Shown here: piece after piece, positions 1-64,000 of the stretch
How positions within the stretch are numbered: position 1 is the first letter of the stretch
How the letters are laid out: each line of letters opens with the position of its first letter
Assembly: GCA_965261645.1 (NCBI GenBank)
Contig: CBDHDJ010000004.1
Coordinates: 1,263,362 to 1,327,361 of the forward strand
Reading direction: 5' to 3'
Source: Alphaproteobacteria bacterium
GTDB taxonomy: Bacteria; Pseudomonadota; Alphaproteobacteria; SHVV01
Length of the DNA stretch: 64,000 bases
Made by a program: the position numbers and the translations under genes
Notes under the pieces: generated by a model
The model's input: only the letters and a program-made list of their open reading frames with translations
Database searches by the model: none
What the model was told of the DNA's origin: nothing

Positions 1-233
1 TCAGCGGACATCATCGGGCCACGCTTCGGCACTCGATCAATGCCCTGAGTACCTGGCCTAGTCCGAGCACGCGGGGTGCGGCCTGGACGTTGTCGCTCCC
101 CTAGCCGCGCGCATCCCCGCTCGGCACGGTCTGCGCTTTATGGCATGATCGCGGGCGCTCGATTTTTTCAGCGGATTTGCGCCAAAGAACGCGACCCGAA
201 ACGGGGGTCTGAACAAAACAGGGAGGGCCGGCC

Positions 234-659
234 ATGGCAGACAAGGCTGTGGCGGAAGAAACTCGCGGTGCCACCGCGACTCAGCCCGCCAGTCCCACTT
301 ACATCGAGAAGGACGGCCTCAAATACGCCGGCACCCACTTGCTTCTCGATTTCTGGGGGGCGCGGAGCCTCGACGACGAGGCCGCGATCCGTGGCGTGCT
401 CGCCGAGGCCGTGCGGGCTATCGGCGCGACCCTCGTCAAAATGGATCTCCACCGCTTCGATTCAGGCGGGGTCTCGGGTGTGGCGATCCTCGCCGAATCC
501 CACATGAGCATCCATACCTGGCCCGAGACCGGCTACGCGGCCGTCGACATCTTCGTGTGCGGCTCGTGCGATGCCTACCGGGCGGTGCCCGTGCTCTGCG
601 ATTTCTTCCAGCCCGAGCGCCATAACGTCTCCGAGCACAAGCGGGGCCTTAGTCCGTGA
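234..659 (+). CDS. speH: S-adenosylmethionine decarboxylase proenzyme, small SpeH-type
   Basis: 141-aa ORF with the ESHMSIHTWPE pyruvoyl-processing motif. It overlaps the downstream speE start by 4 nt. Confidence 0.8.
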   Translation: MADKAVAEETRGATATQPASPTYIEKDGLKYAGTHLLLDFWGARSLDDEAAIRGVLAEAVRAIGATLVKMDLHRFDSGGVSGVAILAESHMSIHTWPETGYAAVDIFVCGSCDAYRAVPVLCDFFQPERHNVSEHKRGLSP

Positions 660-1498
660 CGTGGTTTCACGAGACGCTCCACGGCGCGGCTCAACAGTCT
701 CTCGAAATCGGCCACCTTCTCTATCGCGGTCAAACCGAGTTTCAATCGATCGAAGTTTTCGAGAATGCGGCGCTCGGCCGGGTTCTCGTGCTCGACGGCA
801 TCGTGCAGACCACCGAGCGGGACGAGTACGTCTATCACGAGATGCTTACCCATGTGCCGATCTTGGCCCATGGCGAGGTGTCCGACATCCTGATCATCGG
901 CGGCGGCGACGGTGGCGCGCTGGAAGAGACGCTCAAGCATCCGGTGGCGAGCGTGACGATGGTCGAGATCGACGCAGAGGTCATCGCGATTTGCCGCGAG
1001 CACATGCCGGCCATTTCCGGCCGCGCGTTCGACGACGACCGGACGCAATTGATCGTCGCGGACGGTACGGCGTTCGTGGCCGAGACCGAGCGCCGGTTCG
1101 ACGTCATCATTGTCGATTCCACCGATCCCGTCGATCCCGGCGACGTGCTTTTCCAACGCCCGTTCTACGAGAATTGCAGGCGCTGCCTGAGGGAGCGCGG
1201 CCTCCTGATCACCCAGAACGGGGTGCCTTTCTTTCAGGCCGACGAGGTCGTCAGCTCGGGGCGCGCCTTCAGCGAACTCTTCGCCCATCACGGATTCTAT
1301 GTGGCGCCGGTGCCGAGTTATTACGGGGGCTTCATGGCCTTTGGCTGGGCCAGCCCGGGTCTTGATCTGGTCCGCGTGGAGCGGGCCGAGGTCGCCCGGC
1401 GCTACGCGGCGCTCGGCATTGAGACCCGCTACTACAACCCGGACATCCATGGCGGCGCCTTGGCGCTGCCCAACGATATCCGCGCCCTGCTCGCCTGA
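656..1498 (+). CDS. speE: spermidine synthase
   Basis: 280 aa with a GGGDGG SAM-binding motif and the polyamine aminopropyltransferase fold. It forms an operon with speH. Confidence 0.85.
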   Translation: MTWFHETLHGAAQQSLEIGHLLYRGQTEFQSIEVFENAALGRVLVLDGIVQTTERDEYVYHEMLTHVPILAHGEVSDILIIGGGDGGALEETLKHPVASVTMVEIDAEVIAICREHMPAISGRAFDDDRTQLIVADGTAFVAETERRFDVIIVDSTDPVDPGDVLFQRPFYENCRRCLRERGLLITQNGVPFFQADEVVSSGRAFSELFAHHGFYVAPVPSYYGGFMAFGWASPGLDLVRVERAEVARRYAALGIETRYYNPDIHGGALALPNDIRALLA

Positions 1499-1504
1499 GC
1501 CGCC

Positions 1505-3016
1505 TCAGCCCGCCTCGCCCGCCTTCAAACCGAGCAGCGCCCGCCGCCGGAGCCACAGACTCGGCCGGTAGCGATCGTCGCCGGTGATGTCCTGGAGCTG
1601 GGTCATGATGGTGAGCACGCGGTCCGCCCCCATGTGATCGGCGAGCTCGAGCGGGCCGAAGGGGTAGTTCAGACCGAGCTTCATCGCGGTATCGATGTCG
1701 GCGGGCTCGGCGATGCCGAGCTGGGCCATTTCGCAACCCAGATTGGCCATCATGGCGCACAGGCGCTGGGCGATAAAACCCGGTGAATCGGCGATGCGGG
1801 TGATGGCGGCGCCCGTGCGCGCCAGGCGGGCGGCAAGTTGGTCCCGGACCGCGAGATCGGCGCCCGGTGCCGTCATGACGGTGAGGCGCTTTGCCCCCTC
1901 GCCGCTGAGGTCGATAGCGACAAGACGGCGATGGTCGGCGCCGGTGCGCAACGCGAACGTCGTGCAATCCTCGCCGAGGGGCGCGCCCACGATGGGATCG
2001 CGCCCGTTGTCGGCGTTGGCGATCTCCGCCCCGGCCGCAACCACAAGCGCAGCCAGCGTGTCGTCGGGCTCGGCCAGCGCGACGCGGTGGCAGGGCTCGG
2101 CGCTGATTTTTTCCTCGCCCGTACCGCCGATCTTCTTGCCCTCGGCGTCGTAGTCGTAATGACCCGAGCCCGTCTTGCGGCCGAGCCGGCGCGAGACGAA
2201 CAGGCCTTCGTGCTCAGGCCAGGTCGCGAGCCGGCGGTCCTGAAAGTAACCGTTGTATATCGCCATGCTGGCCGGGAAATTGACGTCCATTCCGGTCAGA
2301 TCCATGAGCTCGAAGGGCCCCAAGCGAAAGCCACAGCAATCGCGCATTACGGCGTCGATTTGGGCCGGGCTCGCCACCCGCTCATGGGCGAGCTTGAGCC
2401 CCTCGGTCGTGTAGGCGCGGCCGCCCAGATTAACGAGAAAACCCGGGCCGTCCTTGACGCGCACCGGTGTCCGGCCCATGCGCCGTCCGAGCGCGCTCAG
2501 CGCCTCCGCGACCGCCGGGTCGGTATCGGGCGCGGCGATGATCTCCACCAGCTTCATCAGCGGCACCGGGTTGAAGAAATGCATGCCCGCGACCCGGCCA
2601 CGGTGCTCGCAGACGGCGGCCATCGCGGCGATGCGAAGAGACGAGGTGTTCGAGACCAAGGGCACATCGGGGCGCACGATCGCCTCGAGGTCGCGAAAGA
2701 GCTGCTGCTTGATGTCGAGGTCTTCGACGATGGCTTCGATGACAATGTCGCAATCCGCGAGATCATCGAGGCCGGCGGCGATACTGAACCGGGCCTTGGC
2801 GGCGGCCGCATCGTCGGCCGTCATCACGTGCTTTTCGACTTGGCGGTCGAGCATGCGGGCGATGAATCCTTGCGCATCCTCAGCGACACCCTGGGTGGCG
2901 TCGTAAACCCGCGTGGTGATGCCGCCCACCACGGCGACCTGCGCGATACCGCGGCCCATGGCGCCGCCGCCGGCGAGTCCGAGGATCAGCCCTTCGCGGT
3001 CCCCATCGAATGGCAT
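1505..3016 (-). CDS. 3-hydroxyacyl-CoA / 3-hydroxybutyryl-CoA dehydrogenase, long form with duplicated C-terminal domain
   Basis: N-terminal Rossmann motif GLAGGGAMGRGIAQV followed by 3HCDH-like C-terminal domains. Start is taken at MPFDGD (3016) rather than the longest ORF start at 3091. Confidence 0.7.
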   Translation of the reverse strand: MPFDGDREGLILGLAGGGAMGRGIAQVAVVGGITTRVYDATQGVAEDAQGFIARMLDRQVEKHVMTADDAAAAKARFSIAAGLDDLADCDIVIEAIVEDLDIKQQLFRDLEAIVRPDVPLVSNTSSLRIAAMAAVCEHRGRVAGMHFFNPVPLMKLVEIIAAPDTDPAVAEALSALGRRMGRTPVRVKDGPGFLVNLGGRAYTTEGLKLAHERVASPAQIDAVMRDCCGFRLGPFELMDLTGMDVNFPASMAIYNGYFQDRRLATWPEHEGLFVSRRLGRKTGSGHYDYDAEGKKIGGTGEEKISAEPCHRVALAEPDDTLAALVVAAGAEIANADNGRDPIVGAPLGEDCTTFALRTGADHRRLVAIDLSGEGAKRLTVMTAPGADLAVRDQLAARLARTGAAITRIADSPGFIAQRLCAMMANLGCEMAQLGIAEPADIDTAMKLGLNYPFGPLELADHMGADRVLTIMTQLQDITGDDRYRPSLWLRRRALLGLKAGEAG

Positions 3017-3043
3017 CGGTCCCTGCTTCCCTACTTTTGCTGC

Positions 3044-3071
3044 CTTGAACGGATTTGGCGAAGCCCTACAT
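3044..3071 (+). promoter_or_regulatory. putative RpoH (sigma-32) heat-shock promoter of hsp20
   Basis: CTTGAA, a 14-nt spacer, then CCCTACAT about 100 nt upstream of the hsp20 ATG. This resembles the CTTG-N17-18-CYTAT heat-shock consensus. Confidence 0.35.
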
Positions 3072-3171
3072 AATAAGGCGTGGTGCCGCAAGGGCCACGC
3101 TGGGTTCGCGGCGGAGCGGGGGCCAAAAGGGCTCGCTCACGCCGTTCTTGCTCGTCAAGAGGAGGTCAGCC

Positions 3172-3639
3172 ATGACGCGGTTATCCGTGTTCAACAGCCC
3201 GTTTTTGCTGGGTTTCGATCAGATCGAACGCACCCTCGACCGGGTGGCCAAAGCGGCGGGCGACAGTTACCCTCCTTACAACATCGAGCAGGTCGGCGCC
3301 AACGATCTGCGCATTACCATCGCAGTGGCGGGCTTCAGCCAAGACCACCTCGCGGTGGCCGTCGAGGACAATCAGCTGATCGTGCGCGGCAAGCAATCGG
3401 AGGGCGATTCCGACCGGGTCTACCTCCACCGCGGCATCGCCGCACGTCAGTTCCAGCGTTCCTTCGTGCTTGCCGACGGCATCGAGGTGGCGAACGCAAA
3501 CCTCGACAATGGCCTGCTGCACATCGATCTCGTGCGGCCGCAGCCGGAGTCGAAAGTGCGCACGATCGAGATCACTAGCGCGGGACCGGGGCACCCGAAG
3601 CCGACGGTCATGACCGTTGCCGGAAGGGGCGAGGAGTGA
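3172..3639 (+). CDS. Hsp20/alpha-crystallin family small heat-shock protein
   Basis: IbpA-like sequence (FDQIERTLDR ... NGLLHIDL). A strong AAGAGGAGG RBS sits before the ATG at 3172. The longer ORF from 3055 is probably a 5' over-extension. Confidence 0.85.
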   Translation: MTRLSVFNSPFLLGFDQIERTLDRVAKAAGDSYPPYNIEQVGANDLRITIAVAGFSQDHLAVAVEDNQLIVRGKQSEGDSDRVYLHRGIAARQFQRSFVLADGIEVANANLDNGLLHIDLVRPQPESKVRTIEITSAGPGHPKPTVMTVAGRGEE

Positions 3640-3887
3640 GCGGCGGCCGGCGCACGGCGGAGGACGTTACGATGATGAGACCAGAGGAGTTGAAACAGCT
3701 GACACCCGAGGCCATGGCTCTTCTCGGCGCCCCCGGTCTCGCCTACATCAAACCGGTCGTGTGGCAGGACCAGCCGGTTTACGCGATTTGCGCAGCCGAT
3801 GGCACACAGATCACCATCGTGAGTACGCGCGAGATGGCCTTCATCGTTGCCCGCCAGCACGACCTCGACCCGGTCAGCGTTCACTAA
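3636..3887 (+). CDS. DUF1150-family small protein, commonly paired with hsp20 in alphaproteobacteria
   Basis: 83-aa ORF with a GTG start overlapping the hsp20 stop. An alternative ATG at 3672 has a GGAGGA RBS. The family assignment is by recall of the conserved hsp20 neighbour. Confidence 0.55.
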   Translation: MSGGRRTAEDVTMMRPEELKQLTPEAMALLGAPGLAYIKPVVWQDQPVYAICAADGTQITIVSTREMAFIVARQHDLDPVSVH

Positions 3888-3928
3888 AGTCAGGCATCGG
3901 AAAGACGGGCTTGTGCCCGCCCCTGCGG

Positions 3929-4393
3929 CTAGGCTGCGTGGGAGGCGGCCGGCTCGGTGAGCAGGGCGTAAAGCGCGTCGGCGCCGTCCGATCCCCGCAA
4001 CTTCTCGCGCATGGCGTCGTCCCGCAACAAGCGCGAGATACGTGATAGCGCTTTGAGGTGTTCGGCGCTCGCCGCCTCCGGCGCGAGCAACAAAAAGACG
4101 AGATCCACGGGCTGATCGTCGATGGCATCGAAACCGACGGGATGTTCGAGCCTCGCGAACACCGCACACAGGTGGTCGATGTCAGGCAGTTTTCCGTGCG
4201 GGATGGCCACACCGTTGCCGATGCCGGTGGTTCCTAGGCGCTCGCGTTCGAGCAGGGTGTCGAAAATCGCGCGCTCGTCGGCACCGGTCATCTCGGCGGC
4301 GCGTTCGGCGAGCTCCTGCAGGAGCTGCTTTTTACTCGTCACCTTGAGATCGGCGATGATCCCATCGGGGTGCAAAAGGTCGCCGATTTCCAT
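3929..4393 (-). CDS. ptsN: PTS IIA-Ntr nitrogen regulatory protein
   Basis: PTS EIIA type-2 fold with a GIGNGVAIPHGK active-site histidine region. It lies downstream of rpoN in the conserved arrangement. Confidence 0.8.
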   Translation of the reverse strand: MEIGDLLHPDGIIADLKVTSKKQLLQELAERAAEMTGADERAIFDTLLERERLGTTGIGNGVAIPHGKLPDIDHLCAVFARLEHPVGFDAIDDQPVDLVFLLLAPEAASAEHLKALSRISRLLRDDAMREKLRGSDGADALYALLTEPAASHAA

Positions 4394-4652
4394 CACCGGG
4401 TCCCTATCAGGCCATAGCGCGCGGCCAACCGACCGAGGGGGCGCCATGGCGCACCGAGGCCGAGCCGTTGTCCGTTTGCCGAAGTTAGCACGTTAGGGGG
4501 GTCCAGACGGTTACCGGGACTTGTGCCGCCGCCACGCGGCCACGCCTCTTCGTATGAAGGGCGGGACCATAGTTTCCGCCCCTTCAGCTGTCAACCATTG
4601 GCCGTAAGGCCCTGAATTGAGGACAAGAATCCGGTCGATTCGTGGGTGGATC

Positions 4653-6245
4653 TCAGCTCGCCCGCGCGAGCTGCCTTTTCCGGCGGCGGCGCTCCACCGA
4701 CGAGGGAATGCGCATCGCTTCGCGATATTTCGCGACCGTGCGCCGCGCGATATCCACGCCCTGGGCGCGCAGCATCTCGACAATCTTGTCGTCGGAGAGC
4801 ACCGCATCGGGCGTTTCCTGATCGATCAGGTCGCGAATGCGGTGGCGCACCGCTTCGGCCGAATGCGAGGCGCCGCCACCTGACGACGGGATGGCCGAGG
4901 TGAAGAAGTACTTCATCGGATAGATGCCGCGCGACGTCGACAAGTACTTGTTCGCGGTCACCCGGCTGACCGTGCTCTCGTGCATGTCGATCGCCTGGGC
5001 GATGTCGCGCAGATTGAGTGGGCGGAGATACTCCACACCGTAGAGCAAGAATGTCTCCTGCTGCACGACCAGTTCCGTCGCCACTTTCAGAATGGTGTTG
5101 GCGCGCTGATCGAGCGACTTCATCAACCAATTGGCCGAGTTCAAATGTTCCGCGATATAGGCCTTGTCCGCTTGGCTCTTCGCCTGGCCGTCGATTCGTG
5201 CGTGATAGCTGCGATTGACGAGGAGCCGGGGCAAGGTGTCGTTGTTCAGCTCGACGAGCCACTGCCCATTGGATGCGCGACGGATGAAGACATCGGGGAC
5301 GATCGGCTGTGCCGTCTCGTTATCAAAGGCGAGGCCCGGCTTGGGGTTGAGCGAGCGGATTTCCGCCAGCATGTCCCGCACGTCCTCGTCATCGACGCCG
5401 CAGGCTGCAACGAGGCCGGCGATGTCGTGATCGGCAACCAGATTGAGATTGTCGAGCAGCTCCCGCATGGCGGGGTCGAGCCGGTCCCGATCGGCGAGCT
5501 GGAGCGCCAGGCATTCCGCCAAGTCGCGCGCGAAGATACCGGGTGGATCGAACTGCTGTAACGCGGCGAGCGTGGTTTCGACCCGCGCCTCGTCGCACCC
5601 TACGCGCTCGGCCACCGACGCGAGATCACTGCTGAGATAGCCCGCGTCGTCAAGGAGATCGATGAGGTTGGTGCCGATCAGCCGGTCGACCGGATCGTCG
5701 ATGCCGACGTTGAGCTGGCCCGTCAGATGCTCCTTCAGGCTGATATCGGCGCTGGCCGTCTGCTCGAGGCTAAAGGTGCTGTCGCCGAAGTCGCGGGCGC
5801 CGCCGCGGCCGCCCGACCAGGCGCCGCCGTAGGTGCTGCTGTAATCGGGCTCACTCGGCGAAGTGCTCCCGGGCGCGTCGTCATCGACGTAGGCGCTGGC
5901 GTAGTCGATATCGAGTGGCCCCTCGCCCTCGGACGGCAGCGTCTCGCTGTCCGAAAGATGAGCGCTCGTGTCGCGAAGCGCGGGATCACCGTCTTCGGCG
6001 GCCTCGCCGCTGGCCGCGGCCTCGCCGTTGGCCGCGATCGGGTCGTCCGCTACACCCGCATCCGCCTCCGTGCTGTCGCGGTCAGGCTCGTCGCGCTCCA
6101 GCAGCGGGTTGGTTTCGAGCTCCTGCTCGACATAGGCCGACAGATCGAGGTTGGACAGCTGCAGGAGTTTGATCGCCTGCTGCAGCAGCGGCGTCATGAC
6201 GAGCATCTGGCTCTGTCGGAGTTCCAATTTGGGGGACTGCGCCAT
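4653..6245 (-). CDS. rpoN: RNA polymerase sigma-54 factor
   Basis: 530 aa with the N-terminal LxLxQxQxL region, an acidic region, and a C-terminal RpoN box (ARRTVAKYRE). Confidence 0.95.
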   Translation of the reverse strand: MAQSPKLELRQSQMLVMTPLLQQAIKLLQLSNLDLSAYVEQELETNPLLERDEPDRDSTEADAGVADDPIAANGEAAASGEAAEDGDPALRDTSAHLSDSETLPSEGEGPLDIDYASAYVDDDAPGSTSPSEPDYSSTYGGAWSGGRGGARDFGDSTFSLEQTASADISLKEHLTGQLNVGIDDPVDRLIGTNLIDLLDDAGYLSSDLASVAERVGCDEARVETTLAALQQFDPPGIFARDLAECLALQLADRDRLDPAMRELLDNLNLVADHDIAGLVAACGVDDEDVRDMLAEIRSLNPKPGLAFDNETAQPIVPDVFIRRASNGQWLVELNNDTLPRLLVNRSYHARIDGQAKSQADKAYIAEHLNSANWLMKSLDQRANTILKVATELVVQQETFLLYGVEYLRPLNLRDIAQAIDMHESTVSRVTANKYLSTSRGIYPMKYFFTSAIPSSGGGASHSAEAVRHRIRDLIDQETPDAVLSDDKIVEMLRAQGVDIARRTVAKYREAMRIPSSVERRRRKRQLARAS

Positions 6246-6256
6246 GGCCTAGCTCG

Positions 6257-7057
6257 TCAGAGGCTGAAACGATCGCCGAGATACACCCGCCTGACATCCT
6301 CGTGCGCCACGATTTCTTCCGGCACGCCTTCCATCAGCACGCGGCCCTCGTGGAGGATGTAGGCCCGATCGATGATATCCAACGTCTCGCGCACGTTGTG
6401 CTCGGTGATGAGGACGCCGATGCCGCGGTCCTTCAAGTGGGAGACGACGTCCCGGATGCCGCCCACCGCGATCGGGTCGATGCCGGCCAAGGGCTCATCG
6501 AGCAGCATGAAGCTCGGGCGGCACGCCAGCGCGCGGGCGATTTCGACGCGGCGGCGTTCGCCGCCGGAGAGACTGAGCACCGGTGTGCGCCGGAGATGGC
6601 TGATCGAAAACTCGGCGAGCAAGTCATCGAGCATGGTCTCGCGCCTGTCGCGTACGGGGTCCACCACCTCGAGCACGGCACGGATGTTGTTTTCCACCGA
6701 TAGGCCACGAAACACCGAGGCTTCCTGCGGCAGGTAGCCGAGGCCGAGCCGGGCGCGCCGGTAGATCGGCAGATCGGTGATATCGTGCCCGTCGAGTGTG
6801 ACAGTTCCGTAGTCCGGCATCAGCAACCCAGTGATCACATAAAAACACGTCGTTTTCCCGGCGCCGTTGGGGCCCAACAACCCAACCGCCTCACCGCGGT
6901 TGACCGAGAGGCTGATATCGCACAGCACCGGCCGTTTGCTGAACCGTTTGCCGATGTTGCGCGCCGCCAAGCCCTCATTCTCAGCAACCTGGCGCGGCGT
7001 GGCGGGGTCCGCCCCTCCAGGCGCGGTTCCGTGTGTTAACTTTTGATCATCAGTCAT
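6257..7057 (-). CDS. lptB: LPS export ABC transporter ATP-binding protein
   Basis: Walker [10 protein letters not shown], the ABC signature LSGGE and a Walker B motif. It sits in the conserved lptC-lptA-lptB-rpoN order. Start is taken at the second Met; the ORF is open to 7117. Confidence 0.9.
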
Positions 7058-7106
7058 TAACAAATCGTTTAGTTGGTGGATTTCGCTGTACCTCTCCGGG
7101 GCGGCG

Positions 7107-7715
7107 CTACTGCGCATTCTGGGTTTTCGGAAAGAATACGCCCTTCACCCGCTCTGTCGATCCTGACGCGGAGGTGCCGGATTCGATGACGCTCTGGCCG
7201 GTTTCGAGATCGATAACCAGGCGTTCGCCACGAATGACATTCTTGCCCCGCGTGAGCACGACCGAGCCGGTCAGCGTAATGACGCCGTCATTGACGTCGT
7301 AGACTCCCTGGTCGCCCTGTGCCGTTTCGCCCGGTGTCGAGAAGAAGACGCGGCCCCGGGCGTCGATCCGCGAGATCGCCGCCTCGACCACGTCCACGCC
7401 TTGGCGGTAGTGCACGACGAGCTCATCGGCCGTGAGGCGCAACTCGCCCTGGATCGCGCGGACCTCGCCGCGGAAGATAGCGGCCTCTTGATCCTGACGA
7501 ACCTCCAGGCTGTTGGCGGTGATCTCGATGGGCAGCGAGCGGTCGTGGGCATCGCCCATCAACGTCTGAGCGCGTGGGTCGGCGAAGCCCAGTGCGATAA
7601 CGGCCACGGCCGTCACGACCACTCTTTTGAGCCAGCAGGGGCCGGATTGGGGCGCAGGGTCCAGCGTCCGCGACCGACCGGCACAGCCAATTCGTTGTGG
7701 TCCGAAGCCGTTCAA
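7107..7715 (-). CDS. lptA: LPS transport periplasmic protein LptA (OstA-like)
   Basis: Signal-like N-terminus plus an OstA/LptA beta-jellyroll region. Located between lptC and lptB. Confidence 0.75.
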
Positions 7716-8389
7716 CTCGCGATCCTCGGATAGACCACGAGGCTGACGTCGCCCTCGAAGATGATCCGCTTGCCCTTGTCGATGAGCCGGAAGCTCGCAG
7801 CGTCGAGGTTGCCGAAGGGACCCTGTCCGTGGACCGGCTCATGGCCAATGGCGTGCCCCTTGGCGAAATCGATCTCCGCGGTGGGGGTGCGAATCTCGAA
7901 ACCCTGGTCGGAGAAGATGCTGACGTGCCCGGCGAGCGCCAGCTTGCGCTGATCGCGTTGGTAGGTGCCGGTATCGGCGATGAGCGTGACCCAAGTGCCA
8001 TCCTCGATCGTGATGTCGGCCTGTAGATCCTTGAGGGCGAAGCGCTCCGGATCCGTCGCGTCGGGCACCACCCGGCCTGCGGTGATCACGAAGGGTTGGT
8101 TGCGGTCGTCCTTGCCGACGTAGCGTACGTTCTCGAGGCCGGGCTCGCCGCTCTCGCCCATCGAAATTTCGGCGAGCGAGATCTGGATGCCTTCGCCGCG
8201 CTGGTAGGGGTCGGGCCACGCGACAATGGTGCCGATGAGCACCGCCGCGCCCAGCGGCAGGGCAAATTTCATGAACCCGACGAAACGGCTGTAACGGGCG
8301 CCGATGTGGGCGATCGCCCCGCGGCCGAGGCGTGCGTCCGCGCGAAATCCTCGGCTTCGAGGGGTATGGTGTTCGTCGGAGCTGGTCAT
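7712..8389 (-). CDS. lptC: LPS export system protein LptC
   Basis: Single N-terminal transmembrane helix (MKFALPLGAAVLIGTIVAW) followed by an LptC-like periplasmic domain. Its start is coupled to the kdsD stop. Confidence 0.7.
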   Translation of the reverse strand: MTSSDEHHTPRSRGFRADARLGRGAIAHIGARYSRFVGFMKFALPLGAAVLIGTIVAWPDPYQRGEGIQISLAEISMGESGEPGLENVRYVGKDDRNQPFVITAGRVVPDATDPERFALKDLQADITIEDGTWVTLIADTGTYQRDQRKLALAGHVSIFSDQGFEIRTPTAEIDFAKGHAIGHEPVHGQGPFGNLDAASFRLIDKGKRIIFEGDVSLVVYPRIAS

Positions 8390-9414
8390 GCTATGCCCGC
8401 GCGCAAGCAATCGTGCATGTGCACGATGCCGGTCGGCTTCTTGCCCTCGGACACGAACAGGACGGTGATTTTGCTATCGTTCATCAAGCCGAGCGCCTCG
8501 GCGGCCAGCGCTTGTGGGCGGATCGTCCGCGGCGCCCGCGACATCACCTCGGACGCAATCTGTTCGAGGAACCTGTCCTTCATGTGGCGGCGCAAATCAC
8601 CGTCGGTGATGATGCCGGCGAGGCGGCCCTGGTCGTCGACGACACCGACGCAGCCTTTGCTCTTCTCGGTCATGACGATGAGCGCCTCGGCCATGACCGT
8701 GCCCTCGCCGACCAGCGGCAGCGCGTCGCCTGTAAGCATGATGTCGGCGACCCTGACAATGGCCGTGCGCCCGAGCCGCCCGCCCGGATGCAGCACCTGG
8801 AAGTCCTCCGCCACAAACTCCTTGCGTTGAAGAAGCGCGATCGCGAGCGCATCGCCGAGCGCCAGCATCGCCGTCGTCGAGGTCGTTGGCGTGAGGCCCA
8901 TGGGGCACGCCTCCGGGCTGGGCGGCAGGACCAACGTCACGTCCGCGGCGTCGGCGAGAAAGCGGCCTGGATTGGCGGGCCCGCCCTGGGGCCCGGTGAT
9001 CGAGATGAGCGGTATGGAAAACCGCTTGGCGTAGGCGACGATGTCGGCCAACTCAGGCGTGTTGCCCGAGTTCGACAGCACCAAGATCACGTCCTCTTTG
9101 GCGATCATACCGAGATCGCCGTGGCTCGCCTCGCCGGGATGCACGTAAAGCGCCGGCGTACCCGTGGAGGCCAGCGTCGCGGCGATCTTGCGGCCGATAT
9201 GACCGCTCTTGCCCATGCCGCTTACGACGACGCGCCCCTGAACCGCGGTGAGGATATCAAGGGCCGTGACGAAGCGATCGCCAAGCGACTCGGCCAGCGC
9301 CTTGAGGGCCTCGGCTTCGAGGGTGAGAACACGCCGCGCAGCGTCGATGTCATCCGACCCCTCGGCGCCCTCGCTCGGCGCCGCGGTCGAAGCCTGTTTG
9401 TTGAACGTTGACAC
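8386..9414 (-). CDS. kdsD: arabinose-5-phosphate isomerase (SIS plus tandem CBS domains)
   Basis: SIS domain GMGKSGHIGRKIAATLASTG, then two CBS domains. Located upstream of the lptCAB genes. Confidence 0.85.
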   Translation of the reverse strand: MSTFNKQASTAAPSEGAEGSDDIDAARRVLTLEAEALKALAESLGDRFVTALDILTAVQGRVVVSGMGKSGHIGRKIAATLASTGTPALYVHPGEASHGDLGMIAKEDVILVLSNSGNTPELADIVAYAKRFSIPLISITGPQGGPANPGRFLADAADVTLVLPPSPEACPMGLTPTTSTTAMLALGDALAIALLQRKEFVAEDFQVLHPGGRLGRTAIVRVADIMLTGDALPLVGEGTVMAEALIVMTEKSKGCVGVVDDQGRLAGIITDGDLRRHMKDRFLEQIASEVMSRAPRTIRPQALAAEALGLMNDSKITVLFVSEGKKPTGIVHMHDCLRAGIA

Positions 9415-9643
9415 TGCCGCCGATCTCCCGAACCGCCTCTAACGCCCTGGTCCCATCGCCGCTTGCCAAGCTACTCCCAACACCGGTGTGTGTCGCCTCG
9501 CCGGCACAGACTTTTCCCCGCCCACTTCCTCGCGGTCGGCGGAGGACTCAGCAGTCAAAAGCGAGGTACGGGGGCATCAGACTCCCCGAGGCCTTCGATC
9601 AGTATGGGCAAATTCCAAAAAATCAATTGTTTGGGGGGTTCTG

Positions 9644-10270
9644 TTAATGCTCGAAGATATCGATATCGGCCCATCCGGCGAGGTCGAGTTCGGCCCGCGA
9701 CGGCAAAAATCTGAAACACGCTGCGGCAACATCGCGCCGCCCCTCGCGCTCGAGCATGTCGTGAAGCCGCTCGTGCAGGCGATGGAGATAGAGCACGTCG
9801 TGGGCGGCGTATTCGATCTGCTCGGGCTTGAGCTCGGCCGCGCCCCAATCCGACGACTGCTGGGTCTTGGACAAATCGATGCCGAGCAATTCCCGGCACA
9901 GGTCCTTGAGACCATGCTTGTCGGTATAGGTGCGCGTAAGCTTGGAGGCGATCTTGGTGCAAAACAGCGGCGTGCAGGTGATGCCGAGATACTGACGGAT
10001 CACCGCCACATCGAAGCGCGCGAAGTGAAAGAGCTTCGTCACCGCCTGATCGCTGAGCAGTGCCTTGAGGTTGGGCGCGTCGTAGTCGATCTCGCCCTCC
10101 GCATCCGGCGCAAAATGGACGACATGGGCGTCACCGTCGCCGGCCGAAAGCTGGATCACGCACAGCCGGTCACGGTGCGGCCTGAGGCCGAGCGTCTCGG
10201 TATCGATCGCCACAAGACGGCCGAACGAGATGCCGGGCGGCAAATCGGATTTGTGCAAGTGATTGGCCAT
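9644..10270 (-). CDS. 3'-5' exonuclease, small RNase D-like
   Basis: DEDD exonuclease motifs (VAIDTETLGL ... YAAHDVLYLHRL). Start is set at MANHLHK because the longer ORF reads through the antisense of tRNA-Leu. Confidence 0.7.
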   Translation of the reverse strand: MANHLHKSDLPPGISFGRLVAIDTETLGLRPHRDRLCVIQLSAGDGDAHVVHFAPDAEGEIDYDAPNLKALLSDQAVTKLFHFARFDVAVIRQYLGITCTPLFCTKIASKLTRTYTDKHGLKDLCRELLGIDLSKTQQSSDWGAAELKPEQIEYAAHDVLYLHRLHERLHDMLEREGRRDVAAACFRFLPSRAELDLAGWADIDIFEH

Positions 10271-10348
10271 AACCCCTACCCCCAAGCCGTTCAGGGCACG
10301 GCCCCGGTCCTGCCTCAGCCGCCCATGGGTCGTCATGCGGAGGGGAAT

Positions 10349-10435
10349 TGGTGCCCAGGAGAAGACTCGAACTTCCACGACCTTGCGGTCACTAGCACCT
10401 GAAGCTAGCGCGTCTGCCAATTCCGCCACCTGGGC
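10349..10435 (-). tRNA. tRNA-Leu(CAG), type II with long variable arm
   Basis: Folded by hand: acceptor GCCCAGG/CCTGGGC, anticodon loop TTCAGGT, T-loop GTTCGAGTC, 3' ACCA encoded. 87 nt. Confidence 0.9.
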
Positions 10436-10646
10436 ACCGCATCCCAGGGAAGGCAGTCGTTAGACCGTCATTCGGGCAATGTCAACCGCCATTCCCGACG
10501 CTCCCCGGTCGTGCGCAGGCGGGGAGCGGCGGCGCTTGAGGACGAGGCTCCCCTTGGCGCGGACGGCGAGCGAAACCCTGCTTGGCCTGATTGGATCGCC
10601 CGCGTTATGATCCGGCTCCTTCAGCGGCGCCAAGGCGATTCCGATT

Positions 10647-11615
10647 GTGGCAGAACGTTTGATTACCGTATTCGGCGGTTCGGGATTCCTCGGCCGCCAC
10701 GTGGTCAAGCACCTCGCGGCCGCGGGTGCGCGTATCCGTGTGGCGGTTCGCGATCCGGTCGCGGCGGAAATTCTCCAGCCGATCGGCGATGTGGGGCAGA
10801 TCGTGCCGGTCCAGGCCAATCTGCGCGATGACGATTCGGTCGCCGCGGTCGTGGCCGGTGCTGATGCCGTGGTGAATGCTGTCGGCATCCTTTATGAAAC
10901 CCGTCGGCAGACCTTCGAGAACGTGCATGTTCGCGGCGCGGCGCGCGCGGCCAAGGCCGCCAAGGCGGCGGCGGTCGAGCGTTTCGTCCACGTCTCGGCG
11001 ATCGGCGCCGATGCGGGTTCGCGCTCGCACTACGCCCGCTCCAAGGCCGGCGGCGAGGCCGCCGTCCTCGAAGCGTTTCCCGAGGCGGCCATCGTTCGTC
11101 CGAGCGTCGTGTTCGGCCCGGAGGACGATTTCTTCAATCGTTTCGCGGCGCTGGCCCGCCTGATGCCGGCGCTTCCCCTCTACGGCCACGGCTTGGCCGA
11201 TGCCGGGGCCACCCGTTTCCAGCCCGTTTATGTCGGCGATGTCGCGGCGGCGATCGTACGCGTGCTCGCCGATCCCGCGACCGGCGGTCGCGTCTACGAG
11301 CTGGGCGGGCCCAAGGTTTACAGCTTCAGGAAGCTGATGGAGCTCGTGCTGAAGGAGACCGGCCGCCGGCGGGCGCTGATGCCGGTGCCCTATGTTGTCG
11401 GCCGGCTACAGGCGAGTATCCTGCAACTCCTGCCGAATCCGCCGCTGACCCGCGACCAACTGCGCCTGCTGGAGCAGGACAACGTGGTGACGCCCGGGGC
11501 GCGGACGTTGGCCGATCTCGATATTAGCCCGGCAAGCGTGGAATCGGTCGTGCCGAGCTATCTGTGCCGCTTCCGCCGCCATGGCGAGCACGCGGACCTC
11601 CGCGCCGAAGGCTAA
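10647..11615 (+). CDS. NAD-dependent epimerase/dehydratase family protein, complex I NDUFA9-like
   Basis: N-terminal VFGGSGFLGRHVV Rossmann motif with NmrA/NDUFA9-like overall similarity. Confidence 0.7.
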   Translation: MAERLITVFGGSGFLGRHVVKHLAAAGARIRVAVRDPVAAEILQPIGDVGQIVPVQANLRDDDSVAAVVAGADAVVNAVGILYETRRQTFENVHVRGAARAAKAAKAAAVERFVHVSAIGADAGSRSHYARSKAGGEAAVLEAFPEAAIVRPSVVFGPEDDFFNRFAALARLMPALPLYGHGLADAGATRFQPVYVGDVAAAIVRVLADPATGGRVYELGGPKVYSFRKLMELVLKETGRRRALMPVPYVVGRLQASILQLLPNPPLTRDQLRLLEQDNVVTPGARTLADLDISPASVESVVPSYLCRFRRHGEHADLRAEG

Positions 11616-12430
11616 GCCAAGCCATAGAACCACATCAGGATCGCCGCGCCGAGGGCGACACGGTAAACGACGAATGGCGTGAAGCGGGCCCGCCTCAGCC
11701 AGCGCATCATGGCGGCAATGGCGATCAATGCGGCGATGAAGGCGAGCCCGGCGGCGATCGCCGCGTCGAGACCGAGCGCCACGTCGCCGGCATCGTAGAC
11801 GCGCCAGCCGCTGGCGGCGGCGGCGGCGATGATCGTCGGCACGCTCATCAGGAGAGCGAACCGGGCGGCCTCGGCACGCTCGAAGCCGAGCATGCGCGCC
11901 GCTGTCATGGTGATGCCGGCGCGGCTCGTGCCCGGAACAAGCGCCAACACCTGGGCCAAGCCGATGAACAGAGCGTTGCCGCCGGTCATGTGTTCGATGC
12001 GCCTGAGGGTCATGCCGAGCCGGTCGGCGAGCAGCAACACGATGCCGAATCCGGCCATCGTCCAACCCACCACCTCGATCCCGCGCAAGCCCGAGAGGGC
12101 GCCGCTCTCGTAGCCATAGCGCAGGAGGACGGCACCGGCGATGACGACCGGAACCGTGGCGATGATGAGGTGGCAGGCAAGCCTCGCGGCCGGTTGGGTG
12201 CGGCCCCGGACGAGGTGCAAAAGGGCCATCAGCATCGCCCACAGATCGCGCCAGAAATAGACGATGACGGCGCCGAGCGTGCCGACATGGACAGCGACGT
12301 CGATGGTGAGGCCCTGGTCGGGCCAGCCAGTCACTAGCGGCACGAGGCGCAGGTGCGCGGACGAACTCACCGGCAGGAATTCGGTTATCCCCTGCATGAG
12401 TGCAATGACGCTGAGTTGCAATAGGGGCAC
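11612..12430 (-). CDS. uppP: undecaprenyl-diphosphate phosphatase
   Basis: BacA/UppP signature GITEFLPVSSSAHL and eight predicted transmembrane segments. Confidence 0.9.
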   Translation of the reverse strand: MPLLQLSVIALMQGITEFLPVSSSAHLRLVPLVTGWPDQGLTIDVAVHVGTLGAVIVYFWRDLWAMLMALLHLVRGRTQPAARLACHLIIATVPVVIAGAVLLRYGYESGALSGLRGIEVVGWTMAGFGIVLLLADRLGMTLRRIEHMTGGNALFIGLAQVLALVPGTSRAGITMTAARMLGFERAEAARFALLMSVPTIIAAAAASGWRVYDAGDVALGLDAAIAAGLAFIAALIAIAAMMRWLRRARFTPFVVYRVALGAAILMWFYGLA

Positions 12431-12569
12431 GGGCCGGTAGCTCGATTTGGGCGGCGGGCGCGATCAGGCCCGCTTATACCATTGCCCCCGATCAATCCCA
12501 AGAATCCAATGGTGAGAACGCCTTAACGGGCTCTGTCGCGGGTCGATGCCTTCGGCTATAGTGGGCGCG

Positions 12570-13238
12570 ATGCGGACCTTGTATCACCTGTGGCTATCAC
12601 CGTTCTGCCGCAAGGTCCGTGTCGTTCTCCACGAAAAGGACCTCGACTTCGACATGAGAGTGGAGAAGGTCTGGGAACGGCGCGAGGCCTTCCTCAAGCT
12701 CAACCCGGCCGGCGAGGTGCCCGTCCTGGTCGAGCCCGACGGCACCGTCCTCAGCGGCAGCGCTGCGATCTGCGAGTTTCTCGATGAGACCTACCCGAAC
12801 GAAGCGATGCTGGGCGCCGATGCGGTCTCGCGCGCCGAAACCCGGCGCCTCATCGCCTGGTTCGACGACAAGTTTCACCGCGAGGTCACGCACTACGTGA
12901 TCGAGGAAAAATTCATGAAGCGCTTCATGGCGATGGGCTCGCCCGATTCCCGGGCGATCCGTGCCGGGCTCGCCAATCTCGGCTATCACCTCGATTACAT
13001 CGCCTATCTCGCGGAGCGGCGCAATTGGCTCGCGGGGGAGAACTTCAGCCTGGCCGACATTGCCGCCGGCGCCCATCTCTCGGCCATCGATTATCTCGGT
13101 GACATGCCGTGGGAGGCCCATCCCGGTGCCAAGGAATGGTATGCGCGCCTGAAATCGCGCCCGAGCTTTCGGCCCCTGCTCGAGGATCACATCCCCGGTT
13201 TGGCCCCGCCCAAGCATTACGCCGATCTCGATTTTTGA
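12570..13238 (+). CDS. glutathione S-transferase
   Basis: GST N-terminal thioredoxin-like motif (LYHLWLSPFCRKVR ... EVPVL) and a C-terminal alpha-helical domain. Confidence 0.8.
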   Translation: MRTLYHLWLSPFCRKVRVVLHEKDLDFDMRVEKVWERREAFLKLNPAGEVPVLVEPDGTVLSGSAAICEFLDETYPNEAMLGADAVSRAETRRLIAWFDDKFHREVTHYVIEEKFMKRFMAMGSPDSRAIRAGLANLGYHLDYIAYLAERRNWLAGENFSLADIAAGAHLSAIDYLGDMPWEAHPGAKEWYARLKSRPSFRPLLEDHIPGLAPPKHYADLDF

Positions 13239-13250
13239 GTTTGACGCCTG

Positions 13251-14438
13251 ATGTCCGCTGCAATGACCGCTGCGCACCACGCCGTTTCGAACTCGGCCGC
13301 TATCCGTGCGCAGATTCGCGCCGAGGCGCTTGCGCTGGGCTTCGATGCCGTGGGCTTTACCGAGCCGGCGGCGACCGGAGAGGCGGGTACGGCGCTTGCC
13401 GAATATCTCAAGCGCGGCTATCACGGTGACATGGGTTGGCTCGCCACGCGGGCGTCCGAGCGCGCGAACCCGGCGGGCCTCTGGGATCAGGCGCGAAGCG
13501 TCATCATGGTGGGGCTCAACTACGGTCCGGCGGACGACCCCCTCGCGGTGCTCGAACGCCGCGACCGGGGCGCGCTTTCGGTCTACGCGCAGGGGGGCGA
13601 TTACCACGATGTGATGAAGCGCCGCTTGAAGGCGCTCGCCCGCTGGCTGGCGGCGACCTACGGGGCTGACGTCAAGGTCTTCGTCGATACCGCGCCGGTG
13701 ATGGAAAAGCCGCTGGCCGCGGCGGCCGGCCTCGGCTGGCAGGGCAAGCACACCAATATGGTGTCGCGCGATTTCGGCTCGTGGCTCTTTCTCGGCGCGG
13801 TGTTCACGACGCTGGTGATCGAACCCGACCGGGCGGAAACCGATCATTGCGGCACCTGCCGGGCCTGTCTCGACGTGTGCCCGACCGCCGCGTTCCCGGC
13901 GCCCTACCAGTTGGATGCGCGGCGTTGCATCTCCTATCTCACCATCGAGCACAAGAGCCATATCGCGCGCGAGTTCCGCGCCGCCATGGGCAACCGGATC
14001 TTCGGCTGCGATGATTGCCTTGCCGTCTGCCCGTGGAACAAGTTCGCCAAGCTGGCGGCGGAGCCCGCCTTTCTGCCCCGCGAGGGCTTGAACGCGCCGG
14101 CCCTGGCCGAGCTTGCCGGCCTCGATGACGAAGCGTTTCGCCGCCGCTTTGCCGGCACCGCGATCAAGCGGACCGGCCGCGACCGCTTCGTGCGCAACGT
14201 GCTCATAGCACTCGGCAACGCCGGTGATGCGGCGATGCGCCCGGTGATCGAGCCCCTGCTCGCCGATCCATCGCCGCTGGTGCGGGCGATGGCGGTGTGG
14301 GCGCTGGGGGAGATTCTCGACAAGGGGGCGTTTGCTGGCCTTAAGCATCGCCATTTGGCGCAGGAATCCGATCCGGAGGTGCAGGGCGAGTGGCGGACGG
14401 CCCGCGGCGGTTCCCCATCGGCGCGCGCTGTCACCTGA
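13251..14438 (+). CDS. queG: epoxyqueuosine reductase
   Basis: Two 4Fe-4S ferredoxin motifs (CGTCRACLDVCP and CDDCLAVCPWN) plus C-terminal HEAT-like repeats. Confidence 0.85.
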   Translation: MSAAMTAAHHAVSNSAAIRAQIRAEALALGFDAVGFTEPAATGEAGTALAEYLKRGYHGDMGWLATRASERANPAGLWDQARSVIMVGLNYGPADDPLAVLERRDRGALSVYAQGGDYHDVMKRRLKALARWLAATYGADVKVFVDTAPVMEKPLAAAAGLGWQGKHTNMVSRDFGSWLFLGAVFTTLVIEPDRAETDHCGTCRACLDVCPTAAFPAPYQLDARRCISYLTIEHKSHIAREFRAAMGNRIFGCDDCLAVCPWNKFAKLAAEPAFLPREGLNAPALAELAGLDDEAFRRRFAGTAIKRTGRDRFVRNVLIALGNAGDAAMRPVIEPLLADPSPLVRAMAVWALGEILDKGAFAGLKHRHLAQESDPEVQGEWRTARGGSPSARAVT

Positions 14439-14440
14439 TC

Positions 14441-15340
14441 ATGCCGCCGAGCGAGAGCCGCCCGTCCCACCGCCTGTTCTGCTTCGGTCTCGGCTACACC
14501 GCGCGGGCGCTTACCGAGCGGCTTAAATCCGAGGGCTGGCGCATCGCCTGCACGAGCCGCAGCTTCGATAAGCTGGTCGCGCTCGGTGAAAAAGGGTTTG
14601 AGGTCTTTGCCTTCGACCGCGAGCACCCGCTGCCTGACGCCGCCGCGGCGCTCGCAGGCACCACGCATCTGCTCCTCTCGATTCCGCCCGATGAGGGCGG
14701 CGAGCCGGTATTCGATGCCCACCGCGACCCTATCGCCGCGCTCGAGGGCCTCGCCTGGGTCGGTTACCTGTCGACCACGGGCGTCTATGGCGATGCTGGC
14801 GGGGCGTGGGTCGATGAAGAGAGCGCGCTCGCGCCATCCAACCCCTGGGGCCACCGCCGCGTCATCGCCGAGGCGGCGTGGTTGAGCTTGGTCCGGCAGG
14901 CGGGCGCGCCGATCCATATCTTCCGCCTCACGGGGATCTATGGTCCGGGGCGCAGCGCCCTCAGCCGGTTGCGCGACGGCAAGGCGCGGCGCATCGCCAA
15001 GCCCGACCACGTCATGTCGCGCATTCATGTCGACGACATCGTCCGGGTCTTGCAAGCGTCGATGGCCCGACCGCACCCCGGTGCCATCTATAACGTCTGC
15101 GACGACGAGCCCGCACCCCAGGCCGACGTGGTGGCGTATGCCGCAGAGATGCTCGATATCGCGCCGCCGCCACTCGAATCCTTCGCGGCGGTGGAGCTCT
15201 CGGCGATGGCGCGGAGCTTCTATCAGGACAGCCGGCGCGTTTCCAACCGCCGCATCAAGGACGAACTCGGGGTGAGTTTGGCCTACCCGAGCTATCGCGA
15301 AGGACTGAACGCCGTTCTCGCCGCCGAGCCGGCCACCTAG
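14441..15340 (+). CDS. SDR-family NAD(P)-dependent epimerase/oxidoreductase
   Basis: Rossmann-type N-terminus FGLGYTARAL and an atypical SDR fold. Start taken at MPPSES. Confidence 0.6.
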   Translation: MPPSESRPSHRLFCFGLGYTARALTERLKSEGWRIACTSRSFDKLVALGEKGFEVFAFDREHPLPDAAAALAGTTHLLLSIPPDEGGEPVFDAHRDPIAALEGLAWVGYLSTTGVYGDAGGAWVDEESALAPSNPWGHRRVIAEAAWLSLVRQAGAPIHIFRLTGIYGPGRSALSRLRDGKARRIAKPDHVMSRIHVDDIVRVLQASMARPHPGAIYNVCDDEPAPQADVVAYAAEMLDIAPPPLESFAAVELSAMARSFYQDSRRVSNRRIKDELGVSLAYPSYREGLNAVLAAEPAT

Positions 15341-16122
15341 CCGCCGGGGCCGATCTCCTCGCACAGCGTGAGCACGGTGCGGCAGATGGCGGCGAGCGGC
15401 CCGGGCTCGGAGAGTCGGTGGTCGCCGTTCTTGATCAACTCGAGCGCGACGTCCGCGCTCGTCAGTGCGCCGGTCAAAGTGAGTGACAGCTCCCATGGCA
15501 CGTCCCGATCATCCAGGCCGTGGATGAGCCGCACGGGACAGCTGAGCTCGATCGGCGCATCGAGCAGAAGATGGCGGCGGCCCTCTTCAATCAGACGATA
15601 GGTGATGGGATAGGGCTCATCGCCATACTCGGACGGCTCGAGGTAGAGCCCGTCGGTCTCGAGGGTCCGTTTGACGGTCGCGTCGTAGCGTTGCCACATC
15701 AGCCGCTCGGTGAAATCGGGCACCGCCGCGATGCCGACCAGACCGGAGATCCGCTTGCGCCGGGCCAGCGCCGCGAGCAGCATGATCCAGCCGCCCATGC
15801 TGGAGCCGACGAGAACCTGCGGGCCCGCCGCCACCTGGTCGAGCACGGCCATGGCATCCTCCGCCCAGCGCCCGATCGTGCCCTCGGTAAAGGCGCCGGA
15901 CGAGGCGCCGTGGCCCCAGTAATCGAAGCGGACATAGGCGCGGCCGGCGTGCCGGCACGCCGCCTCGAGCGCCGACGCCTTGGTGCCCGTCATGTCGGAC
16001 ATGAAGCCGCCGAGGAACATCACGCCGGGTGCGTTTCCCGGCCAAGCGTGGTAAGCGATTGTCGCACCGTCGTCGCGGGTTAAGACGTCGGGCGAGGGAC
16101 CGGGCGGTGCTGCGGCGCTCAT
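15337..16122 (-). CDS. alpha/beta-fold hydrolase
   Basis: Nucleophile elbow GSSMGG, a HGxxxSSG region, and a catalytic His near the C-terminus. Confidence 0.7.
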   Translation of the reverse strand: MSAAAPPGPSPDVLTRDDGATIAYHAWPGNAPGVMFLGGFMSDMTGTKASALEAACRHAGRAYVRFDYWGHGASSGAFTEGTIGRWAEDAMAVLDQVAAGPQVLVGSSMGGWIMLLAALARRKRISGLVGIAAVPDFTERLMWQRYDATVKRTLETDGLYLEPSEYGDEPYPITYRLIEEGRRHLLLDAPIELSCPVRLIHGLDDRDVPWELSLTLTGALTSADVALELIKNGDHRLSEPGPLAAICRTVLTLCEEIGPGG

Positions 16123-16140
16123 GGATGGTGCGACCTAATC

Positions 16141-17340
16141 ATGGAAATCGAATCTCCGTCCAGTGCCGCGGCGCGCGAATCCGATGCCGATCCGCAAGCG
16201 CCGTCCGAGGCGCCTGCGGTCCTGCAGGTCGTGCCCGCCTTGGGGACCGGCGGCGTCGAGCGTGGCACCACCGATATCGCCAGCGCTTTGGTCAAGGCAG
16301 GGTTTCGAGCCTACGTCGCCTCCAGAGGGGGCCGCCTGGTGCACGATCTGGAGCGCGTCGGCGCGACCCACGTGACCCTGCCCGTGCACAGCAAGAACCC
16401 CTTTGTCATGCTGCGCAACATCGATCGCCTGGGCGCGCTCATCATGCGCCACGATATCGCCATCGTCCATGCCCGCTCGCGCGCGCCAGCATGGAGCGCC
16501 TACATCGCCGCGCGGCGCCACGGGCGCGCCTTCGTGACCACCTTTCACGGCACCTACGATACGTCTAACTCATTAAAAAAATGGTATAATTCAGTGATGT
16601 TCCGGGGCACTCTTGTGATCGCCATCTCACGCTTCATCGCCCAACACATCCGCACCACCTACGAGATCAACGCGGCGCGCATCGCCACCGTCCCGCGCGG
16701 CGTGAGCATCGATCTGTTCGATCCGGCGGCCGTCTCGGCGGAGCGGATGGCTCAGCTCGCCGTGGCGTGGCGGCTATCCGACGACGTGCCGATGGTGTTG
16801 ATGCCGGGGCGGCTGACGCGTTGGAAGGGGCAGGCGGTGCTGATCGAAGCGATCGGTCGCCTCGGGCGCCAGGCGGTCCGTTGCGTGATTGTCGGCGACG
16901 ATCAAGGTCGCACCAGATACCGCCACGAGCTCGAGAACCTGGTGCGCCGGCTGGGCCTCGAGGAGACCGTGCGTATCATGGAACATTGCCACGACATGCC
17001 GGCGGCGTACATGCTGGCCGATGTCGTCGTGTCCGCGTCGACCGACCCGGAGGCGTTCGGTCGGGTGGCGGCCGAGGCCCAGGCCATGGGGCGGCCGGTC
17101 GTCGCGACCAACCACGGCGCCGCGCGCGAGACCGTCGTGCCGGGCACCACCGGCTGGCTCGTCCCGCCCGGCAATGTCGCGGCCTTAGCAGAGGCGCTCG
17201 ATTACGCGCTCGGCCTTGGCGAGGCAGAGCGCCAGGATATCGCCGCGGCGGCGCGACGGCATATCGCGGAGAACTACACCGTCGAGAAAATGTGTGAGAC
17301 AACTCTCGATCTCTACCGCGATCTTCTGCCGCGCAGCTGA
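16141..17340 (+). CDS. glycosyltransferase family 1
   Basis: GT-B fold with an [20 protein letters not shown]-type E-x7-E region in the C-terminal domain. Confidence 0.8.
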
Positions 17341-17435
17341 TCGGCCTCGGCGCCTCGCCCTTTCTTGACAGGTGGGCAAATCCCACTAACGTGCGCGGAA
17401 TTCTTGATCCCCGCGCCCAGAGGTCCTCGCCTTCC

Positions 17436-19349
17436 ATGGTGGACATCACGCTTCCCGACGGCAGTCAACGGACCTATGACGATCCGGTGAGCGGGGCCGA
17501 TATTGCCCGGGATATCGGGCCCGGCCTGGCCAAGGCGGCGCTCGCCATACGAGTCGATGGCGAGATCTGGGATCTCGCGCGCGCGATCGCGCAGGACACC
17601 ACCATTGCCATCATCACCGCGCGGGACGAAGAGGCGCTGGCGCTCATGCGCCACGCCGCCGCGCACGTGATGGCGGAGGCCGTCAAGGAGCTCTATCGCG
17701 AAGTGCAGATCACCATCGGCCCGGTCATCGAGAATGGTTTCTATTACGATTTCTCGCGGGCCGAGCCGTTCGTGCCCGAAGATCTCGAGCGCATCGAAGC
17801 GCGCATGCGCGAGATCGTCCGACGCGACGAGACGGTCGTTCGCGAGGTATGGAAACGCGACCGCGCGATCGAGTTCTTCAATCAGGCCGGCGAGCACTAC
17901 AAGGCCGAAATCATCGCCGATCTGTCGCATGACGAAACGATCACGCTCTACCGCCAGGGCGACTTCATCGATCTCTGCCGCGGCCCGCATCTGCCTTCAA
18001 CGGGTAAGCTCGGCCAGGCCTTCAAGCTCACCAAGCTGGCCGGCGCTTATTGGCGCGGCGATTCGAAGAACGAGATGCTGCAACGCATCTACGGCACCGC
18101 GTGGCGCGACGAGAATGAGCTCAACGCCCATCTCGAGCGCATCGCCGAGGCCGAGCGGCGCGACCATCGCCGGATCGGCCGCGAGATGAGCCTCTTCCAT
18201 CAGCAGGAAGAGGCCGCCGGCATGGTGTTCTGGCATGCCAGGGGCTGGACGCTCTATCGCACCATCGAGGAGTACATCCGCCGCCGGCTGGACAAGGCGG
18301 GCTACATCGAGGTGCGCACGCCCGAGCTCATCGACCGCCGCCTGTGGGAGGACTCGGGCCATTGGGAGAAGTTCGGCGAGCTCATGTACACGACCGAGTC
18401 CGAGGACCGTACCTTCGCGCTCAAGCCGATGAACTGCCCGTGCCACGTCCAGATCTTCCGGCAGGGGCTGAAGAGCTACCGCGACCTGCCGCTGCGCATG
18501 GCCGAGTTCGGCTCGTGCCACCGGCGCGAGCCCTCGGGCGCGTTGCACGGGCTTCTGCGGGTGCGCCACTTCACCCAGGACGACGCGCATATCTTCTGCA
18601 CCGAGGATCAGATCATCGGGGAGACCGAGGCGTTCTGCGAGCTTCTGCTCAGCGTCTACCGCGATTTCGGCTTCGATGAGGTGATCGTGAACTTCGCCGA
18701 CCGCCCGCCGGTGCGGGCCGGCGACGATGCGACCTGGGATCGCGCCGAGGCCGCGCTCAAGGAGGCCGTCGAGGCGGTCGGCCTGGAGCACCAGCTCAAC
18801 CCCGGCGAAGGCGCGTTTTACGGCCCCAAGCTCGAGTTCGTGCTGCGCGATGCTATCGGGCGCGAGTGGCAGTGCGGCACCTTCCAGGTCGATTTCGTGC
18901 TGCCCGAGCGGCTCGATGCCTCGTACATCGGCGAGGACGGCGCGCGGCACCGCCCGGTCATGCTGCATCGCGCCATCCTCGGCTCGCTCGAGCGCTTCAT
19001 CGGCATCCTCATCGAGCATTACGCCGGGCACTTCCCGCTGTGGATTGCGCCCGTGCAGGTCATGGTCGCGACGATCACCCAGGACGGCGATGACTTCGCC
19101 AAGACGGTCGCCTCGCGCCTCAGCGCGGCCGGGCTCCGCGTGGCCTCCGATTTGTCGAACGAGAAGATCGGCTACAAGGTTCGCCAGCACTCCCTGGCCA
19201 AGGTGCCGGTGATCATCGCCATTGGCAAGCGTGAGGCCGCCGACGGCACGGTCTCGATCCGCCGTCTCGGCGCGCGCGACCAAGAAAGCCTTGCGCTCGA
19301 TGAGGCAGTGGCTAGACTCGCGAAAGAAGCGGGCCCGGCCGGCTCTTAA
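17436..19349 (+). CDS. thrS: threonine--tRNA ligase
   Basis: TGS domain (ITLPDGSQR), class II aaRS core motifs, and an anticodon-binding domain. 638 aa. Confidence 0.95.
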
Positions 19350-19503
19350 CGGTACCGTAGGAACCCGCACATAGGCTCGTCAGCGCAGGGGGTTGCCCGT
19401 CAGCAAATAAACTGCCTGCTTATTGACCAGTCACGAGCGGAAAGGAGTTTCGTAGATCGCAAGGCGACCCTATACGACAGCGCCGGCTCCCGCGGGGCCG
19501 CGG

Positions 19504-19992
19504 GTGAACGAAATGATCGATGCACCTGCGTTACGTCTCGTCGACGACAAAGGAGAGATGGCGGGCGTCATCAGCATCGAGGAGGCACTGAAATTGGCCG
19601 ATGAGGCCGGCCTTGATCTTGTAGAGGTCGCGCCCAACGCCGATCCTCCCGTGTGCAAGCTGCTCGATTACGGCAAGTACAAATACGAGGCGCAGAAAAA
19701 GGCCAACGTCGCGCGCAAGAAGCAGAAGCTGATCGAGGTCAAGGAAGTCAAGATGCGCCCCGGCATCGACGTGCACGATTACGACACCAAGATGCGCTCG
19801 ATGGTTCGCTTTCTCGGGGAAGGCGACAAGGTCAAGGTCACCGTGCGTTTCCGCGGCCGCGAGATGCTCCATCAAGACCTCGGCATGAAGGTTCTCACGC
19901 GCATCCAGGGCGATCTCGATGAATTGGCAAAGGTCGAGCAGATGCCCAAGATGGAAGGCCGGCTCATGACCATGGTGATCTCGCCGCGCTGA
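19504..19992 (+). CDS. infC: translation initiation factor IF-3
   Basis: IF3 N- and C-domains (RLVDDKGEMAGVISIEEAL ... YKYEAQKK). The true start may be a non-ATG codon upstream. Confidence 0.9.
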   Translation: MNEMIDAPALRLVDDKGEMAGVISIEEALKLADEAGLDLVEVAPNADPPVCKLLDYGKYKYEAQKKANVARKKQKLIEVKEVKMRPGIDVHDYDTKMRSMVRFLGEGDKVKVTVRFRGREMLHQDLGMKVLTRIQGDLDELAKVEQMPKMEGRLMTMVISPR

Positions 19993-20082
19993 TGGGCGCG
20001 GGATCGATCGCGGCGGCCGGGCTTCGCCGGCCCGATTATTTCACTCCTCCCAAACTGGCGTGCTCTGGGCTGGCCCGAGCGT

Positions 20083-20712
20083 TCAGGCCGGCGTGCGCGT
20101 TGCCTCGCGCTTGAGTTCGGCCACGGCCTGGCGTGCGACCCGGAGTGCGCTCACGAACGCGAGCGAAGAGAGCAGAACCCCGACCGCGACATCGGGCCAC
20201 GGCCCCGCGCTCACATAAACACCGCCTGCCGCCGCGATGACCGCGATGTTGCCGAAAGCATCGTTGCGCGTGCATAGCCAGACGGCCCGCCGGTTGGAAT
20301 CGCCGAAGCGGTGGCGGTAGAGCAGGAGCGCGCACGCGAGGTTGGCGGCCAGCGCGAGCATGCCGATGCCGCTCATCACGGCGGCGCTGGGCAGACCAGG
20401 ATGAAGCGCCTGATCGGCCGCCTGGGCGAAGATCCACAGGCCGAACAGCGCCATGGCTGCGGCCTTGAGCAGCGCCGTCGTGGCGCGCCAACGGAGCGGC
20501 AGGCCGAGAACGAACAGCGCCACACCGTAATTTGCCGCATCGCCAAGGAAATCGAGGGAGTCCGCCTGGAGCGATAGCGAGGCCGCACCCAGCCCGGCGC
20601 TCACCTCGATCACGAACATCACGGCGTTGATCGCGAGCGCCGCCCACAGGACGCGCCGGTACGCCGCATCACCGCCGCTCGTAGGGCTGAGCCTGTCGTG
20701 TGCGGCAACCAT
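20083..20712 (-). CDS. cation diffusion facilitator family transporter, short membrane-only form
   Basis: CDF transmembrane-domain motifs (SLQADSLDFLGDAANY). It is translationally coupled to the upstream arsR. Confidence 0.7.
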   Translation of the reverse strand: MVAAHDRLSPTSGGDAAYRRVLWAALAINAVMFVIEVSAGLGAASLSLQADSLDFLGDAANYGVALFVLGLPLRWRATTALLKAAAMALFGLWIFAQAADQALHPGLPSAAVMSGIGMLALAANLACALLLYRHRFGDSNRRAVWLCTRNDAFGNIAVIAAAGGVYVSAGPWPDVAVGVLLSSLAFVSALRVARQAVAELKREATRTPA

Positions 20713-21036
20713 CTAGCTTTCGCTGTTCGCGCCTTCGCGCTCACCGACATGGGCGATCATGTCGGCGACCACGCGGCTGATGTGCTGATCCGCCGCCGAG
20801 TAGAAAACCTGCTTGCCACGACGTTCGGCGCGCAGGATGCGGGCGGCGCGAAGCAGTCGCAGGTGATGGCTGACGAGCGAGGCCGATTGGCCGAGACGGG
20901 TGGCAATCTCACCCACCGAAATCGGCGTTGTGAGACAGGCGAGCACAATGCTGAGACGGCTGGGATCGCCCATCAGGCGGAACATCTCGGCGAGTACCGT
21001 CGCCTCGTCGTCGGTGACGCGGGTCGGGGGGATCAT
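20713..21036 (-). CDS. ArsR/SmtB family metalloregulator
   Basis: Winged helix-turn-helix (VGEIATRLGQSASLVSHHLRLL). An AT-rich operator-like region lies immediately upstream. Confidence 0.8.
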   Translation of the reverse strand: MIPPTRVTDDEATVLAEMFRLMGDPSRLSIVLACLTTPISVGEIATRLGQSASLVSHHLRLLRAARILRAERRGKQVFYSAADQHISRVVADMIAHVGEREGANSES

Positions 21037-21238
21037 GATCTCAATATATGATCAATTGTTCAAATGTTCAAATATATAAATATTCAGGGCGCCGGCATCA
21101 ACTTTGAATCACGGCTGGTCAGCAGGGCGGTCGGGAGGTGTGGGTGCGCTTGCAATCCCCAGGCGCTGTCGCTATAACCCACGCGTTGATCGGTCCGGCC
21201 AATCATGGTCCGGTTCGCCCGATGCTTGAGAAAGTCCC

Positions 21239-21436
21239 ATGCCCAAGCTCAAGTCAAAAAGCGGCGCCAAGAAGCGCTTTTCGTTGACCGCGACCGGCAA
21301 GGTGCGGCGCAATCAAGCGGGCAAGCGGCACGGCATGATCAAGCGCACAAACAAGCAGATTCGCAATCTGCGCGGCACCACCATCGCCTCGCCGCCGGAT
21401 GCGAAGATCATCAAGACGTTCATTCCTTACGCCTAG
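21239..21436 (+). CDS. rpmI: 50S ribosomal protein L35
   Basis: [14 protein letters not shown] signature, 65 aa. Confidence 0.95.
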
Positions 21437-21447
21437 CGAGGATTGCC

Positions 21448-21813
21448 GTGGCGCGCATCAGGCGGGGCGTGACCAAACACGCGCGACATAAAAAGGTTCT
21501 GAGCCGCACGAAAGGCTACCGCGGCCGCGCCCACAGCTCGTTCCGCGTGGCCCTCGGCCGGCTCGAGAAGGGCCTGCAATACGCCTATCGCGACCGCCGC
21601 GCCCGCAAGCGGGATTTTCGGCGCCTATGGATCCAGCGCATCAACGCCGCGGCGCGCGAGAACGGTCTCACCTATGGCCGATTTATGAACGGCCTCAAGC
21701 TGGCTGGCGTCGAGGTCGATCGCAAGATTCTCGCCGACCTCGCCGTCCGGGAGCCTGAGGCCTTCAAGAGCCTGACCAACGATGCGCGCCAGGCGTTGGG
21801 CGAAGCCGTCTGA
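21448..21813 (+). CDS. rplT: 50S ribosomal protein L20
   Basis: GTG start giving the ARIRRGV L20 N-terminus, 12 nt after the rpmI stop. Confidence 0.9.
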
Positions 21814-21892
21814 CAAGGCCCTCGGTCTTGCGATATCGTGCAGGGGGGCGCTGGGTGGCCCCCTTTTTCGTAGCCCGTGGGGCACAGGAACG

Positions 21893-22969
21893 ATGCAGGA
21901 ATTTGACCAGCTGGAACGGAAGCTCCTCCGCGCCATCGCCGCGGCCGGCGATCTCGAGAGTCTCGAGGCGGCGCGCATCGCCGCGCTCGGCCGCAAGGGC
22001 AAGCTCACCCAGTTGATGCGCGGCTTGGGCGAGGTTGCGGGCGAGGAGCGCAAAGAGCGCGCCAGCGCCCTCAACGCGATCAAGGACCGCGTGAGCGCAG
22101 CCATCGAGGACCGCAAGCGCGATCTCGCGGCCGTGGCGCTCGAGGATCGGCTCGGCGAGGAGACCATCGATGTCACGCTGCCGGTCCGGCCGGAGCATGA
22201 AGGGCGCATCCACCCGGTGAGCCAGGTGTTCGACGAAGTCACGGCGATCTTCGCCGATATGGGCTTCGCGGTGGTCGAGGGCCCCGACATCGAGGACGAT
22301 TTCCACAACTTCACCGCCCTCAACATTCCGCCCGAGCATCCGGCGCGCCAGATGATGGACACCTTCTACTTTCCCGCGAACGCGGATGGCGAGCGGCGCC
22401 TGCTCCGCACCCACACCTCGCCGGTGCAGATTCGCACCATGCGGAGCCAGCCGCCGCCGCATCGCATCATCGTGCCGGGCCGCACCTACCGGCGCGATTC
22501 CGATCAAACGCACACGCCCATGTTCCACCAGGTCGAGGGCCTGGTGATCGATGAATCCACTCATCTCGGCCATCTCAAGGGCTGCCTGTTCACCTTTGCG
22601 CGGGCTTTTTTCGCGATCGATGAATTGCGCATGCGCTTCCGGCCGAGCTACTTCCCCTTCACCGAGCCGTCGGCCGAGCTCGATATCGGTTGCGCCTACC
22701 GCGAGGGTGAGATTCGCGTCGGTGAGGGCGAGGACTGGCTGGAGGTCCTGGGTTGCGGCATGGTGCATCCCAACGTGCTCGAGCATTGCGGGCTCGACCC
22801 GAGCGTCTATCAGGGCTTCGCCTTCGGCATGGGGATCGACCGCCTCGCCATGCTAAAATACGGCATGCCCGACCTGCGCGCCTTCTTCGAGAGCGATCTG
22901 CGCTGGCTTCGCCATTACGGCTTCGGGGCGCTCGATGTGCCGACGCTCGCCGGGGGGCTGGCGCGATGA
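21893..22969 (+). CDS. pheS: phenylalanine--tRNA ligase alpha subunit
   Basis: Class II core motifs ([18 protein letters not shown]). Confidence 0.95.
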
Positions 22970-25371
22970 AGTTCACCCTCGGCTGGCTCAAGGCGCATCT
23001 TGACACCACCGCAAGTCTCGATGCGATCACCGACCGGTTGACCAATATCGGCCTCGAGGTCGAGGCGGTGATCGACCGCGGCGGTGATCTTGCCGCGTTC
23101 ACCGTGGGATATGTCGTCGAGGCCGAGCCCCATCCCGACGCCGACAAGCTCAGCCTGTGCCTGGTCGACACCGGCACCGACAACGTCCAGGTGGTGTGCG
23201 GTGCGCCCAATGCGCGGCGCGGCATGAAAGGCGTGTTTGCCGGTCCCGGCACGACAATCCCGGGCACCGGCCTCAAGCTCAAGAAAGCGAAGATCCGCGG
23301 CCAGACCAGCGCCGGCATGCTGTGCTCGGAGATGGAGCTCGGCCTGGGCGAGGATCACGAGGGCATCATCGAGCTGCCCGAGGATGCGCCCATCGGCGAG
23401 CCCGTCACCGCCGTGCTCGGGCTCGATGATCCGGTCATCGACGTTGCGATCACACCCAACCGTCAGGATTGCCTTGGTGTGCGGGGGATCGCCCGCGATC
23501 TCGCCGCGGCCGGTCTCGGCTCGTTGAGCCCGCTGACGATCAACCCGGTGGGCGGCGCGTTCACCAGTCCGATCGATGTCCGCCTCGCCCTCGCGGAAGC
23601 GGCCGCGAGCGCCTGCCCCCTGTTCGTCGGCCGCACCATCCGTGGTGTGGAGAACGGCCCGAGCCCGCCCTGGCTGCGGGACCGCCTGCGCGCCATCAGG
23701 CTGCGCCCGATCTCGGCGCTGGTCGACATGACCAACTTCGTTACCCTGGACCTCGGCCGCCCGCTCCACGTGTTTGACGCCGATACCCTGGCCGGCGGCA
23801 TTCACGTGCGCTTATCGAAGGCCGGCGAAAAGCTCCTCGCCCTCAACGGCAAGGAATACACCCTCGATGACGACATGACCGTGATCGCCGACGACGACGG
23901 CGCGCTCGCGCTCGGCGGCGTGATCGGCGGCGCGCCCTCGGGCTGCACCGAGGCCACCCGCAACCTGTTCATCGAGGCCGCTTTGTTCGCGCCGGCGCGC
24001 ACGGCGATGACCGGGCGCAAGCTCGGCATCGAAAGCGACGCGCGCTATCGTTTTGAGCGCGGTGTCGATTCCGCGTTCGTGTTCGACGGCATGGAAGTGG
24101 GCACCCGGCTCGTCCTCGATATGTGCGGCGGCGAGGCGAGCGAGCTCGTCGTGGCCGGCGCCGAGCCGGCGTGGCAGCGCTCTTTGGTGTTGCGTCCTTC
24201 GCGCGTCCGCCACCTCGGGGGTATCGACCTGCCCGAAGACGAGAGCGCCCGCATCCTCGAGCGGCTGGGCTTCGGCGTCGAGCGGCTCGAGGACAGCTTG
24301 CGCGTCTCCGTGCCATCGTGGCGAAGCGACGTCGAGGGCGAAGCCGATCTCGTCGAGGAGGTGACGCGCATTCACGGCTACGAGCGTGTTCCCGAGGTGC
24401 CGCTCGCCCGCGCGAGCGCCGTGGCGCGCCCCATTCTCTCGCCCGCGCAGCGCCGCCGCGGCGCAGTGCGGCGCGAGCTTGCCGCCCGCGGTCTGGTCGA
24501 GGCCGTGAGCTGGTCTTTCCTCCCCGCCTGGCAGGCCGAGTTGTTTGGCGGTGGTGCCGCCGAACTCCGCCTCGACAATCCGATCAGCGCCGAGCTCGAC
24601 GCCATGCGCCCGAGTCTGCTGGCCAACCTCGCCGCGGCCGCTGCGCGCAATGCGGACCGGGGCTCGCGCGATGCCGCGCTGTTCGAAGTGGGCCCCGTCT
24701 ATGCCGACGACACGCCAGCCGGTCAGGCGATCCACGCCGCGGGCGTGCGCTGCCATAGGGCGGCGCCGCGCCATTGGGCGAGCGGGGCGCGCCCGGTCGA
24801 TGCCTTCGATGCGAAGGCCGATGCGCTTGCCGCACTGGCCGTATGCGCTGTGCCGGGCGACAAGGTGCAGACCGAGGCCGACGCGCCAAGTTGGTATCAC
24901 CCCGGCCGTTCGGGACGCCTCATGTTGGGCCCCAAGGCCGTGCTCGCGAGCTTCGGCGAGCTTCATCCGGCGCTGCTCGCGCGGATGGACATCGCCGGTC
25001 CGGTGGCGGGCTTCGAGGTGTTCCTCGATGCCCTGCCGGACGCCAAAGCCAAGCGCGGCTACACCCGGCCCCGGCTCGAGATCGTCGATCTGCCGACGGT
25101 CGAGCGCGATTTCGCCTTCGTCGTCGATTGGGCCGTGCCCGCGGCGGCGGTGGTGAGCGCCGCGGCCAGCGCCGATCAGCATTTCATCAGGGACGTCCAG
25201 GTCTTCGATCTCTATGCCGGCGAAGGCATCGGCGAGAACCAGAAGTCGATCGCGCTGAGCGTCCGCCTCGAGCCCACCGAGCGCACCCTGACGGAGGCTG
25301 AGATCGAGGCCGTTGCCGATAAGATCGTGGCGGCTGTTACCCAGGCGACGGGCGGGCGCTTGCGCGCCTAG
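22966..25371 (+). CDS. pheT: phenylalanine--tRNA ligase beta subunit
   Basis: 802 aa with tRNA-binding, B3/4, B5 and FDX-ACB domains. ATGA overlap with pheS. Confidence 0.95.
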
Positions 25372-25518
25372 GGTGCGCGGTCGGGAAAAATATCGGCAAT
25401 TCTAGAATCGCCATGTGCGCCAAACGTGACCTGAATTATGTCTAATAATGTCCTCGCTGCGGCGCATTTTCATAAAGTGGCGTTCTTGGGTTGAATTGGG
25501 ACACCGCCCGAACGTGCC

Positions 25519-27330
<1,812 letters not shown>

Positions 27331-27342
27331 ATCGTATCGTCT

Positions 27343-27639
27343 TCAGGGCCGGCGGCGGCGGAAGGACAGCGCGAGGAGCACGATCCCAAGGCCGGCGAAA
27401 ACCAGCCACGCAGGCCATTGCAGGACCGTCGCGATGCCCGGATCCCATAGCGCCGGCCAGATATAGCGCTGGATGACAGCCTGGACGAGGTTGAGGCTTG
27501 TGACATCGAGGCGGAACCAGAGCGCCCCCAATGCCTCGGCCCGGTAGCCGCCCTCGGCGAGCGCGCGGACGAGGTCCGAGCCGAGGACCAAGAGCGCGAG
27601 CGCGATGAAAAGATAGCCGATGATCCGCCCGATGATCAT
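27343..27639 (-). CDS. small membrane protein with two predicted transmembrane helices
   Basis: 98-aa hydrophobic ORF. The longer listed ORF extending to 27969 reads through the antisense of tRNA-Ser and is rejected. Confidence 0.35.
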   Translation of the reverse strand: MIIGRIIGYLFIALALLVLGSDLVRALAEGGYRAEALGALWFRLDVTSLNLVQAVIQRYIWPALWDPGIATVLQWPAWLVFAGLGIVLLALSFRRRRP

Positions 27640-27747
27640 GGGTTTGAATATCCCCGACACCGCCGTGTGCGCGCCCGCGTTATAGCATGATCGCTGCGCG
27701 GTAACGCGCCCGGGTCTATAGTCCGGCTTGATCTTGGGCCGCTGCGT

Positions 27748-27838
27748 GGAGGGGTGGCCGAGTGGTCTAAGGCGCACGCCTGGAGAGCGTGTACACGTCA
27801 CAAGCGTGTCGTGGGTTCGAATCCCACCCCCTCCGCCA
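27748..27838 (+). tRNA. tRNA-Ser(GGA), type II
   Basis: Acceptor GGAGGGG/CCCCTCC, anticodon loop CTGGAGA, long variable arm, T-loop GGTTCGAATCC, 3' GCCA. 91 nt. The island starts at its 3' side. Confidence 0.9.
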
Positions 27839-27956
27839 TCCTGCTTCAGCGGCAGACGCGAAGCACGATGCCCTCCGAAGCCTAGGCGAAGGAGTGTCTC
27901 CCGAAGCTCGTTCGCGGGCAACGGGAGACTGCCAGGTGGTATGTCTATTTCCTCGA

Positions 27957-28769
27957 ATGGTGCTGTCACGGTAACTGGCTGGTGTCAGCTGCGGGTGGCG
28001 AGTAGCTTCCTGTTATGAACAAGATCAGCTACCGCCGACATCGGTTTCCTGCAGAGATAATCCAGCGCGCCGTCTGGCTGTGTTTCCGGTTTCCGCTCAG
28101 TTACCGCGATGTGGAGGATCTGCTCGCTGAACGTGGTGTCGATGTTTCTTACGAGACGATACGGCGCTGGTCTTTAAAGTTTGGGCAGGCCTATGCCCGA
28201 AAACTGAGACAATCACGCCCTCGACCAGACGACCGGTGGCACCTTGATGAGGTGTTTTCCTCCATCAACGGAAAACGGATGTATCTATGGCGGGCGGTGG
28301 ACAGCGAGGGTGAGGTGCTGGATATCCTGGTTCAGTCCCGGAGGAACAAGAAAGCAGCACTCAAGCTGATGCGCAAACTGCTCAAGAAGCAGGGGTATGC
28401 GCCGAATAAGGTGGTGACCGATAAACTGCCATCTTACGGGGCAGCATTGCGTGATCTCAACATGACGGGGAAACACGTTACCGGCGGACGGAGCAACAAT
28501 CGGGCGGAGAATTCGCACCTGCCGGTTCGACAACGAGAACGCAGGATGCAGGGCTTCAAGTCATCAGGATCGGCGCAAAGGTTTCTCTCCACCCACGCCG
28601 CCATCTACAACACCTTCAATGTCCAACGTCATCTGATCACTCGCAAGACAATGCGCCAATTCCGCGGTGACGCGATGAACACGTGGCGGACCGTGACCGC
28701 TGCTGCTTGAGCCGCTCAGTTCAGACGTTCAACTGCGACCTGCCTTCGTTAAGTTGACAGCACCCTACT
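27957..28769 (+). mobile_element. IS6-family insertion sequence (about 0.8 kb)
   Basis: Single transposase ORF bounded by imperfect terminal inverted repeats (GGTGTGCTGTCACGG ... CGTTAAGTTGACAGCACCC). No matching 8-bp target-site duplication was seen. Confidence 0.7.
28015..28710 (+). CDS. IS6-family (IS26-like) DDE transposase
   Basis: 231 aa with an N-terminal HTH (RFPLSYRDVEDLLAERG) and DDE catalytic region (WHLDEVF ... YLWRAVD ... RAENSH). Confidence 0.85.
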   Translation: MNKISYRRHRFPAEIIQRAVWLCFRFPLSYRDVEDLLAERGVDVSYETIRRWSLKFGQAYARKLRQSRPRPDDRWHLDEVFSSINGKRMYLWRAVDSEGEVLDILVQSRRNKKAALKLMRKLLKKQGYAPNKVVTDKLPSYGAALRDLNMTGKHVTGGRSNNRAENSHLPVRQRERRMQGFKSSGSAQRFLSTHAAIYNTFNVQRHLITRKTMRQFRGDAMNTWRTVTAAA

Positions 28770-28969
28770 ATCTGCCGAGCGATCTCGAGGCCAGCGTCGG
28801 CACCTTCGTCGAGCACTACAACCACCGCCGCTACCACGAAAGCCTCGCCAACCTCACCCCCGCCGACGTCTACTTCGGCCGGGACCACGCCATCATCGAG
28901 AGAAGGAGAAAGATCAAAAACCTGACCATCAAAAAACGCCGCTTGGCCCATCACAACCACGCGGCTTAA
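28754..28969 (+). pseudogene. C-terminal remnant of an rve-type (IS3/IS481-like) transposase
   Basis: Only the terminal 71 codons are present (FVEHYNHRRYHESLANLTPADVYFGR). It starts at the IS6 right end, which implies truncation by the IS6. Confidence 0.6.
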
Positions 28970-29201
28970 CATCAACCAGGATGAGCCAGAGCCTCCGTTA
29001 AGAACAAGCCCAGATGTCCCAAATGTTTTGATGACGGACATCTTGGTGGCACAACCCATCGGACTTGCCTTTTGAGCGATTTCGAGCCACGCTCAACTTG
29101 GCTGAAGGGTGCCACATGGGAAATCCCGGTTGATTCAACAAATCGAGGATAGGACCCGCTCTGCTGACGCGATGATCGGCGGAGCGGGCAGGCGGTGAGC
29201 G

Positions 29202-30383
29202 GTGCAACCAGGATCTGCTGCAAAGGCGTTCATCGGCGATGGCGTCGATGCGACGCGGCAACCACTCCGCCGGGCACGTCACCTACCGGGCTACTTCTAC
29301 ACATCGCCTGAAATATTCGCGATGGAGAAGGAAAGGCTTTTCCTTCGGGAATGGCTATGCATGGCCCGATTGGAGGAGATCGAACAGCCCGGCGATTACA
29401 TGACCTTTCGGGTGATGGACGAGCCCGTCATCATCGCCCGTGACGAGGCGGGGCATGTCAACGCGTTCGCCAATGTATGCCGACACCGTGGCGTCGAGGT
29501 CGCGTCTGGGGCCGGCAACCTCAAGGAATTTTCCTGCCCTTATCACGGTTGGACCTACAACCTCGAGGGCCGACTCATCGGTGCACCGTACATGAAGGAG
29601 GCCGAGGGCTTCGATCCAACAGAGTGCCGCCTTCAGCCCCTCAAAACCGATTTTTGGGGCGGGTTCATCTTCGTCAATTTTGATCTGGATGCCGCTCCTC
29701 TCGCCACTGTGATCGATGATTTCGACAGAGATTACGCTCCCTTCCGGCCGGAGGAATGCCGGCTCGCCTTCAAGGTGGAGGTGGAGCTCGACTGCAACTG
29801 GAAATTCGCCATCGAGAATTTCACCGATCAGTATCATGTCGCCGTGATTCACACTGATACGCTCGCGCGTGAGTATCCCTCCGTCGACGAGCTGCCCTTC
29901 AAGCTGCACAAGCGCGGCGGTTTCAGCGGCCATTTCGACGGCGCCCTGCGCAATGCGGCAGGCCAGACCCTGTTCGAGGAGACTGGGTTCGGCAAAATGC
30001 CGTGGATGGCGGACCAGCGCGACAGCATCGCGTGCAACGGTTACATGGCGCCGAACATGCACATCTTCGCGTTCGCCGACACCGTGCACCCGTTCGTCAC
30101 GTGGCCGGTCTCGGTCGATAAGACGATCGGTATCGATTATGTGCTGTTCCCCGAAGAGGTCATCGCCCGACCCGACTTCGATGAGAAGGTCGAAATCTAT
30201 AAGCGGTTCACGACCGACGTCATCGAGGCCGATCGCGACATGGTCCGCTCGCTGCAGCGGGGGATGGATTCGCGGCTCTTTAATCCCGGCCCCATGTCGA
30301 TCGCCGAGGACACCATCCACAACGCCGCCAACTATTACCTCGAAAGCCTCTTCGGCGATTCGAGCGCCCCCGTCACGCCCTGA
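29202..30383 (+). CDS. Rieske non-heme iron oxygenase alpha subunit
   Basis: Rieske motif CRHRG-x16-CPYHGW, and a catalytic-domain mononuclear iron site (HVAVIH ... D). No adjacent beta subunit or reductase. Confidence 0.8.
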   Translation: MQPGSAAKAFIGDGVDATRQPLRRARHLPGYFYTSPEIFAMEKERLFLREWLCMARLEEIEQPGDYMTFRVMDEPVIIARDEAGHVNAFANVCRHRGVEVASGAGNLKEFSCPYHGWTYNLEGRLIGAPYMKEAEGFDPTECRLQPLKTDFWGGFIFVNFDLDAAPLATVIDDFDRDYAPFRPEECRLAFKVEVELDCNWKFAIENFTDQYHVAVIHTDTLAREYPSVDELPFKLHKRGGFSGHFDGALRNAAGQTLFEETGFGKMPWMADQRDSIACNGYMAPNMHIFAFADTVHPFVTWPVSVDKTIGIDYVLFPEEVIARPDFDEKVEIYKRFTTDVIEADRDMVRSLQRGMDSRLFNPGPMSIAEDTIHNAANYYLESLFGDSSAPVTP

Positions 30384-30400
30384 GGTCCCCGCCAGACAAA

Positions 30401-30429
30401 ACAAGCCCCGCACGAGGCGGGGCGCTTGT
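30401..30429 (+). terminator. stem-loop terminator candidate after the Rieske gene
   Basis: ACAAGCCCCGC-ACGAG-GCGGGGCGCTTGT forms an 11-bp stem with one bulge. The U-tract is weak. Confidence 0.35.
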
Positions 30430-30668
30430 CGAAACGCAGAGGCGCTCGAACTACATGACGTCCTTGGGCAGATCCTCGTTGGTGAAATAGGCTTTTAATG
30501 TATGGGTGCGCCGGCGAGGTGGATACGGCGCAACAGACCCAGGCAAGGGGATCCGAACCGATCTGACACTTGCGCGAGATCCTGCAAAGCAGGACACCCT
30601 CGCGTCCATTGCGATGAAGCACGCCATGATGGAAGCATGATGAAACCGTCCACAAAACGTGTCGCGCA

Positions 30669-31886
30669 TTGAACAAGCTGGCCCTGACCAGCGACGCCAT
30701 CGAGGCGCTGGAGCCCGGGGACAAACCCTGGATCGCCTGGGATGATCAACTCACGGGCTTTGGCGTCCGGGTGCATCCCTCCGGGACCAAATCCTTCATC
30801 GTCAACTACCGCGCCGGAGACGGCGGCAGAAAAGCCCCTAACAAGCGCGTCGTTCTCGGCCACCATGGCGAGATATCGCCCGGCCGGGCGCGGCGTCTGG
30901 CGCGGCAGGTCCTGGACGAGGCCACCGCCGACCCGGCGGGCGGGCGCCCCGCGACGCCGGGCATGCCCGTGCTGGAGCAGGCCTTTGAGGCGTACATGGC
31001 GGCCAATCCCCACCGGGCCGAGCGCACCAACGAGATTGACCGTGACAGATTCAAGCGATGTCTCGGCGACTGGCAGATGCGTCCGCTCGATGCTATCACT
31101 CGCCGGGACGTGGAAGGCCCTTTCAACCGCATCACCGGGGATAGCGGCTGGTCGATGGCCAACCAGTCGATATCGCTCCTGCGTTCGATCTATCGCCGAT
31201 CCAGTGTCGATTTCGAGGACTTGCGCAATCCGGTTGATCTGTGGCTCGCCGGCGGCGGCAGGTATCATCGCCCGAGACGGCGCAAGATCTCCGCCCCGGC
31301 CGAGGTGCTGCCGTGCTGGAAGAAGGGCATCGAGTCGACGGTCGGCATGATGGCGGCCCGGGACGCATTGTGGTACGGGCTCTATACCGGCATGCGCCTG
31401 AACGAAGTGCTGCCCCTGCGCTGGGAGCGCGCGGACATGGCGGGGCTAGTCTTCCGGGTTGAGGAGACCAAAACGGGCGAGCCTCTGGAATTGCCCATCA
31501 CCCGGCAGCTGGCGGCCATCCTCGAACGCCGTTGGGCGGCGCGCGAGGCGCTGCCGGGCAGTCTTCGCGACTGGGTGTTTCCGTCCAGCCGGCCCGGCAC
31601 TCTGGGCCATGTCGCGACCCTGATGCCATACTATGCACCGATCGGCAAGGCGGGTGGGGCCAGGTTCTGGTTCCACGCTCTGCGCAACTGCTTCATTACG
31701 GTGGCCGAGCGCGAGCTGATACTGCCGCGGAGCCTGACCAAACGGCTGGTCAACCACGCCCGCTCCAGCGACATCACCGAAGGATACGCTGCCGAGTGGA
31801 CCGTCGGGCAACTCCGTGAACCTGCACAGCGCATTGCGGACCGGATCGAGGCGTTGATGAACGCTCGTGGGGCCGATACGGCCTGA
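30669..31886 (+). CDS. int: tyrosine-type site-specific integrase, P4-like with N-terminal arm-binding domain
   Basis: TTG start. DUF4102-like N-terminus (FGVRVHPSGTKSFIVNYR), then catalytic R...HxxR...Y residues (WFHALRNCFIT ... GY). Lies 2.8 kb from tRNA-Ser. Confidence 0.85.
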   Translation: MNKLALTSDAIEALEPGDKPWIAWDDQLTGFGVRVHPSGTKSFIVNYRAGDGGRKAPNKRVVLGHHGEISPGRARRLARQVLDEATADPAGGRPATPGMPVLEQAFEAYMAANPHRAERTNEIDRDRFKRCLGDWQMRPLDAITRRDVEGPFNRITGDSGWSMANQSISLLRSIYRRSSVDFEDLRNPVDLWLAGGGRYHRPRRRKISAPAEVLPCWKKGIESTVGMMAARDALWYGLYTGMRLNEVLPLRWERADMAGLVFRVEETKTGEPLELPITRQLAAILERRWAAREALPGSLRDWVFPSSRPGTLGHVATLMPYYAPIGKAGGARFWFHALRNCFITVAERELILPRSLTKRLVNHARSSDITEGYAAEWTVGQLREPAQRIADRIEALMNARGADTA

Positions 31887-32004
31887 GCCCGCGCTTCAAT
31901 TGCTCGCCTACCCGTGGGGCGGTCGGGTTCGGTCCATACATATATGTGTGTCCATATATGCCGGAATGGCGACACTCGTCGGGAATCTGGCATCATCATC
32001 GAGA

Positions 32005-33249
32005 TCAGGGGATGATGAGCACCATTCCCGCAAAGATGAGATCTGGGTTGTCGCCGATCAGGAAGCGGTTAGCCTCCGCGATGCGTGGCCAGTAATTGCC
32101 GTTGGCGTAAAAGAACGCGGCGACGGTGGATAGGGAGTCACCCTCCTTAATGGTGTAAATTCCGTGCGCGTTGGTGAGGCGCGCGACATCCCTCTGTGCA
32201 TCCTCCAGCGCGACGCGGATGCGCTCGATCTCGGTGAGCCGTGCCTCATTGAGATGGTTGAGCTTCGCCTTCTCGGTGAGCAGCTTCTCGTACCGCTTGT
32301 TGAGATCGGCCGCCATGGATTGCGCCCTCCCGAGTTCACCGGCAGCAGTGCTCGCAGTTCGCCGCAGGGCAGCGGTGGCGCCGTCGAGTTCATTGAGTCG
32401 AAGGATTAGGCGCCTACGCTCGTTTGCCATCGCCTCAAACTCGGCACGCAAATCGCTTCGCTTGCGTTCGATGGTATCGAACTTCGCCAACAACTCTCGA
32501 TTTTCCTGCTCGATGCGGCTCTTCTCGCTGCGCTCGCGCGTGAACTGCACACTTAACGCTGCCGCCCCATCTCGTTCCTTGGCCAGACTCTTCCGGACAC
32601 GGGCCAGCTCATCTCGCGTGCCATCGCCTGCGTTCTCAAGCTCTATAGCTCGCGTCCGCAACTCCTCGCGCTCAACCGTGACCGCTTCGAGTTTCTCCCG
32701 CATATCATCACGTTCCGCCACCAGTTGATCGACCCTTGAATGCGCCTTTCTCAGCTCAGCCGAGAGACGCGTGTTCTCGGCGCTGCTGATCGAGCGGGCG
32801 GACTGTAACTCAGTGGCGAATCGATCGCGCTCCGCCATCAGTCGGTCCCGCTCTCTTGAGAGTTCTTCATGCGTGGCTCGCAGCGTTCGAAGCCTACCCT
32901 CACGCTGTTTATCCGCCGCACGGCGCTCCGCGAAGGCATTTTCCAGTTCGGCATACTTGGCAATGAGCGCCTCCTCGGCCGCTACCGCAGCAGCGCGGCC
33001 AGCTCGCTCCTGCACGAGTTCGGCTTCAAGTGTTTGCATACGCTCCACGGCTATATCGTGTGTGCGCTGGACTTGTTCGAGCGCGTCTCCCGACGCCTTG
33101 AGCCGCACTTGCAACTCTCCGCTCCGCGTTCGGGCTTGTTCCTCAATTGACGTCTTCTCGCGAGTGACTTCCACAAGGCGCCAGCCCATCACCAGCATCG
33201 CCACTGCCAGCACAACTAGTCCAGCATTCTTCATGCCGGCTGAACCCAT
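32005..33249 (-). CDS. membrane-anchored coiled-coil protein with C-terminal LysM domain
   Basis: N-terminal transmembrane helix, about 330 aa of heptad-rich E/R/A sequence, and a C-terminal LysM (YTIKEGDSLSTVAAFFY ... NPDLIFAGMVLIIP). Confidence 0.7.
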   Translation of the reverse strand: MGSAGMKNAGLVVLAVAMLVMGWRLVEVTREKTSIEEQARTRSGELQVRLKASGDALEQVQRTHDIAVERMQTLEAELVQERAGRAAAVAAEEALIAKYAELENAFAERRAADKQREGRLRTLRATHEELSRERDRLMAERDRFATELQSARSISSAENTRLSAELRKAHSRVDQLVAERDDMREKLEAVTVEREELRTRAIELENAGDGTRDELARVRKSLAKERDGAAALSVQFTRERSEKSRIEQENRELLAKFDTIERKRSDLRAEFEAMANERRRLILRLNELDGATAALRRTASTAAGELGRAQSMAADLNKRYEKLLTEKAKLNHLNEARLTEIERIRVALEDAQRDVARLTNAHGIYTIKEGDSLSTVAAFFYANGNYWPRIAEANRFLIGDNPDLIFAGMVLIIP

Positions 33250-33446
33250 CGTACGTTCCTCAGCTTCTGCCCGACGTCGAATTACGGTGAAATCTTAGGG
33301 AATCAAGCACGGGATTTGAACCGCGCCGGTTTAGCGGAGACCTTTATCTGTCATTTATCTGTTACTTGAGCACGTGTATTTGGCGCCGATCGACGTAACA
33401 ACCTATTGACATCGTCAGAGTCTGACGGGTCAAAGTTCGACGCCAG

Positions 33447-33657
33447 CTAACACTATACCGGCATGCGCAATTGTTTCATCACGATGGCCAAGCACGACCT
33501 GTTGCTGCCGCGGAGCTTGCCCAGGTGGCTAGTCATACACGCCTGGTCCAGCGAAATCACCGACGGGTACGCCGCCGAGTGGACCTTGGGGCAACTCCGT
33601 GAACCTGCGCGGCGAATCGAGGCGTTGATGAACGATAGCGAGTCGGCTACGGCCTGA
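33447..33657 (+). pseudogene. degenerate 3' fragment of a second integrase gene
   Basis: Encodes NCFITMAKHDLLLPRSL...GYAAEWTLGQLREP. This matches the C-terminus of the intact int at about 80% nucleotide identity with the interior missing. Confidence 0.65.
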
Positions 33658-33722
33658 GACAACGCCCCAGTCGCTCGTGAGTCGGACCCGATTTCCTTGG
33701 ACACAGAATTGGCTTAATCGAA

Positions 33723-34154
33723 GTGTCCAAGGAGGACCGGAACATGACCGATAATTTTGATAAGAAAGTTGCTGTTGATGGGCCTGTGGTAAATGCGGGC
33801 GAGCTTGGCTCGTCCCCGTTTTCCCCAGGCCAGGCTTTGCCGGCAGGCCCGCTGGGACTTGGCCAGCGATGGACGGTGGCGCGCAAGCGTGAGGTCGTTC
33901 TGCGGCTTTTGCGTGACGAGCCGGTGCAACTTCTGTCGCGCCAGTTGGGCGTAGAGATCTTCCGGCTCGAGCAGTGGCGTGAGAAAGCGACCGGCGGGAT
34001 CGACGCCTCGCTCAAGCAACGCAAGGGCGATCCGGTGCAGGCGGAACTGGATAGCGCCATGAAGCGGATCGGAGAGTTGACCATGCAGGTGGAACTGCTG
34101 GAGGCCAAGACGGAGACCTTCGGCCCTTTGGGGCGGCGGAGGTCGCGGCGATGA
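33723..34154 (+). CDS. IS3-family transposase OrfA (HTH / leucine zipper)
   Basis: Typical OrfA HTH (REVVLRLLRDEPVQLLSRQLGV) with a coiled-coil tail. Confidence 0.8.
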   Translation: MSKEDRNMTDNFDKKVAVDGPVVNAGELGSSPFSPGQALPAGPLGLGQRWTVARKREVVLRLLRDEPVQLLSRQLGVEIFRLEQWREKATGGIDASLKQRKGDPVQAELDSAMKRIGELTMQVELLEAKTETFGPLGRRRSRR

Positions 34155-34522
34155 GTGCCGCCACCTCGCCCGGCACGGGTCTGGCCTACGGCCTGCGGCG
34201 GGTCTGCGCCGCCTGGGGCATGGCCCGCTCCTCGTTCTACGCCATGACCTCCGGCCAGCACGCTGAGCAGCCGCCGGCAAAGCGTCGGGGACCGAAGCCC
34301 GCGATCTCGGACCAGGCGCTGCTGGTGGCGATCGAAGCCGACCTGGAGGCATCGCCCTGGGAGGGCGAGGGCTACCGCAAGGTCTGGGCTCGGCTTCGGG
34401 TCTGTCGCGACATCCGGGTTGCCCGCAAGCGGGTGCTCCGCCTGATGCGCGAGAACAATCTGCTCTCGCCCCATCGCTGCCGCCGCCGTGGCGGCAATCC
34501 CCATGACGGTGAGATCATCACT
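34151..34522 (+). pseudogene. IS3 orfB 5' portion, interrupted
   Basis: HTH_21-like N-terminus that reads up to HDGEIIT and then runs into the IS110 insertion. Confidence 0.6.
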
Positions 34523-36166
34523 TCCGTAATGGGGCGTTCGCCGTCAAGCACCTTTTTCCCACGAGCGATCACCGCGACACGATCCTTCGTTCGCGAAGCC
34601 TCGGCGCCTGCGGCAAGTTGTATCCTCTCAGGCGTGGTTCAGGAGTTCCCGGGGCCATCACGGCTCCGGCTCAGGGTTGGGCTATTGCAACACCCCTCTG
34701 GTCTTGAGAAGGAACCACGATCCGGATGTGTCCGTCGCCAGGCTCTCGCTTCCGTCCGTGGTCAGCGCAATGGCTGCCAACTTCATGCCTGGTCCAAAAC
34801 GATTCCCGAGTGCCAATCTCAGGCGCGTGCTCGAACGCGATAGAACGGTTCGGCCAACAAGCGATGATACGCGCATCATCGGGAACCGCGTCCCGGCGAG
34901 GGGACACCGGTGGATCGCCCACCTTCAAGCGCGGCTCCTTCCTCCTCTCCTTGCTAACTGCCGATGGGATACAGCCCCGCCTAAGCCGTCTGAAGCGCCA
35001 TCGCCTCTTCGCGCGTGAACCGGAACTCGGTGCCATCCCGCCACATCCGGTGCAACACCACGCCGATGCGCCGGGCCAGGGCGACCGTCGCGCGCTTCTT
35101 GCCCCGGAGCTTCGTCAGACGCTGCGCCCAGGCCTTCAGCCAATTCGGCCCCGTGTGGTTCAGCATCACCGTGGCGGCCTGATAGAGCGCTGCGCGTAGA
35201 CCTGCATCGCCAGCCTTGGTGATCCGGCCGACAATATCCCGTTCGCCGGATTGATCCCGTCCCGGCGTCAGCCCCACCCATGGGCCGACATCCTTCGATC
35301 TCCGGAACCGCTCCGGATCGTCAATCGCGGACGTGAAGGTCAGAGCTATGACATGGCCGACCCCCGGCATGGTCATCAGCAGCCGGCACGCCCGGTCCTG
35401 CCTGGCCAGATTACGGACCAGCTTCTCCAGGCCGGCCAGCTCGCGGCGCAGGTCCGCCCGCGCGCGCAGGATCGGTTCGGCCGCGGCTTCCAGCATCGCG
35501 TTGCCAGCGATCAATTCCCGGACACGGGCCTCGTAGCGACCCTTCGAGATCCGACCGAGCTTCAGGCCGAAGTTGCGCAAGATGCCGCGCAGCGACAGCT
35601 CCATATTGATGAGCGCGTCCTGCACGGACTTGCGCGAGGTCAGCAGCGCTCGCATCTCCTGCGACGACACCGATTTGCAGTGTACCGGCCGGAACCAGCC
35701 CATCTGCAGCAGCCGTGCGATGCCTTCGGCATCCCGGCGATCCGTCTTGATCGGCATCGCCTTCAGCGCACCCTTTAACTGCCGGGTCTCCATCAGCACG
35801 GTTTCGAAGCCGGCGTCAGTCAGCCCCTTGTGCAACCAGTTGGACAGGGGACCGGCTTCGAGGCCGATCGCGGCGATCCCGTGCGGCAGCTCGCGCATGA
35901 ACGCAACCAGCGATTCAGGTGCGCTGGCGACCCGCGCCTCCGTCACGATCTTGCCCTTATCGCCGAGAACGCAGATTGCCGTGCTTGCCAGCGATACATC
36001 CAGCCCGATATAGACATCCATGTCGTTGCCCTTTCCTTTCGAGGAATTGGGGCGCGCCTTTCGGCAAGACCCCGTGAACACGCCGCGCGTCTAAGGGCAA
36101 CGACACCAGAATCTCCGTCATCGCTACAAGCTCCGACGGTGCCGGATAACACCGAGCCCCATTACG
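34523..36166 (-). mobile_element. IS110-family element inserted within IS3 orfB
   Basis: Boundaries were inferred from where the IS3 OrfB reading frame breaks (EIIT) and resumes (ASHAPNLMWGTDG). No terminal inverted repeats, as expected for IS110. Confidence 0.55.
34981..36021 (-). CDS. IS110-family transposase
   Basis: DEDD N-terminal RuvC-like domain (MDVYIGLDVS) and a C-terminal Transposase_20 region (GVGHVIALTFTSAID). Confidence 0.85.
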   Translation of the reverse strand: MDVYIGLDVSLASTAICVLGDKGKIVTEARVASAPESLVAFMRELPHGIAAIGLEAGPLSNWLHKGLTDAGFETVLMETRQLKGALKAMPIKTDRRDAEGIARLLQMGWFRPVHCKSVSSQEMRALLTSRKSVQDALINMELSLRGILRNFGLKLGRISKGRYEARVRELIAGNAMLEAAAEPILRARADLRRELAGLEKLVRNLARQDRACRLLMTMPGVGHVIALTFTSAIDDPERFRRSKDVGPWVGLTPGRDQSGERDIVGRITKAGDAGLRAALYQAATVMLNHTGPNWLKAWAQRLTKLRGKKRATVALARRIGVVLHRMWRDGTEFRFTREEAMALQTA

Positions 36167-36706
36167 GCATCTCATGCCCCGAACCTCATGTGGGGCACCG
36201 ATGGCGTTCGGGTGTTCACGGTGGACGACGGCTGGGGCTGGATCTTCACCGCCGTCGAGCATTGGAACGCCGAGTGTGTCGGCTGGCATGTCTGCAAGCG
36301 CGGCGACCGCTTCGCCGCCCTGCAGCCGATCTCCATGGGGCTTGCCGGGCTGTATGGCTCGACCGCGGCCGGCGCGGCTCGGGGGCTGGCCTTGCGGATG
36401 GATCACGGCTCCCAGTATCTGTCGGACCACTTCACCAACCAGATCAAGTTCTGGGGCATCCAGCCGTCCTACGCCTTCCTCGCCGAGCCCCAGACCAACG
36501 GCGTCGCCGAGCGGTTCAATCGCACGCTGAAGGAACAGATCATCCATGGTCGCATCTACCGCAACATCGCGGAGCTGCGGGACGCCGTCCGCGACTTCGT
36601 CGAACTCTACAATGCCCAGTGGATCGTCGAAAAGAACGGCTACATGAGCCCCGCTCAAGCTCGTCAGGCGTGGCACGCCGCGATCTCAATCAGGCCCGCC
36701 GCGTGA
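36167..36706 (+). pseudogene. IS3 orfB 3' portion (rve integrase core)
   Basis: DDE core WGTDGVRVFTVDDGW ... DHGSQY ... AERFNRTLK. It continues the frame of the 5' portion. Confidence 0.7.
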
Positions 36707-36754
36707 GACAAACTTGTGTCCAAGGAACCGGGTGCGCTACAAAATTGCGTAAAG

Positions 36755-36799
36755 CAACCATCGACAATTTACCGAGATTCCGGAGTGAATCCAGCTAAC
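36755..36799 (+). repeat. about 35-45 bp imperfect direct repeat, copy 1, upstream of the M23 peptidase gene
   Basis: CAACCATCGACAATTTACCGAGATTCCGGAGT has about 27/33 identity to copy 2 at 38237-38280. Confidence 0.45.
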
Positions 36800-36866
36800 T
36801 TGACAAAGCCGTCGTGCGCTACACTCGGCAACCCGCACGGATTTACGAGAGAACACCGCAAAACCA

Positions 36867-38225
36867 ATGCCACCACCACTCGTTGATCGCAAGTACTGGC
36901 TTGCCGCCGCCTTTCTCGTCGCGCTCGGCACGGCGGCGCTCGCTGGCTATTACGGCCTGCGCACCCCGGCGACGCCGAAAGCGATCAACAATTTTGAGCC
37001 TCCGCACAACCCAACAGCCGAAGTCCACCACTTGGCGGGCCCGGAAGGCGAGCATAAACCGGTGCCGGTCATGCCGGTCACCCGCATTGTCGTGGCCGAG
37101 CGCGGTGACAATTTGATGGGTGTGCTGGTAGGCGCCGGCATAGAGCGGCGTAACGCGCACGCGGCGATTATGTCGCTGAAGGGTGTCTACAACCCGCGCC
37201 GCGACCTCCATATCGGCGATCGGATCGAACTGACGTTTGCCGCGGATGAGGCAGGATCTGCTGGGCCAGTGGCGGACGCATTTCCACCGCTTGCGCTTAC
37301 CATGCTCCGCCTGCCGCTGGCCTGGGACCGCGATGTCGAAGCACGCCGCAACGGCGACGACGGTAACTTCCACGCGACCGAGCGCATTAGGCCACTGAAG
37401 CGCCGGCTGGCGCGAGCTGACGGGACTATCACGGCAAGTTTATTTGTCGACGGCACTGCCGCCGGCATCCCGCCGCGAGTATTGGCCGAGCTGATCTGGC
37501 ACTACAGTTTCGACGTTGATTTACAGCGCGAACTCCGGGTCGGCGATGAGTTTGCCGTGATGTACGAGCGCTTCGTCGATCCTACTGATGCCGTGGTGCA
37601 CAACGGCGCGATCGAGTACGCCCGCCTCGTGCTGCGCGGCAAGGCGCTGCCGCTTTACCGCTACCGGACAACCGCCGGCACACTCGGCTGGTTCAACGCG
37701 ATGGGGGCGAGCATCAGGAAGAGGGTGATGAAGATGCCGATTGACGTCGCGCGGCTGTCATCGCGCTTTGGCAACCGCGTGCACCCGATCCTCGGCTTCA
37801 CCCGATTGCATACCGGTGTTGATTTTGCGGCACCGCGAGGGACACCGGTTTACGCCGCAGGCGATGGCCGTATTGTAGCGCTCGGCCGTAAGGGGGACTA
37901 CGGTAACTATATCCTCATCCACCACAATAGCATCTACCAAACCGCCTACGGCCATCTCAAGGGCTATGCCCACGGGCTCAAGCGTGGTAGCCGCGTCCGC
38001 CAGGGTCAGGTGATCGGCTATGTTGGCTCCACCGGGCTCTCGACCGGACCGCACCTGCACTACGAGATCCATCGGAATGGGCGCCCGATCAATCCGCTTC
38101 GCCTCAAGCTGCCATCCCGCGAACAGCTCACGGACACAGAGTTAGTGCGCTTTCAAGCCCACCGCATGGAGCTCGAACGCCAGTACCACACACTCGCTGC
38201 TTCGGCCCACTTTGCCGCCAAGTGA
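36867..38225 (+). CDS. OapA/LysM-like plus M23 family metallopeptidase (MepM/YebA-like murein endopeptidase)
   Basis: N-terminal transmembrane helix, an OapA-like region, and a C-terminal M23 domain with HTGVDFAAPRGTP ... HLHYEI zinc ligands. Confidence 0.8.
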   Translation: MPPPLVDRKYWLAAAFLVALGTAALAGYYGLRTPATPKAINNFEPPHNPTAEVHHLAGPEGEHKPVPVMPVTRIVVAERGDNLMGVLVGAGIERRNAHAAIMSLKGVYNPRRDLHIGDRIELTFAADEAGSAGPVADAFPPLALTMLRLPLAWDRDVEARRNGDDGNFHATERIRPLKRRLARADGTITASLFVDGTAAGIPPRVLAELIWHYSFDVDLQRELRVGDEFAVMYERFVDPTDAVVHNGAIEYARLVLRGKALPLYRYRTTAGTLGWFNAMGASIRKRVMKMPIDVARLSSRFGNRVHPILGFTRLHTGVDFAAPRGTPVYAAGDGRIVALGRKGDYGNYILIHHNSIYQTAYGHLKGYAHGLKRGSRVRQGQVIGYVGSTGLSTGPHLHYEIHRNGRPINPLRLKLPSREQLTDTELVRFQAHRMELERQYHTLAASAHFAAK

Positions 38226-38236
38226 ATGGCTTATGG

Positions 38237-38280
38237 CAGCCATCGACCATTTACCGAATTTTCGGAGTTAACCGGTTAAC
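38237..38280 (+). repeat. direct repeat copy 2, abutting the IS5 left inverted repeat
   Basis: CAGCCATCGACCATTTACCGAATTTTCGGAGTT. See copy 1. Confidence 0.45.
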
Positions 38281-39369
38281 GGCTTTGGTGCATGGACCTG
38301 AGGATTAGTATATCTGGCTCCGCTTCCGTCTTTGAGAGTTTGTCATGCCCTTCAAGTTCCACGCATCGCGTCGCCACCATATCCCCAGAGCCAAGTACCG
38401 GGTCATGAACTGGCCGGATTATGACCGTGGTTTGGTTCGGCGCGGCGACATTCGTTTCTGGATTGATGAGAGCGCCCTGGAGCAATGGGACGCAGCCAAG
38501 CGGCGAACTCCTGGTGGCCAGCGGCGGTTTTCAGAGTTGGCGATTTCCACGACACTGATGCTGGGGGTGGTCTTCAGACTGCCGCTGCGCCAGACGGAAG
38601 GCTTTGTGCGTTCCCTCGTGGACTTGATGGGGTGCGATCTGCCGGTGCCGGATCACACCACGCTGTCGCGGCGGCGGCGAACGGTGGATGTCGTTGTGGA
38701 AACCAGCACGAACAAGCGGTCTACGGATATCGTGCTGGATTCCACGGGCCTGAAATTCTTTGGCGCTGGCGAGTGGGCTCGCGCCAAGCACGGTGAAACG
38801 CGGCGCTCGTGGCGCAAGCTGCATATCTCGGTTGACCCGGCCAGCAGCGAGATCCGGACGCATGAACTGACCGGTGACGACACGGCCGATGCGACGATGG
38901 CGGGACCGCTGGTCGCCGGTTCCAGTGGGGTGATCCGGCGCGTGTTTGCCGACGGCGCCTATGACGGGGAGCCCGTGACAAAAGCGATCCGAGAAGCTCG
39001 GCCACCGAATTCACCACCTGAAATCATCATCCCGCCACGCGCCACATCCATTCCTCCCCCGGACACGCCTCATGGCGGATCGGAACGGGAGCACCATGCG
39101 GCGGAGATCGCCTCGAAGGGAAGGATGAACTGGCAGAAACGACAGGGCTACGGATTGAGAGCGCTTGGCGAAACAGCCATGGCTCGCGTCAAGAGGCTCA
39201 ACGGCGGCAAGCTCACCGCTCGCACATTCCAATCCCAACAAACCGAAATCGCCATGCAGATCGACGCACTCAATCGCTCTATCCGTGCGGCGAAACCAAA
39301 CACAATCAGGATCCGCTAACCAACCGGGGAATGGGCGATCACACCACCGCGGCTCCATGCACCAAAGCC
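38281..39369 (+). mobile_element. IS5-family insertion sequence (1089 bp)
   Basis: Perfect 16-bp terminal inverted repeats GGCTTTGGTGCATGGA / TCCATGCACCAAAGCC. No obvious target-site duplication. Confidence 0.8.
38345..39319 (+). CDS. IS5-family DDE transposase
   Basis: 324 aa, DDE_Tnp_1-like (VLDSTGLKFFGAGEW ... VFADGAYDG). Confidence 0.85.
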   Translation: MPFKFHASRRHHIPRAKYRVMNWPDYDRGLVRRGDIRFWIDESALEQWDAAKRRTPGGQRRFSELAISTTLMLGVVFRLPLRQTEGFVRSLVDLMGCDLPVPDHTTLSRRRRTVDVVVETSTNKRSTDIVLDSTGLKFFGAGEWARAKHGETRRSWRKLHISVDPASSEIRTHELTGDDTADATMAGPLVAGSSGVIRRVFADGAYDGEPVTKAIREARPPNSPPEIIIPPRATSIPPPDTPHGGSEREHHAAEIASKGRMNWQKRQGYGLRALGETAMARVKRLNGGKLTARTFQSQQTEIAMQIDALNRSIRAAKPNTIRIR

Positions 39370-39652
39370 TGTCGTAGGCAAAGAACGTCAGCACGAAGTT
39401 CATCCACGCTCCCAAAAGGGGTGCCAGAAACCACCACGGCATCGGTAATTTCAGCACGGGGTCCCACGTGTAGACGCCGAACACGCCGATGATCGCGCCC
39501 AGCGTCGTGTACCAGAGCAATATTCCCCAGCGCAGCAGGCTTTCATCGCCGACCGGATAGACCGTGAGGTAGATAAACCCCGCAAGGCCGAACAGGGCGC
39601 CGAGCGTTTTGCCGACGGCGATGCGGGTGTTCAAAGAGGGATTGCCGAACAT
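39370..39652 (-). pseudogene. membrane-protein gene, 3'-truncated by the IS5 insertion
   Basis: 94 codons of a multi-transmembrane protein (MFGNPSLNTRIAVGKTLGALFGLAGFIYL...) run directly into the IS5 right inverted repeat. Confidence 0.4.
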
Positions 39653-39820
39653 TTGAACCTCCAGGGTTATTGGAGTTGCCGGTCAGGCCGGAGTATCCGC
39701 AATCGGCCGCAATCGATTGACCTAAATCGACTTGATGTTGCGTTCGGTGCAAGAGGCGATGGCCGGCGGTGTGGGCTACGGGAGGCAATAGCCCACACCT
39801 GGAGGGCCAGCGCATGCCGC

Positions 39821-40306
39821 CTAATTGGCGTTGTTACGCTTTTGCTGCCCCCGGCGGTGGTGCCATCGGTCACTCATCGACAGCCCGCCGTCGTCGTTGC
39901 GGTCCAGCCGCTCGACGATGTTGGCCAACGGCCTGTCGTACTCCGCGCGCGAGATAACAGCGTTGCCGTCCGTATCCAGCATTTGGAAGGCACGCACGGT
40001 CAGCGGACGCGTGGTTTCATGCCAGACGCCGGCGAATTCATTGAGGCTGAGGTTGCCGTCGCTGTCGCCATCGTGGGCCGCATGACGGTCGTTGCGCACC
40101 TTGTCGATCTCCGCTTGGCTGAGCTTGCCGTCACCGTCGGTGTCGATGGACTCGATTATTTCCATCGCCATGAGGCCGAACTGTCCTTTGGCGAAGAAAC
40201 CCATGCCGCCATGACCGCGTTCCGCGTAGCTCGCGCCCGCGAGTGCGATACCGCCGATAGCCGCGGCGATGCCTATTCCGATCAGCGCCTTCGTTCTCGT
40301 TCTCAT
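39821..40306 (-). CDS. secreted EF-hand calcium-binding protein
   Basis: Signal peptide MRTRTKALIGIGIAAAIGGIALAGASYA, then four DxDxDG loops (DTDGDGKLS, DGDSDGNLS, DTDGNAVIS, DRNDDGGLS). Confidence 0.7.
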   Translation of the reverse strand: MRTRTKALIGIGIAAAIGGIALAGASYAERGHGGMGFFAKGQFGLMAMEIIESIDTDGDGKLSQAEIDKVRNDRHAAHDGDSDGNLSLNEFAGVWHETTRPLTVRAFQMLDTDGNAVISRAEYDRPLANIVERLDRNDDGGLSMSDRWHHRRGQQKRNNAN

Positions 40307-40670
40307 GGATATGCTCCTGCGTCGAATGTCTATGACCCAAATATAGGCAGCGTTTGCCGCAAAACTATGTGCATCCGCGCACTTTGTGTTGCGCGAGTTG
40401 GACGATCGGGGAACTGGCAAACTTTGTTACGCTCTTTGCCTGCGTTTGAGCGAGGCTCTCGTTAGCCGTTGGCTACTGAAGCGTCACCGTCGTTCCCGTG
40501 GCCGATGGCCGATGATCACCGGGATATCCGCGAGCCCTTGGCGCGCTACCTGAAGAAGCATGACGAGCTGCGCGTCACCATGGCGGACAGCAGCGCGTTC
40601 GCGCGGCGGATAGATGCAGCGCAACGATGGGTTTCTGCCCGCCGCAGTTTCAATCCCGGAACGGTTCTCC

Positions 40671-41990
40671 TCATTGTGGCGGAATGCCGGATTTAGCGGC
40701 TTCGGCGTGCGGCGTGACCGGTCCAGTGTTCGCCGCCGCCAGGTCCCGCCAGCGGGTGGTGTACCGCGGGGACAGGTGCTCCTGGCGCATCCGCCACTCC
40801 GCAGTGCTGGCCGCGAGACCGAGGCCGATCGAGCCCCGCCCGAACCGCCCGTTGATCCGATCCATCGCCTGCATCAAGCGGCCGTTCTCCAACGGTCTGT
40901 CCTGGAACAGCGATCCAACCGCATCAGCGGCCGGCGACAGGTCAAGGAGCATCACGCCGGCCTTGCGGTAGGCAAAGCCCTCGCGCCAAAGGCGCTCGAG
41001 GATTCGCAACGCCGCCGCGACGATAACGCGGTTGTCGGCGGTTGGCGCCGGGAACGCTGCCGATGCGGCGGTCGTGTATTGTGGGGCGGCGGTATCGAAC
41101 CTGTCGGTCGCGATGGACACCTGCAGATTGCCGCAGACTTGATCGGCCTGACGGATCTTCTCCGCCGTCCTTTCCGCGAAGGATACGATGGCGTCGCGAA
41201 CCTGCTCCCTATCGCTAATGGCCCGGCTGAAGCTTCGCGAACAGCAGGTGGTCTGTTTGGCGGCGGGCTGTGTCTCCAATTCATGACAGGCGATGCCGCG
41301 CAGCTCGTGCACCGTCCTGAGCCCAGTCACTCCCATGCGCTGGCGCACCCAGCCATCGGGCGCATCGCGCAGGTCCAGCGCGGTCCCGATACCGCGCCCG
41401 GCCAGCATCCTCGACCAGCGGCCGCCGATGCCCCAGACATTGCCCGCGGCCGTCCTGGAGAGCGCCGGGCCGACCCAGGCGGGGTTGCCCGACAGGTCAA
41501 GAACCCCTCCCGTCCGTGGCGCGCTTTTCGCGATCCTGTTGGCGATCTTGGCCAGGGTCTTGGTCGGGCCGATCCCGATCGATACCGGGATGCCGGTCCA
41601 GCGGCGGACCCGGGTGCGAAGATTGCGGCACCACCGGGTCAGGTCGGGAACCGCCAGGCGGTCGAGATCGAGGAAGCTCTCGTCGATACTGTAGACCTCG
41701 ATGCGCGGCGCTTCGGCGGCCAGAATGCTCATCACCCGTTCCGACAGGTCGCCATAGAGCGCGTAGTTCGAGGACAGCACCGTGACATCGTGGCGTTCGA
41801 CGAGGCGCTTCGCCTGGAACAGCGGGACGCCCATGGCGATGCCGAGTGCCTTGGCCTCCTGGGAGCGGGCGACGATGCAACCATCGTTGTTGGACAGCAC
41901 GACGATGGGGCGGCCGGCGAGCGAAGGTTGGAACACCCGCTCGCACGAGGCATAGAAGTTGTTGCAATCGACCAGGCCGATCGTCGTCAT
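40671..41990 (-). CDS. umuC: Y-family translesion DNA polymerase V catalytic subunit
   Basis: N-terminal IMS domain [17 protein letters not shown] ... SIDESFLDL. Sits downstream of umuD. Confidence 0.85.
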
Positions 41991-41994
41991 GGAC

Positions 41995-42444
41995 CTAACG
42001 CGCGCAGTGCCGGCGGATGCTGTGGGTAACGACACCCCAGGCCTCGCAACCGGCATCGTCGAGGGCGATATCGGGAAAAGCCGGATTCTCGGCGTAGAGG
42101 ATCAGGGCGCCATTGCTCTTTCTCAGGCGTTTGACCGTCAGTTCGCCATGCAGGACGGCGATGACGATATCGTCGGCCTGGGGCGCGATGGCGCGGTCGA
42201 CAACGAGAAGGTCGCCGTCGAAAATTCCGGCATCGCGCATGGATTCGCCCTGCGCGCGGATGAAAAAGGTCGCGGCCGGGCGGCGGATCAGATGCAGATT
42301 GAGATCAAGCTTGCCCTCGATATGGTCGTCGGCGGGGCTTGGAAAACCGGCGGGTACCCTGGAGCCGTAAAGTGGCAGGGCGAGTTCGGTGGGCTGATCG
42401 GTGAAACGATGCAAGGAGGCGGCCCTCAGTGTTGACACGAACAT
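41995..42444 (-). CDS. umuD: LexA-like S24 peptidase, pol V accessory subunit
   Basis: GFPSPADD ... cleavage-site region and Ser/Lys dyad (GESMRDAG ... TVKRL). The exact start is uncertain: the LexA box overlaps the Met at 42444. Confidence 0.8.
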
Positions 42445-42453
42445 AACATGAAC
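42439..42453 (-). promoter_or_regulatory. alphaproteobacterial-type LexA (SOS) box
   Basis: GAACATAACATGAAC, a perfect GAAC-N7-GAAC direct-repeat operator, positioned at the umuD start. Confidence 0.6.
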
Positions 42454-42674
42454 AAACAACACTGGTTGTCAAGATCGTGCGGCGTGTTGAGTGCTGTCCC
42501 GATCCGAACATTCCTTCCGCCAGGGACCCATCGGCCGTTTGCCGTTCGCTCGAGAGCCTCCAGATTAGAGTCTGGCACTCAAAATGACGTCTCTCGCCGC
42601 GTTCGATGCCGTGAGGACGCGCCATTGCCCATGAGGTCGAGGAGAGAGGGCGCCGGTCCAGCCAACCGCGCGGC

Positions 42675-45600
42675 TTACTGCAGGCGCATTCTCAGGCTCT
42701 TGGACTTCTTGCGGGTCTGGCGTTTCTTCTCCTCGTGCTTCTCGTCCTTTTTGAACTCGCGCTCGCGATAGTCGTCGAACGCCTTCTGTGCCGCTATGCG
42801 CTCGTCCCCCGTTGCGTTGTACGCGGCCGATTGAAGCCGGCGGAACTCATGGGCCTTGCTTTGGGCTTCGCGCCTGCGCTCTTCGTCCGTTTGCGGCGAG
42901 GAGGGCTGTTGTCGGGTCTCTTCATGTATGTCGCGGGCGTGGCGGCGGTCTTCCCCGGGCGTGGTGTAGTGTTTGGACTCGCGCTCGCGATAGTCGTCGA
43001 ACGCCTTCCGTGCTGCTATGCGCTCGTCCCCCGATGCGTGGTAGGCGGCCGACTGAAGCCGGCGGAATTCATGGGCCTTGCTTTGGGCTCCGCGCGCGCT
43101 CTCTTGGGGCGTTGGTGCCGGGGAAGAGCGCTCCTGGGTTTCTGTTACGGCGTTCTCGCGGATGGCGGCGCTGTCCCGCCGGATCGCCTCGCGAAGGTCC
43201 GAGAGCGCCCATTTCAGGCGTGTATCGCCGATCAGGATGTGATCGAGATGCACACCGTAGGCCTCCTTGTCCGAGAGAATGGCCTCACCCGCCGCCGCCA
43301 GGCGGTCCGCTTCCTGCCTCCAATCCGGATGATCCGGTACCTCGGCGGTCGGAATATCGAGGCTCTCCGCCGCGCTTTGAAGGGCGGCGTAATTGCCCAT
43401 GTGCCGTTCGGCCGCGTCAAGATAGTCCACGACGAAATTGCGCGCCGAGAAATCCCGTTGATGATTTTCGAGCGCCCGGATCATGGGTGCCCGTGTCTCG
43501 GCGGCGATATCCCGGTTATCCGCGAGCGCCTGCATGCGCGGCATCATGTCCGCATACCCCTTGGCGTAGAATATAGGCTCCCCGGTTTGTTGGACCCTTT
43601 CGATCACGCTGTTCCAATCCCGCCGCAAGGCTTCGTAGGGTTCCAGCCAGTCCGGCTTTGCGGTTTCCGCGTCTGTTGCGGGCGCCCCCGCATCGGCCGT
43701 CGTCGCGGCAGGACTGCGGGATGGCGCTGTCGTCGCGGTCCGCTCCACCGTTTCGGCACGCCCGTCCAGCGCAGCATGATCGTCCTCCAAAGGCAACTCG
43801 CCTTGCCGCAACTCCGGCCCAGGTTGCTGTTCCGGAGCCTGTTCAGCCTCCCGTCTGATCCGATGCACGTAGCGCATCGTGGCCGCGCGCCGGTGGCGTT
43901 GCGCCCGTGTATGGAGTTCCTCGAAGGCGTCGAGATCCTTGCGACCGATACCGCCGCGTTCTGCCAGCAGGGAGGCGAAGTCGTCCGGCCGGGCGCGGAA
44001 GGCTTCGGCCTGTTTAAGCAGTGCCGAGTGACGGGTGAGCGTCTCCTGGTAAGCAGGCCCAAGTGCCACGGTATCGCCTTGCGTGCGGGTGCGCTCGCGC
44101 AGATCGTCGTATGCCGCTAGAACCTCTTGGTGACCAGCGGCGAAGGTGGAGACCGCCTGGGCATGGCGCCAGCCGAAGGCGGTGCGCCGGACATCCCGCG
44201 CGATGCGAGCCAGCGCATTGTCGTTCGCCACCGGACGGGCTTCCAGCGGCTCCCCCCGGGTTTCTCGAATTGACCGGGAATTGTTCTCCCGGACATTCTC
44301 TCGGCTATCTTGCCATATGCCATCGGCCATGTAGTCGAGCGCCGCCTCCTTGGGCTGCGACCGTGACCAGCGTTCGGCCAGCCAGGCCCGGACCTCGGTG
44401 TCCGTCACCGCAACTTCCCGGTCGTTGTCCGCTCGCCTGTCGGCGATATCGAGAACGAGCGGTGCCCGGTTAACGTAGATGTCGAGCCTCTCGCGATGGC
44501 GTGTCGCCGCGGGATAGATGGTTTCACGCGCGGGCCTTGCATCGGCCAGCAGGAACGTCCGGTCCACGGTCAACCCCTGGGCCGAGGTGATTGTGAGCGC
44601 ATAGCCATGATCGAGACGGATATTGCCGTACCAGTCGCGGATTTCGTCGTGGTGGAACGATACGGTCCGTCCATCCTCGGTGCGAGCCGATATCAGGACA
44701 CTCGGCTCCGTACCGGCCTCGCCTCTTTGAACCTTGAAGTCGTCGACCGTGATCACGGTGCCGTTGAACAGCTGCTTCTCCCAGTGGGTGGCGCCGATAC
44801 GCAGCCGGTCGCCGCGCGCGATCTCCAGCGGCGAGGTTGTTCGCTCGTCTTCCGTTCCCCGGCTTACGATTACCGTTACCCGGTCCGTATCGGGCTGTTC
44901 CCCATCCGTTAGCGCGGCGAAACGACGCTCCCGCATCAGATGCGACAGTGCCCGCACTTCGGCTCGTGTGCGCGCCAGCACCACGCTAGACTTTCCGGGG
45001 TTCGCCCGCTGGTAGCGGTCCCAGTCATCAACCAGACCGGTCAACGTCTTTTCTTCGTCGTACCCGATATGGAACCGATCCCTTGCGTGGTGAGCCGCTA
45101 TGGCCGATGCCGCGTTGCCATCGCGCAGCGCTTCCGACGCTGCCACCTGCCACGGTGTGAATACAGCCTTATCCACCATCTCATCGTATTCAGTAAGAAT
45201 GCGGGTGCGTTCCTGCCCTCCCATCATCCCCGTGCGGAACCGCGCAGCCTCTGGATTCTCGCCATGAACATGGACCAGAATATCTTCTAGGTCGGCCTTC
45301 TGGCGGCGGATTCGGTCAACCCTCACGCTGCCAACAGCGTCGCGCACTAACCTCAACCCCGGTCCCGCCTCAACGGGTTGTTGCTGTTGCGTGTCGCCCG
45401 CGAAGACGATTTTCGCCCCATGACGTTCTGAGAGTTGGAGAATGTGATGCGCCTGGCGGGTCGACAGCATCCCCGCCTCGTCGACGATGATGGTGGTGTC
45501 TCCATCGATCTCGATACCGCCACGCGCGGCGAGGCGCAGCAGCTTGTCGACGCAGAACGGCCGCGCATCGACATCGTTACCCAGCGCTACGGCGGTGCGC

Positions 45601-47096
45601 CAAGCCACAGCTGTGGCGATGATGTTGTTCCCGTGTTCGCGGTAAAGATCAGCGATGGGTCGCAGCGTCGTGGTCTTGCCCGAGCCTGCCGCTGCCTCGA
45701 TGATGGCGACCCGGCCGCCGGATGAGGTGACCGTCCTTATTGCCGTGATCTGTTCTTCGCTCAACGGATAACCCGCCGCCAGAAGCCCCGCCACCTTTGC
45801 CTCGATGGCCTGGGCGGACAGGGAATGTCCCGTACCTGCGGCCATTCCTGCCGCCATGTCACGGACTTCAAGCTCCATTTGGAGGTTGTGACGTGTTGAA
45901 TAGAGCCTGGTATGCATCATGTCAGCCCGGCCTTCGGCCGACCGTGGCGGCCGGGTCAGGCGCACGACCTCCGGGCTCAGAAGAACACGCTCTATGCTTG
46001 TCGCGACCGCATCGCGGTTCAGGAGTCCGGCGGTGGCATTGCCGACCCGCTCGACGATATCCGGCAGTCGGAAGACTGCTTCCTCGCGTGTAAGGCGGTA
46101 CGGTAGATCTTCCAGAATCGCGGTTAAGTCTCGGATCTGTTGCAGTGTAATATCCTCAACTTTGCCCAATAGCGAGACGATCAGCGCCTCGCGTTCTATA
46201 AAGCCGTCCGCTTCGCCACGCCAGCGCGCGTGCCGGATCTCCGGGTCATTGTCGGGAGATTTGCCGGCCCGTGTGATCTTGTTCGCCGCCGCTGCACGCG
46301 GCGCGTTGCCCTCGACCGCAAAGCCCATCTCCCTGGCGGCGTCGATTATCGCCGCCCGGCGCTTTGACCAGTGTCCCATCAGATCTTCGGGCATGCCTGC
46401 GACCCGCGTGAACTCTCCATCCTTGCCGTACTGTTCCATGCGGATGCCGAGACGCTCTTGCAGACTCCATGCCATGGCATTGCGGTAGACTGCCCCCGCC
46501 GCCTTCATCCAGTTGTAGACCGGGTGTTGATGCAAAGCCCGGTACTTGCCGTCCTGGTGTGTCCGGGCGGCATTGAAGATCACGCAGTGGGTATGAAGCT
46601 GCGGGTCGTTGTCCCGGCTGGTTCCATGCTGGAACATAGCGGCCGTGATATCGGCCGGCAGCACCTCTATATCGCCATCCCGATTACGGATGCGGGTATA
46701 GGCGCAATGGCGCAGCACCGTTTCTTCCAGTGCTATACGCGCGGCATCGTTATGCGCCTGCTCGATCTCCGAACGCAGACCGGGGTCGGCGACCGCCCAC
46801 AAGGCGGAGACGCTTTTGTCGGCGGAGAAGGTCATGTCGAGACCCGCCGAACGGCGCTCGCTGCCGGCATTCTGTGTGAGTTTAGCTCCGGTCTTAGGTG
46901 CGAAGCCGTTGTACAGCCGGTGGAAGTCACTGCTATCGATCTTGCCGCCATCGGCCAGACCGAACAGGCCCTTCGGATTGAACCAGACGCCATCCGGTTC
47001 TTCTCCCGCTGTGTAGTATTCGTTGGGATGACGGAAGGAGCGTTGGCTCTCCAGGTAGTAGGCAGCTGACGCGGCCTGGGCGAGAGTCGCTACCAT
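42675..47096 (-). CDS. traA: conjugative relaxase-helicase, MobF/TrwC-TraI type with extended C-terminal tail
   Basis: N-terminal relaxase His-triad region (HGTSRDNDPQLHTHCVIFN), a central AAA_30/UvrD-like helicase (Walker A IIEAAAGSGKTTTL), and a long charged C-terminal tail with an internal duplication. Confidence 0.85.
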   Translation of the reverse strand: MVATLAQAASAAYYLESQRSFRHPNEYYTAGEEPDGVWFNPKGLFGLADGGKIDSSDFHRLYNGFAPKTGAKLTQNAGSERRSAGLDMTFSADKSVSALWAVADPGLRSEIEQAHNDAARIALEETVLRHCAYTRIRNRDGDIEVLPADITAAMFQHGTSRDNDPQLHTHCVIFNAARTHQDGKYRALHQHPVYNWMKAAGAVYRNAMAWSLQERLGIRMEQYGKDGEFTRVAGMPEDLMGHWSKRRAAIIDAAREMGFAVEGNAPRAAAANKITRAGKSPDNDPEIRHARWRGEADGFIEREALIVSLLGKVEDITLQQIRDLTAILEDLPYRLTREEAVFRLPDIVERVGNATAGLLNRDAVATSIERVLLSPEVVRLTRPPRSAEGRADMMHTRLYSTRHNLQMELEVRDMAAGMAAGTGHSLSAQAIEAKVAGLLAAGYPLSEEQITAIRTVTSSGGRVAIIEAAAGSGKTTTLRPIADLYREHGNNIIATAVAWRTAVALGNDVDARPFCVDKLLRLAARGGIEIDGDTTIIVDEAGMLSTRQAHHILQLSERHGAKIVFAGDTQQQQPVEAGPGLRLVRDAVGSVRVDRIRRQKADLEDILVHVHGENPEAARFRTGMMGGQERTRILTEYDEMVDKAVFTPWQVAASEALRDGNAASAIAAHHARDRFHIGYDEEKTLTGLVDDWDRYQRANPGKSSVVLARTRAEVRALSHLMRERRFAALTDGEQPDTDRVTVIVSRGTEDERTTSPLEIARGDRLRIGATHWEKQLFNGTVITVDDFKVQRGEAGTEPSVLISARTEDGRTVSFHHDEIRDWYGNIRLDHGYALTITSAQGLTVDRTFLLADARPARETIYPAATRHRERLDIYVNRAPLVLDIADRRADNDREVAVTDTEVRAWLAERWSRSQPKEAALDYMADGIWQDSRENVRENNSRSIRETRGEPLEARPVANDNALARIARDVRRTAFGWRHAQAVSTFAAGHQEVLAAYDDLRERTRTQGDTVALGPAYQETLTRHSALLKQAEAFRARPDDFASLLAERGGIGRKDLDAFEELHTRAQRHRRAATMRYVHRIRREAEQAPEQQPGPELRQGELPLEDDHAALDGRAETVERTATTAPSRSPAATTADAGAPATDAETAKPDWLEPYEALRRDWNSVIERVQQTGEPIFYAKGYADMMPRMQALADNRDIAAETRAPMIRALENHQRDFSARNFVVDYLDAAERHMGNYAALQSAAESLDIPTAEVPDHPDWRQEADRLAAAGEAILSDKEAYGVHLDHILIGDTRLKWALSDLREAIRRDSAAIRENAVTETQERSSPAPTPQESARGAQSKAHEFRRLQSAAYHASGDERIAARKAFDDYRERESKHYTTPGEDRRHARDIHEETRQQPSSPQTDEERRREAQSKAHEFRRLQSAAYNATGDERIAAQKAFDDYREREFKKDEKHEEKKRQTRKKSKSLRMRLQ
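42752..43115 (+). repeat. two roughly 125-bp near-identical direct repeats (period 221 bp) inside the 3' end of traA
   Basis: TTGAACTCGCGCTCGCGATAGTCGTCGAACGCC... recurs at 42973. It encodes a duplicated approximately 42-aa AQSKAHEFRRLQSAAY..DDYRERE module. Confidence 0.6.
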
Positions 47097-47497
47097 GGTG
47101 CTCGCTCCGTGGCGGCGCTGTTGGTGAGATATATAACCTGGTCCAGGCGCTGCCCGATTTCGACCGTGATAATTCTCATGGTTCCAGTCCCGGAAATTCC
47201 TACGCTTTACAACAGGTTACGGAAATACCCGGACGATTTTGTACAACATGGCAGGGTTTTATGAACTCATTGAAATCTAAGCACATAAAGGTGCAGAGGT
47301 GTGCGTAGTTTTACATACCCTCTGATGTTTCGCGAGAGGATATAGACTGCATAATCGGAGATCAAGGGGAATTTGGCCCTGCCTTGGTACGTGGCGGCAC
47401 ACTTGAAATGGCCGTTCGAATGGCGGAATTGACCGGCTGTCGGGCCAATGGCAGAATCCGGGCTTGCTCGCGGATTCTGGAAACAGCGGGGAGATGG
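47097..47497 (+). other. candidate oriT / divergent promoter region between traA and a small accessory gene
   Basis: Locally low GC. Direct repeats CGGAAAT(T/A)CC and T(T)ACAACA(G/T)GG are present, along with a GTGCGTA word reminiscent of MobF nic regions. No nic site is proven. Confidence 0.3.
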
Positions 47498-47803
47498 ACG
47501 ATGCCGGCGAAACGCTTCAACGAAGCGGATATCGACTTCGATGCTTTAGACGGCGAGTTGGCGAAATTTGAGCCACCGAAGCTGAGCCTGACGGATGTAC
47601 TGGACTGTTTGCGGAAGCGGCTGGTCAAGCAACAGGCGAAGGGGGTGACGGTGGCTCAAATGCATGAGGTGTTGAAATCGAGCGGCATCGACATCACGGA
47701 ACGCAGTCTGCGGACGGTTCTGGACAAGGGCGTATTGCCGGGACGGAAGGTTGCCGAGGCCGCTAGGTCCATGGTGTCGGAAGAAGGCAGTGATCCGTTC
47801 TGA
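47498..47803 (+). CDS. small hypothetical protein divergent from traA, possibly a relaxosome accessory protein
   Basis: 101-aa ORF starting at MPAKRFNEADIDF with helical, charged character. Its position mirrors accessory-protein genes of MobF systems. Confidence 0.35.
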   Translation, partial: TMPAKRFNEADIDFDALDGELAKFEPPKLSLTDVLDCLRKRLVKQQAKGVTVAQMHEVLKSSGIDITERSLRTVLDKGVLPGRKVAEAARSMVSEEGSDPF

Positions 47804-48145
47804 GCCGAACGACGGCGTATATAGGTTCGCGAAGCAGCGAAGCGGCGTTCGAAGAACGGCGGTCCGTCGTGGCGGTTGTCGGGATGCGGATAATGAAGTT
47901 GCAGTGGGGGATGGTTGGGAGGTGGCGCGGCGCTTCAGCGCCCGCATCCGGCGATGGCGCGAAGCGGCCGATCCGATAGGCGGCGATGCATCGTTCGAAG
48001 AACGAGGAGCCGCCAGCGAGCGTAAGCTCGCACAATTGGCGGTGGCGCGAAGCGCCCCGCCATGGGCCGTGACTTTATGCACACGGCATAAAAAAGGGGC
48101 CGACCTCCGCTGTGTGATGGCGGGGGCCGACCCTGAAGGGTGCCG

Positions 48146-49075
48146 TTATGCGGCGGCGAGAAGGACGGGGATTCCGACCTTGCGTGCCTTGTCGATCATG
48201 TTATTCGTGATGCCGGAGCCGGGGAAGGCGACGAGGCCTTTCGGCAGGAAGTTGAGCAGGACGTCGTTACGCCGGAAGGGCGCGGCTTTGCCGTCCCGGT
48301 CCCAGTTCGGCTTGCAGACGACCTGGTGAACGCCGTTCTTCTCGGCCCAGCTTGCCGCGATTTTCTCCGCACCGGGTCCACCGCCGTGTAGCAGGACCAT
48401 ATCGTCGTACTTGAGCTTGATGCTGTCCAGGGAGTGCCAGATGGCGGTGACGTCGTCAAAGTCCTTGCCGCCGGTGAAGGCGACCAGGGTGCCCTCGGGC
48501 AGATGTGCAGAGGTCTCACGGTCCTTGCGGGCGCGGAGGTAGTCGCGGGCGTCGATGGCGGCGGAAGTTAGTTTGCCGGTCTGGCTGCTGTGCGACCCGT
48601 TGCGCGGACGCCAGGTATCGCCGGTCTCGGTGCGGTATCCCTCTGCGGCGAGGTCGCGCATGGCCTCGAAGGCATCGCGGCGATTACCGAGGTTCTGGAC
48701 CCGATCGGTGAGGCGTTCGAGTTCGCAGGACTTGATCTCGGAGCCGTCCTGCTCGCGCTGGAGGTCTTTCATTTCGGGCGCGATCTTGTCGATGCCGCGG
48801 TCGAGGCGCTGGACCTGGGCGTGCAGTGCATTGACGAAGCCCCAGAGGAGGCTCTCGCGTTCGTCGGAGAGCTGCGTGCCGTCCGGTGCGACCACACCGG
48901 CCAGGATGTGGATCGCTTCCTCGATTCCGGAAAGTGCTTCGTCCTCGTTCCAGATATCCCGGTTGTCGAACTCGTCGGGACCAGGGGTCGCGCCGAACAG
49001 GGCAGCCTGTTCGCAAGCCATTGCGGTCGGAGATGACGTTTCGGTTCTGATGAAGTTCTGCATGAGTCTCTCCAT
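48146..49075 (-). CDS. DUF2493 (SLOG superfamily) domain protein with an unknown N-terminal domain
   Basis: C-terminal roughly 110 aa (LVAFTGGKDFDD ... LLHGGGPGAEK ... VAFPGSGITNNM) look like a DUF2493/SLOG Rossmannoid domain. The N-terminal roughly 200 aa were not recognised. Confidence 0.55.
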   Translation of the reverse strand: MERLMQNFIRTETSSPTAMACEQAALFGATPGPDEFDNRDIWNEDEALSGIEEAIHILAGVVAPDGTQLSDERESLLWGFVNALHAQVQRLDRGIDKIAPEMKDLQREQDGSEIKSCELERLTDRVQNLGNRRDAFEAMRDLAAEGYRTETGDTWRPRNGSHSSQTGKLTSAAIDARDYLRARKDRETSAHLPEGTLVAFTGGKDFDDVTAIWHSLDSIKLKYDDMVLLHGGGPGAEKIAASWAEKNGVHQVVCKPNWDRDGKAAPFRRNDVLLNFLPKGLVAFPGSGITNNMIDKARKVGIPVLLAAA

Positions 49076-49351
49076 TGCTATGTTGCTATCCTCCGAGGCG
49101 GGCTGCCCCGTCGTGATGATTCTTTGGATCACGCGCTCGCAGCGGAGCCACGATGGCCGGAATGCCTGCGCCGGAGTAATGCGCGAGTGGTGCGGGCGCA
49201 GGGAGCGGAGCGAGCGAGCCACGGTCGCGTATTCCACCGGCGCTAGCCGCGCAGCGGCGTGGCATTACGAGCTATCGCCGCAACGGAGCGTAAGCGGAGT
49301 GGAGGACCCCGCAGGGGTTGGCACAGCGAGAACGTGTGGGACAATGAGGCA

Positions 49352-50389
49352 TCATGACGGGCTAATTATTCTCCCACTCCCACGCCTCTCTTCCACCGTT
49401 TCCCCGGACTCGGTGCTTACAATAAGGGGCGCGATTCGAGCCGCGAGAGTTTCTTCTCCGAAGGCAATGAGATCGTCATTAAAATCGGAGTGTTCGGGAA
49501 CGATCACGATTGAGGGAATGCTGCGTTCCACGCAACGGCGCTGAAGATGATTTGCGGCGTGCCCGCCTTCCATGTCTTTATCGCGGGCGATGATCAACAG
49601 CGCGAGGTCTTGGGGCGGTTCGAAGGCGCCGAGACTGCCCGCTGATAGAGCCGCCGCGGCATGAATGCCGGGGACGGCGGTGACCAGCGATAGAGCGGTT
49701 TCGATGCCCTCGCCGGCAAGCAGGATCGCGCCGGAGGCGGATCCGCCGAAGCGCACGGCCCGGCCGTAGACGCGCCCAAGCGCTTTGCGAGGGCGGGCGA
49801 GGTTGGCTTTCTCGGGTAGATTGGGATCGAGCCAGGTGCGTTGCACGCCCTCGATGGCGCCATCATCGCCGGTGACGGCGGCGACAAGTGCCGGGAGGCG
49901 GTGGATGCCGTCATCGCCGCGATGGATGAGATCGGGATGAAACCGCAAGGCCGGGAAGCGGCAATGGCCGATGGCGCGGGCGTGCAGGTAGGCTTCCGCA
50001 TGGGTGCCATCGATGGGCCGGCAACGCCGCCAAAGGCGGCGCGCCGCTTCTACACGGTCATAGCTACAGGGGTGATCGCCGCCATTGGCGGGAGTGGACG
50101 GTGGCAGGGCGAGGAACGCGAGGGCCTCCTCCATGGCGTGCCGCAGCGATGCTCCGCCGGTGTGCAGACGGATGAGATCGAGCAGATCGCCATGCTCGTT
50201 GGTCGCGGCGTCGGTCCATTTTCCGGGTATGCCTGGAGGCGCCAGACGCACAAAGAGGGAGCGACCCTTACGGCCGCTTGTGTCGCCGATGGTCCAGTAT
50301 CTGCCCTGCCTGCGTCCGCGGGGAAGGTAGCAGCGGCAGACATCTTCTGCCCGTGTGCTTAACGCAGCGGCAATTTCAGTGGCGTTCAT
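49352..50389 (-). CDS. Toprim-domain protein, conjugative-element primase-like
   Basis: Toprim acidic motifs (ILLAGEGIETALS ... LLIIARDKDMEGG) are preceded by a Cys/His-containing N-terminal domain. Confidence 0.6.
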   Translation of the reverse strand: MNATEIAAALSTRAEDVCRCYLPRGRRQGRYWTIGDTSGRKGRSLFVRLAPPGIPGKWTDAATNEHGDLLDLIRLHTGGASLRHAMEEALAFLALPPSTPANGGDHPCSYDRVEAARRLWRRCRPIDGTHAEAYLHARAIGHCRFPALRFHPDLIHRGDDGIHRLPALVAAVTGDDGAIEGVQRTWLDPNLPEKANLARPRKALGRVYGRAVRFGGSASGAILLAGEGIETALSLVTAVPGIHAAAALSAGSLGAFEPPQDLALLIIARDKDMEGGHAANHLQRRCVERSIPSIVIVPEHSDFNDDLIAFGEETLAARIAPLIVSTESGETVEERRGSGRIISPS

Positions 50390-50602
50390 GGGGCGTGATC
50401 CCTTAGGGGAGCGATGGCGCGAAACGGTTGCATGGGAACCTCTCGTGCTTGTTGCGGGACGCCCCCTTCAGGCCCGCCTCTGCCACTTGGAGGTGTGGGG
50501 CGGACGCGCGGAGCGCGAAGCGCGAAGCCTCATCATGCCGGACTGTCCGTATGGGAGCCCTTGTGGCGCCGGGCTCGGATGCGCGGGAGGGAGGAAGCCC
50601 GA

Positions 50603-51046
50603 TTAGAACGGAATTTCGCTATCAACCACCGTCGCAGCGGTTTCGGCGGAAGGCACGGTCTTGTCGTTCATCGCCGGTGCGCCGTTACCGTTCGGCTTAT
50701 CCAAGAACTGGACCCTGCCGCCGGGAACCAGAAGGATCTCGGTCGAGAACCGGTCGCTGTCCTCGCCGTCCTTGCGCCACTTGCGGGTCTGCAGCTTGCC
50801 CGAGACGTAAACCAGGCGGCCCTTCTTCGCGTGCTTCTCCATCATCTCCACCAGGCCGTCCTGGAAGGTGACGATGCGGTGCCACTCGGTGCGGTCCACC
50901 TTGTCCCCTGAGTTTTTGTCGAGGTAACTTTCATCGGTCGCGATCGAGACGTTGGCGACGCGGCCGCCGTTGGTGAGGTGGCTGATGGTGGCGTCGGCGC
51001 CGAGGCGTCCGATGAGTTGCGCGTTATTCAATCCGAACATGATCAA
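50603..51046 (-). CDS. ssb: single-stranded DNA-binding protein
   Basis: OB-fold N-terminus (LIGRLGAD ... EWHRIVTF) and an acidic C-terminal tip DSEIPF. Confidence 0.85.
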   Translation of the reverse strand: MIMFGLNNAQLIGRLGADATISHLTNGGRVANVSIATDESYLDKNSGDKVDRTEWHRIVTFQDGLVEMMEKHAKKGRLVYVSGKLQTRKWRKDGEDSDRFSTEILLVPGGRVQFLDKPNGNGAPAMNDKTVPSAETAATVVDSEIPF

Positions 51047-51146
51047 TCTCCTATGATCCGGGTTATGACATCGGGTTAGCGAACGGGGTCAGGCCTCTCT
51101 CGACCCTTCCCCCTTCACACTTCTCTAAGCCCCCCTTTTCCTCTAT

Positions 51147-51338
51147 TCAGCCGTCCGCCCCGGTGTAGGTTCGGGAGCCGAGAACTTCGCGGATCGCGTG
51201 GCCCGGCATTCCGAACGCGGCCAGCAGCGCGCCCGCGTCGGGAAGCGGTGCGGTGAAGTCTGGATCGGAATCGCCTGTGCTGCCGGGATTGAAAAGGGTG
51301 TCGTTGGAGTCGGTTGAGCTATGAATGTGATCGAACAT
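51147..51338 (-). CDS. small acidic hypothetical protein
   Basis: 63-aa ORF co-directional with the backbone operon. No recognisable domain. Confidence 0.25.
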   Translation of the reverse strand: MFDHIHSSTDSNDTLFNPGSTGDSDPDFTAPLPDAGALLAAFGMPGHAIREVLGSRTYTGADG

Positions 51339-51528
51339 TTTGCATCTCCGCTTGGTAGGGGTGAGACGCAGCCCGGAGGGAACTCTCTCTTCGCCTTGGG
51401 CGCGTCGCCCTTCTCTTTGCCTTCCTCAAACTCTCTTGCACGTTGGTCGAGGCAGGCCGGAGAGTTCGGTGGCATCGCACGACGGCAACCGGTGGCACGA
51501 TTGTGCGTGGCAACCGCCGCGCGGCTTG

Positions 51529-51843
51529 TCAAAGGACCGCGTCGTTGGCATCCATGATGGCGATGACGGCGTCGTCGAGGCTGCCCCTCGCGCTCATCAA
51601 GGTGTGTTCCAGATGGAGAAGCCGGTGGCGGAGCCCGGCGCGGTCGTCGCATGACGGGTTGCCGGGCAGGCGCATGATGGCGTTCCGCAGCTCGGCGAAG
51701 CGTTCCGCCATATCCTTCATGTGAGTTGCGGCTTCGCGTGCGCCGGTCCGGGCTTCCGGCAGGAACCCGCCAGGATCGGGCCGGGCGCTGGGCATGGTTT
51801 GGAACTCGCCGGTATCGCGGGGCTCTGTGAGGGTGTCGAACAT
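51529..51843 (-). CDS. hypothetical protein
   Basis: 104-aa ORF in operon orientation. No recognisable domain. Confidence 0.3.
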   Translation of the reverse strand: MFDTLTEPRDTGEFQTMPSARPDPGGFLPEARTGAREAATHMKDMAERFAELRNAIMRLPGNPSCDDRAGLRHRLLHLEHTLMSARGSLDDAVIAIMDANDAVL

Positions 51844-51958
51844 CGGGTTCCTCCGTGCATTGCAAGACAGAATGGCGGCGATGGCAGGAGAATTGCCTCC
51901 CGTGCACCGCCTGGATCACCCCTGCCGTGCTGCCCTCGGCCTCTACATCTTGTTGGGT

Positions 51959-52231
51959 TCAATGGGTGGCTTCATCGCGAGTGGCGGACATGGCGCGGGC
52001 AGCGATGGCGGACCAGGCATCTCGATCAAGGCCGATGCGGGCGTTGAGTCGGTCGCAGATTCGCAAGGCATCGTCGAGGCAGAGCGCCACCAGCGCCGTG
52101 GGGACGTAGCCCGGCATCGAATCGAACACGATTCGTATCTGCTGCGGCATGTTGTCGAAGTCATAAGCGGGACAAAACGCGTAGACGGGATCGTCGGGCA
52201 GCGTATGGGATGTCATGGCGATATCTTCCAT
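51959..52231 (-). CDS. hypothetical protein
   Basis: 90-aa acidic ORF immediately downstream of the methylase-helicase gene. Confidence 0.3.
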   Translation of the reverse strand: MEDIAMTSHTLPDDPVYAFCPAYDFDNMPQQIRIVFDSMPGYVPTALVALCLDDALRICDRLNARIGLDRDAWSAIAARAMSATRDEATH

Positions 52232-52354
52232 ATGGCGGGTTGGACTGTTCGTGCCCGCGGGCGGCGCAAAGGCGCAATTTCCCGGAAGCGCGCGTAGCGG
52301 GCGACAGCAAGCGTTCGGACGCCCCGCGCCGGATACCGGGCGGGACGTGCGGAT

Positions 52355-55300
52355 TTACGCTGGGGTCGCAGCCGCGAGCGGCCAGCGTTCGAGGATGCGG
52401 CCGAGGTCGATGTATTCGGGCACGAACACACGGGTCCGCCACGAGACGATCTCGGTGGCGCACCCCATGCGCTTGAGTGCCGCGAGATCGTTGTCGGCCG
52501 GTCCCTCGATCTCGACGCGGCCAGCGCCCATCAGGCGCCGCCTTGCGAGGCGCCAGCCGTTGGCGAGATCGAAGGACGCACCGCGGATCAGGATCGCCTC
52601 GTGCATCTCGGCCGAACTCATGACCGGTCCGCCGGCCAGTCCGAAGGCGTCGCGAAAGGCGTGCGCCTGCTCGGGCGTCAGAACCCGGCCGAGCAGGCTT
52701 TCCCCGGCATCGGTCGCAAGCCGGCGCACCCGCATGTTCTCGCCCGGCAGGCGGTCCCATATGGGGAGCAGTAGGCCGGTGACCAGCCACAGGCGGGATT
52801 CGGTGTGGCTGGGCAGCCCTTCGATCTCCGCATCCCACAAACTGCGCCAGCGATCTTCGCCTGCATCCTCCCAGTTCGAGGCGGCAAGTTCCTCCGCGGC
52901 CATGGGCTCGCGGGCGGCGGGACGGACCAGGCGGACCCGGGCTTCGACCCCGCCGTCCTCGAACATCCGCGAGGGCGCGGGCAGAACAACGGCTGCACGC
53001 TTCGAGCGGGTGTTGATGACGGGCCGCCCGTCGCGCCAGGCGAGGGCATCGTCCGCCTGGAGCGGCACGAGCCGGTCGCGGCGGACGATCTCGACAAGTT
53101 CGGTGGTGGCGCCCGAGGCTTCATGAACGTGAACCGCCTCGCGCGAGGAGATGCAGAGCGAGTCGGCCCGGATGGTCTCGACACCCTGCTCGTGGGTCCC
53201 GGCCTCGATGGCCTGTTCGATATTGGCCTCGATGCGGGTTTCCAGCTCGGCGAACAGTTCGTTCTGCTCGGCGATGGGCAGGGCCAACAGGCGGTTGAGG
53301 AACCGGGGCATCGGCGGCAGGTCTTCCTTGAGCGAGCCTTCCCAGATCAGCTTCAACCCGGTGGCGTCCTCGAAGCGGTCCATGGACCAGCCCGCAATGT
53401 TGCCGCGCCACAGCGCGATGTAGAACTGGCGCAGCGCCACCTTGGCGTAGGGGCTCTCCAGATTGTCGCTGGCCCGGAACAGGGTGGCGTCGCCGCCGCC
53501 CATGGCGGTCTGCGAATCGCGCTGTCCCCGGGTGATGGCGCCGAGGCTGTCGAGACGCCGGGCGATGGTGGCGATGAAGCAGCGCTCGCCCTTCACATCC
53601 GTGGTGACCGGGCGGAACAGAGGGGCCGAGGCCTGGTGCGTTCGATGGGTGCGGCCCAGGCCCTGGATTGCTTGGTCGGCCCGCCAGCCCGGCTCCAGCA
53701 GGTAATGGATACGCCGCGCAGTGTTGCCGCAGCCGAGATCGGCGTGATAGCTGCGCCCGGTGCCGCCGGCCATGGAGAAGACGAGGATGCGTTTACCGCC
53801 CGCCATGAAGGCGGCGGTCTCGGCGAGGTTGGCCGAGGCCGGGCGGTTGCGTAGCGCCAGGCGCTCGCCGGACGTATCGGCGATACGCAAGATCCGGCGC
53901 GAGCGGCCGGTGACCTCGGCGACGGCCTCGTCGCCGAAGCGGTGGAGGATCTGGTCGAGCGCCGCCTGTACCGGCGGCAACGCCGCGAGCTTCTCGATCA
54001 ACGCGTCTCGCGCAGCGACTGCTTCCTGGCACAAGACCGGGTTGCCCTCGGCGTCGGTCACGGGCCGCGACATGAGATTGCCCTCGTCGTCGGTGAAGGG
54101 TTCCTGCAATTGCACCGGGAAGGCGTGGGCCAGATATTCCAGGCACGCCTCCCTCGGCGTCAGGTCGACGGAGATGTCGTCCCATTCCGAGACGGGGATC
54201 TCGGCGATGCGCCGGTCCAGCAAAGCCTCGCCGGTGGAGACCAGCTGGATGACGCAGGCATGGCCGGCCTCGAGATCGCTCTCCACGGACCGGATCAGCG
54301 AGGGGCATTTCATGGCGGTCAGGAGATGGCCGAAGAAGCGCTGCTTCGCCCCCTCGAAAGCCGACAGCGCGGCGGACTTGGCGTTCTTGTTCAGGGTGGC
54401 ATCGCCTTCCATGATGCCGGTGGCTTTCAGGGCGTCTTCTATATTGCGGTGGATCACCTTGAAGGCCCCGGCATAGGCGTCGTAGATGCGCCGCTGTTCC
54501 GCAGTCAGGGGATGTTCGAGCAGCTCGACCTCGACTCCGTCATAGCTGAGTGCGCGGGCCTGATAGAGCCCGAGGGCCTTCAGATCGCGGGCAACCACCT
54601 CCATCGCCGCGACCCCGCCGGCCTCCATGGCGGTGACGAAATCGGTACGCTGTTCGAAGGGCGTCTCGCCCCCTGAACCCGCGCCGCCCCACAGGCCGAG
54701 GCGCCGCGCATAGGCCAAACCGGGCACCGTGGTGGCCCCGGTGGCGGAGACATACAGGATACGGGCATCGGGCAAGGCGTTCTGCAAACGCAATCCGGCG
54801 CGTCCCTGCTGCGAGGGGGCCGTATCGCCGCGCGATCCCTTGGACCCTGCGGCGTTGGCCATGGCGTGCGCCTCGTCGAACACGATGACGCCGCCAAAGG
54901 CATGGCGGGAGTCTTCATCCATACGATCCGCAAGCCAGCCCACGATCTGTTCGAGGCGCGAGGACTTTTCCTGGCGGGCGGGCGAGCGCAAGGTTGCATA
55001 GGTGGTGAACAGGATTCCGGACTCTTGTGGAATATCGGTCCCCTGGCGGAACTTGCCCAACGGGATGATGTCGGCCTCGCTGCCGCCGATCGCGGCCCAG
55101 TCGCGGCGCGCGTCCTCGAGAAGCTTGTCGGAGGCGGACAGCCACAGCGCCCGGCGGCGGCCGCGCAGCCAGTGGTCGAGGATAATGGCGGCGACCTGGC
55201 GGCCCTTGCCGCAACCGGTGCCGTCGCCCAGCATCCAGCCGCGCCGGAAACGCACTGGCGCGGACAGGGCTTCACCGTCGCCGGCCGCATCCGCGCCGGG

Positions 55301-56971
55301 TTCAAGACCGGCGCTTACGGCTTCTCCCTTATCTGCTTTATTGGCGGTCTCCGGGACGCTATCGCAGTCATCGCTGTTGTCATCGTCATCGTCCGCGACG
55401 CGTGCGACGGTCTCCCAGCCCTCGCCAATGCGGTAGAGCGCGGAAAGATGGCGGCCGTGGGCCTGACCGGCGAGGATGACGCTTTCGAGCTGGGCGTCGG
55501 ACAGTAGTTCGTCCGTCACGATACGCACGGGCAGCATCGGGCGGTAGGCCGGCACGGGATGGGGCACCGCCGCCATGGCGGCGGATTGCACCAGCGGCGT
55601 CGGATGTTCGCAGGCGCCGGGAATGCGCGCGGTCCGGGGACACCACGGCTCGTAGACGCCGGCATGGGTGGTCTCCGGTTCGTCTGCAGTGCCTTGCCCG
55701 TTTGCGGATGGGGTTTCGTAGTCGAGTTCGGCCACCGGCCCCCAATCACGGACTTGCGGGGCTGCGGGTTTGGTGTTGGGCGCGGTGGCCGCTGTGCGCT
55801 TTCGTGGGGCCGGCCGTGCGGCGGCATGGCCGAACACATCGCCGGCCGGAACAAGCGCAGCGGCTATTGGCACGACCGCCTGCCGTTGCGGCACATTGGC
55901 GGCGATGGCTGCAAGCAACCCGGCGGCGGTGGGGACGGATGCCCGTGCGTCGATCGGGACGCCCTGGGCATTGGCGGGATCACGGTCGATTACGGTCAGC
56001 CGGGTATCGAAGGTCGTGCCGCGCCGTGCGTAGGCGCGCCCGTCGATGGCGATGGAAAAGACGGTGCGCGGCGGTGGATCGAGGCGCTCAAAAGCGCGGC
56101 TCCAGGCGGCATCGCCTGGGATGCAGCCGGCCGACGTGATCGCCACCAGCCGCCCGCCCGTCGGAAGCATGGAGAAGGCGGAACGGAGGTGACGCAAATC
56201 CGCATCATGGCGGATGCGCTGGACCCCGGGGCTTGCCGAAAACGGCGGGTTCATCAACACCACTGTGGGATGCAGGCTCGGGAGATAATCGGCGATGGAC
56301 TCCGCGTTGTGACGGGTGACCGGCGCGTGCTCGAACAATCCGGCAAGCAACCCGACGCGGACGGCGGCGATCTCGTTCAGGTGCAGGGGATTCCCCGAAC
56401 GCGTGTCATCGGCGTGCTTGCCGAGAGCGCATTCGGCCATGACGGCGAGCATGCCGGTGCCGGCCGAGGGCTCCAGCACGATGTCGCCGGGCCGGATGGC
56501 AGCGGCTTGCAGCGCGGCGTAGGCGAGCGGCAAGGGGGTGGAGAACTGCTGCGGGGCAAGCTGTTCCTCCGACCGCCTTGTCTGGGACGGCTCCAGCGCC
56601 GCCAGGGTCTCCAGCATGGCGAGCATGGCGGCGGCCGATCCAGGTCCGGCGCCCGCCTCGCGGCGCATGAGACGGCCGTAACGCTGGATGAACAGCACCA
56701 TTGCGGCCTCGGCCGCTTCGTAGGCGTCCTTCCAGACCCAGGCTCCTTGCGTGTCATTGGCGCCGAAGGCCGCGCTCATGGCTTCGCGCAGGGCCTTTGC
56801 ATCGAGCGCGCGGCCCGCCTCCAGGCTGGGAAGCAGAGCGGTTGCGGCGGCCAGCAACGCGGCCGGCTTGGAGAGGACGCCCGGGGTATCGGCAATAGCT
56901 GGGGATGCGGGAAGGGGCTGGACGGCGGGCGGACGCGCGGGCGCGTTCGCCGCCGGTTGGGCGTCGAGCAT
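52355..56971 (-). CDS. N6-adenine methyltransferase fused to SNF2/strawberry-notch-like helicase (1538 aa)
   Basis: Methyltransferase motif I VLEPSAGTGMLAV and motif IV VVLMNPPF. P-loop GDGTGCGKGRQVA with DEAH-like VIVFDEAHAM. C-terminal GRTHRTHQ ... ARRLDSLGAITRG typical of strawberry-notch Helicase_C_4. Confidence 0.8.
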   Translation of the reverse strand: MLDAQPAANAPARPPAVQPLPASPAIADTPGVLSKPAALLAAATALLPSLEAGRALDAKALREAMSAAFGANDTQGAWVWKDAYEAAEAAMVLFIQRYGRLMRREAGAGPGSAAAMLAMLETLAALEPSQTRRSEEQLAPQQFSTPLPLAYAALQAAAIRPGDIVLEPSAGTGMLAVMAECALGKHADDTRSGNPLHLNEIAAVRVGLLAGLFEHAPVTRHNAESIADYLPSLHPTVVLMNPPFSASPGVQRIRHDADLRHLRSAFSMLPTGGRLVAITSAGCIPGDAAWSRAFERLDPPPRTVFSIAIDGRAYARRGTTFDTRLTVIDRDPANAQGVPIDARASVPTAAGLLAAIAANVPQRQAVVPIAAALVPAGDVFGHAAARPAPRKRTAATAPNTKPAAPQVRDWGPVAELDYETPSANGQGTADEPETTHAGVYEPWCPRTARIPGACEHPTPLVQSAAMAAVPHPVPAYRPMLPVRIVTDELLSDAQLESVILAGQAHGRHLSALYRIGEGWETVARVADDDDDNSDDCDSVPETANKADKGEAVSAGLEPGADAAGDGEALSAPVRFRRGWMLGDGTGCGKGRQVAAIILDHWLRGRRRALWLSASDKLLEDARRDWAAIGGSEADIIPLGKFRQGTDIPQESGILFTTYATLRSPARQEKSSRLEQIVGWLADRMDEDSRHAFGGVIVFDEAHAMANAAGSKGSRGDTAPSQQGRAGLRLQNALPDARILYVSATGATTVPGLAYARRLGLWGGAGSGGETPFEQRTDFVTAMEAGGVAAMEVVARDLKALGLYQARALSYDGVEVELLEHPLTAEQRRIYDAYAGAFKVIHRNIEDALKATGIMEGDATLNKNAKSAALSAFEGAKQRFFGHLLTAMKCPSLIRSVESDLEAGHACVIQLVSTGEALLDRRIAEIPVSEWDDISVDLTPREACLEYLAHAFPVQLQEPFTDDEGNLMSRPVTDAEGNPVLCQEAVAARDALIEKLAALPPVQAALDQILHRFGDEAVAEVTGRSRRILRIADTSGERLALRNRPASANLAETAAFMAGGKRILVFSMAGGTGRSYHADLGCGNTARRIHYLLEPGWRADQAIQGLGRTHRTHQASAPLFRPVTTDVKGERCFIATIARRLDSLGAITRGQRDSQTAMGGGDATLFRASDNLESPYAKVALRQFYIALWRGNIAGWSMDRFEDATGLKLIWEGSLKEDLPPMPRFLNRLLALPIAEQNELFAELETRIEANIEQAIEAGTHEQGVETIRADSLCISSREAVHVHEASGATTELVEIVRRDRLVPLQADDALAWRDGRPVINTRSKRAAVVLPAPSRMFEDGGVEARVRLVRPAAREPMAAEELAASNWEDAGEDRWRSLWDAEIEGLPSHTESRLWLVTGLLLPIWDRLPGENMRVRRLATDAGESLLGRVLTPEQAHAFRDAFGLAGGPVMSSAEMHEAILIRGASFDLANGWRLARRRLMGAGRVEIEGPADNDLAALKRMGCATEIVSWRTRVFVPEYIDLGRILERWPLAAATPA

Positions 56972-57217
56972 GAATTGTCTCCCAATTAGAATGGTCGGGC
57001 CGGAGCTGTGGCCGGGGCCTTACAGCTCCGGCGAAGGGCCGGGTGGTGCCGAAAGCCGGTGTCCTCGCTCTCCCGGCCCCGGTTCACCCGGTCCGGGCGC
57101 AACCCGCCTCCTTGCGGACGGGGGCACGGATATGGAGGATTATGCGGGCGCGGTCCGCGGTATCAGGCCGGCACGATGCCGATGCGCTTGCCCCGGGGTT
57201 GGCGGACAGGAACCTGG

Positions 57218-57697
57218 ATGAACCGAACTCTCGTCATCTTCGTTGCATTGTCCGTGTTCTTCTCTATCGGTCCTCTCGCCGATGAAATCCCTTCCGGATT
57301 CGACCCGGGCAGTTCCAAAGCCAAGGGATTGATCCTCACGTTCGAAGACTGGCCGCCGGATAGTGTGGACACGGACCCTCTTCTCCAAAAGCTTCATTCC
57401 GCCGGGCTCAAGGCGGCGCGCAAACTGCCGCGGTTCAGGGTTTGGGTGTTCGAATGGGATGAATGGCAGGAGGGCCGCAGGGCCGAAAACCTGTGTATTG
57501 AACTGCTGCTGGACGATCGAACCTCTTCCCTGTTGGAGAGCTGTGAACCGGATTACTTGCTGCATCCCGCCCGGCCCGCGGCCGGCGGCAACCAGCCGCG
57601 GTGTCATGCCGGTCCGATGTCGATGCGCTCGCCCCAGGGCTCGCGGTTCCTTGTCCCCGGCGGCGACGGCCCCCAGTTGCAAAAAATCACGGGATAG
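57218..57697 (+). CDS. secreted hypothetical protein
   Basis: Clear signal peptide MNRTLVIFVALSVFFSIGPLA. Its 3' end overlaps the convergent vWA gene by about 94 nt, so the C-terminal extent is doubtful. Confidence 0.3.
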   Translation: MNRTLVIFVALSVFFSIGPLADEIPSGFDPGSSKAKGLILTFEDWPPDSVDTDPLLQKLHSAGLKAARKLPRFRVWVFEWDEWQEGRRAENLCIELLLDDRTSSLLESCEPDYLLHPARPAAGGNQPRCHAGPMSMRSPQGSRFLVPGGDGPQLQKITG

Positions 57698-58962
57698 CCG
57701 GGCTTGGTCTCGGGGTAGCTGTCGCATTCCATGTCGGTGAGGTAGAGGCAACAGCTTGGACGCACCCCATGCTCATGGAGCCATGCGAAGCCTGGCCGAA
57801 AATCGGTCCCGCCCCGTCCCTTGATCGTGATGCTGTCCGGTAGTTCCCCGGCGGGATACTGGGCTGCGTCCTGCAGCACCGCGTCGACCTGAAGGACATA
57901 GATGCTGTCCGGTTGCAGTTCGGCGGAGATCTCGCGAATCTCGGCCCAGAACAGGGTCAACGTCTCGCCCGGCAGCGAGCCGGAGGTGTCGATGATGATG
58001 GCGATGGCATCGGTACCCTCCGAATGCCTCGAGGGCAGATAGAGGCCGCTGTCGATGAAACGGCGGTTGGGGACACTCCAGCTATAATCGCGGCGCGCGG
58101 CATCGGTCATGTAGCGGCGCAACAGCGACCGCCAGTAGAGGATGCTCCGATGCGCTTGCCGGATCGTCTCCTCGACTGCGCCCGGCGCGTTGCCTTGCGC
58201 TCGGGCGAGGCTCGCGGCCTGGTGCATGGCCTCGTCCCAGGCCTGCTCCTCGGCGGGTGTGTTCAGAGGCGATTCGTCGGACTGGCCGGTGGCGTCGTCG
58301 CGGCGCTCGTCCGCGTCCATGACTTCGCCGGTGCCGCAAGGGTCGTGGCTGGCGGGCATTTGCCCGGATGGTTTCGAGTCCGCGCTGCCGCTGCCCGGTC
58401 CCGGTTCGTCCTGCTCTTGCGGATTGCGGTCATCGGTTGGATCGGACGGAGCGCTTTGGTCTTCGTCGCCATCACCGCATTGGGGGCCGGCAGCGCTGCC
58501 ACTGTCATCCACATCGCTGGATGAACAGGCATCGCCCGGATCCTCTGAATCGGCGGACGGTTCCGGAAGCCGGTCGTAGGCCTGCTCGGCGCTGATGCCG
58601 TCCCAGGCTTCGGCCTCGGGCGGCAGTGCAAAGCCCGCGTCCCGCAGCAGTCCGTGGCTGACCAGCTGAGAGGCACGTTGCCAGCGCTCGGGGTCGCGGC
58701 CGCGCCGCCGGGTGTGATGCTTCAACGCGCAGGCCAGGACCACGCGCGCGAGCGCGGTCTTGATGTGATCGGCATCCGTGTCCGCCACCCACCCGGGCGC
58801 GTAGCGGATATCCTTGCCGTCGCTGGCCAGGGTCTCACGGGTTGCGTCGGCGCGGATCGGAAGGCGCAATGCCAGGCTGCCGAAGAAGGGCTGGTCGCGC
58901 AACAGCGCGGTCACGCAGTCGCTGACGCGACGGGCGGATTCCGAGTGGGCAGGGGCGGCCAT
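57604..58962 (-). CDS. vWA-like domain protein with N-terminal putative metallopeptidase domain (DUF2201-type)
   Basis: N-terminal DQPFFGSLALRL region, a long acidic low-complexity linker, and a C-terminal vWA-like MIDAS motif (AIIIDTSGS ... TD). Its start overlaps the stop of the upstream gene. Confidence 0.7.
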   Translation of the reverse strand: MAAPAHSESARRVSDCVTALLRDQPFFGSLALRLPIRADATRETLASDGKDIRYAPGWVADTDADHIKTALARVVLACALKHHTRRRGRDPERWQRASQLVSHGLLRDAGFALPPEAEAWDGISAEQAYDRLPEPSADSEDPGDACSSSDVDDSGSAAGPQCGDGDEDQSAPSDPTDDRNPQEQDEPGPGSGSADSKPSGQMPASHDPCGTGEVMDADERRDDATGQSDESPLNTPAEEQAWDEAMHQAASLARAQGNAPGAVEETIRQAHRSILYWRSLLRRYMTDAARRDYSWSVPNRRFIDSGLYLPSRHSEGTDAIAIIIDTSGSLPGETLTLFWAEIREISAELQPDSIYVLQVDAVLQDAAQYPAGELPDSITIKGRGGTDFRPGFAWLHEHGVRPSCCLYLTDMECDSYPETKPGYPVIFCNWGPSPPGTRNREPWGERIDIGPA

Positions 58963-59858
58963 CAGGCTGCCTCCCTGTCCGTGGCGGCGGGCGCGAAGTA
59001 GCCCGCGAATTGCGCCGTGAGCGCATCGGCGTCGCGCTTGACCTGCCGGCGGAGGTTGGGATCGAAGCGCCCCGACGGGCGCAGGGCGTCCGGCTCGATG
59101 CCGGCGAACTTGTCCTTCACCTCCCGGCACAGCATGGCGAGATCGTCGTCGGCGAAGATGTTGAGCCGGGGCACCACATCCACCAGCTCCCTGATGTTCT
59201 CGATCAGGCTGTCCCGGAACACGAACGGTTTGCCGTTCTCGTCCGCGCGCAAGCGTTCGCCGACACGCTCGACCGCCTCGCCGAGGCGCCGGTAGAGATC
59301 GCGCTGCGCATCGTTGAGGCGGGTCCGGACCTGTTGCTCTATATCCCGCTTGACGCGCTCGGTCTCGCCCTGGGCCAGATCGGCCATGAAGTGGCGCGCG
59401 TCGGGGACCGGGACGATGCGGTAGCGAATGGCGAACTTGCCATGAAGCGCCTCCGTGCCGGGATAGTCCTCCAGGCGGAACAGCCGGCCGAGGTCGAGGC
59501 GGGCCTGGTCGACGTAATCGTCGTAGTCCTCGATGAAGCGGGCGCGCTCGCGCACCACGCGCTCGACCAACGAGTCCAGCGCCGCGGTGTAGCGGTCGTA
59601 GTTGGCGACGGTGAGCAGGCGGCCGCCCTGGTCGTCCCACGGCAGAGTGTTGGCATAGTGACTGGTCCTTGCATTGCTCATGGTCGCGGCCAGCGCGGCG
59701 AAGGCCTGCTTGGGCAGGAGGCGTTTGTTGTAGCGCCCGGCGTTGGTGTCGGCATCGTGATGGATGGCGACCTGTTGGCTGGCCTGGCGGTCGTAGAGCC
59801 TGCCGGACCAGGAGTTGATCCGCAGGCTGACGAGCATGGCATCATGGGTGAGATTCAT
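58962..59858 (-). CDS. conserved hypothetical protein between the MoxR and vWA genes
   Basis: 299-aa ORF (MNLTHDAMLVSLRINSWSG...) translationally coupled to the vWA gene. No domain recognised. Confidence 0.5.
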   Translation of the reverse strand: MNLTHDAMLVSLRINSWSGRLYDRQASQQVAIHHDADTNAGRYNKRLLPKQAFAALAATMSNARTSHYANTLPWDDQGGRLLTVANYDRYTAALDSLVERVVRERARFIEDYDDYVDQARLDLGRLFRLEDYPGTEALHGKFAIRYRIVPVPDARHFMADLAQGETERVKRDIEQQVRTRLNDAQRDLYRRLGEAVERVGERLRADENGKPFVFRDSLIENIRELVDVVPRLNIFADDDLAMLCREVKDKFAGIEPDALRPSGRFDPNLRRQVKRDADALTAQFAGYFAPAATDREAA

Positions 59859-59881
59859 GGCGTGGGTCTCCCGGGGTGGTG

Positions 59882-60907
59882 TCAGCGGGTTTTGGTAGCG
59901 GCCCACTGGATAAAGGCCTGGGTATGCTGGAGCGCGGGCTCGCGGCGGATGCAGGAACCGACGAGGAACTCGCCGACCTCGCGCCGGAGGCGCGTGGCAT
60001 AGGTGACGATGGCGCCGAGATTGATGTCGTCGGCCATCCTGTAGAGCGAACCGCAGAGCGCGATCAGCGCACTGGCGTTGCCGGGGACCACGGCGCCCTC
60101 GGGATCGTCGATGACGGTGCGGGGATGGGGCAGTTCGTGCCAGACCTTCAGGAACGCCGAGAACTCGACCGCCGCGGCCTCGCCGACGGTGCCCCGGAAC
60201 AGGGCCCGCTCGGCGACCGGATCGAGGCCACCCCGGCGGTGCACGATGTTCGAGACCATTTCCCAGGTCCTCGGACACGGGAAAGCTTTCTCCGTTGATT
60301 GGGGGTTGAAGGCATGCAGCAACTCGGGCCGCATCGACACGAAGAAAAGCACCTCTGGAGCGATTCCATTCCCCGCGCCCCAGGCGCACCAGTCCGTCGC
60401 ATCGACCCGGATCTCCAGATGGACGAAACGCGAGGCCAGCGGCGTCGGCATCCGGTGGACGACGCCGCGGTCGCCCTCACGGTTGCCGCAGGCGATCAGC
60501 GCGGCGCCCTCGGGGAGTTCATACTCGCCGCATTTGCGGTCGAGCACGAGCTGGTACAGGGCCGCCTGCACCATCGGCAGGGCCGAGGGCAGTTCCTCCA
60601 GATTGATCAACCAGCTTCCGTCCGCATCCGACGGCGGCAGGAAAGCAGGCGGCGCCCAGCGGGTGCGGTCGGCGCTGTCGCGCCACGGGATGCCGCGCAG
60701 ATCGACCGGGTCCAACAGCAGGGCGCGGACATCGACATACTCACGGCCGGCTTGCGCCGCGACCTGTTGGGCGATCTGACTCTTAGCGCACCCTGGAGCT
60801 CCCCAAACCACGCAGGGCTGCCGGGCCTCGACCAGCAGCGCCAGTGTGCTGGCGAGTTCGCTCGGGCGCAGCGAGTAATCGGCGGAGATGGTATCGGGCT
60901 CGGTCAT
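59882..60907 (-). CDS. MoxR-like AAA+ ATPase (AAA_5)
   Basis: Walker A GAPGCAKSQIA, Walker B LINLEEL, sensor and arginine-finger regions. MoxR/RavA-like size of 341 aa. Confidence 0.85.
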   Translation of the reverse strand: MTEPDTISADYSLRPSELASTLALLVEARQPCVVWGAPGCAKSQIAQQVAAQAGREYVDVRALLLDPVDLRGIPWRDSADRTRWAPPAFLPPSDADGSWLINLEELPSALPMVQAALYQLVLDRKCGEYELPEGAALIACGNREGDRGVVHRMPTPLASRFVHLEIRVDATDWCAWGAGNGIAPEVLFFVSMRPELLHAFNPQSTEKAFPCPRTWEMVSNIVHRRGGLDPVAERALFRGTVGEAAAVEFSAFLKVWHELPHPRTVIDDPEGAVVPGNASALIALCGSLYRMADDINLGAIVTYATRLRREVGEFLVGSCIRREPALQHTQAFIQWAATKTR

Positions 60908-61083
60908 GGCATGCTCCAGGCTGGCAGGTGGGATGAATGAGTTGCGGCGCGGACGGCTCCCTCGGACGGCCCGCCCTTTGCCCCGGCCCTGGCTTCGACA
61001 CCGGCTCTCGCCGGCCTGTGGCTTGGCACATGTCCGGGCAGGGTTCGTGGAGCGCGGCCGGGAAGCGGTCGCGGCGCCGCCGT

Positions 61084-61584
61084 TCAGGATTGCCGGCGGT
61101 GGAACGCCGTCCTGCCGCTCACGGTTCCCGTCCCCCGCGGCCGGTTCGCCGGCTTTGCCGAACCTGCGGCGTCCGCGGGCTTGCCGGCGAGGATGCGGGC
61201 AGCGGCTTCGAGTTCAGATCCCGATTCGACGATACGACCGGCGGCGCGCGCGGCCTCGGCGTAAATGGACAGGGAATGGTTGGCGGTAAAATGAATATCG
61301 CGCTCGATGCCGAGCCCGAAGGGTCCCCGGTATTCGGTCAATTCGAGCAAACCGATTGACCCCAATTCGGGTGTGCCGAAGCCCAAATCAGCCAGGCCGA
61401 ATCCACATTCGTCAGGGTATTCGGGATCGATCTCCGACAGCAGCAAGGTGCCGGTCCCGCCAGCATTGAACCACTTGACCACGGGCTCGTGGTCGGGCCC
61501 CCTTCGGGTCCCATTTGCAAGCAGCTTGGTGCGCTGTGCTTCGGTGAGCAGTTTCATGGAATGGTCCTCTCGAATATCGGTCAT
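61084..61584 (-). CDS. DUF2958-family protein, common on ICEs and plasmids
   Basis: MKLLTEAQRTKLLANG ... PVVKWFNAGG ... TWLLSEIDPEYPD ... GLADLGFGTPELGSI. Start taken at the second Met. The family name is by recall. Confidence 0.6.
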   Translation of the reverse strand: MTDIREDHSMKLLTEAQRTKLLANGTRRGPDHEPVVKWFNAGGTGTLLLSEIDPEYPDECGFGLADLGFGTPELGSIGLLELTEYRGPFGLGIERDIHFTANHSLSIYAEAARAAGRIVESGSELEAAARILAGKPADAAGSAKPANRPRGTGTVSGRTAFHRRQS

Positions 61585-61688
61585 CGGGATGCACCCGCGC
61601 CCCGGCCCGGTGTCGGCGGGCCGAAAGCCGGCCCCGGCCCGGAGTGGCGCGAAGCAGGCGGTTTGCGATGGATGAATGCCGTCGGCGA

Positions 61689-62183
61689 TCAGCCGGCCGG
61701 CGGCGGTCCGGTGTCGCCGGGATCCAGAATGAGCACGCATGCACGGCCGCCGCTGACGGCCACATCCGGAGCGCCATCGGCTCTGCGGGCGACGGTGACG
61801 AGAGGCTTGTTGCCCGGCGGGGCCGGCGGATCGGTGACTTCCGTCGTGACGGTGCCGGCGTGTTCGACGAAACGAATAAGGACGGTGCCGCCCGCGACCT
61901 CAATGCCGCCGGGCGGGCGGAGGCCGGTCAGTGTGACTACTGGCGGCTCGCCGTTCTGGGTGAAACGGTCCGGAACGGGGATCGCGGTGTCGCCCCAGGG
62001 GTCGGCGTCCTCACCCTCGGCAATGGCATCGACAAATGTTGGGCCGCAATCGTCGGAGGGTTTCCAGTGGGGATCGTCGCCGGCTAACTCGATGGCCTTT
62101 TCCAGCGCCGCGTCGAGGGTATCGGCTTCGAGCGTTACAGTGTTGTGGTAGTGGGATGAGTAGCCGCAACAGACGGTATAGTG
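61689..62183 (-). CDS. hypothetical protein
   Basis: 165-aa ORF starting at MTHYTV. The upstream part of the listed ORF is Arg-rich junk. Confidence 0.4.
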   Translation of the reverse strand, partial: HYTVCCGYSSHYHNTVTLEADTLDAALEKAIELAGDDPHWKPSDDCGPTFVDAIAEGEDADPWGDTAIPVPDRFTQNGEPPVVTLTGLRPPGGIEVAGGTVLIRFVEHAGTVTTEVTDPPAPPGNKPLVTVARRADGAPDVAVSGGRACVLILDPGDTGPPPAG

Positions 62184-62185
62184 AG

Positions 62186-63355
62186 TCATTGCGCCGTCTC
62201 CCGGTCGCCGGCATCGGTTGTGGGTTCCGTGCAAACGGGTCCGATATCGACGCTGACCTTGCCGCCGCACACCACGATGGTGACCGTGCGGCCGCGCGGC
62301 ATGAGCCAGAAGATTTCCCGCCATACCGCATCCGCGATGGTGCGCTGGCGGGCTTCCTCGACCGAGCACAACAGCTTGAGCGACATATGCAGGGCGTCTT
62401 CCTCGAAGCGGGTGAGTTGTGTTTCCCAAGAGTCCGCATCCGCGTCGTCGCTGGGGCTGAAGAACGCGGCGCGCAGCAATCGGGCGAGTTCCTCGGGCGC
62501 GATGCCGCTGTCCGCCGTCACCAGGGGCAGCGCGTCATGGATCGATGACCAGGCCTCGCCCGCGAAGGCGAGATCGGCGGGAACGGCGATGGTGTCGCAT
62601 TTGTGGAAGCAATGGCGCGGTGATTTAGGCGGATGCAGAACATTCAGGTGCATCACGATGTCCTCGGGCCGTTCCGGCTCTTCGCCGTTCTCCCGGTTGG
62701 TGAAGTAATCCAGAGAACGAACGGCGCCATCCACGGTCACAAGGGTCTCGATGCCGGTGACGCGCGCGAGCGTGTCGTACCAGGGATAACCCTCGAAACG
62801 TGGCTCGGGGGCGAACAGCCGGAGCGTGCGTTCCGATCCGTCCTGGAGCCCGGCAAGGCCGAGGGCGCGATGAAGCGCCCGGGCCTCGGGCGGCTCGGGG
62901 TCGGCCTGCATCACCAGCGCGCCGATGCCTACGCCTGCGAAAACGGACCGCTCGTCCCAATAGTCCGTGTCGGCGATGGCGGGACGCCAGGGACGCAGTT
63001 CGGCGGGCGGCTCGGGCATCTCGATCCCCGCCTCTTTCGCCTGGTGCCAGTCGGTCCAGGCAACGCGCGGAGCCGGATCGGCCTGCGCCATGGCGCGGTA
63101 GACGGCAAGCCGCGCGGCCTCGCGCATCTCTTCCAGAAACGAGGTCTCTACCGCTTCCTTTCTCGCGGGCAGGACCAGCTCCAGATCGGGGCAGGAGTCG
63201 ATGTCGGCGCGCGCCGACCAGACGCCGCCTTCCACGGCGTCGATCTGTGGCAGGCGCACCGGCAGGGTCAGGCCATGAAAGTTGACGTCGGGGACGCGGT
63301 AGCCCGCATGGCTGTCCTTAAAAACGCCGAAGACGAGGCCCTTCCATGGTTCCAC
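62186..63355 (-). CDS. hypothetical protein, partner of the GHKL-ATPase ORF
   Basis: 389-aa ORF with a GTG start. It overlaps the 3' end of the GHKL ORF by 88 nt in another frame. This may be a separate gene or the continuation of a frameshifted single gene. Confidence 0.45.
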   Translation of the reverse strand: MEPWKGLVFGVFKDSHAGYRVPDVNFHGLTLPVRLPQIDAVEGGVWSARADIDSCPDLELVLPARKEAVETSFLEEMREAARLAVYRAMAQADPAPRVAWTDWHQAKEAGIEMPEPPAELRPWRPAIADTDYWDERSVFAGVGIGALVMQADPEPPEARALHRALGLAGLQDGSERTLRLFAPEPRFEGYPWYDTLARVTGIETLVTVDGAVRSLDYFTNRENGEEPERPEDIVMHLNVLHPPKSPRHCFHKCDTIAVPADLAFAGEAWSSIHDALPLVTADSGIAPEELARLLRAAFFSPSDDADADSWETQLTRFEEDALHMSLKLLCSVEEARQRTIADAVWREIFWLMPRGRTVTIVVCGGKVSVDIGPVCTEPTTDAGDRETAQ

Positions 63356-63975
63356 ATGGAGCGCGCCGTCGAGAAAGGCGCGCCGCTCGACAACCTCGCC
63401 GTCGATGGTACCGGCAGGGGATAGTGGCGAGCAGCGGTCTGCAGGAAAGCGCGCACCGCGTGGGGCGCTTCGGACGCGTCGAAGGTAACCGAGGTTCCAT
63501 GGGGCCAGGGGGCGCTGTCGTCCGGGACGACATGGGCCCCATCGCGGCCAAGAAAGTGAGCGGGCTCCAGAACCAGGCGGTAGCCGGGGCTTGGATCCCC
63601 GCCGGGGACGCGCCAGCGCAACGTGCAGCGCCGGCGCGAGAGGGCGAGAAGCCCGAACCCGGCGGGATCTTCCGCCTCGGCGATGCCGTCCTTCCAGACG
63701 CTCTCGCCGAAGGTCAGCAGGACGGCGGGATCGGCGATTCCCACGCCGTCGTCGGTGATAGTGACGCGGGTGGTATCTCCGTCCTGCTCGATGGTCGCGG
63801 CAACGCGGTTGGCGCCGCCACGGCGTGAGTTTTGCAGCGTCTCGGTGAAAATATCGGCAAGGCCAGCCGAAAACAGCCGTGTCACCTTGTCGATGGCGCT
63901 GTCGCCGACCCGGGCGTGGATCGTGGCGGAACTATTGCCGGCCTCGGCCGTAACGGCATTCTGTGCGGTAGACAT
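63268..63975 (-). CDS. GHKL-type (histidine kinase/HSP90/MORC-like) ATPase domain protein
   Basis: N-box ETLQNSRRGGA, G1 box DDGVGI and G2 box AGFGLL. An AGGAGA RBS lies 6 nt upstream of the ATG at 63975. The C-terminal 100 aa are of uncertain authenticity. Confidence 0.55.
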   Translation of the reverse strand: MSTAQNAVTAEAGNSSATIHARVGDSAIDKVTRLFSAGLADIFTETLQNSRRGGANRVAATIEQDGDTTRVTITDDGVGIADPAVLLTFGESVWKDGIAEAEDPAGFGLLALSRRRCTLRWRVPGGDPSPGYRLVLEPAHFLGRDGAHVVPDDSAPWPHGTSVTFDASEAPHAVRAFLQTAARHYPLPVPSTARLSSGAPFSTARSMWNHGRASSSAFLRTAMRATASPTSTFMA

Positions 63976-64000
63976 GCAGGTTCTCCTGGTTGTCGATGCG

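Follow-up and report, generated by a model that had tools for sequence, protein, structure and literature searches.

Integrative and conjugative elements (ICEs) that are integrated at tRNA genes and carry P4-type integrases include ICEMlSymR7A, found at tRNA-Phe, and ICEclc, found at tRNA-Gly. The relaxases of these two elements are not known to be MOBF. Their transfer systems are of the Trb/VirB type or the ICEHin1056 type (PMC3158045), while MPF_I, the type IVB class of IncI (R64) and Dot/Icm, is called only when at least four marker genes are present and is rare in chromosomes (Guglielmini et al. 2011, PMC3158045). The window analysed here, 64,000 nucleotides from an alphaproteobacterium, resembles tRNA-integrated ICEs in that acquired DNA extends from the 3' side of a tRNA gene, lies in a chromosome, and encodes an Arm-DNA-bind_3 tyrosine integrase, a relaxase and accessory functions (ssb, parB-like). 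It differs from them in showing no att repeat in the window, in having an integrase that is not adjacent to the tRNA and a relaxase that is MOBF, and, unlike in ICEMlSymR7A and ICEclc, the transfer genes of its relatives are of the DotA/TraY type, the window copy itself being without a coupling protein (T4CP) or a type IV secretion system (T4SS). The 36 kb downstream of tRNA-Ser are foreign DNA, consisting of an IS-scrambled patch and the DNA-processing half of a chromosomal conjugative element. We regard it as probable that the whole is a decayed ICE remnant within an IS-shuffled island, its transfer machinery apparently lost; as such, it would be a commonplace example of a genomic island in decay. 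The acquired DNA spans position 27839 to at least 64000 and falls into two parts, A (27959–39369) and B (39370–64000 and beyond). The first-pass annotation, which had described this DNA as acquired and mosaic, with an ICE-type DNA-processing module and a far boundary outside the window, was right in these respects, and its interpretation as a whole is partly supported.

The last native feature is an intact tRNA-Ser(GGA) on the forward strand (27748–27838; ARAGORN; Rfam tRNA, 60.6 bits), upstream of which lie lepA, pheS, pheT, thrS, queG, rpoN, kdsD and a 3-hydroxyacyl-CoA dehydrogenase gene. The arrangement of lepA, then a small membrane protein gene, then tRNA-Ser(GGA) is found again in four distant alphaproteobacterial genomes; among distant relatives, an unrelated P4 integrase comes after it in one (L002) and a Tn7-like element in another (L013), while in a third (L001) the contig breaks just after it. 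GC and GC3 are lower on the downstream side of 27.8 kb, falling from 0.659 and 0.84 in the chromosome segment to 0.615 and 0.74 in the IS-rich patch and to 0.652 and 0.79 in the ICE block. Between the tRNA and the island there is a 120-bp spacer (27839–27958) with no match in related loci, and homology to the related locus L085 begins only at 27959. At this point lies an IS6-family element on the forward strand (27959–28764; transposase 28015–28710; Pfam DDE_Tnp_IS240, 132.8 bits) with 17-nt terminal inverted repeats (GGTGCTGTCA...), and the end of this element, 120 bp past the tRNA, is the junction of the island with the tRNA side. This junction is not an att site. When the flanks of the IS6 element were read, no 8-bp target duplication was found.

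The integrase itself, int1, is a P4-type tyrosine integrase on the forward strand (30640–31886; Pfam Arm-DNA-bind_3 and Phage_integrase), with homologues of 85–93% identity. Alignment reveals a 2-nt insertion after codon 8 that places the canonical ATG out of frame, leaving an ORF (30669–31886) of 405 aa as against 414 aa in the homologues. Two remnants accompany it on the same strand: a 73-nt 3' remnant of an outer tandem partner (30494–30566), which aligns to the final 73 nt of the gene for the L086 integrase (429 aa), and a second integrase 3' fragment (33464–33677), about 80% identical to the int1 3' end in a repeat search, which abuts an IS3 element and occurs in the integrase locus L128 too. 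The first-pass annotation had linked the integrase causally to the tRNA, and the corresponding explanation is that a single intact ICE was inserted by its integrase into the tRNA-Ser 3' end, with T4SS, coupling protein and attR lying past 64000. In favour of such an element, the island begins immediately behind a tRNA that is intact, the P4-type integrase lies 2.8 kb farther on and points the same way, and in relatives other integrases use this locus. Nevertheless, the island meets the tRNA side at an IS6 end that has no target duplication, no copy of the tRNA-Ser 3' end exists elsewhere in the 64-kb window, the int1 start is frameshifted, and of 46 related integrase loci, a set that does not include L128 and L129, not one has a tRNA adjoining the integrase gene, the sole tRNA among them being the tRNA-Pro that L119 has 4 kb upstream. 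In addition, the segment 27959–39003 recurs elsewhere at 99.9% identity with other flanks, and the causal link is not upheld. The position next to tRNA-Ser would rather reflect a hotspot for mobile genetic elements combined with an IS6 junction than demonstrable integrase-mediated insertion into the tRNA.

Part A is an IS-bounded patchwork. Behind the IS6 element, and truncated by it, comes the 3' remnant of an IS3-family orfB on the forward strand (28765 to ~29040), recognised by reading the sequence and by plasmid matches annotated as IS3 transposase; about 300 bp more of it is present in L085. It is followed by a cargo gene for the alpha subunit of a Rieske ring-hydroxylating oxygenase (29202–30383, forward; Pfam Rieske and Ring_hydroxyl_A), by int1 with its remnants, and by a gene for a coiled-coil LysM protein (32005–33249, reverse; Pfam LysM), which is linked to int1 in L128 too. 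An IS3-family element on the forward strand (33678–36741; orfA 33723–34154, orfB 34151–34843 and 36188–36706; Pfam HTH_21 and rve_3) is interrupted by an IS110-family element, whose transposase is encoded on the reverse strand (34981–36081; Pfam DEDD_Tnp_IS110 and Transposase_20). The patch is completed by the end fragment of an IS1595-like element (36742–36808), 92.5% identical to the end of an IS1595 copy in the relative L082, by a gene for a MepM/ShyA-like M23 peptidoglycan endopeptidase (36867–38225, forward; Pfam Peptidase_M23 and NCBIfam matches), and by an IS5-family element on the forward strand (38281–39369; transposase 38345–39319; Pfam DDE_Tnp_1_5 and DDE_Tnp_1) with 23-nt inverted repeats found by an inverted-repeat search. 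No target duplication was seen at the IS3 ends, when these and their flanks were read, or at the IS5 flanks. As in IS6/IS26-type rearrangement of islands, IS6, IS3 and IS5 ends without target duplication stand at every discontinuity in the window, and a sister sequence has alternative junctions; there is no composite transposon with paired IS6 copies in the window, and nothing in the IS-mediated rearrangement is unusual compared with the known cases.

The sister sequence is L085, in which 27959–39003 is flanked by an S24 fragment on the left and by IS21 and a truncated ParB gene on the right. L085 is a deletion derivative that has lost the whole backbone, and, judging by this copy, rearrangement of the region appears to be ongoing. 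The same features invite the suspicion of a chimera, repeated IS copies having led a metagenome or draft assembly to misjoin the IS-rich patch to the tRNA flank and the ICE block, since all internal junctions coincide with IS ends without target duplication and a near-identical block has other flanks in another assembly. We consider such a chimera highly improbable. Each IS occurs once in the window, so that there is no repeat within it to mislead an assembler; the internal order of 11 kb is independently confirmed by L085 at 99.9% identity, and its IS21-to-ParB junction is the product expected of a deletion from a window-like arrangement.

Part B comes from a chromosomal conjugative element that is widespread among uncultured Alphaproteobacteria, of which it forms the half for DNA processing and establishment. 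Except where stated otherwise, its genes lie on the reverse strand. At its tRNA-proximal edge is a conserved backbone gene of 149 aa, cut by IS5 after codon 96 (39365–39652); tblastn with the protein of L083, one of the two closest relatives (96% nucleotide identity), recovers residues 1–96 only, at 99% identity. An EF-hand protein of 161 aa (39821–40306; Pfam EF-hand), also backbone and 99% identical to that of L083, is followed by umuC (40671–41990; Pfam IMS, IMS_C and DUF4113) and umuD (41995–42414; Pfam Peptidase_S24). These two genes (40671–42414) fill a cargo slot of variable content, flanked by the genes for the relaxase and the EF-hand protein; in L130, the other close relative (91–93% identity), it holds other cargo. 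The MOBF relaxase-helicase TrwC (42675–47096; Pfam TrwC, 230.8 bits, and AAA_30; NCBIfam MobF, 211.8 bits, cutoff 100) is full length at 1473 aa, equal to its homologues, and contains an internal 222-nt tandem repeat (42711–43143). Like the TrwC/TraI relaxase-helicases of R388 and F, it combines an N-terminal TrwC domain with an SF1B helicase; unlike them, it is chromosome-encoded, has a repeated C-terminal module with two length classes (~1473 and ~1820 aa), and shares at most 32% identity with any plasmid relaxase in PLSDB. The oriT is presumed to lie upstream of the relaxase in 47097–47500, where no convincing inverted repeat was found as a sign of it, and beyond this interval a conserved 100-aa gene, 87–91% identical in L083, L084 and L130, diverges from the relaxase on the forward strand (47501–47803).

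The remaining backbone comprises a DUF2493/YAcAr (SLOG) protein of 305 aa (48146–49063; Pfam YAcAr), a Toprim/DUF7146 protein (49352–50389) and SSB (50603–51040), the latter two recognised by Pfam and full length against L084, three small conserved genes of 63, 104 and 85 aa (51147–52216; tblastn of L082 and L084 products), and a strawberry-notch-type helicase of 1538 aa with an N-terminal methyltransferase-like region (52355–56971; Pfam AAA_34, 361.8 bits; Helicase_C_4, 291.7 bits). Next come a DUF2201 metallopeptidase/VWA protein (57604–58962; Pfam), a 303-aa protein (58962–59858) and a MoxR-like AAA protein (59882–60907; Pfam), all full length against L082. A block at 61084–62189 holds a DUF2958 protein (61084–61557; Pfam DUF2958) and a 166-aa protein (61689–62189), and the window closes with a GHKL-like ATPase gene of 596 aa (62186–63975), frameshifted by a 1-nt deletion near 63409. 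This frameshift and that of int1 could be assembly errors. In relatives L082 and L085, ParB lies just past the equivalent of position 64000. Since all backbone genes except those noted as broken are full length, the element is not heavily degraded, and mostly intact backbone genes also suit a single ICE. Everything that the first-pass annotation had listed was found again in the window, namely the tRNA, the upstream housekeeping genes, the integrase and fragments, IS6, IS3, IS110 and IS5, and an ICE-type block with MobF relaxase, umuDC, DUF2493, Toprim, SSB, methylase-helicase and DUF2958; the IS3 orfB remnant, the IS1595 end, the 73-nt integrase remnant, the 1-nt ATPase deletion and the 2-nt integrase insertion come in addition to that list. 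For the methylase-helicase, the helicase part of the label is strong, and the methyltransferase part has a weak PADLOC mad2 match (8.9e-7) and the names of plasmid homologues behind it.

Collinear homology of the window to L083 (96%) and L130 (93.5%) stops at 39366, the outer IS5 end, and IS5 marks the breakpoint of the ICE backbone. In L083 the order continues from TrwC through umuD, umuC, the EF-hand gene, the 149-aa gene and a 256-aa gene to T4CP, DotA/TraY and a TraW-like gene; in L130, despite different cargo after TrwC, the EF-hand gene is likewise followed by the 149-aa gene, the 256-aa gene and T4CP. As in IncI (R64) and Dot/Icm systems, L083 has a DotA/TraY-family protein (240.8 bits, cutoff 100) beside T4CP, together with a TraW-like one; unlike in those systems, the genes occur in relatives and not in the window, and the MPF_I markers seen are two, in one relative only, the TraW-like match being below cutoff. 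Tblastn with the L083 proteins gave no match to T4CP, DotA or TraW in the 64-kb window. That the T4SS and coupling-protein genes have to be located past 64000, as claimed earlier, is not supported. T4CP lies past the EF-hand and 149-aa genes in both L083 and L130, which is the tRNA-proximal side in window terms, where IS5 breaks the window, and L082, the sole relative seen past the window end, has ParB there, then IS1595, HTH/M78 and CBASS genes as defence and other cargo, and no transfer genes. Both observations weigh against a single intact ICE, even though the window and L084 (92% identity) share the order and relative orientation of integrase(s), cargo, umuC, umuD and TrwC, which suggests that integrase and relaxase belong to one element; on balance we find an intact, integrase-inserted ICE unlikely. 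According to the decay reading, IS-mediated deletion or rearrangement would have cost the element its T4CP and T4SS module as well as the junction originally present on the integrase side, so that it would no longer be able to transfer itself, and its intact relaxase would at most act in trans with a related element. The transfer genes may instead have moved to somewhere past ParB, outside the window. A mobilizable configuration without a T4SS may also be normal for part of the family, instead of a sign of decay, because L084 too has no T4CP or T4SS from umuC to its integrases.

The 3' end of the DUF2493 gene (48190–48307) is a recurrent recombination breakpoint among relatives, which raises the possibility of a nested composite. 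An integrase-led element (integrase pair, cargo, T4BSS, T4CP, EF-hand gene, umuDC, TrwC, 100-aa gene) would have inserted into the DUF2493 3' end of a second element, whose genes would start with ParB, continue with those for the methylase-helicase, SSB and Toprim, and end with DUF2493. The half with the relaxase would differ in origin from the half with ParB, and IS shuffling would have left the tRNA as nothing more than the neighbour on the outside. Of five related loci, three break within this 3' end (window 48190–48200 or 48304–48307), and in two of the three an integrase lies at a distance of 110–215 bp, past GATGTCAGG-like motifs that are repeated. In L083 the DUF2493 3' segment is duplicated over 118 bp, the identity of L083 to the window falls from 96% to 89% to 80% across this point, and in L130 the integrase pair is joined to the 100-aa/TrwC side, as expected for a circular junction or tandem array. 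However, L086 and L130 differ in how the integrase is oriented relative to the DUF2493 gene, L083 has its two copies in mutually inverted orientation, a third integrase (L086, 429 aa) stands in an unrelated context, the DUF2493 3' fragment is present in none of 41 metagenome integrase loci, and the window has no second copy of the site. We hold this two-element origin to be possible, if somewhat doubtful; it is compatible with the decay reading.

The block from 39.4 to 64 kb represents an abundant chromosomal family, 90–97% identical in many metagenome contigs. The relaxase has 1851 relatives at E ≤ 1e-20, with clusters of up to 314 members (79–97% identity), and among the relatives of the ATPase there are clusters with 522 and with 1004 members. 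The best relaxase match among PLSDB plasmids has 32% identity and the block has no near DNA match among plasmids, in keeping with a chromosomal rather than plasmid-borne island. The plasmid pLX01 of Thioclava nitratireducens (NZ_CP123975.1) has DUF2493, Toprim and strawberry-notch methylase-helicase genes in the same order, with SSB nearby, at 43–50% amino acid identity (50% for the helicase) and only ~72% DNA identity. Unlike the window, pLX01 has a MOBP relaxase and MPF_T, while the window block is chromosomal and linked to VWA, MoxR, DUF2958, ATPase and ParB genes. The pLX01-type block is an accessory or leading-region block of alphaproteobacterial conjugative plasmids.

The region is an acquired chromosomal segment that joins a patchwork bounded by insertion sequences (the IS-rich patch, 27959-39369) to that half of a conserved conjugative-element family which serves relaxase, establishment and maintenance functions (the ICE block, 39370-64000 and beyond). 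The canonical position of the type IV coupling protein (T4CP) and type IV secretion (T4SS) genes is interrupted, and frameshifts are present in the integrase and in one backbone gene. Upstream of the intact tRNA-Ser(GGA) gene (27748-27838, plus strand; ARAGORN and Rfam), the functions of lepA (927 bits), pheS, pheT, thrS, queG, rpoN, kdsD and a 3-hydroxyacyl-CoA dehydrogenase gene agree with the housekeeping chromosome proposed by the first-pass annotation, and, because these are core chromosomal genes, the region is chromosomal and not plasmid-borne. In a LepA search of the genome collection, the best relative among the matches listed was 79% identical. Among the matches listed, lepA, a gene for a small membrane protein and tRNA-Ser(GGA) also follow one another in this order in the distant alphaproteobacterial loci L001, L002, L009 and L013. 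The tRNA is followed in L002 (Stellaceae MAG; 4836-6362) by a P4-type integrase unrelated to the P4-type tyrosine integrase of the window (int1; 26% identity), and in L013 (Ferrovibrio MAG; 5399-10480) by a Tn7-like element that encodes TniQ, TnsA and TniB together with a Mu-type transposase; the contig of L001 (MAG; 12277-12376) stops at the tRNA. The locus does hold as an insertion hotspot in distant relatives.

In the window, foreign DNA starts on the 3' side of the tRNA, with IS6 beginning 120 bp past the gene and GC and GC3 falling there. The compositional shift between chromosome and island is modest (GC 0.659 and GC3 0.84 in the chromosome, 0.615 and 0.74 in the IS-rich patch, 0.652 and 0.79 in the ICE block). 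The 120-bp spacer gave no informative match in related loci, and the tRNA was the sole Rfam match over the island. The earlier view of a tRNA-Ser-linked island stands insofar as foreign DNA runs from the tRNA onward; its first foreign feature is the end of IS6, int1 is separated from the tRNA by 2.8 kb that contain IS6, an IS3 remnant and a Rieske gene, and the 3' end of the tRNA (GGTTCGAATCCCACCCCCTCCGCCA) is not repeated anywhere else in the window. Moreover, a tRNA adjoined the integrase gene in none of 41 metagenome loci of int1 relatives (46-73% identity) and tRNA-Ser was absent from all of them, the scan covering integrase loci other than L128 and L129, the two closest full-length integrase contexts. 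The only tRNA among the scanned integrase loci was a tRNA-Pro 4 kb upstream in L119, and none was found in any of the five element-family loci L082-L086.

The integrase int1 (30669-31886, or 30640-31886 with its displaced start) carries Arm-DNA-bind_3 and Phage_integrase domains, and a site-specific recombinase is thus present. A 2-nt insertion after codon 8 (30664-30665), common to the metagenome locus L085, displaces the canonical ATG out of frame and could be a real mutation. The second, degenerate integrase reported earlier amounts to 214 nt of a 3' end at 33464-33677, sharing about 80% identity with the end of int1, and a further 73-nt remnant lies at 30494-30566. Integrases of the int1 family also occur as direct tandem pairs with partners about 70% identical (L084:22732-24422, L086:8636-11245, L130:6085-8609), and the window retains one copy together with 3' remnants of two others. 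The unit of int1, LysM gene and integrase 3' fragment recurs in L128, where ICE genes are not nearby. The arm-type motif GGATGTCAGG was matched five times in the window against 4.4 expected, which is chance level.

Pfam and NCBIfam searches bore out the annotated content of the IS-rich patch downstream of the tRNA, namely IS6, an IS3 split by IS110, IS5, the Rieske oxygenase and the P4-type integrase. Their limits, taken from the IS ends, are 27959-28764 for IS6, 33678-36741 for IS3 with IS110 inside it and 38281-39369 for IS5; an IS3 orfB remnant follows immediately after IS6, and an IS1595 end lies at 36742-36808. Target-site duplications are absent at IS6, IS3 and IS5, and these elements are therefore placed at rearrangement junctions and not at simple insertions. 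IS6 has a DDE_Tnp_IS240 transposase (132.8 bits) and terminal inverted repeats, and the 8-mers flanking it are unlike each other, as is expected after IS6-mediated rearrangement. An M23 peptidase and a LysM protein were considered as T4SS remnants and rejected: the sole support is a faint IcmG/DotF match (E = 0.004), and the LysM gene accompanies int1 in L128 without nearby ICE genes.

In the metagenome locus L085 (ERZ25069191 ctg559923), the block from IS6 to IS5 (window 27959-39003) recurs with 99.9% identity between other flanks. An unrelated S24-peptidase fragment precedes its IS6 on the left, its int1 has a 46-bp deletion, and on the right an IS21 within IS5 directly adjoins the N-terminal portion of ParB. 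This right junction fits loss of the complete backbone, by deletion, from an arrangement like that of the window, which indicates that the region is still being rearranged in nature; L085 is thus a natural deletion derivative that has lost the entire ICE backbone.

In the ICE block, UmuC, UmuD, a MobF relaxase, DUF2493/YAcAr, Toprim, SSB and DUF2958 were confirmed with Pfam and NCBIfam, and a DUF2201/VWA protein and a MoxR-like AAA protein are also encoded. For the proposed methylase-helicase, the helicase half is secure as a 1538-aa strawberry-notch protein, and its N-terminus is methyltransferase-like by a weak PADLOC match; PADLOC and NCBIfam added nothing further for the unnamed backbone proteins. 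Every gene from 39370 to the window end is recorded on the minus strand. Compared with the genes called in relatives, all but two are full length. The 149-aa gene adjoining the EF-hand gene is cut by IS5 after codon 96, and the 596-aa GHKL-like ATPase gene (62186-63975), of which hundreds of homologues keep all 596 aa, is frameshifted by a 1-nt deletion at 63409 that could be either a real mutation or an assembly error. The relaxase-helicase, full length at 1473 aa, is a clear member of the MOBF family (NCBIfam MobF 211.8 bits, cutoff 100), in which an SF1B helicase comes after the TrwC-type domain (230.8 bits). No convincing oriT-like inverted repeats were found upstream of TrwC. Set against an integrative mobilizable element (IME), which has an integrase and a relaxase/oriT between att sites and lacks a T4SS, the window holds an integrase and a relaxase and no T4SS, and neither att sites nor an oriT were recognised in it.

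The backbone belongs to a family that is very common and highly conserved in environmental Alphaproteobacteria and absent from plasmid collections. Relaxase and ATPase each have more than 1000 relatives in public metagenome assemblies, with many clusters at 79-97% identity and some comprising hundreds of members. Megablast against the plasmid collection returned only matches of about 71-74% at the DNA level, to the IS elements and to the genes for DUF2493, Toprim and the helicase, and the best plasmid match of the relaxase protein was 32% identical. Viral contigs searched with DotA and TrwC gave no match. The contigs of readable relatives measure 0.35-1.2 Mb; the family is one of chromosomal elements and not of plasmids. 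As seen from the related element loci L082 and L084, its genes keep one order: ParB (843 aa), the ATPase, a 166-aa protein, DUF2958, MoxR, a 303-aa protein, VWA, the methylase-helicase, three small genes, SSB, Toprim, DUF2493, a divergent 100-aa gene and TrwC. Rhodobacterales plasmids have the DUF2493/Toprim/methylase-helicase block in common with the window, at 43-50% amino-acid identity. The literature searched held no description of the family; a proper one could be of moderate interest to researchers of mobile elements, and the data supporting it lie in other contigs than the one studied here.

According to the first-pass annotation, any T4SS or T4CP genes of the island had to be located past position 64000. 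In the window, no ORF matched a T4CP family in Pfam, no mating-pair formation genes were present, and tblastn with the T4CP, DotA and TraW of L083, the closest relative, showed no similarity to the 64 kb. The locus L083, 96% identical to the window over 8.9 kb, continues past TrwC with umuD, umuC, an EF-hand gene, the 149-aa gene, a 256-aa gene, a TraG/VirD4-type coupling protein, a DotA/TraY-family protein and a TraW-like protein, the last four on the opposite strand to the preceding genes. The run of EF-hand, 149-aa, 256-aa and T4CP genes recurs in L130 (T4CP region 22070-23731; 91% relaxase identity), with other cargo in place of umuDC. The coupling protein of both loci, and the type IVB-like mating genes that L083 has behind it, therefore lie to that side of the relaxase which in the window faces the tRNA, and homology of the window to both loci ends at 39366, the outer end of IS5. 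On the other side, the alignment with L082 reaches base 64000, and the end of the L082 ParB gene is another 67 nt away, which puts ParB just past the window end; L082, the only relative seen beyond the ATPase, has ParB, then IS1595, an HTH/M78 pair and CBASS, and suggests a defence-cargo zone there. The CBASS locus (L082:1522-4300) consists of a SMODS cyclase, an E2-like protein and a patatin effector. With the transfer genes of relatives on the tRNA side, homology stopping at IS5 and none of these genes in the window, the supposition that they must lie beyond 64000 is unsupported; an intact ICE is unlikely, and loss of the transfer module at the IS5 junction is more likely. In L084 (92% identical), umuC and cargo are followed by two integrases without transfer genes, and T4SS-less configurations may be common in the family.

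We consider it probable that the region is a decayed ICE remnant in an IS-shuffled island. IS-mediated deletion or rearrangement would have removed the transfer module and the original element end, leaving a remnant without conjugation of its own. Past 64000, one would then expect ParB (about 843 aa) and cargo, and neither T4CP, VirB4, DotO, DotA or TraY nor a copy of GGTTCGAATCCCACCCCCTCCGCCA. The intact relaxase makes mobilisation in trans by a resident relative conceivable; this would need working excision, which is doubtful because no att sites are recognisable. The region works like a tRNA-associated ICE or island with a P4-type integrase, but departs from one in having no T4CP and T4SS genes in the window and an integrase that does not adjoin the tRNA; att repeats, too, have so far not been found, the distal end of the element lying outside the window. 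It is no new kind of system, being a decayed example of a known one, whose family is apparently undescribed in the searched literature, and is to be annotated as an IS-shuffled island with a probably immobile ICE remnant, not as an intact tRNA-Ser ICE. Its umuDC and oxygenase cargo is probably no longer self-transmissible.

The transfer genes of the relatives resemble the IncI/Dot-Icm type IVB system. To count as MPF_I, a system needs four or more genes specific to that type (TraI, K, L, M, N, P, Q, R, W, Y) in one cluster with VirB4/TraU and a T4CP, and this type was reported to be rare in chromosomes (Guglielmini et al., PMC3158045). The window has none of these genes. The L083 locus, beyond which the remainder of its cluster extends, has in its transfer region (18766-24428) a T4CP, TraY/DotA above its cutoff (240.8 bits against 100) and TraW below its own, which makes two marker genes seen against the four or more required. 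These close relatives of the window element thus have a MOBF relaxase together with a coupling protein of TraG type, and behind the latter L083 encodes the DotA/TraY-family and TraW-like proteins.

A further reading of the mosaic, in which the DUF2493 gene offers an internal attachment site and elements are assembled by nesting, draws on breaks in three of five related loci (L083:14-224 and 8827-9026; L086:20693-20898; L130:8609-8924). They fall at window-equivalent 48190-48200 or 48304-48307, within about the last 55 codons of DUF2493 (window 48146-48320), where the identity of L083 to the window drops from 96% to 89%. In two of the three, L086 and L130, an integrase gene lies 110-215 bp from the break behind repeated GATGTCAGG-like motifs that adjoin it; L083 has a diverged 118-bp duplication of the DUF2493 3' segment. 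The recurrent breaks, adjacent integrases and tandem integrase pairs speak for such nesting, but orientations disagree between loci, and we hold this reading to be possible but rather doubtful. Its specific form is likewise tentative and somewhat improbable. The window would be a relic of a modular system whose elements, each headed by two tandem P4-type integrases, target the 3' end of a conserved ICE gene (DUF2493, 48190-48307) and not a host gene, so that site-specific nesting would assemble and reshuffle conjugative elements; the parent family would be an abundant, undescribed chromosomal lineage of Alphaproteobacteria combining a MOBF relaxase with type IVB-like (DotA/TraY) transfer.

Variation within the family is also visible around the relaxase. 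The slot of the umuDC genes (40671-42414), flanked by the relaxase and EF-hand genes, is variable in content: in L130 (14847-19164) it holds a transposase, a LytTR regulator and fragments of RPE65-type oxygenase instead. The C-terminal part of TrwC (42711-43143) contains two copies of a 211-nt unit, 79% identical and 222 nt apart. Its relatives fall into two length classes of about 1473 and about 1820 aa, and in L086 the long form has three matches to this C-terminal segment; the length of the protein thus seems to be determined by the number of repeats.

Follow-up and report, generated by a model that had tools for sequence, protein, structure and literature searches.

The window (the whole 64-kb stretch of DNA that was analysed) carries a single long open reading frame at the repeat site described below, a relaxase-helicase gene on the reverse strand (42675-47096, with its stop codon at 42675-42677) that encodes 1473 aa according to the ORF list and its translation. 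This relaxase gene sits on an integrated mobile element (ICE). We confirmed the initial annotation's identification of the product as a MobF relaxase-helicase, on which Pfam and NCBIfam agree. Pfam finds TrwC (3.3e-68; PF08751 with 230.8 bits, cutoff 25, covering aa 10-297) and AAA_30 (1.6e-39), and the NCBIfam profile for MobF, NF041492, reaches 211.8 bits, well above its cutoff of 100. The TrwC-type relaxase (HUH) domain (aa 10-297; 46206-47069, reverse strand) includes two YY pairs near the N-terminus at aa 13-14 and 27-28 (AASAAYYLES..NEYYTAGE), the histidine motif DPQLHTHC and an HUH-type histidine triad, read from the translation, in ...QHGTSRDNDPQLHTHCVIFN...; we take the YY pairs and the triad to be the catalytic residues by analogy with TrwC and not by structure alignment.

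An SF1B (RecD-like) helicase region (aa 445-885; 44442-45764, reverse strand) is marked by Pfam matches to AAA_30 (aa 445-604) and UvrD_C_2 (aa 830-871) and partially matched by RecD2 and TraA_Ti in NCBIfam, so that the protein, judged by its sequence, is a MobF (TrwC-type) relaxase-helicase with fused SF1B helicase. It stays below the cutoffs of the F-type TraI equivalogs (TIGR02760, 178.8 against 929.85 bits; PRK13709, 109 against 2212), whose alignments reach the N-terminal 600 residues only, and likewise of Ti-type TraA (TIGR02768, 237 against 590 bits), the Dtr relaxase (PRK13826, 144.8 against 1317 bits) and TraA (PRK13889, 167.5 against 1015 bits). The TraA/Dtr profile matches comprise the helicase and post-helicase region and extend to aa 1075 only.

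Tail architecture and the duplicated module

The helicase is followed by a helical domain that we term "mid", then by a linker, another helical domain of 170 aa, two hairpins and a basic end. The mid domain (aa 956-1086; 43839-44231, reverse strand) is predicted by AlphaFold2 with a pLDDT of 93-98 as helices of 54, 22, 12 and 35 residues and falls within the conserved portion of the sequence, being 71-92% identical to relatives regardless of their tail type, with the exception of the most distant locus (L018, 52%); the PRK13889 TraA alignment ends inside it. It is followed by an acidic, Pro/Ala/Thr-rich disordered linker (aa 1087-1146; 43659-43838, reverse strand; pLDDT ~50-56, net charge -8) at which the identity to relatives drops from 0.8-0.9 to 0.15-0.45, and this sequence pattern makes the linker the likely cassette junction. 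The "big" helical domain of ~170 aa (aa 1147-1320; 43137-43658, reverse strand; AlphaFold2 pLDDT >90) has the invariant residues W, Y, Y, W-R, H-L and D and is unrelated to the mid domain (probability 0.6%). It is present once here, three times in tandem in relatives of 1811-1842 aa and not at all in L022, and a BLASTP comparison of P0043 with the big domain gives three matches of 63%, 53% and 27% identity.

At its very end, the protein carries a basic C-terminus (aa 1453-1473, KHEEKKRQTRKKSKSLRMRLQ; 42678-42740, reverse strand) that is a candidate secretion or recruitment signal. These last 21 aa have a net charge of +8, the positive-tail feature of BID-type signals, and relatives with intact ends have a mean charge of +6.1 over their last 25 aa. 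The motif S-[KR]-[GS]-x(1-3)-[MS]-[RG]-[LIM] ends nearly every intact relative with any tail cassette, and this basic motif is the sole feature common to all of the cassettes. With 24% K+R and 19% D+E in the last 153 aa, the long C-terminal tail is indeed as charged as had been annotated.

Within the relaxase gene, we found one family of direct repeat at 42711-43143 (copies at 42711-42921 and 42933-43143; 211 nt, 79% identity) with a start-to-start distance of 222 nt, i.e., an in-frame period of 74 aa. A core of 126 nt is 91% identical between the copies, compared to ~51% for the remainder of the 222-nt unit. The initial annotation had described repeats of ~125 bp that lie ~221 bp apart and encode a module of ~42 aa, which is accurate with the spacing being exactly 222 nt, and the module peptide that it quoted is correct as well. 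The internal duplication of this module is apparent from the direct repeat, from the BLASTP alignment of the two protein units (39/49 identities, E = 4e-24) and from two profile HMM matches within the last 153 residues. Tandem Repeats Finder does not report the repeat, as expected for just two copies with diverged flanks.

Copy 1 of the small module (aa 1335-1378, RGAQSKAHEFRRLQSAAYHASGDERIAARKAFDDYRERESKHYT; 42963-43094, reverse strand; HMM 75 bits) and the better-conserved copy 2 (aa 1409-1452, REAQSKAHEFRRLQSAAYNATGDERIAAQKAFDDYREREFKKDE; 42741-42872, reverse strand; HMM 76 bits) are each predicted by AlphaFold2 to form a helical hairpin, for copy 1 a helix-turn-helix with helices at tail residues 191-214 and 218-237 and pLDDT means of 66-86 over blocks of 10 residues. 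They are separated by a disordered linker (aa 1379-1408; 42873-42962, reverse strand; pLDDT 32-37) that varies in length among relatives, with an extra 10-14 aa in P0021, P0027 and P0082. The module consensus eF.RLQSAAy.A...ER.AA.KaFDdY.eRe is held over 127 distinct copies, and the conserved hydrophobic positions in the predicted hairpins are F, L, A, A, Y / A, F, Y. Read by eye from the per-codon line, ~32 of the 42 core codons are identical between the copies while ~6 differ synonymously only and ~4 non-synonymously; across all 74 codons of the unit, these numbers are 37, 6 and 31. The small number of core differences and their synonymous share suggest selection on the protein.

A role of the repeats at the DNA level found no support, with no promoter-like site detected and terminator-like sites at background. 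The nucleotide conservation of copy 2 compared to L011 and L017 is high, yet regional, because the whole 3' part of the gene and the downstream umuDC are 93-98% identical to these loci. A 25-nt match at 44091-44115 (76%) and weak tblastn matches (E = 0.02-0.2) had raised the suspicion that the mid domain contains an ancient third module copy, an idea that we rejected based on hhalign comparisons of the module with the mid and big domains (probability <2%).

Variation among relatives

The initial annotation regarded a tail like this beyond the helicase as atypical for TrwC/TraI-like relaxases and named a comparison of tail length and repeat number among homologues as a check. The tail lengths contradict the claim: in each of the 135 full-length relatives that we examined, the tail spans ~500-950 aa and is assembled from modules of the same kinds, and long extensions are well documented elsewhere (PMC6509941, PMC5675462, PMC10025392). 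Identity to relatives is 0.8-0.93 over aa 1-1086 and 0.2-0.6 past ~aa 1087. The distal part comes as at least five alternative cassettes, several of them in one genome or chromosome, and the tail types are intermingled when the proteins are clustered by their N-terminal 880 aa. At the level of sequence and prediction, the distal tail is modular, comprising a linker, 0-3 of the 170-aa helical domains, 0-2 hairpins and the basic end, and its divergence greatly exceeds that of the catalytic core, in the manner of an exchangeable cassette. We note that the initial annotation had missed this larger picture, in which the duplicated module makes up the smallest piece of a highly divergent, seemingly exchangeable distal cassette.

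Across 268 related sequences from many assemblies, the module HMM detects two copies in 75, one copy in 34 and three in none, so that the range is 0, 1 or 2 copies; a large sister group is devoid of the hairpin. The two-copy sequences include chromosome-level MAG loci, the contig names of which suggest long-read assembly. Each copy keeps its own diagnostic residues clade-wide (KVHEF, HASG and RESKHYTTP for copy 1), which places the duplication before the origin of the clade. When each copy is compared with its counterpart in clade relatives, copy 2 shows 89-98% identity (93-98% for every relative except two) and copy 1 shows 78-96%, and both are retained in frame in dozens of relatives that are ~10% divergent overall. 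The module consensus survives even between lineages in which the surrounding tail is just 20-30% identical, and in intact-ended carriers the module adjoins the basic end even when there is no big domain (L022, P0252).

Two single-copy alleles, P0032 and P0034, are chimeras with different crossover points, and copy 1 in the window has copy-2 states at three patches that L011 and L017 do not share. In the P0082 clade, a sequence's own two copies are 78-91% alike, and those of L022 are 89% alike. As read from these chimeric alleles and the patchy gene conversion, the repeats do recombine, though rarely, and the alignments identify the duplication as an old in-frame tandem event that spans 222 nt (74 aa), its hairpins lying immediately ahead of the basic C-terminus.

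The tail could not be assigned to any known family. Pfam searches of three tail segments at E-values up to 10 gave noise only and nothing on the big domain, and phmmer with the tail and the big-domain profile against all PDB sequences returned nothing meaningful. With phmmer, an exhaustive comparison to 1.84 billion representatives yielded just 27 module matches, and all of those that were checked are most similar to a relaxase tail or to a fragment of one. Genuine carriers of the module other than relaxases did not emerge, as the candidates are deletion or frameshift relics. For example, the standalone 131-aa P0257, considered as the carrier of a portable signal, is a SLOG/YAcAr N-terminus that a deletion has fused to the 69 C-terminal residues of a relaxase, and L025 19985-20278 is a relic of a relaxase 3' end beside a frameshifted gene. 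The translation of the latter gene appears Calx-beta/FN3-like by eye. A regular expression for the end motif over 4286 ORFs matched relaxases and the L025 relic only. In PLSDB, the tail gave no match by megablast and tblastn, and the full protein was matched over residues ~25-920 only with at most 35% identity; the nearest plasmid MobF relaxases listed are 25-35% identical, end by approximately residue 920, and do not have the tail.

Possible role of the tail

Based on sequence and analogy, our leading interpretation is one to which we would give about an even chance: that an old duplication in a modular tail contributes to a C-terminal recruitment or translocation signal for the type IV coupling protein (T4CP), formed by the hairpin(s) and the basic motif. 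The repeat-based interaction domain suggested by the initial annotation is a plausible reading and the one that we prefer. While covalently attached to the transferred strand, the relaxase would be recognized through its hairpin(s) and basic motif by the element's VirD4/TraG-type coupling protein, with a logic like that of the BID domain and positive tail of alphaproteobacterial TraA relaxases. The duplication would add a second binding or spacing unit; both copies would be maintained by selection and partly homogenized by gene conversion, with occasional unequal recombination giving rise to single-copy alleles. This signal role is suggested by position, conservation pattern and analogy. In L008, L022 and L023, a T4CP gene (T4SS-DNA_transf and TraG-D_C) follows the relaxase gene 6-8 kb downstream, while there is no T4CP or T4SS gene within the 64-kb window; since a T4CP lies within 10 kb only in these three loci and L012, any relation of tail to T4CP type concerns three or four loci and is anecdotal. 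As a large sister group does without the hairpin, it cannot be essential, and the mapped signals of the best-studied MobF relaxases are internal and off the extreme C-terminus (TrwC 796-802; TraI 530-816 and 1255-1564; PMC10025392).

Without being a T4CP signal, the hairpin might instead be an element for oligomerization or for the docking of an accessory protein, a model to which we give a rather low chance. The core of a lone 44-aa hairpin would be too small for stability, so that two single-copy tails, or one such tail together with a relaxosome partner, would assemble as a four-helix bundle and the duplication would constitute an intramolecular pseudo-dimer. This would fit with the conserved hydrophobic positions of hairpins that are predicted with no more than moderate pLDDT (66-86), with a cap at two copies and with the recurrence of duplication or homogenization in separate lineages (the P0082 clade and L022), though it leaves unexplained why the module at intact ends always adjoins the conserved basic C-terminus. 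That the duplication is a neutral passenger, kept as harmless in a fast-evolving and mostly linker-like tail, seems improbable to us: both copies are in frame with cores kept in dozens of ~10% divergent relatives, the few core differences lean synonymous (~6 versus ~4 codons), and the consensus is kept across lineages with a poorly conserved surrounding tail. However, no part of the protein is more divergent than the distal tail, a large sister group lives without the module, single-copy alleles occur in the clade, and copy 1 evolves faster than copy 2.

The tail domains and hairpins could also be highly diverged BID domains and the protein an ordinary BID-carrying relaxase, which we consider quite unlikely. 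The DNA is of alphaproteobacterial origin, and behind the helicase it encodes elongated domains of antiparallel helices, 130-170 aa long and variable in number, with a positive tail after them. No clear fold similarity of the tail to BID emerged. Neither a BID match in Pfam nor a BID chain in the PDB sequence searches was found, which is a weak negative given that BID domains are highly divergent with a mean similarity of 14% (PMC6509941). We consider it very improbable that the repeat arose during assembly or that it is a hypervariable locus of slipped-strand type without fixed copy number, although tandem repeats are prone to mis-assembly, one-copy alleles exist and many related database ORFs are frameshifted fragments that we attribute to error-prone long-read assemblies. 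The copies, 79% (unit) or 91% (core) identical, are easily told apart, the same two-copy layout and diagnostic differences recur in 75 sequences from many assemblies, and no sequence has three or more copies; on this sequence evidence, the two-copy repeat is genuine. The slipped-strand hotspot that the initial annotation had envisaged has slight support at most: recombination between the copies shows only in the two chimeric alleles and the gene-conversion patches, and the widely varying copy number of a contingency locus is not seen among the 268 sequences, where 0-2 imperfect copies occur and diagnostic residues are kept clade-wide.

Going beyond a recruitment signal, the tail from ~aa 1087 might, as a tentative and rather unlikely extension, be a swappable specificity cassette that chooses the coupling protein or type IV secretion system (T4SS). 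Relaxases in which the relaxase, helicase and mid domains are ~90% identical, as judged against the window protein, would then serve several co-resident ICEs of one chromosome without cross-talk, and the duplication of the hairpin would turn an intermolecular into an intramolecular contact that tunes recruitment. The recognition between coupling proteins and relaxases is poorly defined, above all for MobF enzymes and the ICEs of uncultured Alphaproteobacteria, and this family amounts to a natural experiment with near-identical cores, at least five distal tails and one basic end motif. If the tails set T4CP specificity, tail swaps would give direct experimental access to the choice of substrate and to the ways in which ICEs that share a genome evade or use one another's transfer apparatus. 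Taken alone, the duplication is an ordinary evolutionary event of small practical importance.

Comparison with known systems

Relaxases of the alphaproteobacterial TraA type carry one or two BID domains and a positively charged tail that together form a bipartite T4SS signal (PMC6509941, PMC5675462). Like these and the Bartonella Beps, the protein described here has helical modules that vary in copy number and precede a short basic C-terminus, and like TraA it is an alphaproteobacterial conjugative relaxase-helicase with its helical modules past the helicase. Close relatives vary in copy number in both cases, with one or two BIDs in TraA and 0-3 big domains and 0-2 hairpins here. Unlike in the BID-carrying TraA proteins, where it is of the MobA/MobL type, the N-terminal relaxase is TrwC/MobF, and the duplicated unit is a 44-aa hairpin whereas BID is a four-helix bundle of ~100 aa or more. 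[quoted passage not shown]

Substrates of VirB/D4 systems have Arg-rich C-terminal signals, e.g., VirF, VirE2 and the C-terminal 48 aa of MobA (PMC10025392). Similar to these signals, the end of our protein is short, unstructured and basic (net +8 over 21 aa, ...RQTRKKSKSLRMRLQ), with a conserved pattern and variable sequence upstream, but unlike in VirB/D4 substrates a conserved hairpin precedes it in many lineages. To our knowledge, the terminal hydrophobic-R-hydrophobic ending (LRMRL, WSMRI, RSMGM) lies outside the published consensus of VirB/D4 signals. The idea that a folded domain at the C-terminus docks onto the coupling protein is shared with XVIPCD, the ~120-aa VirD4-interacting C-terminal domain of Xanthomonas T4SS effectors (PMC8740702, PMC10025392). 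We detected no similarity to this domain, which has a Gln-rich tail and is found on toxins, whereas the tail here is basic and belongs to a relaxase. Among these systems, the duplicated-hairpin tail is an undescribed version of a known theme and no new kind of system.

A MobF relaxase gene in an integrative element

The relaxase gene (42675-47096, minus strand) is the sole long open reading frame of its region, encodes 1473 aa and carries the repeat at its 3' end. Its product matches the MobF relaxase equivalog of NCBIfam with 211.8 bits (cutoff 100) and stays far under the cutoffs of the F-type TraI and Ti-type TraA equivalogs. In Pfam, aa 10-297 match the TrwC relaxase domain (3.3e-68), aa 445-604 the AAA_30 helicase core (1.6e-39) and, weakly, aa 830-871 UvrD_C_2; no family reaches past about residue 885. 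The HUH-type motif DPQLHTHC can be read in the translation, as can tyrosine pairs near the N-terminus. The protein has all tested defining features of the MobF family and belongs to it, as the initial annotation had rightly proposed in calling it a relaxase-helicase; to the TraI(F) and TraA(Ti) equivalogs it does not belong. The 450-nt intergenic stretch upstream of the gene (47097-47545) has lower GC and short palindromes (e.g., 47452-47460 with 47471-47479; 9 nt, perfect) and is a candidate for a promoter or an oriT.

Judged by Pfam matches and tRNA predictions for the neighboring genes, the relaxase region is an integrative conjugative element (ICE). One end of it is probably represented by 27748-31886, with tRNA-Ser(gga) (27748-27838), an IS6-family transposase (28015-28710), a Rieske ring-hydroxylating oxygenase (29202-30383) and a tyrosine integrase with Arm DNA-binding domain (30669-31886); GC falls to 0.57-0.59 within 28-30 kb and again within 32-34 kb. 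Also predicted are IS110, IS3-fragment and IS5-like transposases, M23 and LysM proteins and an EF-hand protein, and the element has possibly been rearranged through IS activity. Directly downstream of the relaxase follows a umuD-umuC pair (40671-42462, minus strand; UmuC, a Y-family polymerase, 40671-42056; UmuD, an S24 peptidase, 41995-42462), the region of which shares 93-98% nucleotide identity with the related locus L011, compared to 77-93% (mainly 85-93%) for the 5' half of the relaxase gene. On the other side are a 178-aa ORF and genes for a SLOG/YAcAr protein (48146-49237), DUF7146-Toprim (49352-50389), SSB (50603-51046) and a 1538-aa Strawberry-notch-like helicase (AAA_34 and Helicase_C_4; 52355-56971, minus strand) with around 450 unannotated N-terminal residues. 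The latter is flanked by DUF2201 metallopeptidase/VWA (57604-59640) and DUF2958 (61084-61740) genes, and all three are typical ICE accessory genes. T4SS genes of the element, if they exist, lie outside the window.

Apparently exchangeable distal tails

Two AlphaFold2 runs on alignments of database homologues, taken together with the sequence comparisons given further on, resolve the tail into a helical domain termed mid (aa 956-1086; pLDDT 93-98), an acidic, disordered linker (aa 1087-1146), another helical domain termed big (aa 1147-1320; pLDDT >90) and two hairpins formed by the duplicated module. The first hairpin has two helices (blocks spanning them average pLDDT 66-86), a disordered linker (pLDDT 32-37) separates the hairpins, and the second helix of hairpin 2 runs on into a low-confidence basic end, with the last 21 residues (KHEEKKRQTRKKSKSLRMRLQ) carrying a net charge of +8. 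In profile-profile comparison, the small module proved related to neither the mid nor the big domain, nor are these two related to each other (probabilities <2%).

Searching 5.8 billion proteins yielded 1935 homologues (E <= 1e-10), the best 120 of which are 79-97% identical to the query, and a scan of one genome per species gave 27 related loci. These all come from uncultured alphaproteobacterial MAGs (Rhodospirillales, Kaistiaceae, unclassified), mainly on megabase contigs or whole chromosomes with at most five loci each. The initial annotation considered so long a tail atypical, which is wrong: full-length relatives are likewise long-tailed, and the general design is known from alphaproteobacterial relaxases. 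Searches with tail segments (hits P0121-P0240 and P0263-P0375) returned only 147-580-aa ORFs, each corresponding to part of a relaxase tail. Frameshifts thus seem to have split many of the related genes, which are either pseudogenes or affected by indel errors of long-read MAG assemblies.

Compared region by region with relatives of other tail types (among them L003, L005, L008, L010, L022 and P0082), the query shows identities of 0.80-0.93 in the three catalytic-core regions (aa 1-885), 0.61-0.84 in a short following stretch (aa 886-955) and 0.73-0.92 in the mid domain, but just 0.15-0.62 from the linker onward (aa 1087-1473; 42675-43838); L014 and L018, the most distant pair of loci, are beneath these ranges throughout. 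Clusters formed on the N-terminal 880 aa are not sorted by tail type. At the level of sequence, the relaxase is a mosaic with at least five alternative distal cassettes, and the distal tail is apparently a divergent, exchangeable unit. Named after their last residues, the cassettes LRMRLQ (this window) and GLRMRL have one big domain and two hairpins, GRSMGM and SWSIRL one of each, HWSMRI/HMSMRM three big domains and no hairpin, and GLGRSL two hairpins and no big domain, next to further, more distant forms. The big domain is itself a repeat unit, too: relatives of 1811-1842 aa have three of them in tandem (63%, 53% and 27% identical to the query's single copy). The sole trait common to all cassettes is a series of basic residues followed by S-[KR]-[GS]-x(1-3)-[MS]-[RG]-[LIM] at the extreme C-terminus; a hairpin, if present in an intact protein, directly precedes this basic end, also where the big domain is missing (L022, P0252).

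Five relaxase loci with different tail types occur on OZ253470.1 (L002, L005, L008, L017 and L025), a chromosome that by itself holds four cassette types, and another five on CAUVXB020000002.1 (L003, L009, L011, L020 and L023), pointing to multiple related ICEs, or remnants of ICEs, in each genome. That near-identical cores bear such diverse tails, and a single genome several types of them, we consider more interesting than the duplication.

History of the duplicated module

A repeat search of the window returned a single family, 42711-42921 and 42933-43143 (211 nt, 79% identical), with a spacing of 222 nt or exactly 74 codons. Its peptide units share 39/49 identities (E = 4e-24), and a profile built on diverse copies places modules at aa 1335-1378 and 1409-1452, which bears out the previously noted internal duplication. 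A 126-nt core of the repeat unit is 91% identical and the remainder around 51%. Read from a per-codon comparison, around 32 core codons are identical, about 6 differ only synonymously and about 4 non-synonymously, so that the protein is what is conserved; the repeats hold no promoter-like site, and terminator-like signals are at background only. The duplication itself is ordinary.

Scanned with an HMM, the 268 sequences collected have two modules in 75 cases, one in 34, none in 159 and three in no case. Within the query's clade, copy 1 has the fixed residues KVHEF...YHASG...RESKHYTTP and copy 2 KAHEF...YNATG...REFKKNEKH, kept across dozens of relatives that are ca. 10% divergent; the duplication is therefore older than the clade, and both copies have been retained in frame. 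Of the two, copy 2 has changed less, with 89-98% identity to its counterpart in the query (93-98% in all relatives save two) against 78-96% for copy 1. The two copies are 78-91% alike within members of the P0082 clade (83-91% without one frameshifted fragment) and 89% alike in L022, while their modules are 59-67% and 30-33% identical, respectively, to those of the query. Because the linker between the modules shares homology, in the P0082 clade, with the longer one of P0021 and P0027, a single ancestral duplication followed by concerted evolution seems likely there; the duplication in L022 may be independent.

The initial annotation also raised a hotspot of slipped-strand variation. In its favor, the lone module of the protein P0032 opens as copy 1 (KVHEF) and closes as copy 2 (NATGDERIAAQ...EREFKK), and the single module of P0034 is copy-1-like through KAARKAFD and copy 2 thereafter; their crossover points differ, so they are independent deletions by unequal recombination. 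P0033 and P0035 were rejected as copy-number variants since both are frameshifts. Moreover, three patches in copy 1 of the window (GCC CAT for KAH, ATA for I and GACGACTATCGCGAG for DDYRE) agree with copy 2, where L011 and L017, both close relatives, keep copy-1 states; these patches include 25 nt over which the window's copies are 100% identical. We read these patches as short-tract gene conversion. Against a hotspot, none of the 268 sequences scanned exceeds two copies, and the idea is weak: the copies do recombine, yet rarely.

The module is confined to the query's lineage, with 27 matches in 1.84 billion representatives, among which no independent protein carrying it was found once candidates had been checked. 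The called 131-aa gene P0257 (L029 6001-6396, OZ243926.1; also L028) proved to be an in-frame deletion fusion, with its first 62 aa from the SLOG/YAcAr gene, normally around 2.5 kb upstream of the relaxase, and its last 69 aa from the relaxase hairpin and basic end; the junction between AEG and EERQRR coincides with the start boundary of the duplicated unit. At L025 (19985-20278), an orphan hairpin with its basic end, sharing 85-89% identity with the C-termini of relaxases, is found 6 kb downstream of the intact relaxase and abuts a multiply frameshifted gene, the translation of which looks Calx-beta/FN3-like by eye.

Possible roles of the tail and known systems

The best-supported interpretation of the distal tail is that it would serve the coupling protein as a signal for recruitment and translocation. 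This is suggested by the basic extreme C-terminus being the invariant element and by the bipartite signal of alphaproteobacterial TraA relaxases, composed of one or two helical BID domains, variable in number among close relatives, and a positive tail (PMC6509941, PMC5675462). In addition, three related loci have the gene of a VirD4/TraG-type coupling protein (T4CP; T4SS-DNA_transf and TraG-D_C) at 6-8 kb downstream of their relaxase (L008 20024-22252, L022 16126-18093 and L023 20138-22117, all minus strand), and a divergent tail on a conserved catalytic core fits a specificity determinant. On the other hand, the large three-big-domain group does without the hairpin, which is thus dispensable there, the module sits on no independent protein, and in TrwC and TraI the signals for conjugation have been mapped to internal positions (PMC10025392). 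A T4CP is also absent from the window, where its space is taken by umuDC, the EF-hand gene and three transposase genes. Alternatively, the hairpin might be a tail-tail or tail-accessory contact element, with its duplication creating an intramolecular pair; an interaction domain, as initially suggested for the module, is plausible. The earlier interpretation as a whole is partly supported, and the observation behind it is confirmed.

Among the matches listed, the nearest MobF relaxases of sequenced plasmids are 25-35% identical to the query; their alignments stop by about residue 920, and none has its tail. Membership of the tail in the BID domain family was not supported. Like the query, alphaproteobacterial relaxases of known design combine helical modules in variable copy number with a basic end; the modules of this tail are undescribed, and its overall design is already known.

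What the first reader, a model, noticed from the sequence alone, without database searches (positions are those of the whole stretch)
52355..56971. 1538-aa methyltransferase-SNF2/strawberry-notch helicase fusion
An N6-adenine methyltransferase domain (motif I and NPPF) is fused to a P-loop/DEAH helicase and a strawberry-notch-type C-terminal helicase domain (GRTHRTHQ). Proteins of this kind on mobile elements are poorly characterised. Proposed roles are protection of incoming DNA from restriction, or defence-related DNA translocation.
Basis: partly seen in the sequence, partly recalled or inferred. Interest (0 to 1): 0.55.

Follow-up and report, generated by a model that had tools for sequence, protein, structure and literature searches.

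The report
Methyltransferase-helicase fusion on a conjugative element
This is a real 1538-residue gene on an integrated conjugative element that joins a DNA-adenine-methylase-like domain to a Strawberry-notch-type motor; it belongs to a very large, already annotated family that nobody has tested in the lab, and it most likely helps newly transferred DNA escape restriction.

Summary
The ORF exists at 52355-56971, but on the minus strand. It is 1538 aa, starts at an ATG and has a GGGAGA ribosome-binding site.

The helicase half is clearly Strawberry-notch type (Pfam AAA_34 3e-108, Helicase_C_4 9e-87). The methyltransferase half is too divergent for Pfam. It is supported by:
- motifs that do not vary across 22 relatives of 43-75% identity;
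- NPPF kept in 127 of 133 cluster representatives;
- dN/dS of 0.16-0.26;
- a predicted structure whose closest solved folds are type I HsdM subunits;
- a profile match to the methylase domain of phage P1 DarB (probability 93%).

No target-recognition domain, nuclease or known defence-system signature was found.

The gene lies in a co-oriented block with ssb, toprim, DUF2493, DUF2958 and ParB genes, next to a TrwC relaxase. This looks like the leading/establishment region of an integrative conjugative element.

The family is very large: more than 6600 protein clusters and 652 plasmid records. RefSeq already names it, and Iyer et al. 2017 discussed it. I found no experimental study.

This is a new member of a known kind, of modest interest. 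The most likely function is DarB-like protection or establishment of incoming DNA, which remains unproven.

The parts
52355..56971 (-). Complete ORF, 1538 aa plus stop codon: methyltransferase / Strawberry-notch helicase fusion
   Evidence: full-length homologues in 80 loci
56978..56983 (-). Shine-Dalgarno GGGAGA, 6 nt upstream of the ATG
   Evidence: read from the sequence
56999..57032 (.). Perfect 11-bp inverted repeat with a 12-nt loop, 28-61 nt upstream of the start codon. Role unknown; the exact sequence is absent from the 84 loci fetched.
56588..56881 (-). N-terminal four-helix bundle (aa 31-128), preceded by a disordered 30-residue tail. It sits where HsdM-N / LPD36 sits in related methylases.
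   Evidence: AF2 model, pLDDT about 81-95 in this stretch; W78 and E88 invariant
55937..56566 (-). Class I SAM-dependent amino-methyltransferase domain (aa 136-345). Gamma-type motif order: TP motif, motif I, motif II, motif IV.
56534..56551 (-). QQFSTP 'TP' motif (aa 141-146)
   Evidence: aligns with the YFTP of HsdM and the YYTP of DarB
56453..56476 (-). Motif I, LEPSAGTG (SAM-binding loop, aa 166-173)
   Evidence: the identical octapeptide occurs in P1 DarB
56240..56251 (-). Motif IV, NPPF (catalytic, aa 241-244)
   Evidence: invariant in A1; kept in 127/133 representatives
55610..55936 (-). Ala/Pro-rich, predicted disordered linker (aa 346-454). No target-recognition domain is present.
   Evidence: pLDDT 31-43; highest dN/dS, 0.31-0.50
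54476..55609 (-). Pfam AAA_34, first ATPase lobe (aa 455-832). It contains an acidic insert (aa 527-538, 55358-55393), Walker A (55196-55228), DEAH (54866-54877) and SAT (54737-54748).
53963..54475 (-). Helical insert between the two ATPase lobes (aa 833-1003)
   Evidence: conserved; dN/dS 0.06-0.09; predicted helices in a low-confidence model
53174..53962 (-). Pfam Helicase_C_4, the Strawberry-notch C-terminal helicase lobe (aa 1004-1266), with motif VI QGLGRTHRTHQ (53633-53665)
52358..53173 (-). Conserved C-terminal region of unknown fold (aa 1267-1538)
   Evidence: conserved W1367, W1379, G1399, L1401-P1403, W1405, G1503; no Pfam hit; AF2 model too poor to use
51959..52231 (-). Small 90-aa ORF just downstream, conserved in 76 of 80 related loci. 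No family match.
50603..51046 (-). Single-strand DNA-binding protein gene, same strand
   Evidence: Pfam SSB 2.7e-24; present in 61 loci
49352..50389 (-). DUF7146 + Toprim_3 protein gene. In three of the plasmids examined it directly follows the fusion gene.
48146..49237 (-). DUF2493 / YspA-type SLOG protein gene, third member of the conserved trio
47170..47360 (.). AT-rich intergenic stretch with inverted repeats upstream of the relaxase gene. Candidate oriT; the nick site and strand were not determined.
   Evidence: inference
42675..47096 (-). TrwC-type (MOBF) relaxase-helicase gene, 1473 aa
   Evidence: Pfam TrwC 3.3e-68, AAA_30 1.6e-39
62186..63975 (-). GHKL-ATPase-like gene upstream, split here into two frames (63268-63975 and 62186-63355). 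It is a single ORF of about 580 aa in roughly 70 of 80 related loci.

Best explanation
The gene encodes a two-engine DNA enzyme carried by an integrative conjugative element.

Shown here:
- The N-terminal third is a compact SAM-dependent amino-methyltransferase of the type I HsdM / P1 DarB lineage. It has all catalytic motifs and a four-helix N-terminal cap, but no target-recognition domain of its own.
- A disordered linker of about 110 residues tethers it to a Strawberry-notch-type SF2 ATPase with intact ATP-binding and arginine-finger motifs.
- A conserved C-terminal domain of about 270 residues follows; its fold is unknown.

Inferred:
- The gene lies in the leading/establishment region. It sits between the relaxase/oriT end and the ParB gene, and is co-oriented with ssb, toprim and DUF2493 genes.
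- It would therefore be expressed early in a new recipient, possibly from the incoming strand.
- The ATPase, like its SWI2/SNF2 relatives, would track along the incoming DNA while the tethered methylase places N6-methyladenine with little sequence specificity.
- The element would thus be protected in cis against several restriction systems until it integrates. This is the role proposed, but never demonstrated mechanistically, for phage P1 DarB.
For: Architecture:
- Pfam AAA_34 3e-108 and Helicase_C_4 9e-87.
- Invariant Walker A, DEAH, SAT and QGxGRxxR motifs, and invariant methylase motifs X, I, II and IV, in 22 relatives of 43-75% identity.
- NPPF in 127/133 and LEPSAGTG in 118/133 representatives of 50%-identity clusters.
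- Purifying selection on every domain; methylase dN/dS 0.16-0.26.

Methylase lineage:
- AF2 model: helical bundle at 35-124, Rossmann core at 144-330, disorder from about 360.
- The top Foldseek PDB hits are type I M subunits (2okc 1.7e-9, 7eew, EcoKI M, PacII, EcoR124I), plus BsaXI and BpuSI.
- hhalign against P1 DarB: probability 93%, E 2.8e-7 over 186 columns, with the same domain order.
- PHROG hits fall on the methylase segment of giant phage proteins.

Context:
- SSB, Toprim, DUF2493, DUF2958 and TrwC relaxase genes are all on the same strand; umuDC lies beyond the relaxase.
- A ParB homologue is upstream in 61 of 80 loci, and just past the window end in the closest locus.
- Three plasmids show ArdC-like / DUF2958 / ParB / RadC / DUF932 genes, then the fusion, then toprim, then DUF2493.
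- Of 652 plasmid records with a homologue, 346 are typed conjugative and 82 mobilizable.

Not a restriction or defence enzyme:
- No nuclease or specificity domain was found, and PADLOC gives only a weak mad2 hit on the methylase core.

Literature:
- The methylase-SWI2/SNF2 dyad, with Sno-type variants on plasmids, has been described (PMC5512222).
- Orphan methylases are enriched in leading regions (PMC11541004).
- Leading-region methylases act on entering DNA (PMC7736820).
Against: - No methylation, ATPase or anti-restriction activity has been measured for any member of this family. The mechanism of DarB itself is undefined (PMC11109961).
- The substrate is not settled by sequence. The best PDB sequence hit for the family profile is the tRNA m2G methylase TrmN, and no Pfam DNA-methylase model reaches threshold.
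- The helicase is a different SF2 subfamily from DarB's, and the helicase halves do not align.
- The nick site and the transferred strand were not determined, so 'leading region' rests on the general rule that the relaxase gene enters last. A GTCTATA heptamer near 47330 on the minus strand resembles, from my memory, the R388 nick sequence. If that is the real nick, the polarity would be the opposite.
- The tight linkage to a toprim gene and ssb fits a replication/establishment role equally well.
- 'No target-recognition domain' comes from a model of moderate confidence. The unmodelled middle and C-terminal domains could supply specificity.
Confidence: 0.5

Rival explanations
1. Establishment / replication helper. 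The Sno-type motor works with the neighbouring toprim protein, SSB and DUF2493 protein. Together they convert the incoming single strand to duplex DNA, or clear relaxase, SSB or RecA from it. Methylation would be secondary, for example marking the new duplex.
For: The order fusion gene, toprim, DUF2493 is conserved in Mesorhizobium, Sphingobium and Pseudosulfitobacter plasmids. The toprim start overlaps or abuts the fusion's stop codon. In this clade ssb, and in L007 also RadC, lie in the same run. Toprim is present in 60-64 of 80 loci and SSB in 61.
Against: SWI2/SNF2-type ATPases are duplex translocases rather than replicative helicases (family knowledge; PMC5512222). The strict conservation of the methylase catalytic motifs shows that methylation itself is under selection. 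The toprim protein has no recognised primase zinc-finger domain in Pfam.
Confidence: 0.2
2. Anti-restriction without methylation. The motor displaces or stalls translocating type I/III enzymes or other DNA-bound defence proteins, or provokes restriction alleviation. The methylase domain would serve mainly as a DNA- or base-binding module.
For: DarB protects in cis against type I enzymes by an undefined mechanism. No recognition domain is seen. The long flexible linker would suit a tethered binding module.
Against: The SAM-binding residues (E167, G171, G173, E200) and the catalytic NPPF are invariant and under purifying selection. That is not expected if catalysis were dispensable.
Confidence: 0.12
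3. A defence or inter-element competition enzyme of the restriction-modification kind (type ISP, DISARM or BREX-like) that marks self DNA and attacks or excludes phages or rival elements.
For: Methylase-helicase pairing is typical of type I, III and ISP enzymes and of DISARM (family knowledge; PMC5512222). There is a weak PADLOC hit to mad2 on the methylase core (8.9e-7). An AAA_5/MoxR plus VWA-metallopeptidase module lies just upstream.
Against: The protein has no nuclease domain and there is no adjacent nuclease or specificity gene. No PADLOC system model matches the helicase. The upstream AAA_5/VWA module is present in only 13-26 of 80 loci. The steady neighbours are transfer and establishment genes, not defence genes.
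Confidence: 0.06
4. An epigenetic or chromatin-type regulator of the element's own genes, for example of excision or transfer bistability, by analogy with eukaryotic Strawberry notch as a transcriptional co-factor.
For: Eukaryotic Sno derives from these bacterial proteins (PMC3417536). ParB and a GHKL ATPase-like gene are conserved upstream.
Against: There is no DNA-binding regulator domain or recognition domain. Nothing in the sequence links the gene to regulatory sites. The analogy with eukaryotes is remote.
Confidence: 0.05

Closest known systems
RefSeq/PGAP 'strawberry notch family protein', also named 'bifunctional class I SAM-dependent methyltransferase/DEAD/DEAH box helicase', of alphaproteobacterial plasmids (e.g. 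WP_199201971.1 of Mesorhizobium, WP_013041738.1 of Sphingobium pCHQ1)
   Same: Same full-length architecture at 50-54% identity over about 96% of the length. The downstream toprim and DUF2493 genes are the same, and ParB, DUF2958 and ArdC-like genes lie upstream.
   Different: In this clade ssb and several small ORFs sit between the fusion gene and toprim. A GHKL-like gene, and in some copies a MoxR/VWA module, sit between ParB and the fusion gene. There is also a clade-specific acidic insert at aa 527-538.
Phage P1 DarB (2255 aa), the archetype of the methylase-helicase dyad of Iyer et al. 2017
   Same: The methylase domain is homologous (hhalign probability 93%, E 2.8e-7) and shares the TP motif, an identical LEPSAGTG and N-x-P-F. 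The order is the same, with the methylase N-terminal and the SF2 ATPase C-terminal. Both are carried by a mobile element that must survive restriction on entry.
   Different: DarB's ATPase is a classical SNF2-rel_dom/Helicase_C type, not AAA_34/Helicase_C_4, and the helicase halves do not align. DarB is 700 residues longer and is packaged in the virion. The Sno-type fusion is absent from 50,697 phage records.
Type I restriction-modification M subunits (HsdM: EcoKI, StySJI, EcoR124I)
   Same: They are the closest solved folds to the N-terminal 345 residues, including an N-terminal helical domain. Motif order and the NPPF/NPPY catalytic loop also match.
   Different: There is no HsdS partner or recognition domain, no HsdR-type nuclease, and the ATPase is fused in cis and belongs to another subfamily.
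Leading-region orphan methylases of conjugative plasmids (M.EcoGIX, M.BceJIII)
   Same: They are plasmid-borne, lie next to ssb and ParB-type genes and are oriented for early expression. They have degenerate specificity and a proposed role in protecting entering DNA (PMC7736820; PMC11541004).
   Different: As I recall them, those are ParB-methylase fusions without a motor domain, and they act on single-stranded DNA. No sequence relationship to them was tested here.
Eukaryotic Strawberry notch (Sno / SBNO1, SBNO2)
   Same: The same two Pfam helicase families define both. The eukaryotic proteins are thought to derive from bacterial selfish-element versions (PMC3417536).
   Different: As far as I know, the eukaryotic proteins lack the methylase domain and act as transcriptional co-factors.

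Membership tests
Strawberry notch (Sno) family SF2 ATPases | Pfam AAA_34 N-terminal lobe plus Helicase_C_4 C-terminal lobe | tested here: met
   AAA_34 3e-108 covering 1-306/306 of the model; Helicase_C_4 8.7e-87 covering 2-271/271
Strawberry notch (Sno) family SF2 ATPases | Intact ATPase motifs (Walker A GxGKG, DEAH, SAT, motif VI QxxGRxxR) | tested here: met
   G584, G586, G588, K589, G590, D699, E700, H702, S742-T744, Q1103, G1104, G1106, R1107 and R1110 are invariant in 22 relatives
Strawberry notch (Sno) family SF2 ATPases | C-terminal winged-helix domain (SnoC-wHTH of Iyer et al. 2017) | tested here: inconclusive
   aa 1267-1538 are conserved, but have no Pfam hit and the AF2 model is unusable (pLDDT 46.7)
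EcoKI/TaqI-like (gamma-class) N6-adenine DNA methyltransferases | Motif order TP/X, then I (xxGxG), then II (acidic), then IV ((N/D)PP(F/Y)) | tested here: met
   QQFSTP 141-146, LEPSAGTG 166-173, LNE 198-200, NPPF 241-244; invariant on alignment
EcoKI/TaqI-like (gamma-class) N6-adenine DNA methyltransferases | Rossmann methylase fold closest to known DNA N6A methylases | tested here: met
   Foldseek top hits are HsdM proteins (2okc 1.7e-9, 7eew, 2y7c, 7vs4), BsaXI and BpuSI. RNA m2G methylases (3tma, 5e71) are interleaved.
EcoKI/TaqI-like (gamma-class) N6-adenine DNA methyltransferases | Match to the curated family model (Pfam N6_Mtase or Eco57I, or an NCBIfam model) above threshold | tested here: not met
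   No Pfam methylase family at E<0.1 for aa 1-450. NCBIfam gives only Erm37 at 0.0062, far below its cutoff.
EcoKI/TaqI-like (gamma-class) N6-adenine DNA methyltransferases | A target-recognition domain or a specificity subunit | tested here: not met
   The model shows the catalytic core ending near residue 330, then a helix and disorder. No HsdS-like neighbour was found. Other domains of the protein cannot be excluded.
EcoKI/TaqI-like (gamma-class) N6-adenine DNA methyltransferases | Formation of m6A in DNA | not testable with these tools
   Needs methylome or LC-MS data
DarB-like methylase-helicase dyad / polyvalent proteins (Iyer et al. 2017) | Methylase domain of the DarB clade | tested here: met
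   hhalign of the family profile against P1 DarB: probability 93.3%, E 2.8e-7, query aa 141-338 aligned to DarB 89-282
DarB-like methylase-helicase dyad / polyvalent proteins (Iyer et al. 2017) | N-terminal LPD36 domain (four helices, GxG[GAS] motif) | tested here: inconclusive
   A four-helix bundle is predicted at 35-124 with a Gly-containing loop at 70-77. No LPD36 profile was available for comparison.
DarB-like methylase-helicase dyad / polyvalent proteins (Iyer et al. 2017) | C-terminal SWI2/SNF2-clade ATPase | tested here: met
   The ATPase is Sno-type. Iyer et al. place it in the SWI2/SNF2 clade and note that it is coupled to adenine methylases on plasmids. The subfamily differs from DarB's.
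DarB-like methylase-helicase dyad / polyvalent proteins (Iyer et al. 2017) | Further effector domains in the same polypeptide (polyvalency), and delivery with the DNA | tested here: not met
   Only the dyad plus one unknown C-terminal domain was detected. Delivery cannot be tested here.
Type I / ISP / III restriction enzymes | A nuclease domain (PD-(D/E)xK or similar) in the protein or an adjacent gene | tested here: not met
   No nuclease family in Pfam, NCBIfam or PADLOC for the protein or its neighbours
Known anti-phage defence systems (DISARM, BREX, MADS and others in PADLOC 2.0) | Match to system component models | tested here: not met
   Only mad2 at 8.9e-7, 26 bits, restricted to the methylase core aa 140-287
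Leading-region (early-entry) genes of conjugative elements | Located on the non-relaxase side of oriT and oriented so that the transferred strand is the template | tested here: inconclusive
   The gene is 5-10 kb from the AT-rich relaxase-upstream region, co-oriented with ssb and pointing towards it. The nick site and strand were not identified.

The most novel reading that the evidence does not exclude
The fusion is a processive, essentially sequence-independent adenine methylation machine. A methylase without a recognition domain is dragged along DNA by a Sno-type translocase and coupled to the adjacent toprim/SSB functions. Methylation would then be laid down as the complementary strand of the incoming element is made, giving blanket protection against many restriction systems at once. 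If so, this compact family, which is present in culturable hosts, would finally expose the mechanism of the DarB class, unresolved since 1987. It would also show what the ancestral activity of Strawberry notch ATPases was.
Probability: 0.15. Interest if true: 0.65.

Novelty: new member of a known kind. Interest (0 to 1): 0.3.

Why it matters
Methylase-helicase fusions are among the commonest large genes on conjugative elements, and no member of this Sno-type family has been studied biochemically. Even for the archetype, P1 DarB, the mechanism is undefined. Showing that such a protein methylates incoming DNA broadly would explain part of how these elements cross between distant hosts. Close relatives here occur at about 70% identity in MAGs labelled Alphaproteobacteria, Gammaproteobacteria, Binatia and Thermodesulfobacteriota. 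It would also give a bacterial reference point for the eukaryotic Strawberry notch proteins. This particular copy adds no new feature to the family. Its value is as one more well-conserved example with a clear mobile-element context.

Tried and rejected
1. AlphaFold2 of the helicase and C-terminal part (aa 441-1538, 29-sequence alignment of 75-95% identity) gave pLDDT 46.7 and pTM 0.30. I did not use it for fold search, so the C-terminal 270 residues remain uncharacterised.
2. A second large protein search with the diverse alignment A1, meant to widen the alignment for structure prediction, returned essentially the same 70-96% identical clades.
3. The family profile against PDB sequences found only methylases. 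No solved relative of the Sno helicase appeared at E<0.1.
4. tblastn against phages showed that the fusion is absent there. Only five weak hits to the methylase core were found.
5. PADLOC and NCBIfam gave no meaningful assignment.
6. I tried to locate the nick site in 47100-48140. There are several inverted repeats and an AT-rich stretch. A GTCTATA heptamer on the minus strand resembles the R388 nick as I remember it, but it would imply that the relaxase gene enters first. I treated it as unresolved, not as evidence.
7. The promoter/terminator scan and Rfam found nothing informative near the gene.
8. Restriction enzyme or defence system was considered and rejected, because there is no nuclease, no specificity subunit and no defence-type neighbours.
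9. A spurious high-GC ORF was considered and rejected on the basis of the Pfam E-values, codon-position GC and dN/dS.
10. Five literature searches found no experimental work on this family. The held library is open-access only, so this is not proof of absence.
Full report
**Observation.** The window holds one long ORF at 52355..56971. It is on the minus strand, 1538 aa long, and starts at an ATG. The plus-strand reading of the same coordinates is full of stops. Their positions were mapped:
- QQFSTP, aa 141-146
- LEPSAGTG, aa 166-173
- LNE, aa 198-200
- NPPF, aa 241-244
- GDGTGCGKGRQ, aa 582-592
- DEAH, aa 699-702
- SATG, aa 742-745
- QGLGRTHRTHQ, aa 1103-1113

A GGGAGA ribosome-binding site lies 6 nt before the ATG. 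The DNA is 64-68% GC, so long spurious ORFs are common here. This one is real for four reasons. Codon-position GC is 0.71/0.52/0.82. Pfam AAA_34 scores 3e-108 and Helicase_C_4 scores 8.7e-87, each over the whole model. Full-length homologues occur in 80 genomic loci. Overall dN/dS against the five closest copies is 0.16-0.17.

**The helicase half.** The two Pfam families are the ones that define Strawberry notch proteins. The ATP-binding and arginine-finger residues are invariant in an alignment of 22 full-length relatives of 43-75% identity (A1). A profile of that alignment found no solved structure for this half at E<0.1. My AlphaFold2 model of aa 441-1538 was too poor to use (pLDDT 46.7). 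The last 270 residues are conserved and have no Pfam match, so their fold is unknown.

**The methyltransferase half.** No Pfam or NCBIfam methylase model reaches threshold, so this domain needed separate proof. The evidence is as follows:
- On alignment A1, Q141, S144, P146, E167, S169, A170, G171, G173, N199, E200 and N241-F244 are invariant.
- Among 148 representatives of 50%-identity clusters found with the N-terminal 450 residues (3060 clusters at E<0.001), NPPF is kept in 127 of the 133 that cover it. LEPSAGTG is kept in 118 of 133.
- dN/dS of the domain is 0.16-0.26.
- The AF2 model of aa 1-450 has mean pLDDT 68.8, about 80-95 in most of the folded parts. It shows a four-helix bundle (35-124), a seven-stranded Rossmann-type core (144-330), one further helix, and then disorder to residue 450.
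- The nearest solved folds are type I M subunits (2okc 1.7e-9, 7eew, EcoKI M, PacII, EcoR124I) and the type IIB/IIG enzymes BsaXI and BpuSI. tRNA m2G methylases are interleaved among them.
- The family profile aligns with the methylase domain of phage P1 DarB at 93% probability (E 2.8e-7, 186 columns). The two share the TP motif and an identical LEPSAGTG.
- PHROG hits fall on the methylase segment of giant phage proteins.

Two things stay inferred. One is the substrate, since the (N/D)PP(F/Y) motif also serves m2G RNA methylases and TrmN is the best PDB sequence hit. The other is the specificity. I saw no target-recognition domain and no specificity gene nearby.

**Surroundings.** The window carries part of an integrated mobile element. 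The genes identified are:

| Coordinates | Strand | Gene or feature |
|---|---|---|
| 27748-27838 | + | tRNA-Ser |
| 28015-39319 | both | IS6-, IS3-, IS110- and IS5-type transposase genes |
| 30669-31886 | + | tyrosine integrase |
| 40671-42462 | - | umuDC |
| 42675-47096 | - | TrwC-type relaxase, 1473 aa |
| 47170-47360 | . | AT-rich intergenic stretch with inverted repeats |
| 48146-49237 | - | DUF2493/YspA |
| 49352-50389 | - | DUF7146-Toprim |
| 50603-51046 | - | SSB |
| 51959-52231 | - | 90-aa ORF, conserved in 76/80 loci |
| 52355-56971 | - | the fusion gene |
| 57604-59640 | - | DUF2201 metallopeptidase/VWA gene |
| 59882-60907 | - | AAA_5 gene |
| 61084-61740 | - | DUF2958 |
| 62186-63975 | - | GHKL-ATPase-like gene |

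From 48146 onward these genes all read towards the AT-rich stretch.

In the closest related locus a ParB homologue lies just past the window's end, and ParB is upstream in 61 of 80 loci. Three annotated plasmids were examined: Mesorhizobium, Sphingobium pCHQ1 and Pseudosulfitobacter. They show the same core order of fusion gene, toprim, then DUF2493, with the toprim start overlapping or abutting the fusion's stop codon. ArdC-like, DUF2958, ParB, RadC or DUF932 genes lie upstream. These are the usual contents of leading/establishment regions (PMC11541004; PMC7736820).

I could not identify the nick site. The statement that the gene enters early, with the transferred strand as its template, therefore rests on the general rule that the relaxase gene enters last and on the common orientation of the genes.

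**Distribution.** The family is very large:
- More than 6600 90%-identity clusters at E<=1e-10 among the 8000 candidates scored.
- 652 plasmid records, 408 of them full length. All are below 60% identity to this copy and most are alphaproteobacterial; 346 are typed conjugative and 82 mobilizable.
- RefSeq names these proteins 'strawberry notch family protein' or 'bifunctional class I SAM-dependent methyltransferase/DEAD/DEAH box helicase'.
- The fusion is absent from 50,697 phage records.

The closest relatives (93-95%) and a broad shell at about 70% identity all come from metagenome-assembled genomes. These are labelled Alphaproteobacteria, Gammaproteobacteria, Binatia, Thermodesulfobacteriota and Poriferihabitaceae, often with three to five copies per genome. 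Some copies are truncated.

**What it most likely does.**

*Shown:* the protein is a catalytically intact amino-methyltransferase of the HsdM/DarB lineage. It has no recognition module of its own. A disordered linker of about 110 residues tethers it to an intact Sno-type SF2 ATPase. It is encoded among transfer and establishment genes, without any nuclease or known defence-system signature.

*Inferred:* the protein is made early in a new recipient. The ATPase moves along the incoming DNA as SWI2/SNF2 relatives do, and the tethered methylase deposits m6A with low specificity. This would protect the element in cis against restriction.

This is the model Iyer et al. proposed for the methylase-SWI2/SNF2 dyad. 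They also noted Sno-type versions coupled to adenine methylases on plasmids (PMC5512222). It is not proven even for DarB, whose mechanism is still called undefined (PMC11109961). I give the model about 0.5.

The main rival, at 0.2, is a role in establishment or complementary-strand synthesis together with the tightly linked toprim and ssb genes. Anti-restriction without methylation (0.12), a restriction or defence enzyme (0.06) and an epigenetic regulator (0.05) are less likely, for the reasons given under the rival explanations.

**Comparison with known families.** The protein is a member of the Strawberry notch helicase family; both defining domains and all ATPase motifs were tested and met. 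Its methylase belongs to the DarB/HsdM lineage by motifs, fold and profile comparison, although it fails the curated Pfam thresholds. It works like the DarB-type dyad but is not a DarB orthologue. The ATPase is of another subfamily, the helicase halves do not align, and there are no extra effector domains. It is not a type I, ISP or III restriction enzyme, nor a DISARM or BREX component.

**Novelty and score.** The architecture, its link to plasmids and the proposed role are all in the literature and in RefSeq naming. This copy adds only clade-specific details: an acidic insert, extra genes within the operon, and a GHKL-like neighbour. It is a new member of a known, experimentally untouched kind. 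Interest is 0.3. That is modest because nothing here would surprise a specialist, but not negligible. The family is a compact and widespread route to the long-open question of how methylase-helicase fusions protect mobile DNA.

Noticed in passing
window 62186-63975 (minus strand); compare L007:6158-7897: A GHKL (Bergerat-fold) ATPase-like gene of about 580 aa lies between ParB and the fusion gene. It is a single ORF in roughly 70 of 80 related loci, including the five closest. In this window it is split into two frames near 63409-63430, by either a frameshift pseudogene or a sequencing error. Its steady linkage to ParB and the methylase-helicase is unexplained.
   Followed up: partly
loci L001-L080: Close relatives come only from metagenome-assembled genomes. 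The same gene occurs at about 70% identity in MAGs labelled Alphaproteobacteria, Gammaproteobacteria, Binatia, Thermodesulfobacteriota and Poriferihabitaceae, often with 3-5 copies per genome (e.g. OZ253470.1 has L001, L002, L005 and L026; isolate b8bb52a1 has five). This suggests an element family that crosses phyla and accumulates in one community, possibly sponge-associated.
   Followed up: partly
window 51959-52231 (minus strand): A 90-aa ORF directly downstream of the fusion gene is conserved in 76 of 80 loci. It has no Pfam or NCBIfam match and could be a partner protein.
   Followed up: partly
window 57604-60907 (minus strand): A module of a DUF2201 metallopeptidase/VWA protein, an ORF with a weak DUF3150 match and an AAA_5 (MoxR-like) ATPase sits just upstream of the fusion gene. 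It is present in only 13-26 of 80 loci, so it is an optional insert in this region.
   Followed up: partly
window 57155-57205 and 57596-57646: Two 51-nt direct repeats (82% identical, 441 bp apart) flank a segment that is missing from the closest loci L001-L005. It looks like a partial duplication of the 3' end of the upstream gene, or a small insertion between that gene and the fusion gene.
   Followed up: partly
window 47170-47360: An AT-rich stretch upstream of the relaxase gene carries an imperfect inverted repeat (CAGAGGTGT...ACCCTCTG). A GTCTATA heptamer on the minus strand resembles, from memory, the R388 nick sequence. This is the candidate oriT; its polarity is unresolved.
   Followed up: partly
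window 40671-42462 (minus strand): A umuD (Peptidase_S24, 2.6e-28) and umuC (IMS, 7.5e-41) pair lies directly beyond the relaxase gene. Such pairs are reported to flank anti-defence islands on plasmids (PMC11541004).
   Followed up: no
window 27748-39319: tRNA-Ser (27748-27838) is followed by lower-GC DNA. This DNA holds an IS6-type transposase, a Rieske oxygenase, a tyrosine integrase (30669-31886), an IS3 element interrupted by an IS110 element (33723-36706), an M23 peptidase and an IS5-type transposase. It is probably one end of the integrated element plus cargo and IS debris. The other end is outside the window.
   Followed up: no
window 39821-40420 (minus strand): A 199-aa ORF has a clear EF-hand calcium-binding motif (EF-hand_1 3.6e-11). 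This is unusual in a bacterial mobile-element cargo region.
   Followed up: no
window 55358-55393 (aa 527-538 of the fusion protein): A run of acidic residues (DDDDDNSDDCDS) is inserted in the first ATPase lobe. It appears specific to this clade, since it served as a search peptide for close relatives.
   Followed up: no
proteins P0060, P0068 and others: Several database relatives of 88-94% identity are truncated. Two begin at residue 367, just after the methylase domain, and others stop early. This fits decaying copies or gene-calling across frameshifts in multi-copy genomes.
   Followed up: partly

Follow-up and report, generated by a model that had tools for sequence, protein, structure and literature searches.

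A DUF3150-like protein, a putative AAA_5 ATPase and a predicted vWA pseudo-peptidase form a mobile-element cassette related to the gp24/gp25 pair of N4-like phages

In the NorQ/NorD and CbbQ/CbbO pairs and in midasin, ATP-driven remodelling is carried out by an AAA+ ring together with a vWA component that bears a MIDAS site. Among phages, the genes for gp24 (AAA_5 ATPase) and gp25 (vWFA, predicted metallopeptidase) of N4 are two of the 14 core genes of the strictly lytic N4-like phages, where they lie beside helicase and DNA polymerase genes and outside the late structural block. In N4 both are middle transcripts, and the genes surrounding their counterparts in PEV2 are transcribed early. For group 2.2 jumbo phages, Iyer et al. 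2021 (PMC7824862) described a chaperone/co-chaperone pair of a MoxR AAA+ protein and a metallopeptidase-vWA protein and proposed a role in virion assembly with proteolytic processing; that paper also cites an archaeal virus whose tail development reportedly needs a MoxR-vWA pair. Ternary vWA-MoxR conflict systems, as far as they are set out in the part of Kaur et al. 2020 (PMC7159879) consulted, have the gene order VMAP-MoxR-vWA with VMAP and iSTAND as third components, carry variable effector domains on the vWA component, diversify rapidly and occur in multicellular bacteria. In the literature, we found no description of a linkage of DUF3150 to AAA and DUF2201 genes and no functional study of DUF3150, DUF2201, leading-region vWA genes or N4 gp24/gp25.

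Here, we report that three adjacent genes in an alphaproteobacterial window (the whole stretch of DNA analysed, 64,000 nucleotides) encode relatives of the N4 pair together with a DUF3150-like protein, and that the triad is a cassette widespread on plasmids, integrative elements and viral contigs. We propose, with a probability of about one half, that it is a mobile-element cassette for ATP-driven protein remodelling that would act early, at establishment. An ORF check of the window confirmed all three ORFs on the minus strand (A, B and C; Table 1), B being one residue shorter than the 299 aa of the preliminary description. The stop of B overlaps the start of C (TGATG) and GGGAGG lies 7 nt 5' of it, so that these two genes are indeed translationally coupled. 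Between A and B there is a gap of 23 nt that contains GGGAGA, so that the coupling first claimed for the whole operon stands for B-C and becomes close spacing without overlap for A-B. The three genes are predicted to be co-transcribed; a promoter and terminator scan yielded nothing informative.

Table 1. Positions in the window of the three genes, the domains of C and features of the surrounding element
Feature	Position	Strand	Length or basis
Gene A	60907..59885, stop at 59882 (feature 59882..60907)	-	341 aa
Gene B	59858..58965 (feature 58962..59858)	-	298 aa
Gene C	58962..57607, stop at 57604	-	452 aa
C residues 1-135, DUF2201_N zincin-like domain	58558..58962	-	Pfam and alignments
C residues ~136-240, acidic linker	58243..58557	-	composition, pLDDT
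C residues ~241-452, helical segment and vWA-like domain (DUF2201)	57604..58242	-	Pfam, MIDAS
TrwC relaxase	42675-47096	-	
SSB	50603-51046	-	
Presumed oriT, intergenic region upstream of the TrwC gene (context, outside the module)	47097..48145	.	inference

Gene A encodes an AAA_5/midasin-like AAA+ protein, which we place, on profile comparisons, in the dynein/midasin/MoxR-related AAA_5 clade. The window copy matches Pfam AAA_5 weakly (E 0.0023, 18.4 bits, cut-off 22); six of ten members of its family match it at E<=0.01, and the family profile reaches midasin AAA domains, its best PDB matches, at E 1.6e-21. Profiles were required to reach the structural relatives of both A and C, as PDB sequence searches with single proteins returned only P-loop noise with A and no match with B or C. 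The earlier label 'MoxR-type' appears valid only in the broad AAA_5 sense and not for MoxR proper, since bpMoxR scored 13.2 bits against a threshold of 27 and AAA_3 was matched by a single one of ten family members (E 0.0098). The Walker A motif reads GAPGCAKS, with Ala where Gly usually precedes Lys and with Lys and Ser retained, and the form GxPGxAKS recurs in 62 of 68 copies from the alphaproteobacterial clade; Walker B reads LINLEEL, with LEEL where relatives have LD[DE]L. Walker A of this clade would thus be non-canonical, and A is regarded here as a putative ATPase. N142 and Arg160/213/306 are conserved, and we read them from the alignment as the candidate sensor-1 Asn and candidate catalytic arginines, respectively.

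The middle protein had been described as having no recognisable domain. Its only Pfam signal is a subthreshold match to DUF3150 (PF11348; E 0.016, 15 bits against a cut-off of 24.9). However, 15 of 40 diverse relatives match DUF3150 at E<=0.001, close relatives bear precomputed PF11348 assignments, and source annotations call relatives DUF3150. The predicted fold of B, a small N-terminal beta-sheet packed against a bundle of long helices, also aligns with that of a DUF3150 phage protein (Foldseek TM 0.81). Sharing both sequence signal and fold with the family, B is a divergent member of it, although the window copy lies below the cut-off. Its relatives comprise 10,262 cluster representatives, nearly all stand-alone proteins of 275-345 aa (mostly ~290 aa). 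B has the conserved motifs GRYNKxLLP, TLPW, DYP and PxLN and the conserved acidic residues D23 and D237; no enzymatic motif was recognised in it.

Gene C has a constant domain architecture among its homologues, and its N-terminal domain matches DUF2201_N (PF13203) at E 2.3e-42. The metallopeptidase domain that the preliminary description put there is therefore borne out as homology to a zincin metallopeptidase; the catalytic motif is missing from this lineage. At the HExxH position, alignments show R73-V74-V75-L76-A77, and the conserved downstream N95/D99 are replaced by Q/Q, so the peptidase is inactive. RVV[LM]A occupies the site in 78 of 78 readable copies of the alphaproteobacterial clade. 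Because HExxH is gone and the N-domain is yet the most constrained part of C (dN/dS 0.17), we interpret it as a conserved pseudo-peptidase. Weak profile matches around the motif region were to M48/HtpX/BepA and minigluzincin. Plasmid and most viral relatives keep HExxH. It was lost independently in further lineages that retain canonical Walker A and B motifs, which points to a putative ATPase-vWA activity, and not proteolysis, as the essential core. A coupling of peptidase loss to the Walker A change was considered and rejected, as the other HExxH-less lineages have GK[ST].

The linker that follows is acidic and long, as first described (105 aa, pI 4.05, 29 D/E against 4 K/R); it is rich in Ser, Gly and Pro, disordered (pLDDT below 50) and length-variable, with a dN/dS of 0.50, and the short motif G-T-G-E-V-M-D within it is conserved across the family. 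The C-terminal part matches the DUF2201 vWA-like domain (Pfam E 7e-20) with an intact MIDAS (D325-x-S327-x-S329, T386, D410) that is invariant in the family alignments. The AF2 model of full-length C was poor (pLDDT 53); built on a shallow alignment of 63-92% identity, it failed for the N-domain and linker. The vWA part reached pLDDT 80-90, and the Foldseek result, meaningful for that part only, gave with the HMM searches weak matches to integrin I domains, TRAP, Ro60 and NorD of NorQD complex structures.

These substitutions raise the question of decay, i.e., that the module is non-functional in this clade. The changes of HExxH to RVVLA and of N..D to Q..Q, the GxPGxAKS form of Walker A and some truncated or interrupted copies in multi-copy genomes would all be expected of a remnant. 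However, the replacement motif does not vary among copies whose identity is as low as 57-90%, the constraint on C is strongest within the dead domain, each gene is represented by 68-70 intact full-length ORFs, and the MIDAS of C is invariant. All three genes are under purifying selection (median pairwise dN/dS 0.22 for A; dN/dS 0.28 for B and 0.31 for C), and the other lineages that lost HExxH independently have canonical ATPase motifs. Decay is therefore very improbable.

The three genes travel together. In 78 of 80 related alphaproteobacterial genome loci they occur on the same strand in the order A-B-C, the two exceptions being loci where A or C was not found beside B, and across related loci the cassette shifts its place among presumed leading-region genes, itself unbroken. 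The same linkage was seen in all five plasmids read and, as A-B-C or B-A-C, in 77 of 80 IMG/VR viral contigs. Two distant metagenome contexts held all three genes, and a third metagenome contig held B-C, the site upstream of B being the contig end. Megablast of the region against plasmids gave no match, and PHROG annotation of the neighbours on two viral contigs returned only families of unknown function.

This distribution bears on the possibility that the triad is a classical MoxR-vWA activase of a metabolic enzyme, of the NorQD, CbbQO or CoxDE type. The general pair architecture is alike, an AAA_5-type ring and a client-gripping MIDAS vWA being common to NorQ/NorD, CbbQ/CbbO, RavA/ViaA, midasin (Rea1) and, as predicted, the triad. 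Unlike those systems, the triad is encoded by mobile elements without a metabolic or ribosomal client, adds a zincin-like domain, an acidic linker and a DUF3150 partner, and shows low sequence similarity to them. No metabolic client gene was linked to it in the window, where the absence of a nor- or cbb-type partner had already been remarked, nor in the 80 genome loci, the plasmids or the viral contigs, and its distribution tracks mobile elements; the activase explanation is effectively refuted. Conservation of the middle ORF was likewise found, and on both points the expectations of the preliminary description were borne out.

Mobile elements frequently carry defence systems, and the triad was first taken for cargo of this kind, an NTP-dependent conflict, defence or exclusion system of an integrative conjugative element (ICE) that would detect invaders and release B as the effector. 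The combination of AAA_5 ATPase and vWA protein with a third protein that is conserved holds and, with its MoxR-like ATPase, recalls the three components of the ternary vWA-MoxR systems in the part of Kaur et al. 2020 (PMC7159879) consulted. Against the types described there, however, the genes run MoxR-B-vWA, in some relatives B-MoxR-vWA, instead of VMAP-MoxR-vWA; neither VMAP nor iSTAND was detected in the triad; its vWA protein lacks variable C-terminal effector domains; and it shows purifying selection instead of diversification, carried by mobile elements and phages and not by multicellular bacteria. Membership in those systems has accordingly been dropped. Nothing in B points to a novel effector, given its single architecture over the 10,262 clusters, its purifying selection and its lack of a recognised enzymatic motif, and the only candidate enzymatic output, the peptidase, is dead in this clade. 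PADLOC and NCBIfam defence models gave no match beyond P-loop noise (E 0.006-0.08, 12-15 bits against cut-offs of 510-1000), and similarities to IetA/IteA/EruA were confined to the P-loop at noise level and not significant. Together with the core status of the A/C pair in strictly lytic N4-like phages, this makes a conflict system unlikely.

A and C match PHROG profiles end to end as adjacent genes on one strand, in the manner of an N4 gp24/gp25-type module: phrog_1297 matches A at E 8e-90 (A residues 8-337 on profile positions 4-347 of 356) and phrog_1314 matches C at E 1e-72 (C residues 7-449 on 9-390 of 394). The annotation of PEV2 equates its relatives in these families with N4 gp24/gp25, and A and C are 27-31% identical to the PEV2 and Vibrio phage D501 proteins. 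A and C are homologues of gp24 and gp25, respectively. Like A and C, the N4 pair has the ATPase gene upstream of the vWA gene and an equal domain layout; its expression falls in the early or middle phase of infection. Unlike the window's triad, it usually lacks a DUF3150 gene, and the copies read from PEV2 and Vibrio phage D501 keep HExxH, which the ICE copy has lost. GenBank phage records hold B in 3 cases and C in 524; most cultured phages carry A and C but lack B, so B is not essential to the pair. A 172-aa ORF between the ATPase and vWA genes of PEV2 was tried as a B homologue and rejected (hhalign probability 0.1%). Phage records currently label such proteins 'HNH endonuclease' or 'metallopeptidase', annotations that should be avoided.

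Jumbo phages were also among the matches, and the architecture described for their pair, a MoxR-like ATPase beside a vWA protein whose N-terminal domain is a metallopeptidase domain, is that of A plus C, no third DUF3150 component having been described. The virion-assembly role proposed for that pair (Iyer et al. 2021, PMC7824862), along with the archaeal-virus tail requirement cited there, suggests that the triad might act as a chaperone in the assembly of some large structure, which would be the virion in phages and, in conjugative elements, the type IV secretion machinery (T4SS). In two Burkholderiaceae plasmids the cassette does lie directly upstream of virB11/virB2/virB3/virB4. Yet conjugative elements have no virions and phages no T4SS, so that no single structure fits both; a virion-assembly and proteolysis role is inapplicable to a conjugative element or a dead peptidase; the N4-like genes are early or middle genes beside helicase and DNA polymerase, not part of the late structural block; and the neighbours in the window and in relatives are ssb, toprim, ParB_N, RadC and a Strawberry-notch-type helicase gene. 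We consider an assembly function improbable.

The conjugative setting given in the preliminary description was confirmed, the triad lying inside an ICE with tRNA-Ser, integrase, UmuDC, TrwC relaxase, a toprim-like gene, SSB and a Strawberry-notch-type helicase. It is co-oriented with ssb, toprim and the helicase gene, ~10 kb from the relaxase and 9.5-13 kb from the presumed oriT region, over which GC content dips. Plasmid leading regions carry ssb and anti-defence genes in one orientation on the T-strand (PMC11541004), and the triad may occupy the leading region of its ICE; the supplementary text of that paper, in the part consulted, does not mention the triad's families. The Burkholderiaceae plasmid cassettes, which abut T4SS genes and not ssb, and the absence of B from most cultured phages are counterpoints to early remodelling as the function of the triad.

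That an AAA_5 ring and a MIDAS vWA architecture are common to activases and midasin is the reason for adopting a MoxR/midasin-vWA type complex as the model for the remodelling function that we favour. A would form the AAA+ ring and C would serve as its co-chaperone, holding a client through the MIDAS site and the zincin-like N-domain. For B we suggest the part of a dedicated third subunit, with adaptor and primary client as the likeliest roles. The complex would act early, as the element enters or takes over the cell, on some host or element protein, a timing consistent with the presumed leading region of the ICE and with early and middle genes in N4-like phages. In the alphaproteobacterial clade it would have to operate without proteolysis. 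Since strictly lytic N4-like phages have A and C among their core genes, an invader function fits better than host defence, and the triad seems to be early-acting machinery of the invader and not part of bacterial defence. It is tempting to go further and to see in the triad and the two-gene gp24/gp25 module a universal 'entry-phase' machine of conjugative elements and lytic phages that mechanically disables or remodels a conserved host factor, with DUF3150 as target-recognition adaptor and proteolysis as an option that several lineages discarded; this extension is speculative and rather doubtful. A defence or DNA-surveillance complex is an example of such a host factor.

The gp24/gp25 pair and MoxR-vWA chaperones were known before; the linkage of DUF3150 to an AAA_5/vWA pair on conjugative elements is, to our knowledge, new. 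The N4 core pair and a DUF3150 protein make up a cassette that is conserved on conjugative plasmids and ICEs, and in whole lineages purifying selection has maintained it even after the peptidase active site was lost. Presence on conjugative elements and loss of the peptidase narrow the choice of functions: one specific to virions is excluded, proteolysis is not required, and a remodelling step that is driven by ATP and MIDAS and shared by DNA invaders is most likely. DUF3150, a family of >10,000 clusters, can thereby be assigned a definite genomic partner and a role open to testing.

The three minus-strand genes A, B and C encode an ATPase, a DUF3150-type protein and a protein composed of a DUF2201_N domain, a linker and a vWA domain. 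As a triad they are a member of the family of gp24/gp25, the phage N4 homologues of A and C (phrog_1297 and phrog_1314), and they are carried by an integrative conjugative element (ICE). The three ORFs were found at the limits proposed in the preliminary description. The B stop and C start codons share TGATG, preceded by GGGAGG, which indicates translational coupling of B and C. A and B are closely spaced without overlap (23-nt gap containing GGGAGA). Hydrophobic segments are absent from all three proteins.

Features of the triad and the surrounding element (window positions)
Feature	Position	Strand	Remarks
tRNA-Ser(GGA)	27748-27838		integration end of element
Rieske ring-hydroxylating oxygenase alpha-subunit gene	29202-30383		integration end
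P4-type integrase	30669-31886		beyond tRNA-Ser
LysM protein, IS110 transposase, IS3 fragment, M23 peptidase, EF-hand protein	within 27748-42462		
umuD/umuC (UmuD/UmuC)	within 27748-42462		directly adjoining relaxase gene
TrwC relaxase	42675-47096		1473 aa
Strawberry-notch-type helicase	52355-56971	minus	1538 aa; AAA_34 + Helicase_C_4; immediately downstream of triad
Small ORF	57170-57600	plus	convergent, between gene C and helicase gene
Gene C	58962..57607	minus	452 aa
Linker motif G-T-G-E-V-M-D	about 58315-58335		C residues about 210-216
Gene B	59858..58965	minus	298 aa
Gene A	60907..59885	minus	341 aa
Walker A of A, GAPGCAKS	60779-60802		A residues 36-43
HATPase_c gene	62186-63975	minus	upstream of triad; split between ORFs 63268-63975 and 62186-63355, which overlap and differ in frame

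Judged by its sequence, A is an AAA_5/midasin-like ATPase. It matched Pfam AAA_5 below threshold (E 0.0023) and phrog_1297 over its full length (8e-90), and for a profile from ten A-family members the best solved relatives were midasin AAA modules (E 1.6e-21). The bpMoxR and AAA_3 tests were negative, so that of the earlier label 'MoxR-type AAA_5' the second part stands and the first applies in a broad sense only. The Walker A motif has alanine where the canonical glycine precedes lysine; GxPGxAKS occurs in 62 of 68 copies of the alpha clade, i.e., the close alphaproteobacterial relatives, and GK[ST] in plasmid and phage relatives. Walker B reads LEEL, compared with LD[DE]L in relatives.

C gave strong Pfam matches to DUF2201_N (2e-42) and the DUF2201 vWA-like domain (7e-20) and an end-to-end match to phrog_1314 (1e-72). 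Its acidic linker was confirmed (105 aa, pI 4.05, 29 acidic versus 4 basic residues). The N-terminal domain, previously described as a putative metallopeptidase, is zincin-like but has lost the catalytic motif. In an alignment with plasmid and phage relatives, HE[VT]xH and a downstream N..D are kept across the family, whereas the window copy has R-V-V-L-A and Q..Q at these positions. RVV[LM]A is present in all 78 readable alpha-clade copies, at an overall protein identity of just 57-90%. Pairwise dN/dS values for the 68-70 intact copies, approximate because obtained by Nei-Gojobori, were lowest for the N-domain of C (0.17), followed by the vWA half (0.29) and the linker (0.50), with whole-gene medians of 0.22 for A, 0.28 for B and 0.31 for C. 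Fixation of the motif loss in the clade, together with the lowest dN/dS within C, indicates that the N-domain is retained as a non-catalytic module. The peptidase motif is independently degenerate in four viral lineages, and Walker A and B of the ATPase are canonical in the three of these whose Walker A was readable, which argues that peptidase chemistry is expendable and the ATPase-vWA core is not. The residues of MIDAS, the metal-binding site of the vWA domain (D325, S327, S329, T386, D410), are invariant in the alignments. The linker motif has the family consensus G-x-G-E-V-x-D, kept also in plasmid and viral relatives, within a linker that is otherwise fast-evolving and variable in length. 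Possible roles are those of an internal MIDAS or pore ligand or, formerly, of a site of self-cleavage.

B belongs to DUF3150 (Pfam match below threshold, E 0.016) and has the conserved acidic residues D23 and D237. Curated plasmid records contain B and C at nearly 1:1 (60 versus 70), whereas GenBank phages encode C in 524 records but B in just 3. This distribution makes B an accessory subunit that characterises the plasmid/ICE form and certain uncultured viral forms. The ORF that separates the ATPase and vWA genes in PEV2, an N4-like phage, was considered as a B homologue and rejected, as it is unrelated to B.

Linkage of the three genes was surveyed in 80 genome loci retrieved via B alignment, nearly all from alphaproteobacterial MAGs and often in multiple copies per genome. 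The A-B-C arrangement, in window order and strand, was present in 78 of them, including some truncated or interrupted copies; the remaining two yielded no A or no C adjacent to B. The triad was intact in all five plasmids examined (Rhodovastum, two Burkholderia, Variovorax, and Simplicispira, where a few small genes displace A). The complete set is likewise present on two distant metagenomic contigs, and a third carries B-C and ends upstream of B. Among IMG/VR viral contigs, 77 of 80 had the order A-B-C or B-A-C. Within the ICE family, the cassette shifts relative to HATPase_c, DUF2958, the Strawberry-notch-type helicase and ssb, yet remains whole. Neighbours in other contexts are ParB_N, RadC, PAPS-reductase-like, toprim, PRTRC and T4SS genes. 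In MOBH Burkholderiaceae plasmids (L003, L169), the triad is fixed between a PRTRC (ThiF/ParB-related) cassette and a virB11-virB2-virB3-virB4 T4SS operon; one of these two Burkholderia plasmids has an additional 100-aa ORF separating B from C. Many alphaproteobacterial MAG genomes carry several copies of the ICE family (loci L006-L085), with seven loci on contig CBDDOM010000002.1, five on CBDCMV010000003.1 and three on OZ253470.1. A or C is truncated or interrupted in several of these copies, and several multi-copy loci share 91-93% DNA identity with the window. Certain ICE-bearing bins look like sponge-microbiome MAGs, judged by their names.

The conjugative-element setting is borne out by the tRNA-Ser, integrase, TrwC relaxase and SSB genes around the triad. 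Beyond the TrwC gene, an intergenic region of ~1 kb (47.1-48.1 kb), the candidate location of oriT and its nic site, is followed by minus-strand genes in the order YAcAr/SLOG, toprim-like, SSB, Strawberry-notch-type helicase, triad, DUF2958, two unknowns and HATPase_c. We consider the leading region of the ICE a candidate placement for the triad, which lies 9.5-13 kb away from the relaxase-proximal region in the same orientation as ssb; plasmid leading-region ssb, methylase and anti-defence genes have a single shared orientation on the T-strand (PMC11541004). Genes for Strawberry-notch-type helicases recur in the triad flanks of 20 of 85 loci, and the N-terminal third of the window protein reads as a methyltransferase-like candidate. 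The small ORF facing gene C has a signal-peptide-like N-terminus beginning MNRTLVIFVALSVFFSIGPLA and looks like a recent insertion, as it is limited to the five closest relatives. The two HATPase_c fragments overlap by 88 nt and correspond to a single 600-680-aa ORF in eight relatives; the window copy is probably frameshifted, as a pseudogene or by sequencing error.

The preliminary description had interpreted the module as a candidate conflict system of the ternary vWA-MoxR type, with B as the best candidate for a novel effector or adaptor. Its architecture and mobile-element setting stand, as does the absence of a metabolic partner, client genes of the nor, cbb or cox type being absent near the triad in the window. 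The reading as a conflict system with a novel effector does not stand: when tested, the triad departed from the ternary vWA-MoxR systems in the order of its genes, in its third component, in the variability of effectors and in diversification, and it matched no known defence model.

In phage records, the phrog_1314 family is variously named 'HNH endonuclease' or 'metallopeptidase'. The former, given to C homologues in many records (H27, H31, H33, H35, H37 and others), is probably a propagated mis-annotation, as the zincin-like and vWA domain content lends it no support. Iyer et al. 2021 (PMC7824862) noted this combination of MoxR and a metallopeptidase-vWA protein in jumbo phages and speculated that it serves virion assembly. 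In N4, gp24/gp25 are middle transcripts (PMC4193335), and the PEV2 genes around the gp24/gp25 homologues are annotated as early-transcribed.

In NorQ/NorD, CbbQ/CbbO and midasin, an AAA_5 ring pulls a client gripped by the MIDAS of a vWA domain. The best-supported model for the triad, inferred as a whole by analogy to these chaperones, is that the A ring would pull a client held by the C vWA domain via MIDAS. C would contribute a zincin-like client-binding domain, ancestrally client-cutting, on a flexible acidic tether, whose conserved motif may serve as internal MIDAS or pore ligand, and B would be a candidate adaptor or primary client. As the cassette occurs both in conjugative elements, which lack virions, and in lytic phages, which lack a T4SS, and is early or middle in the latter, its common function would most plausibly be a step of establishment or takeover after entry. 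Three features appear to be undescribed in searchable literature: the conserved three-gene form that includes DUF3150, its residence in conjugative elements and the loss, under selection, of the peptidase site. The interest lies less in the window locus itself than in its bearing on a very widespread, unexplained phage and plasmid gene pair.
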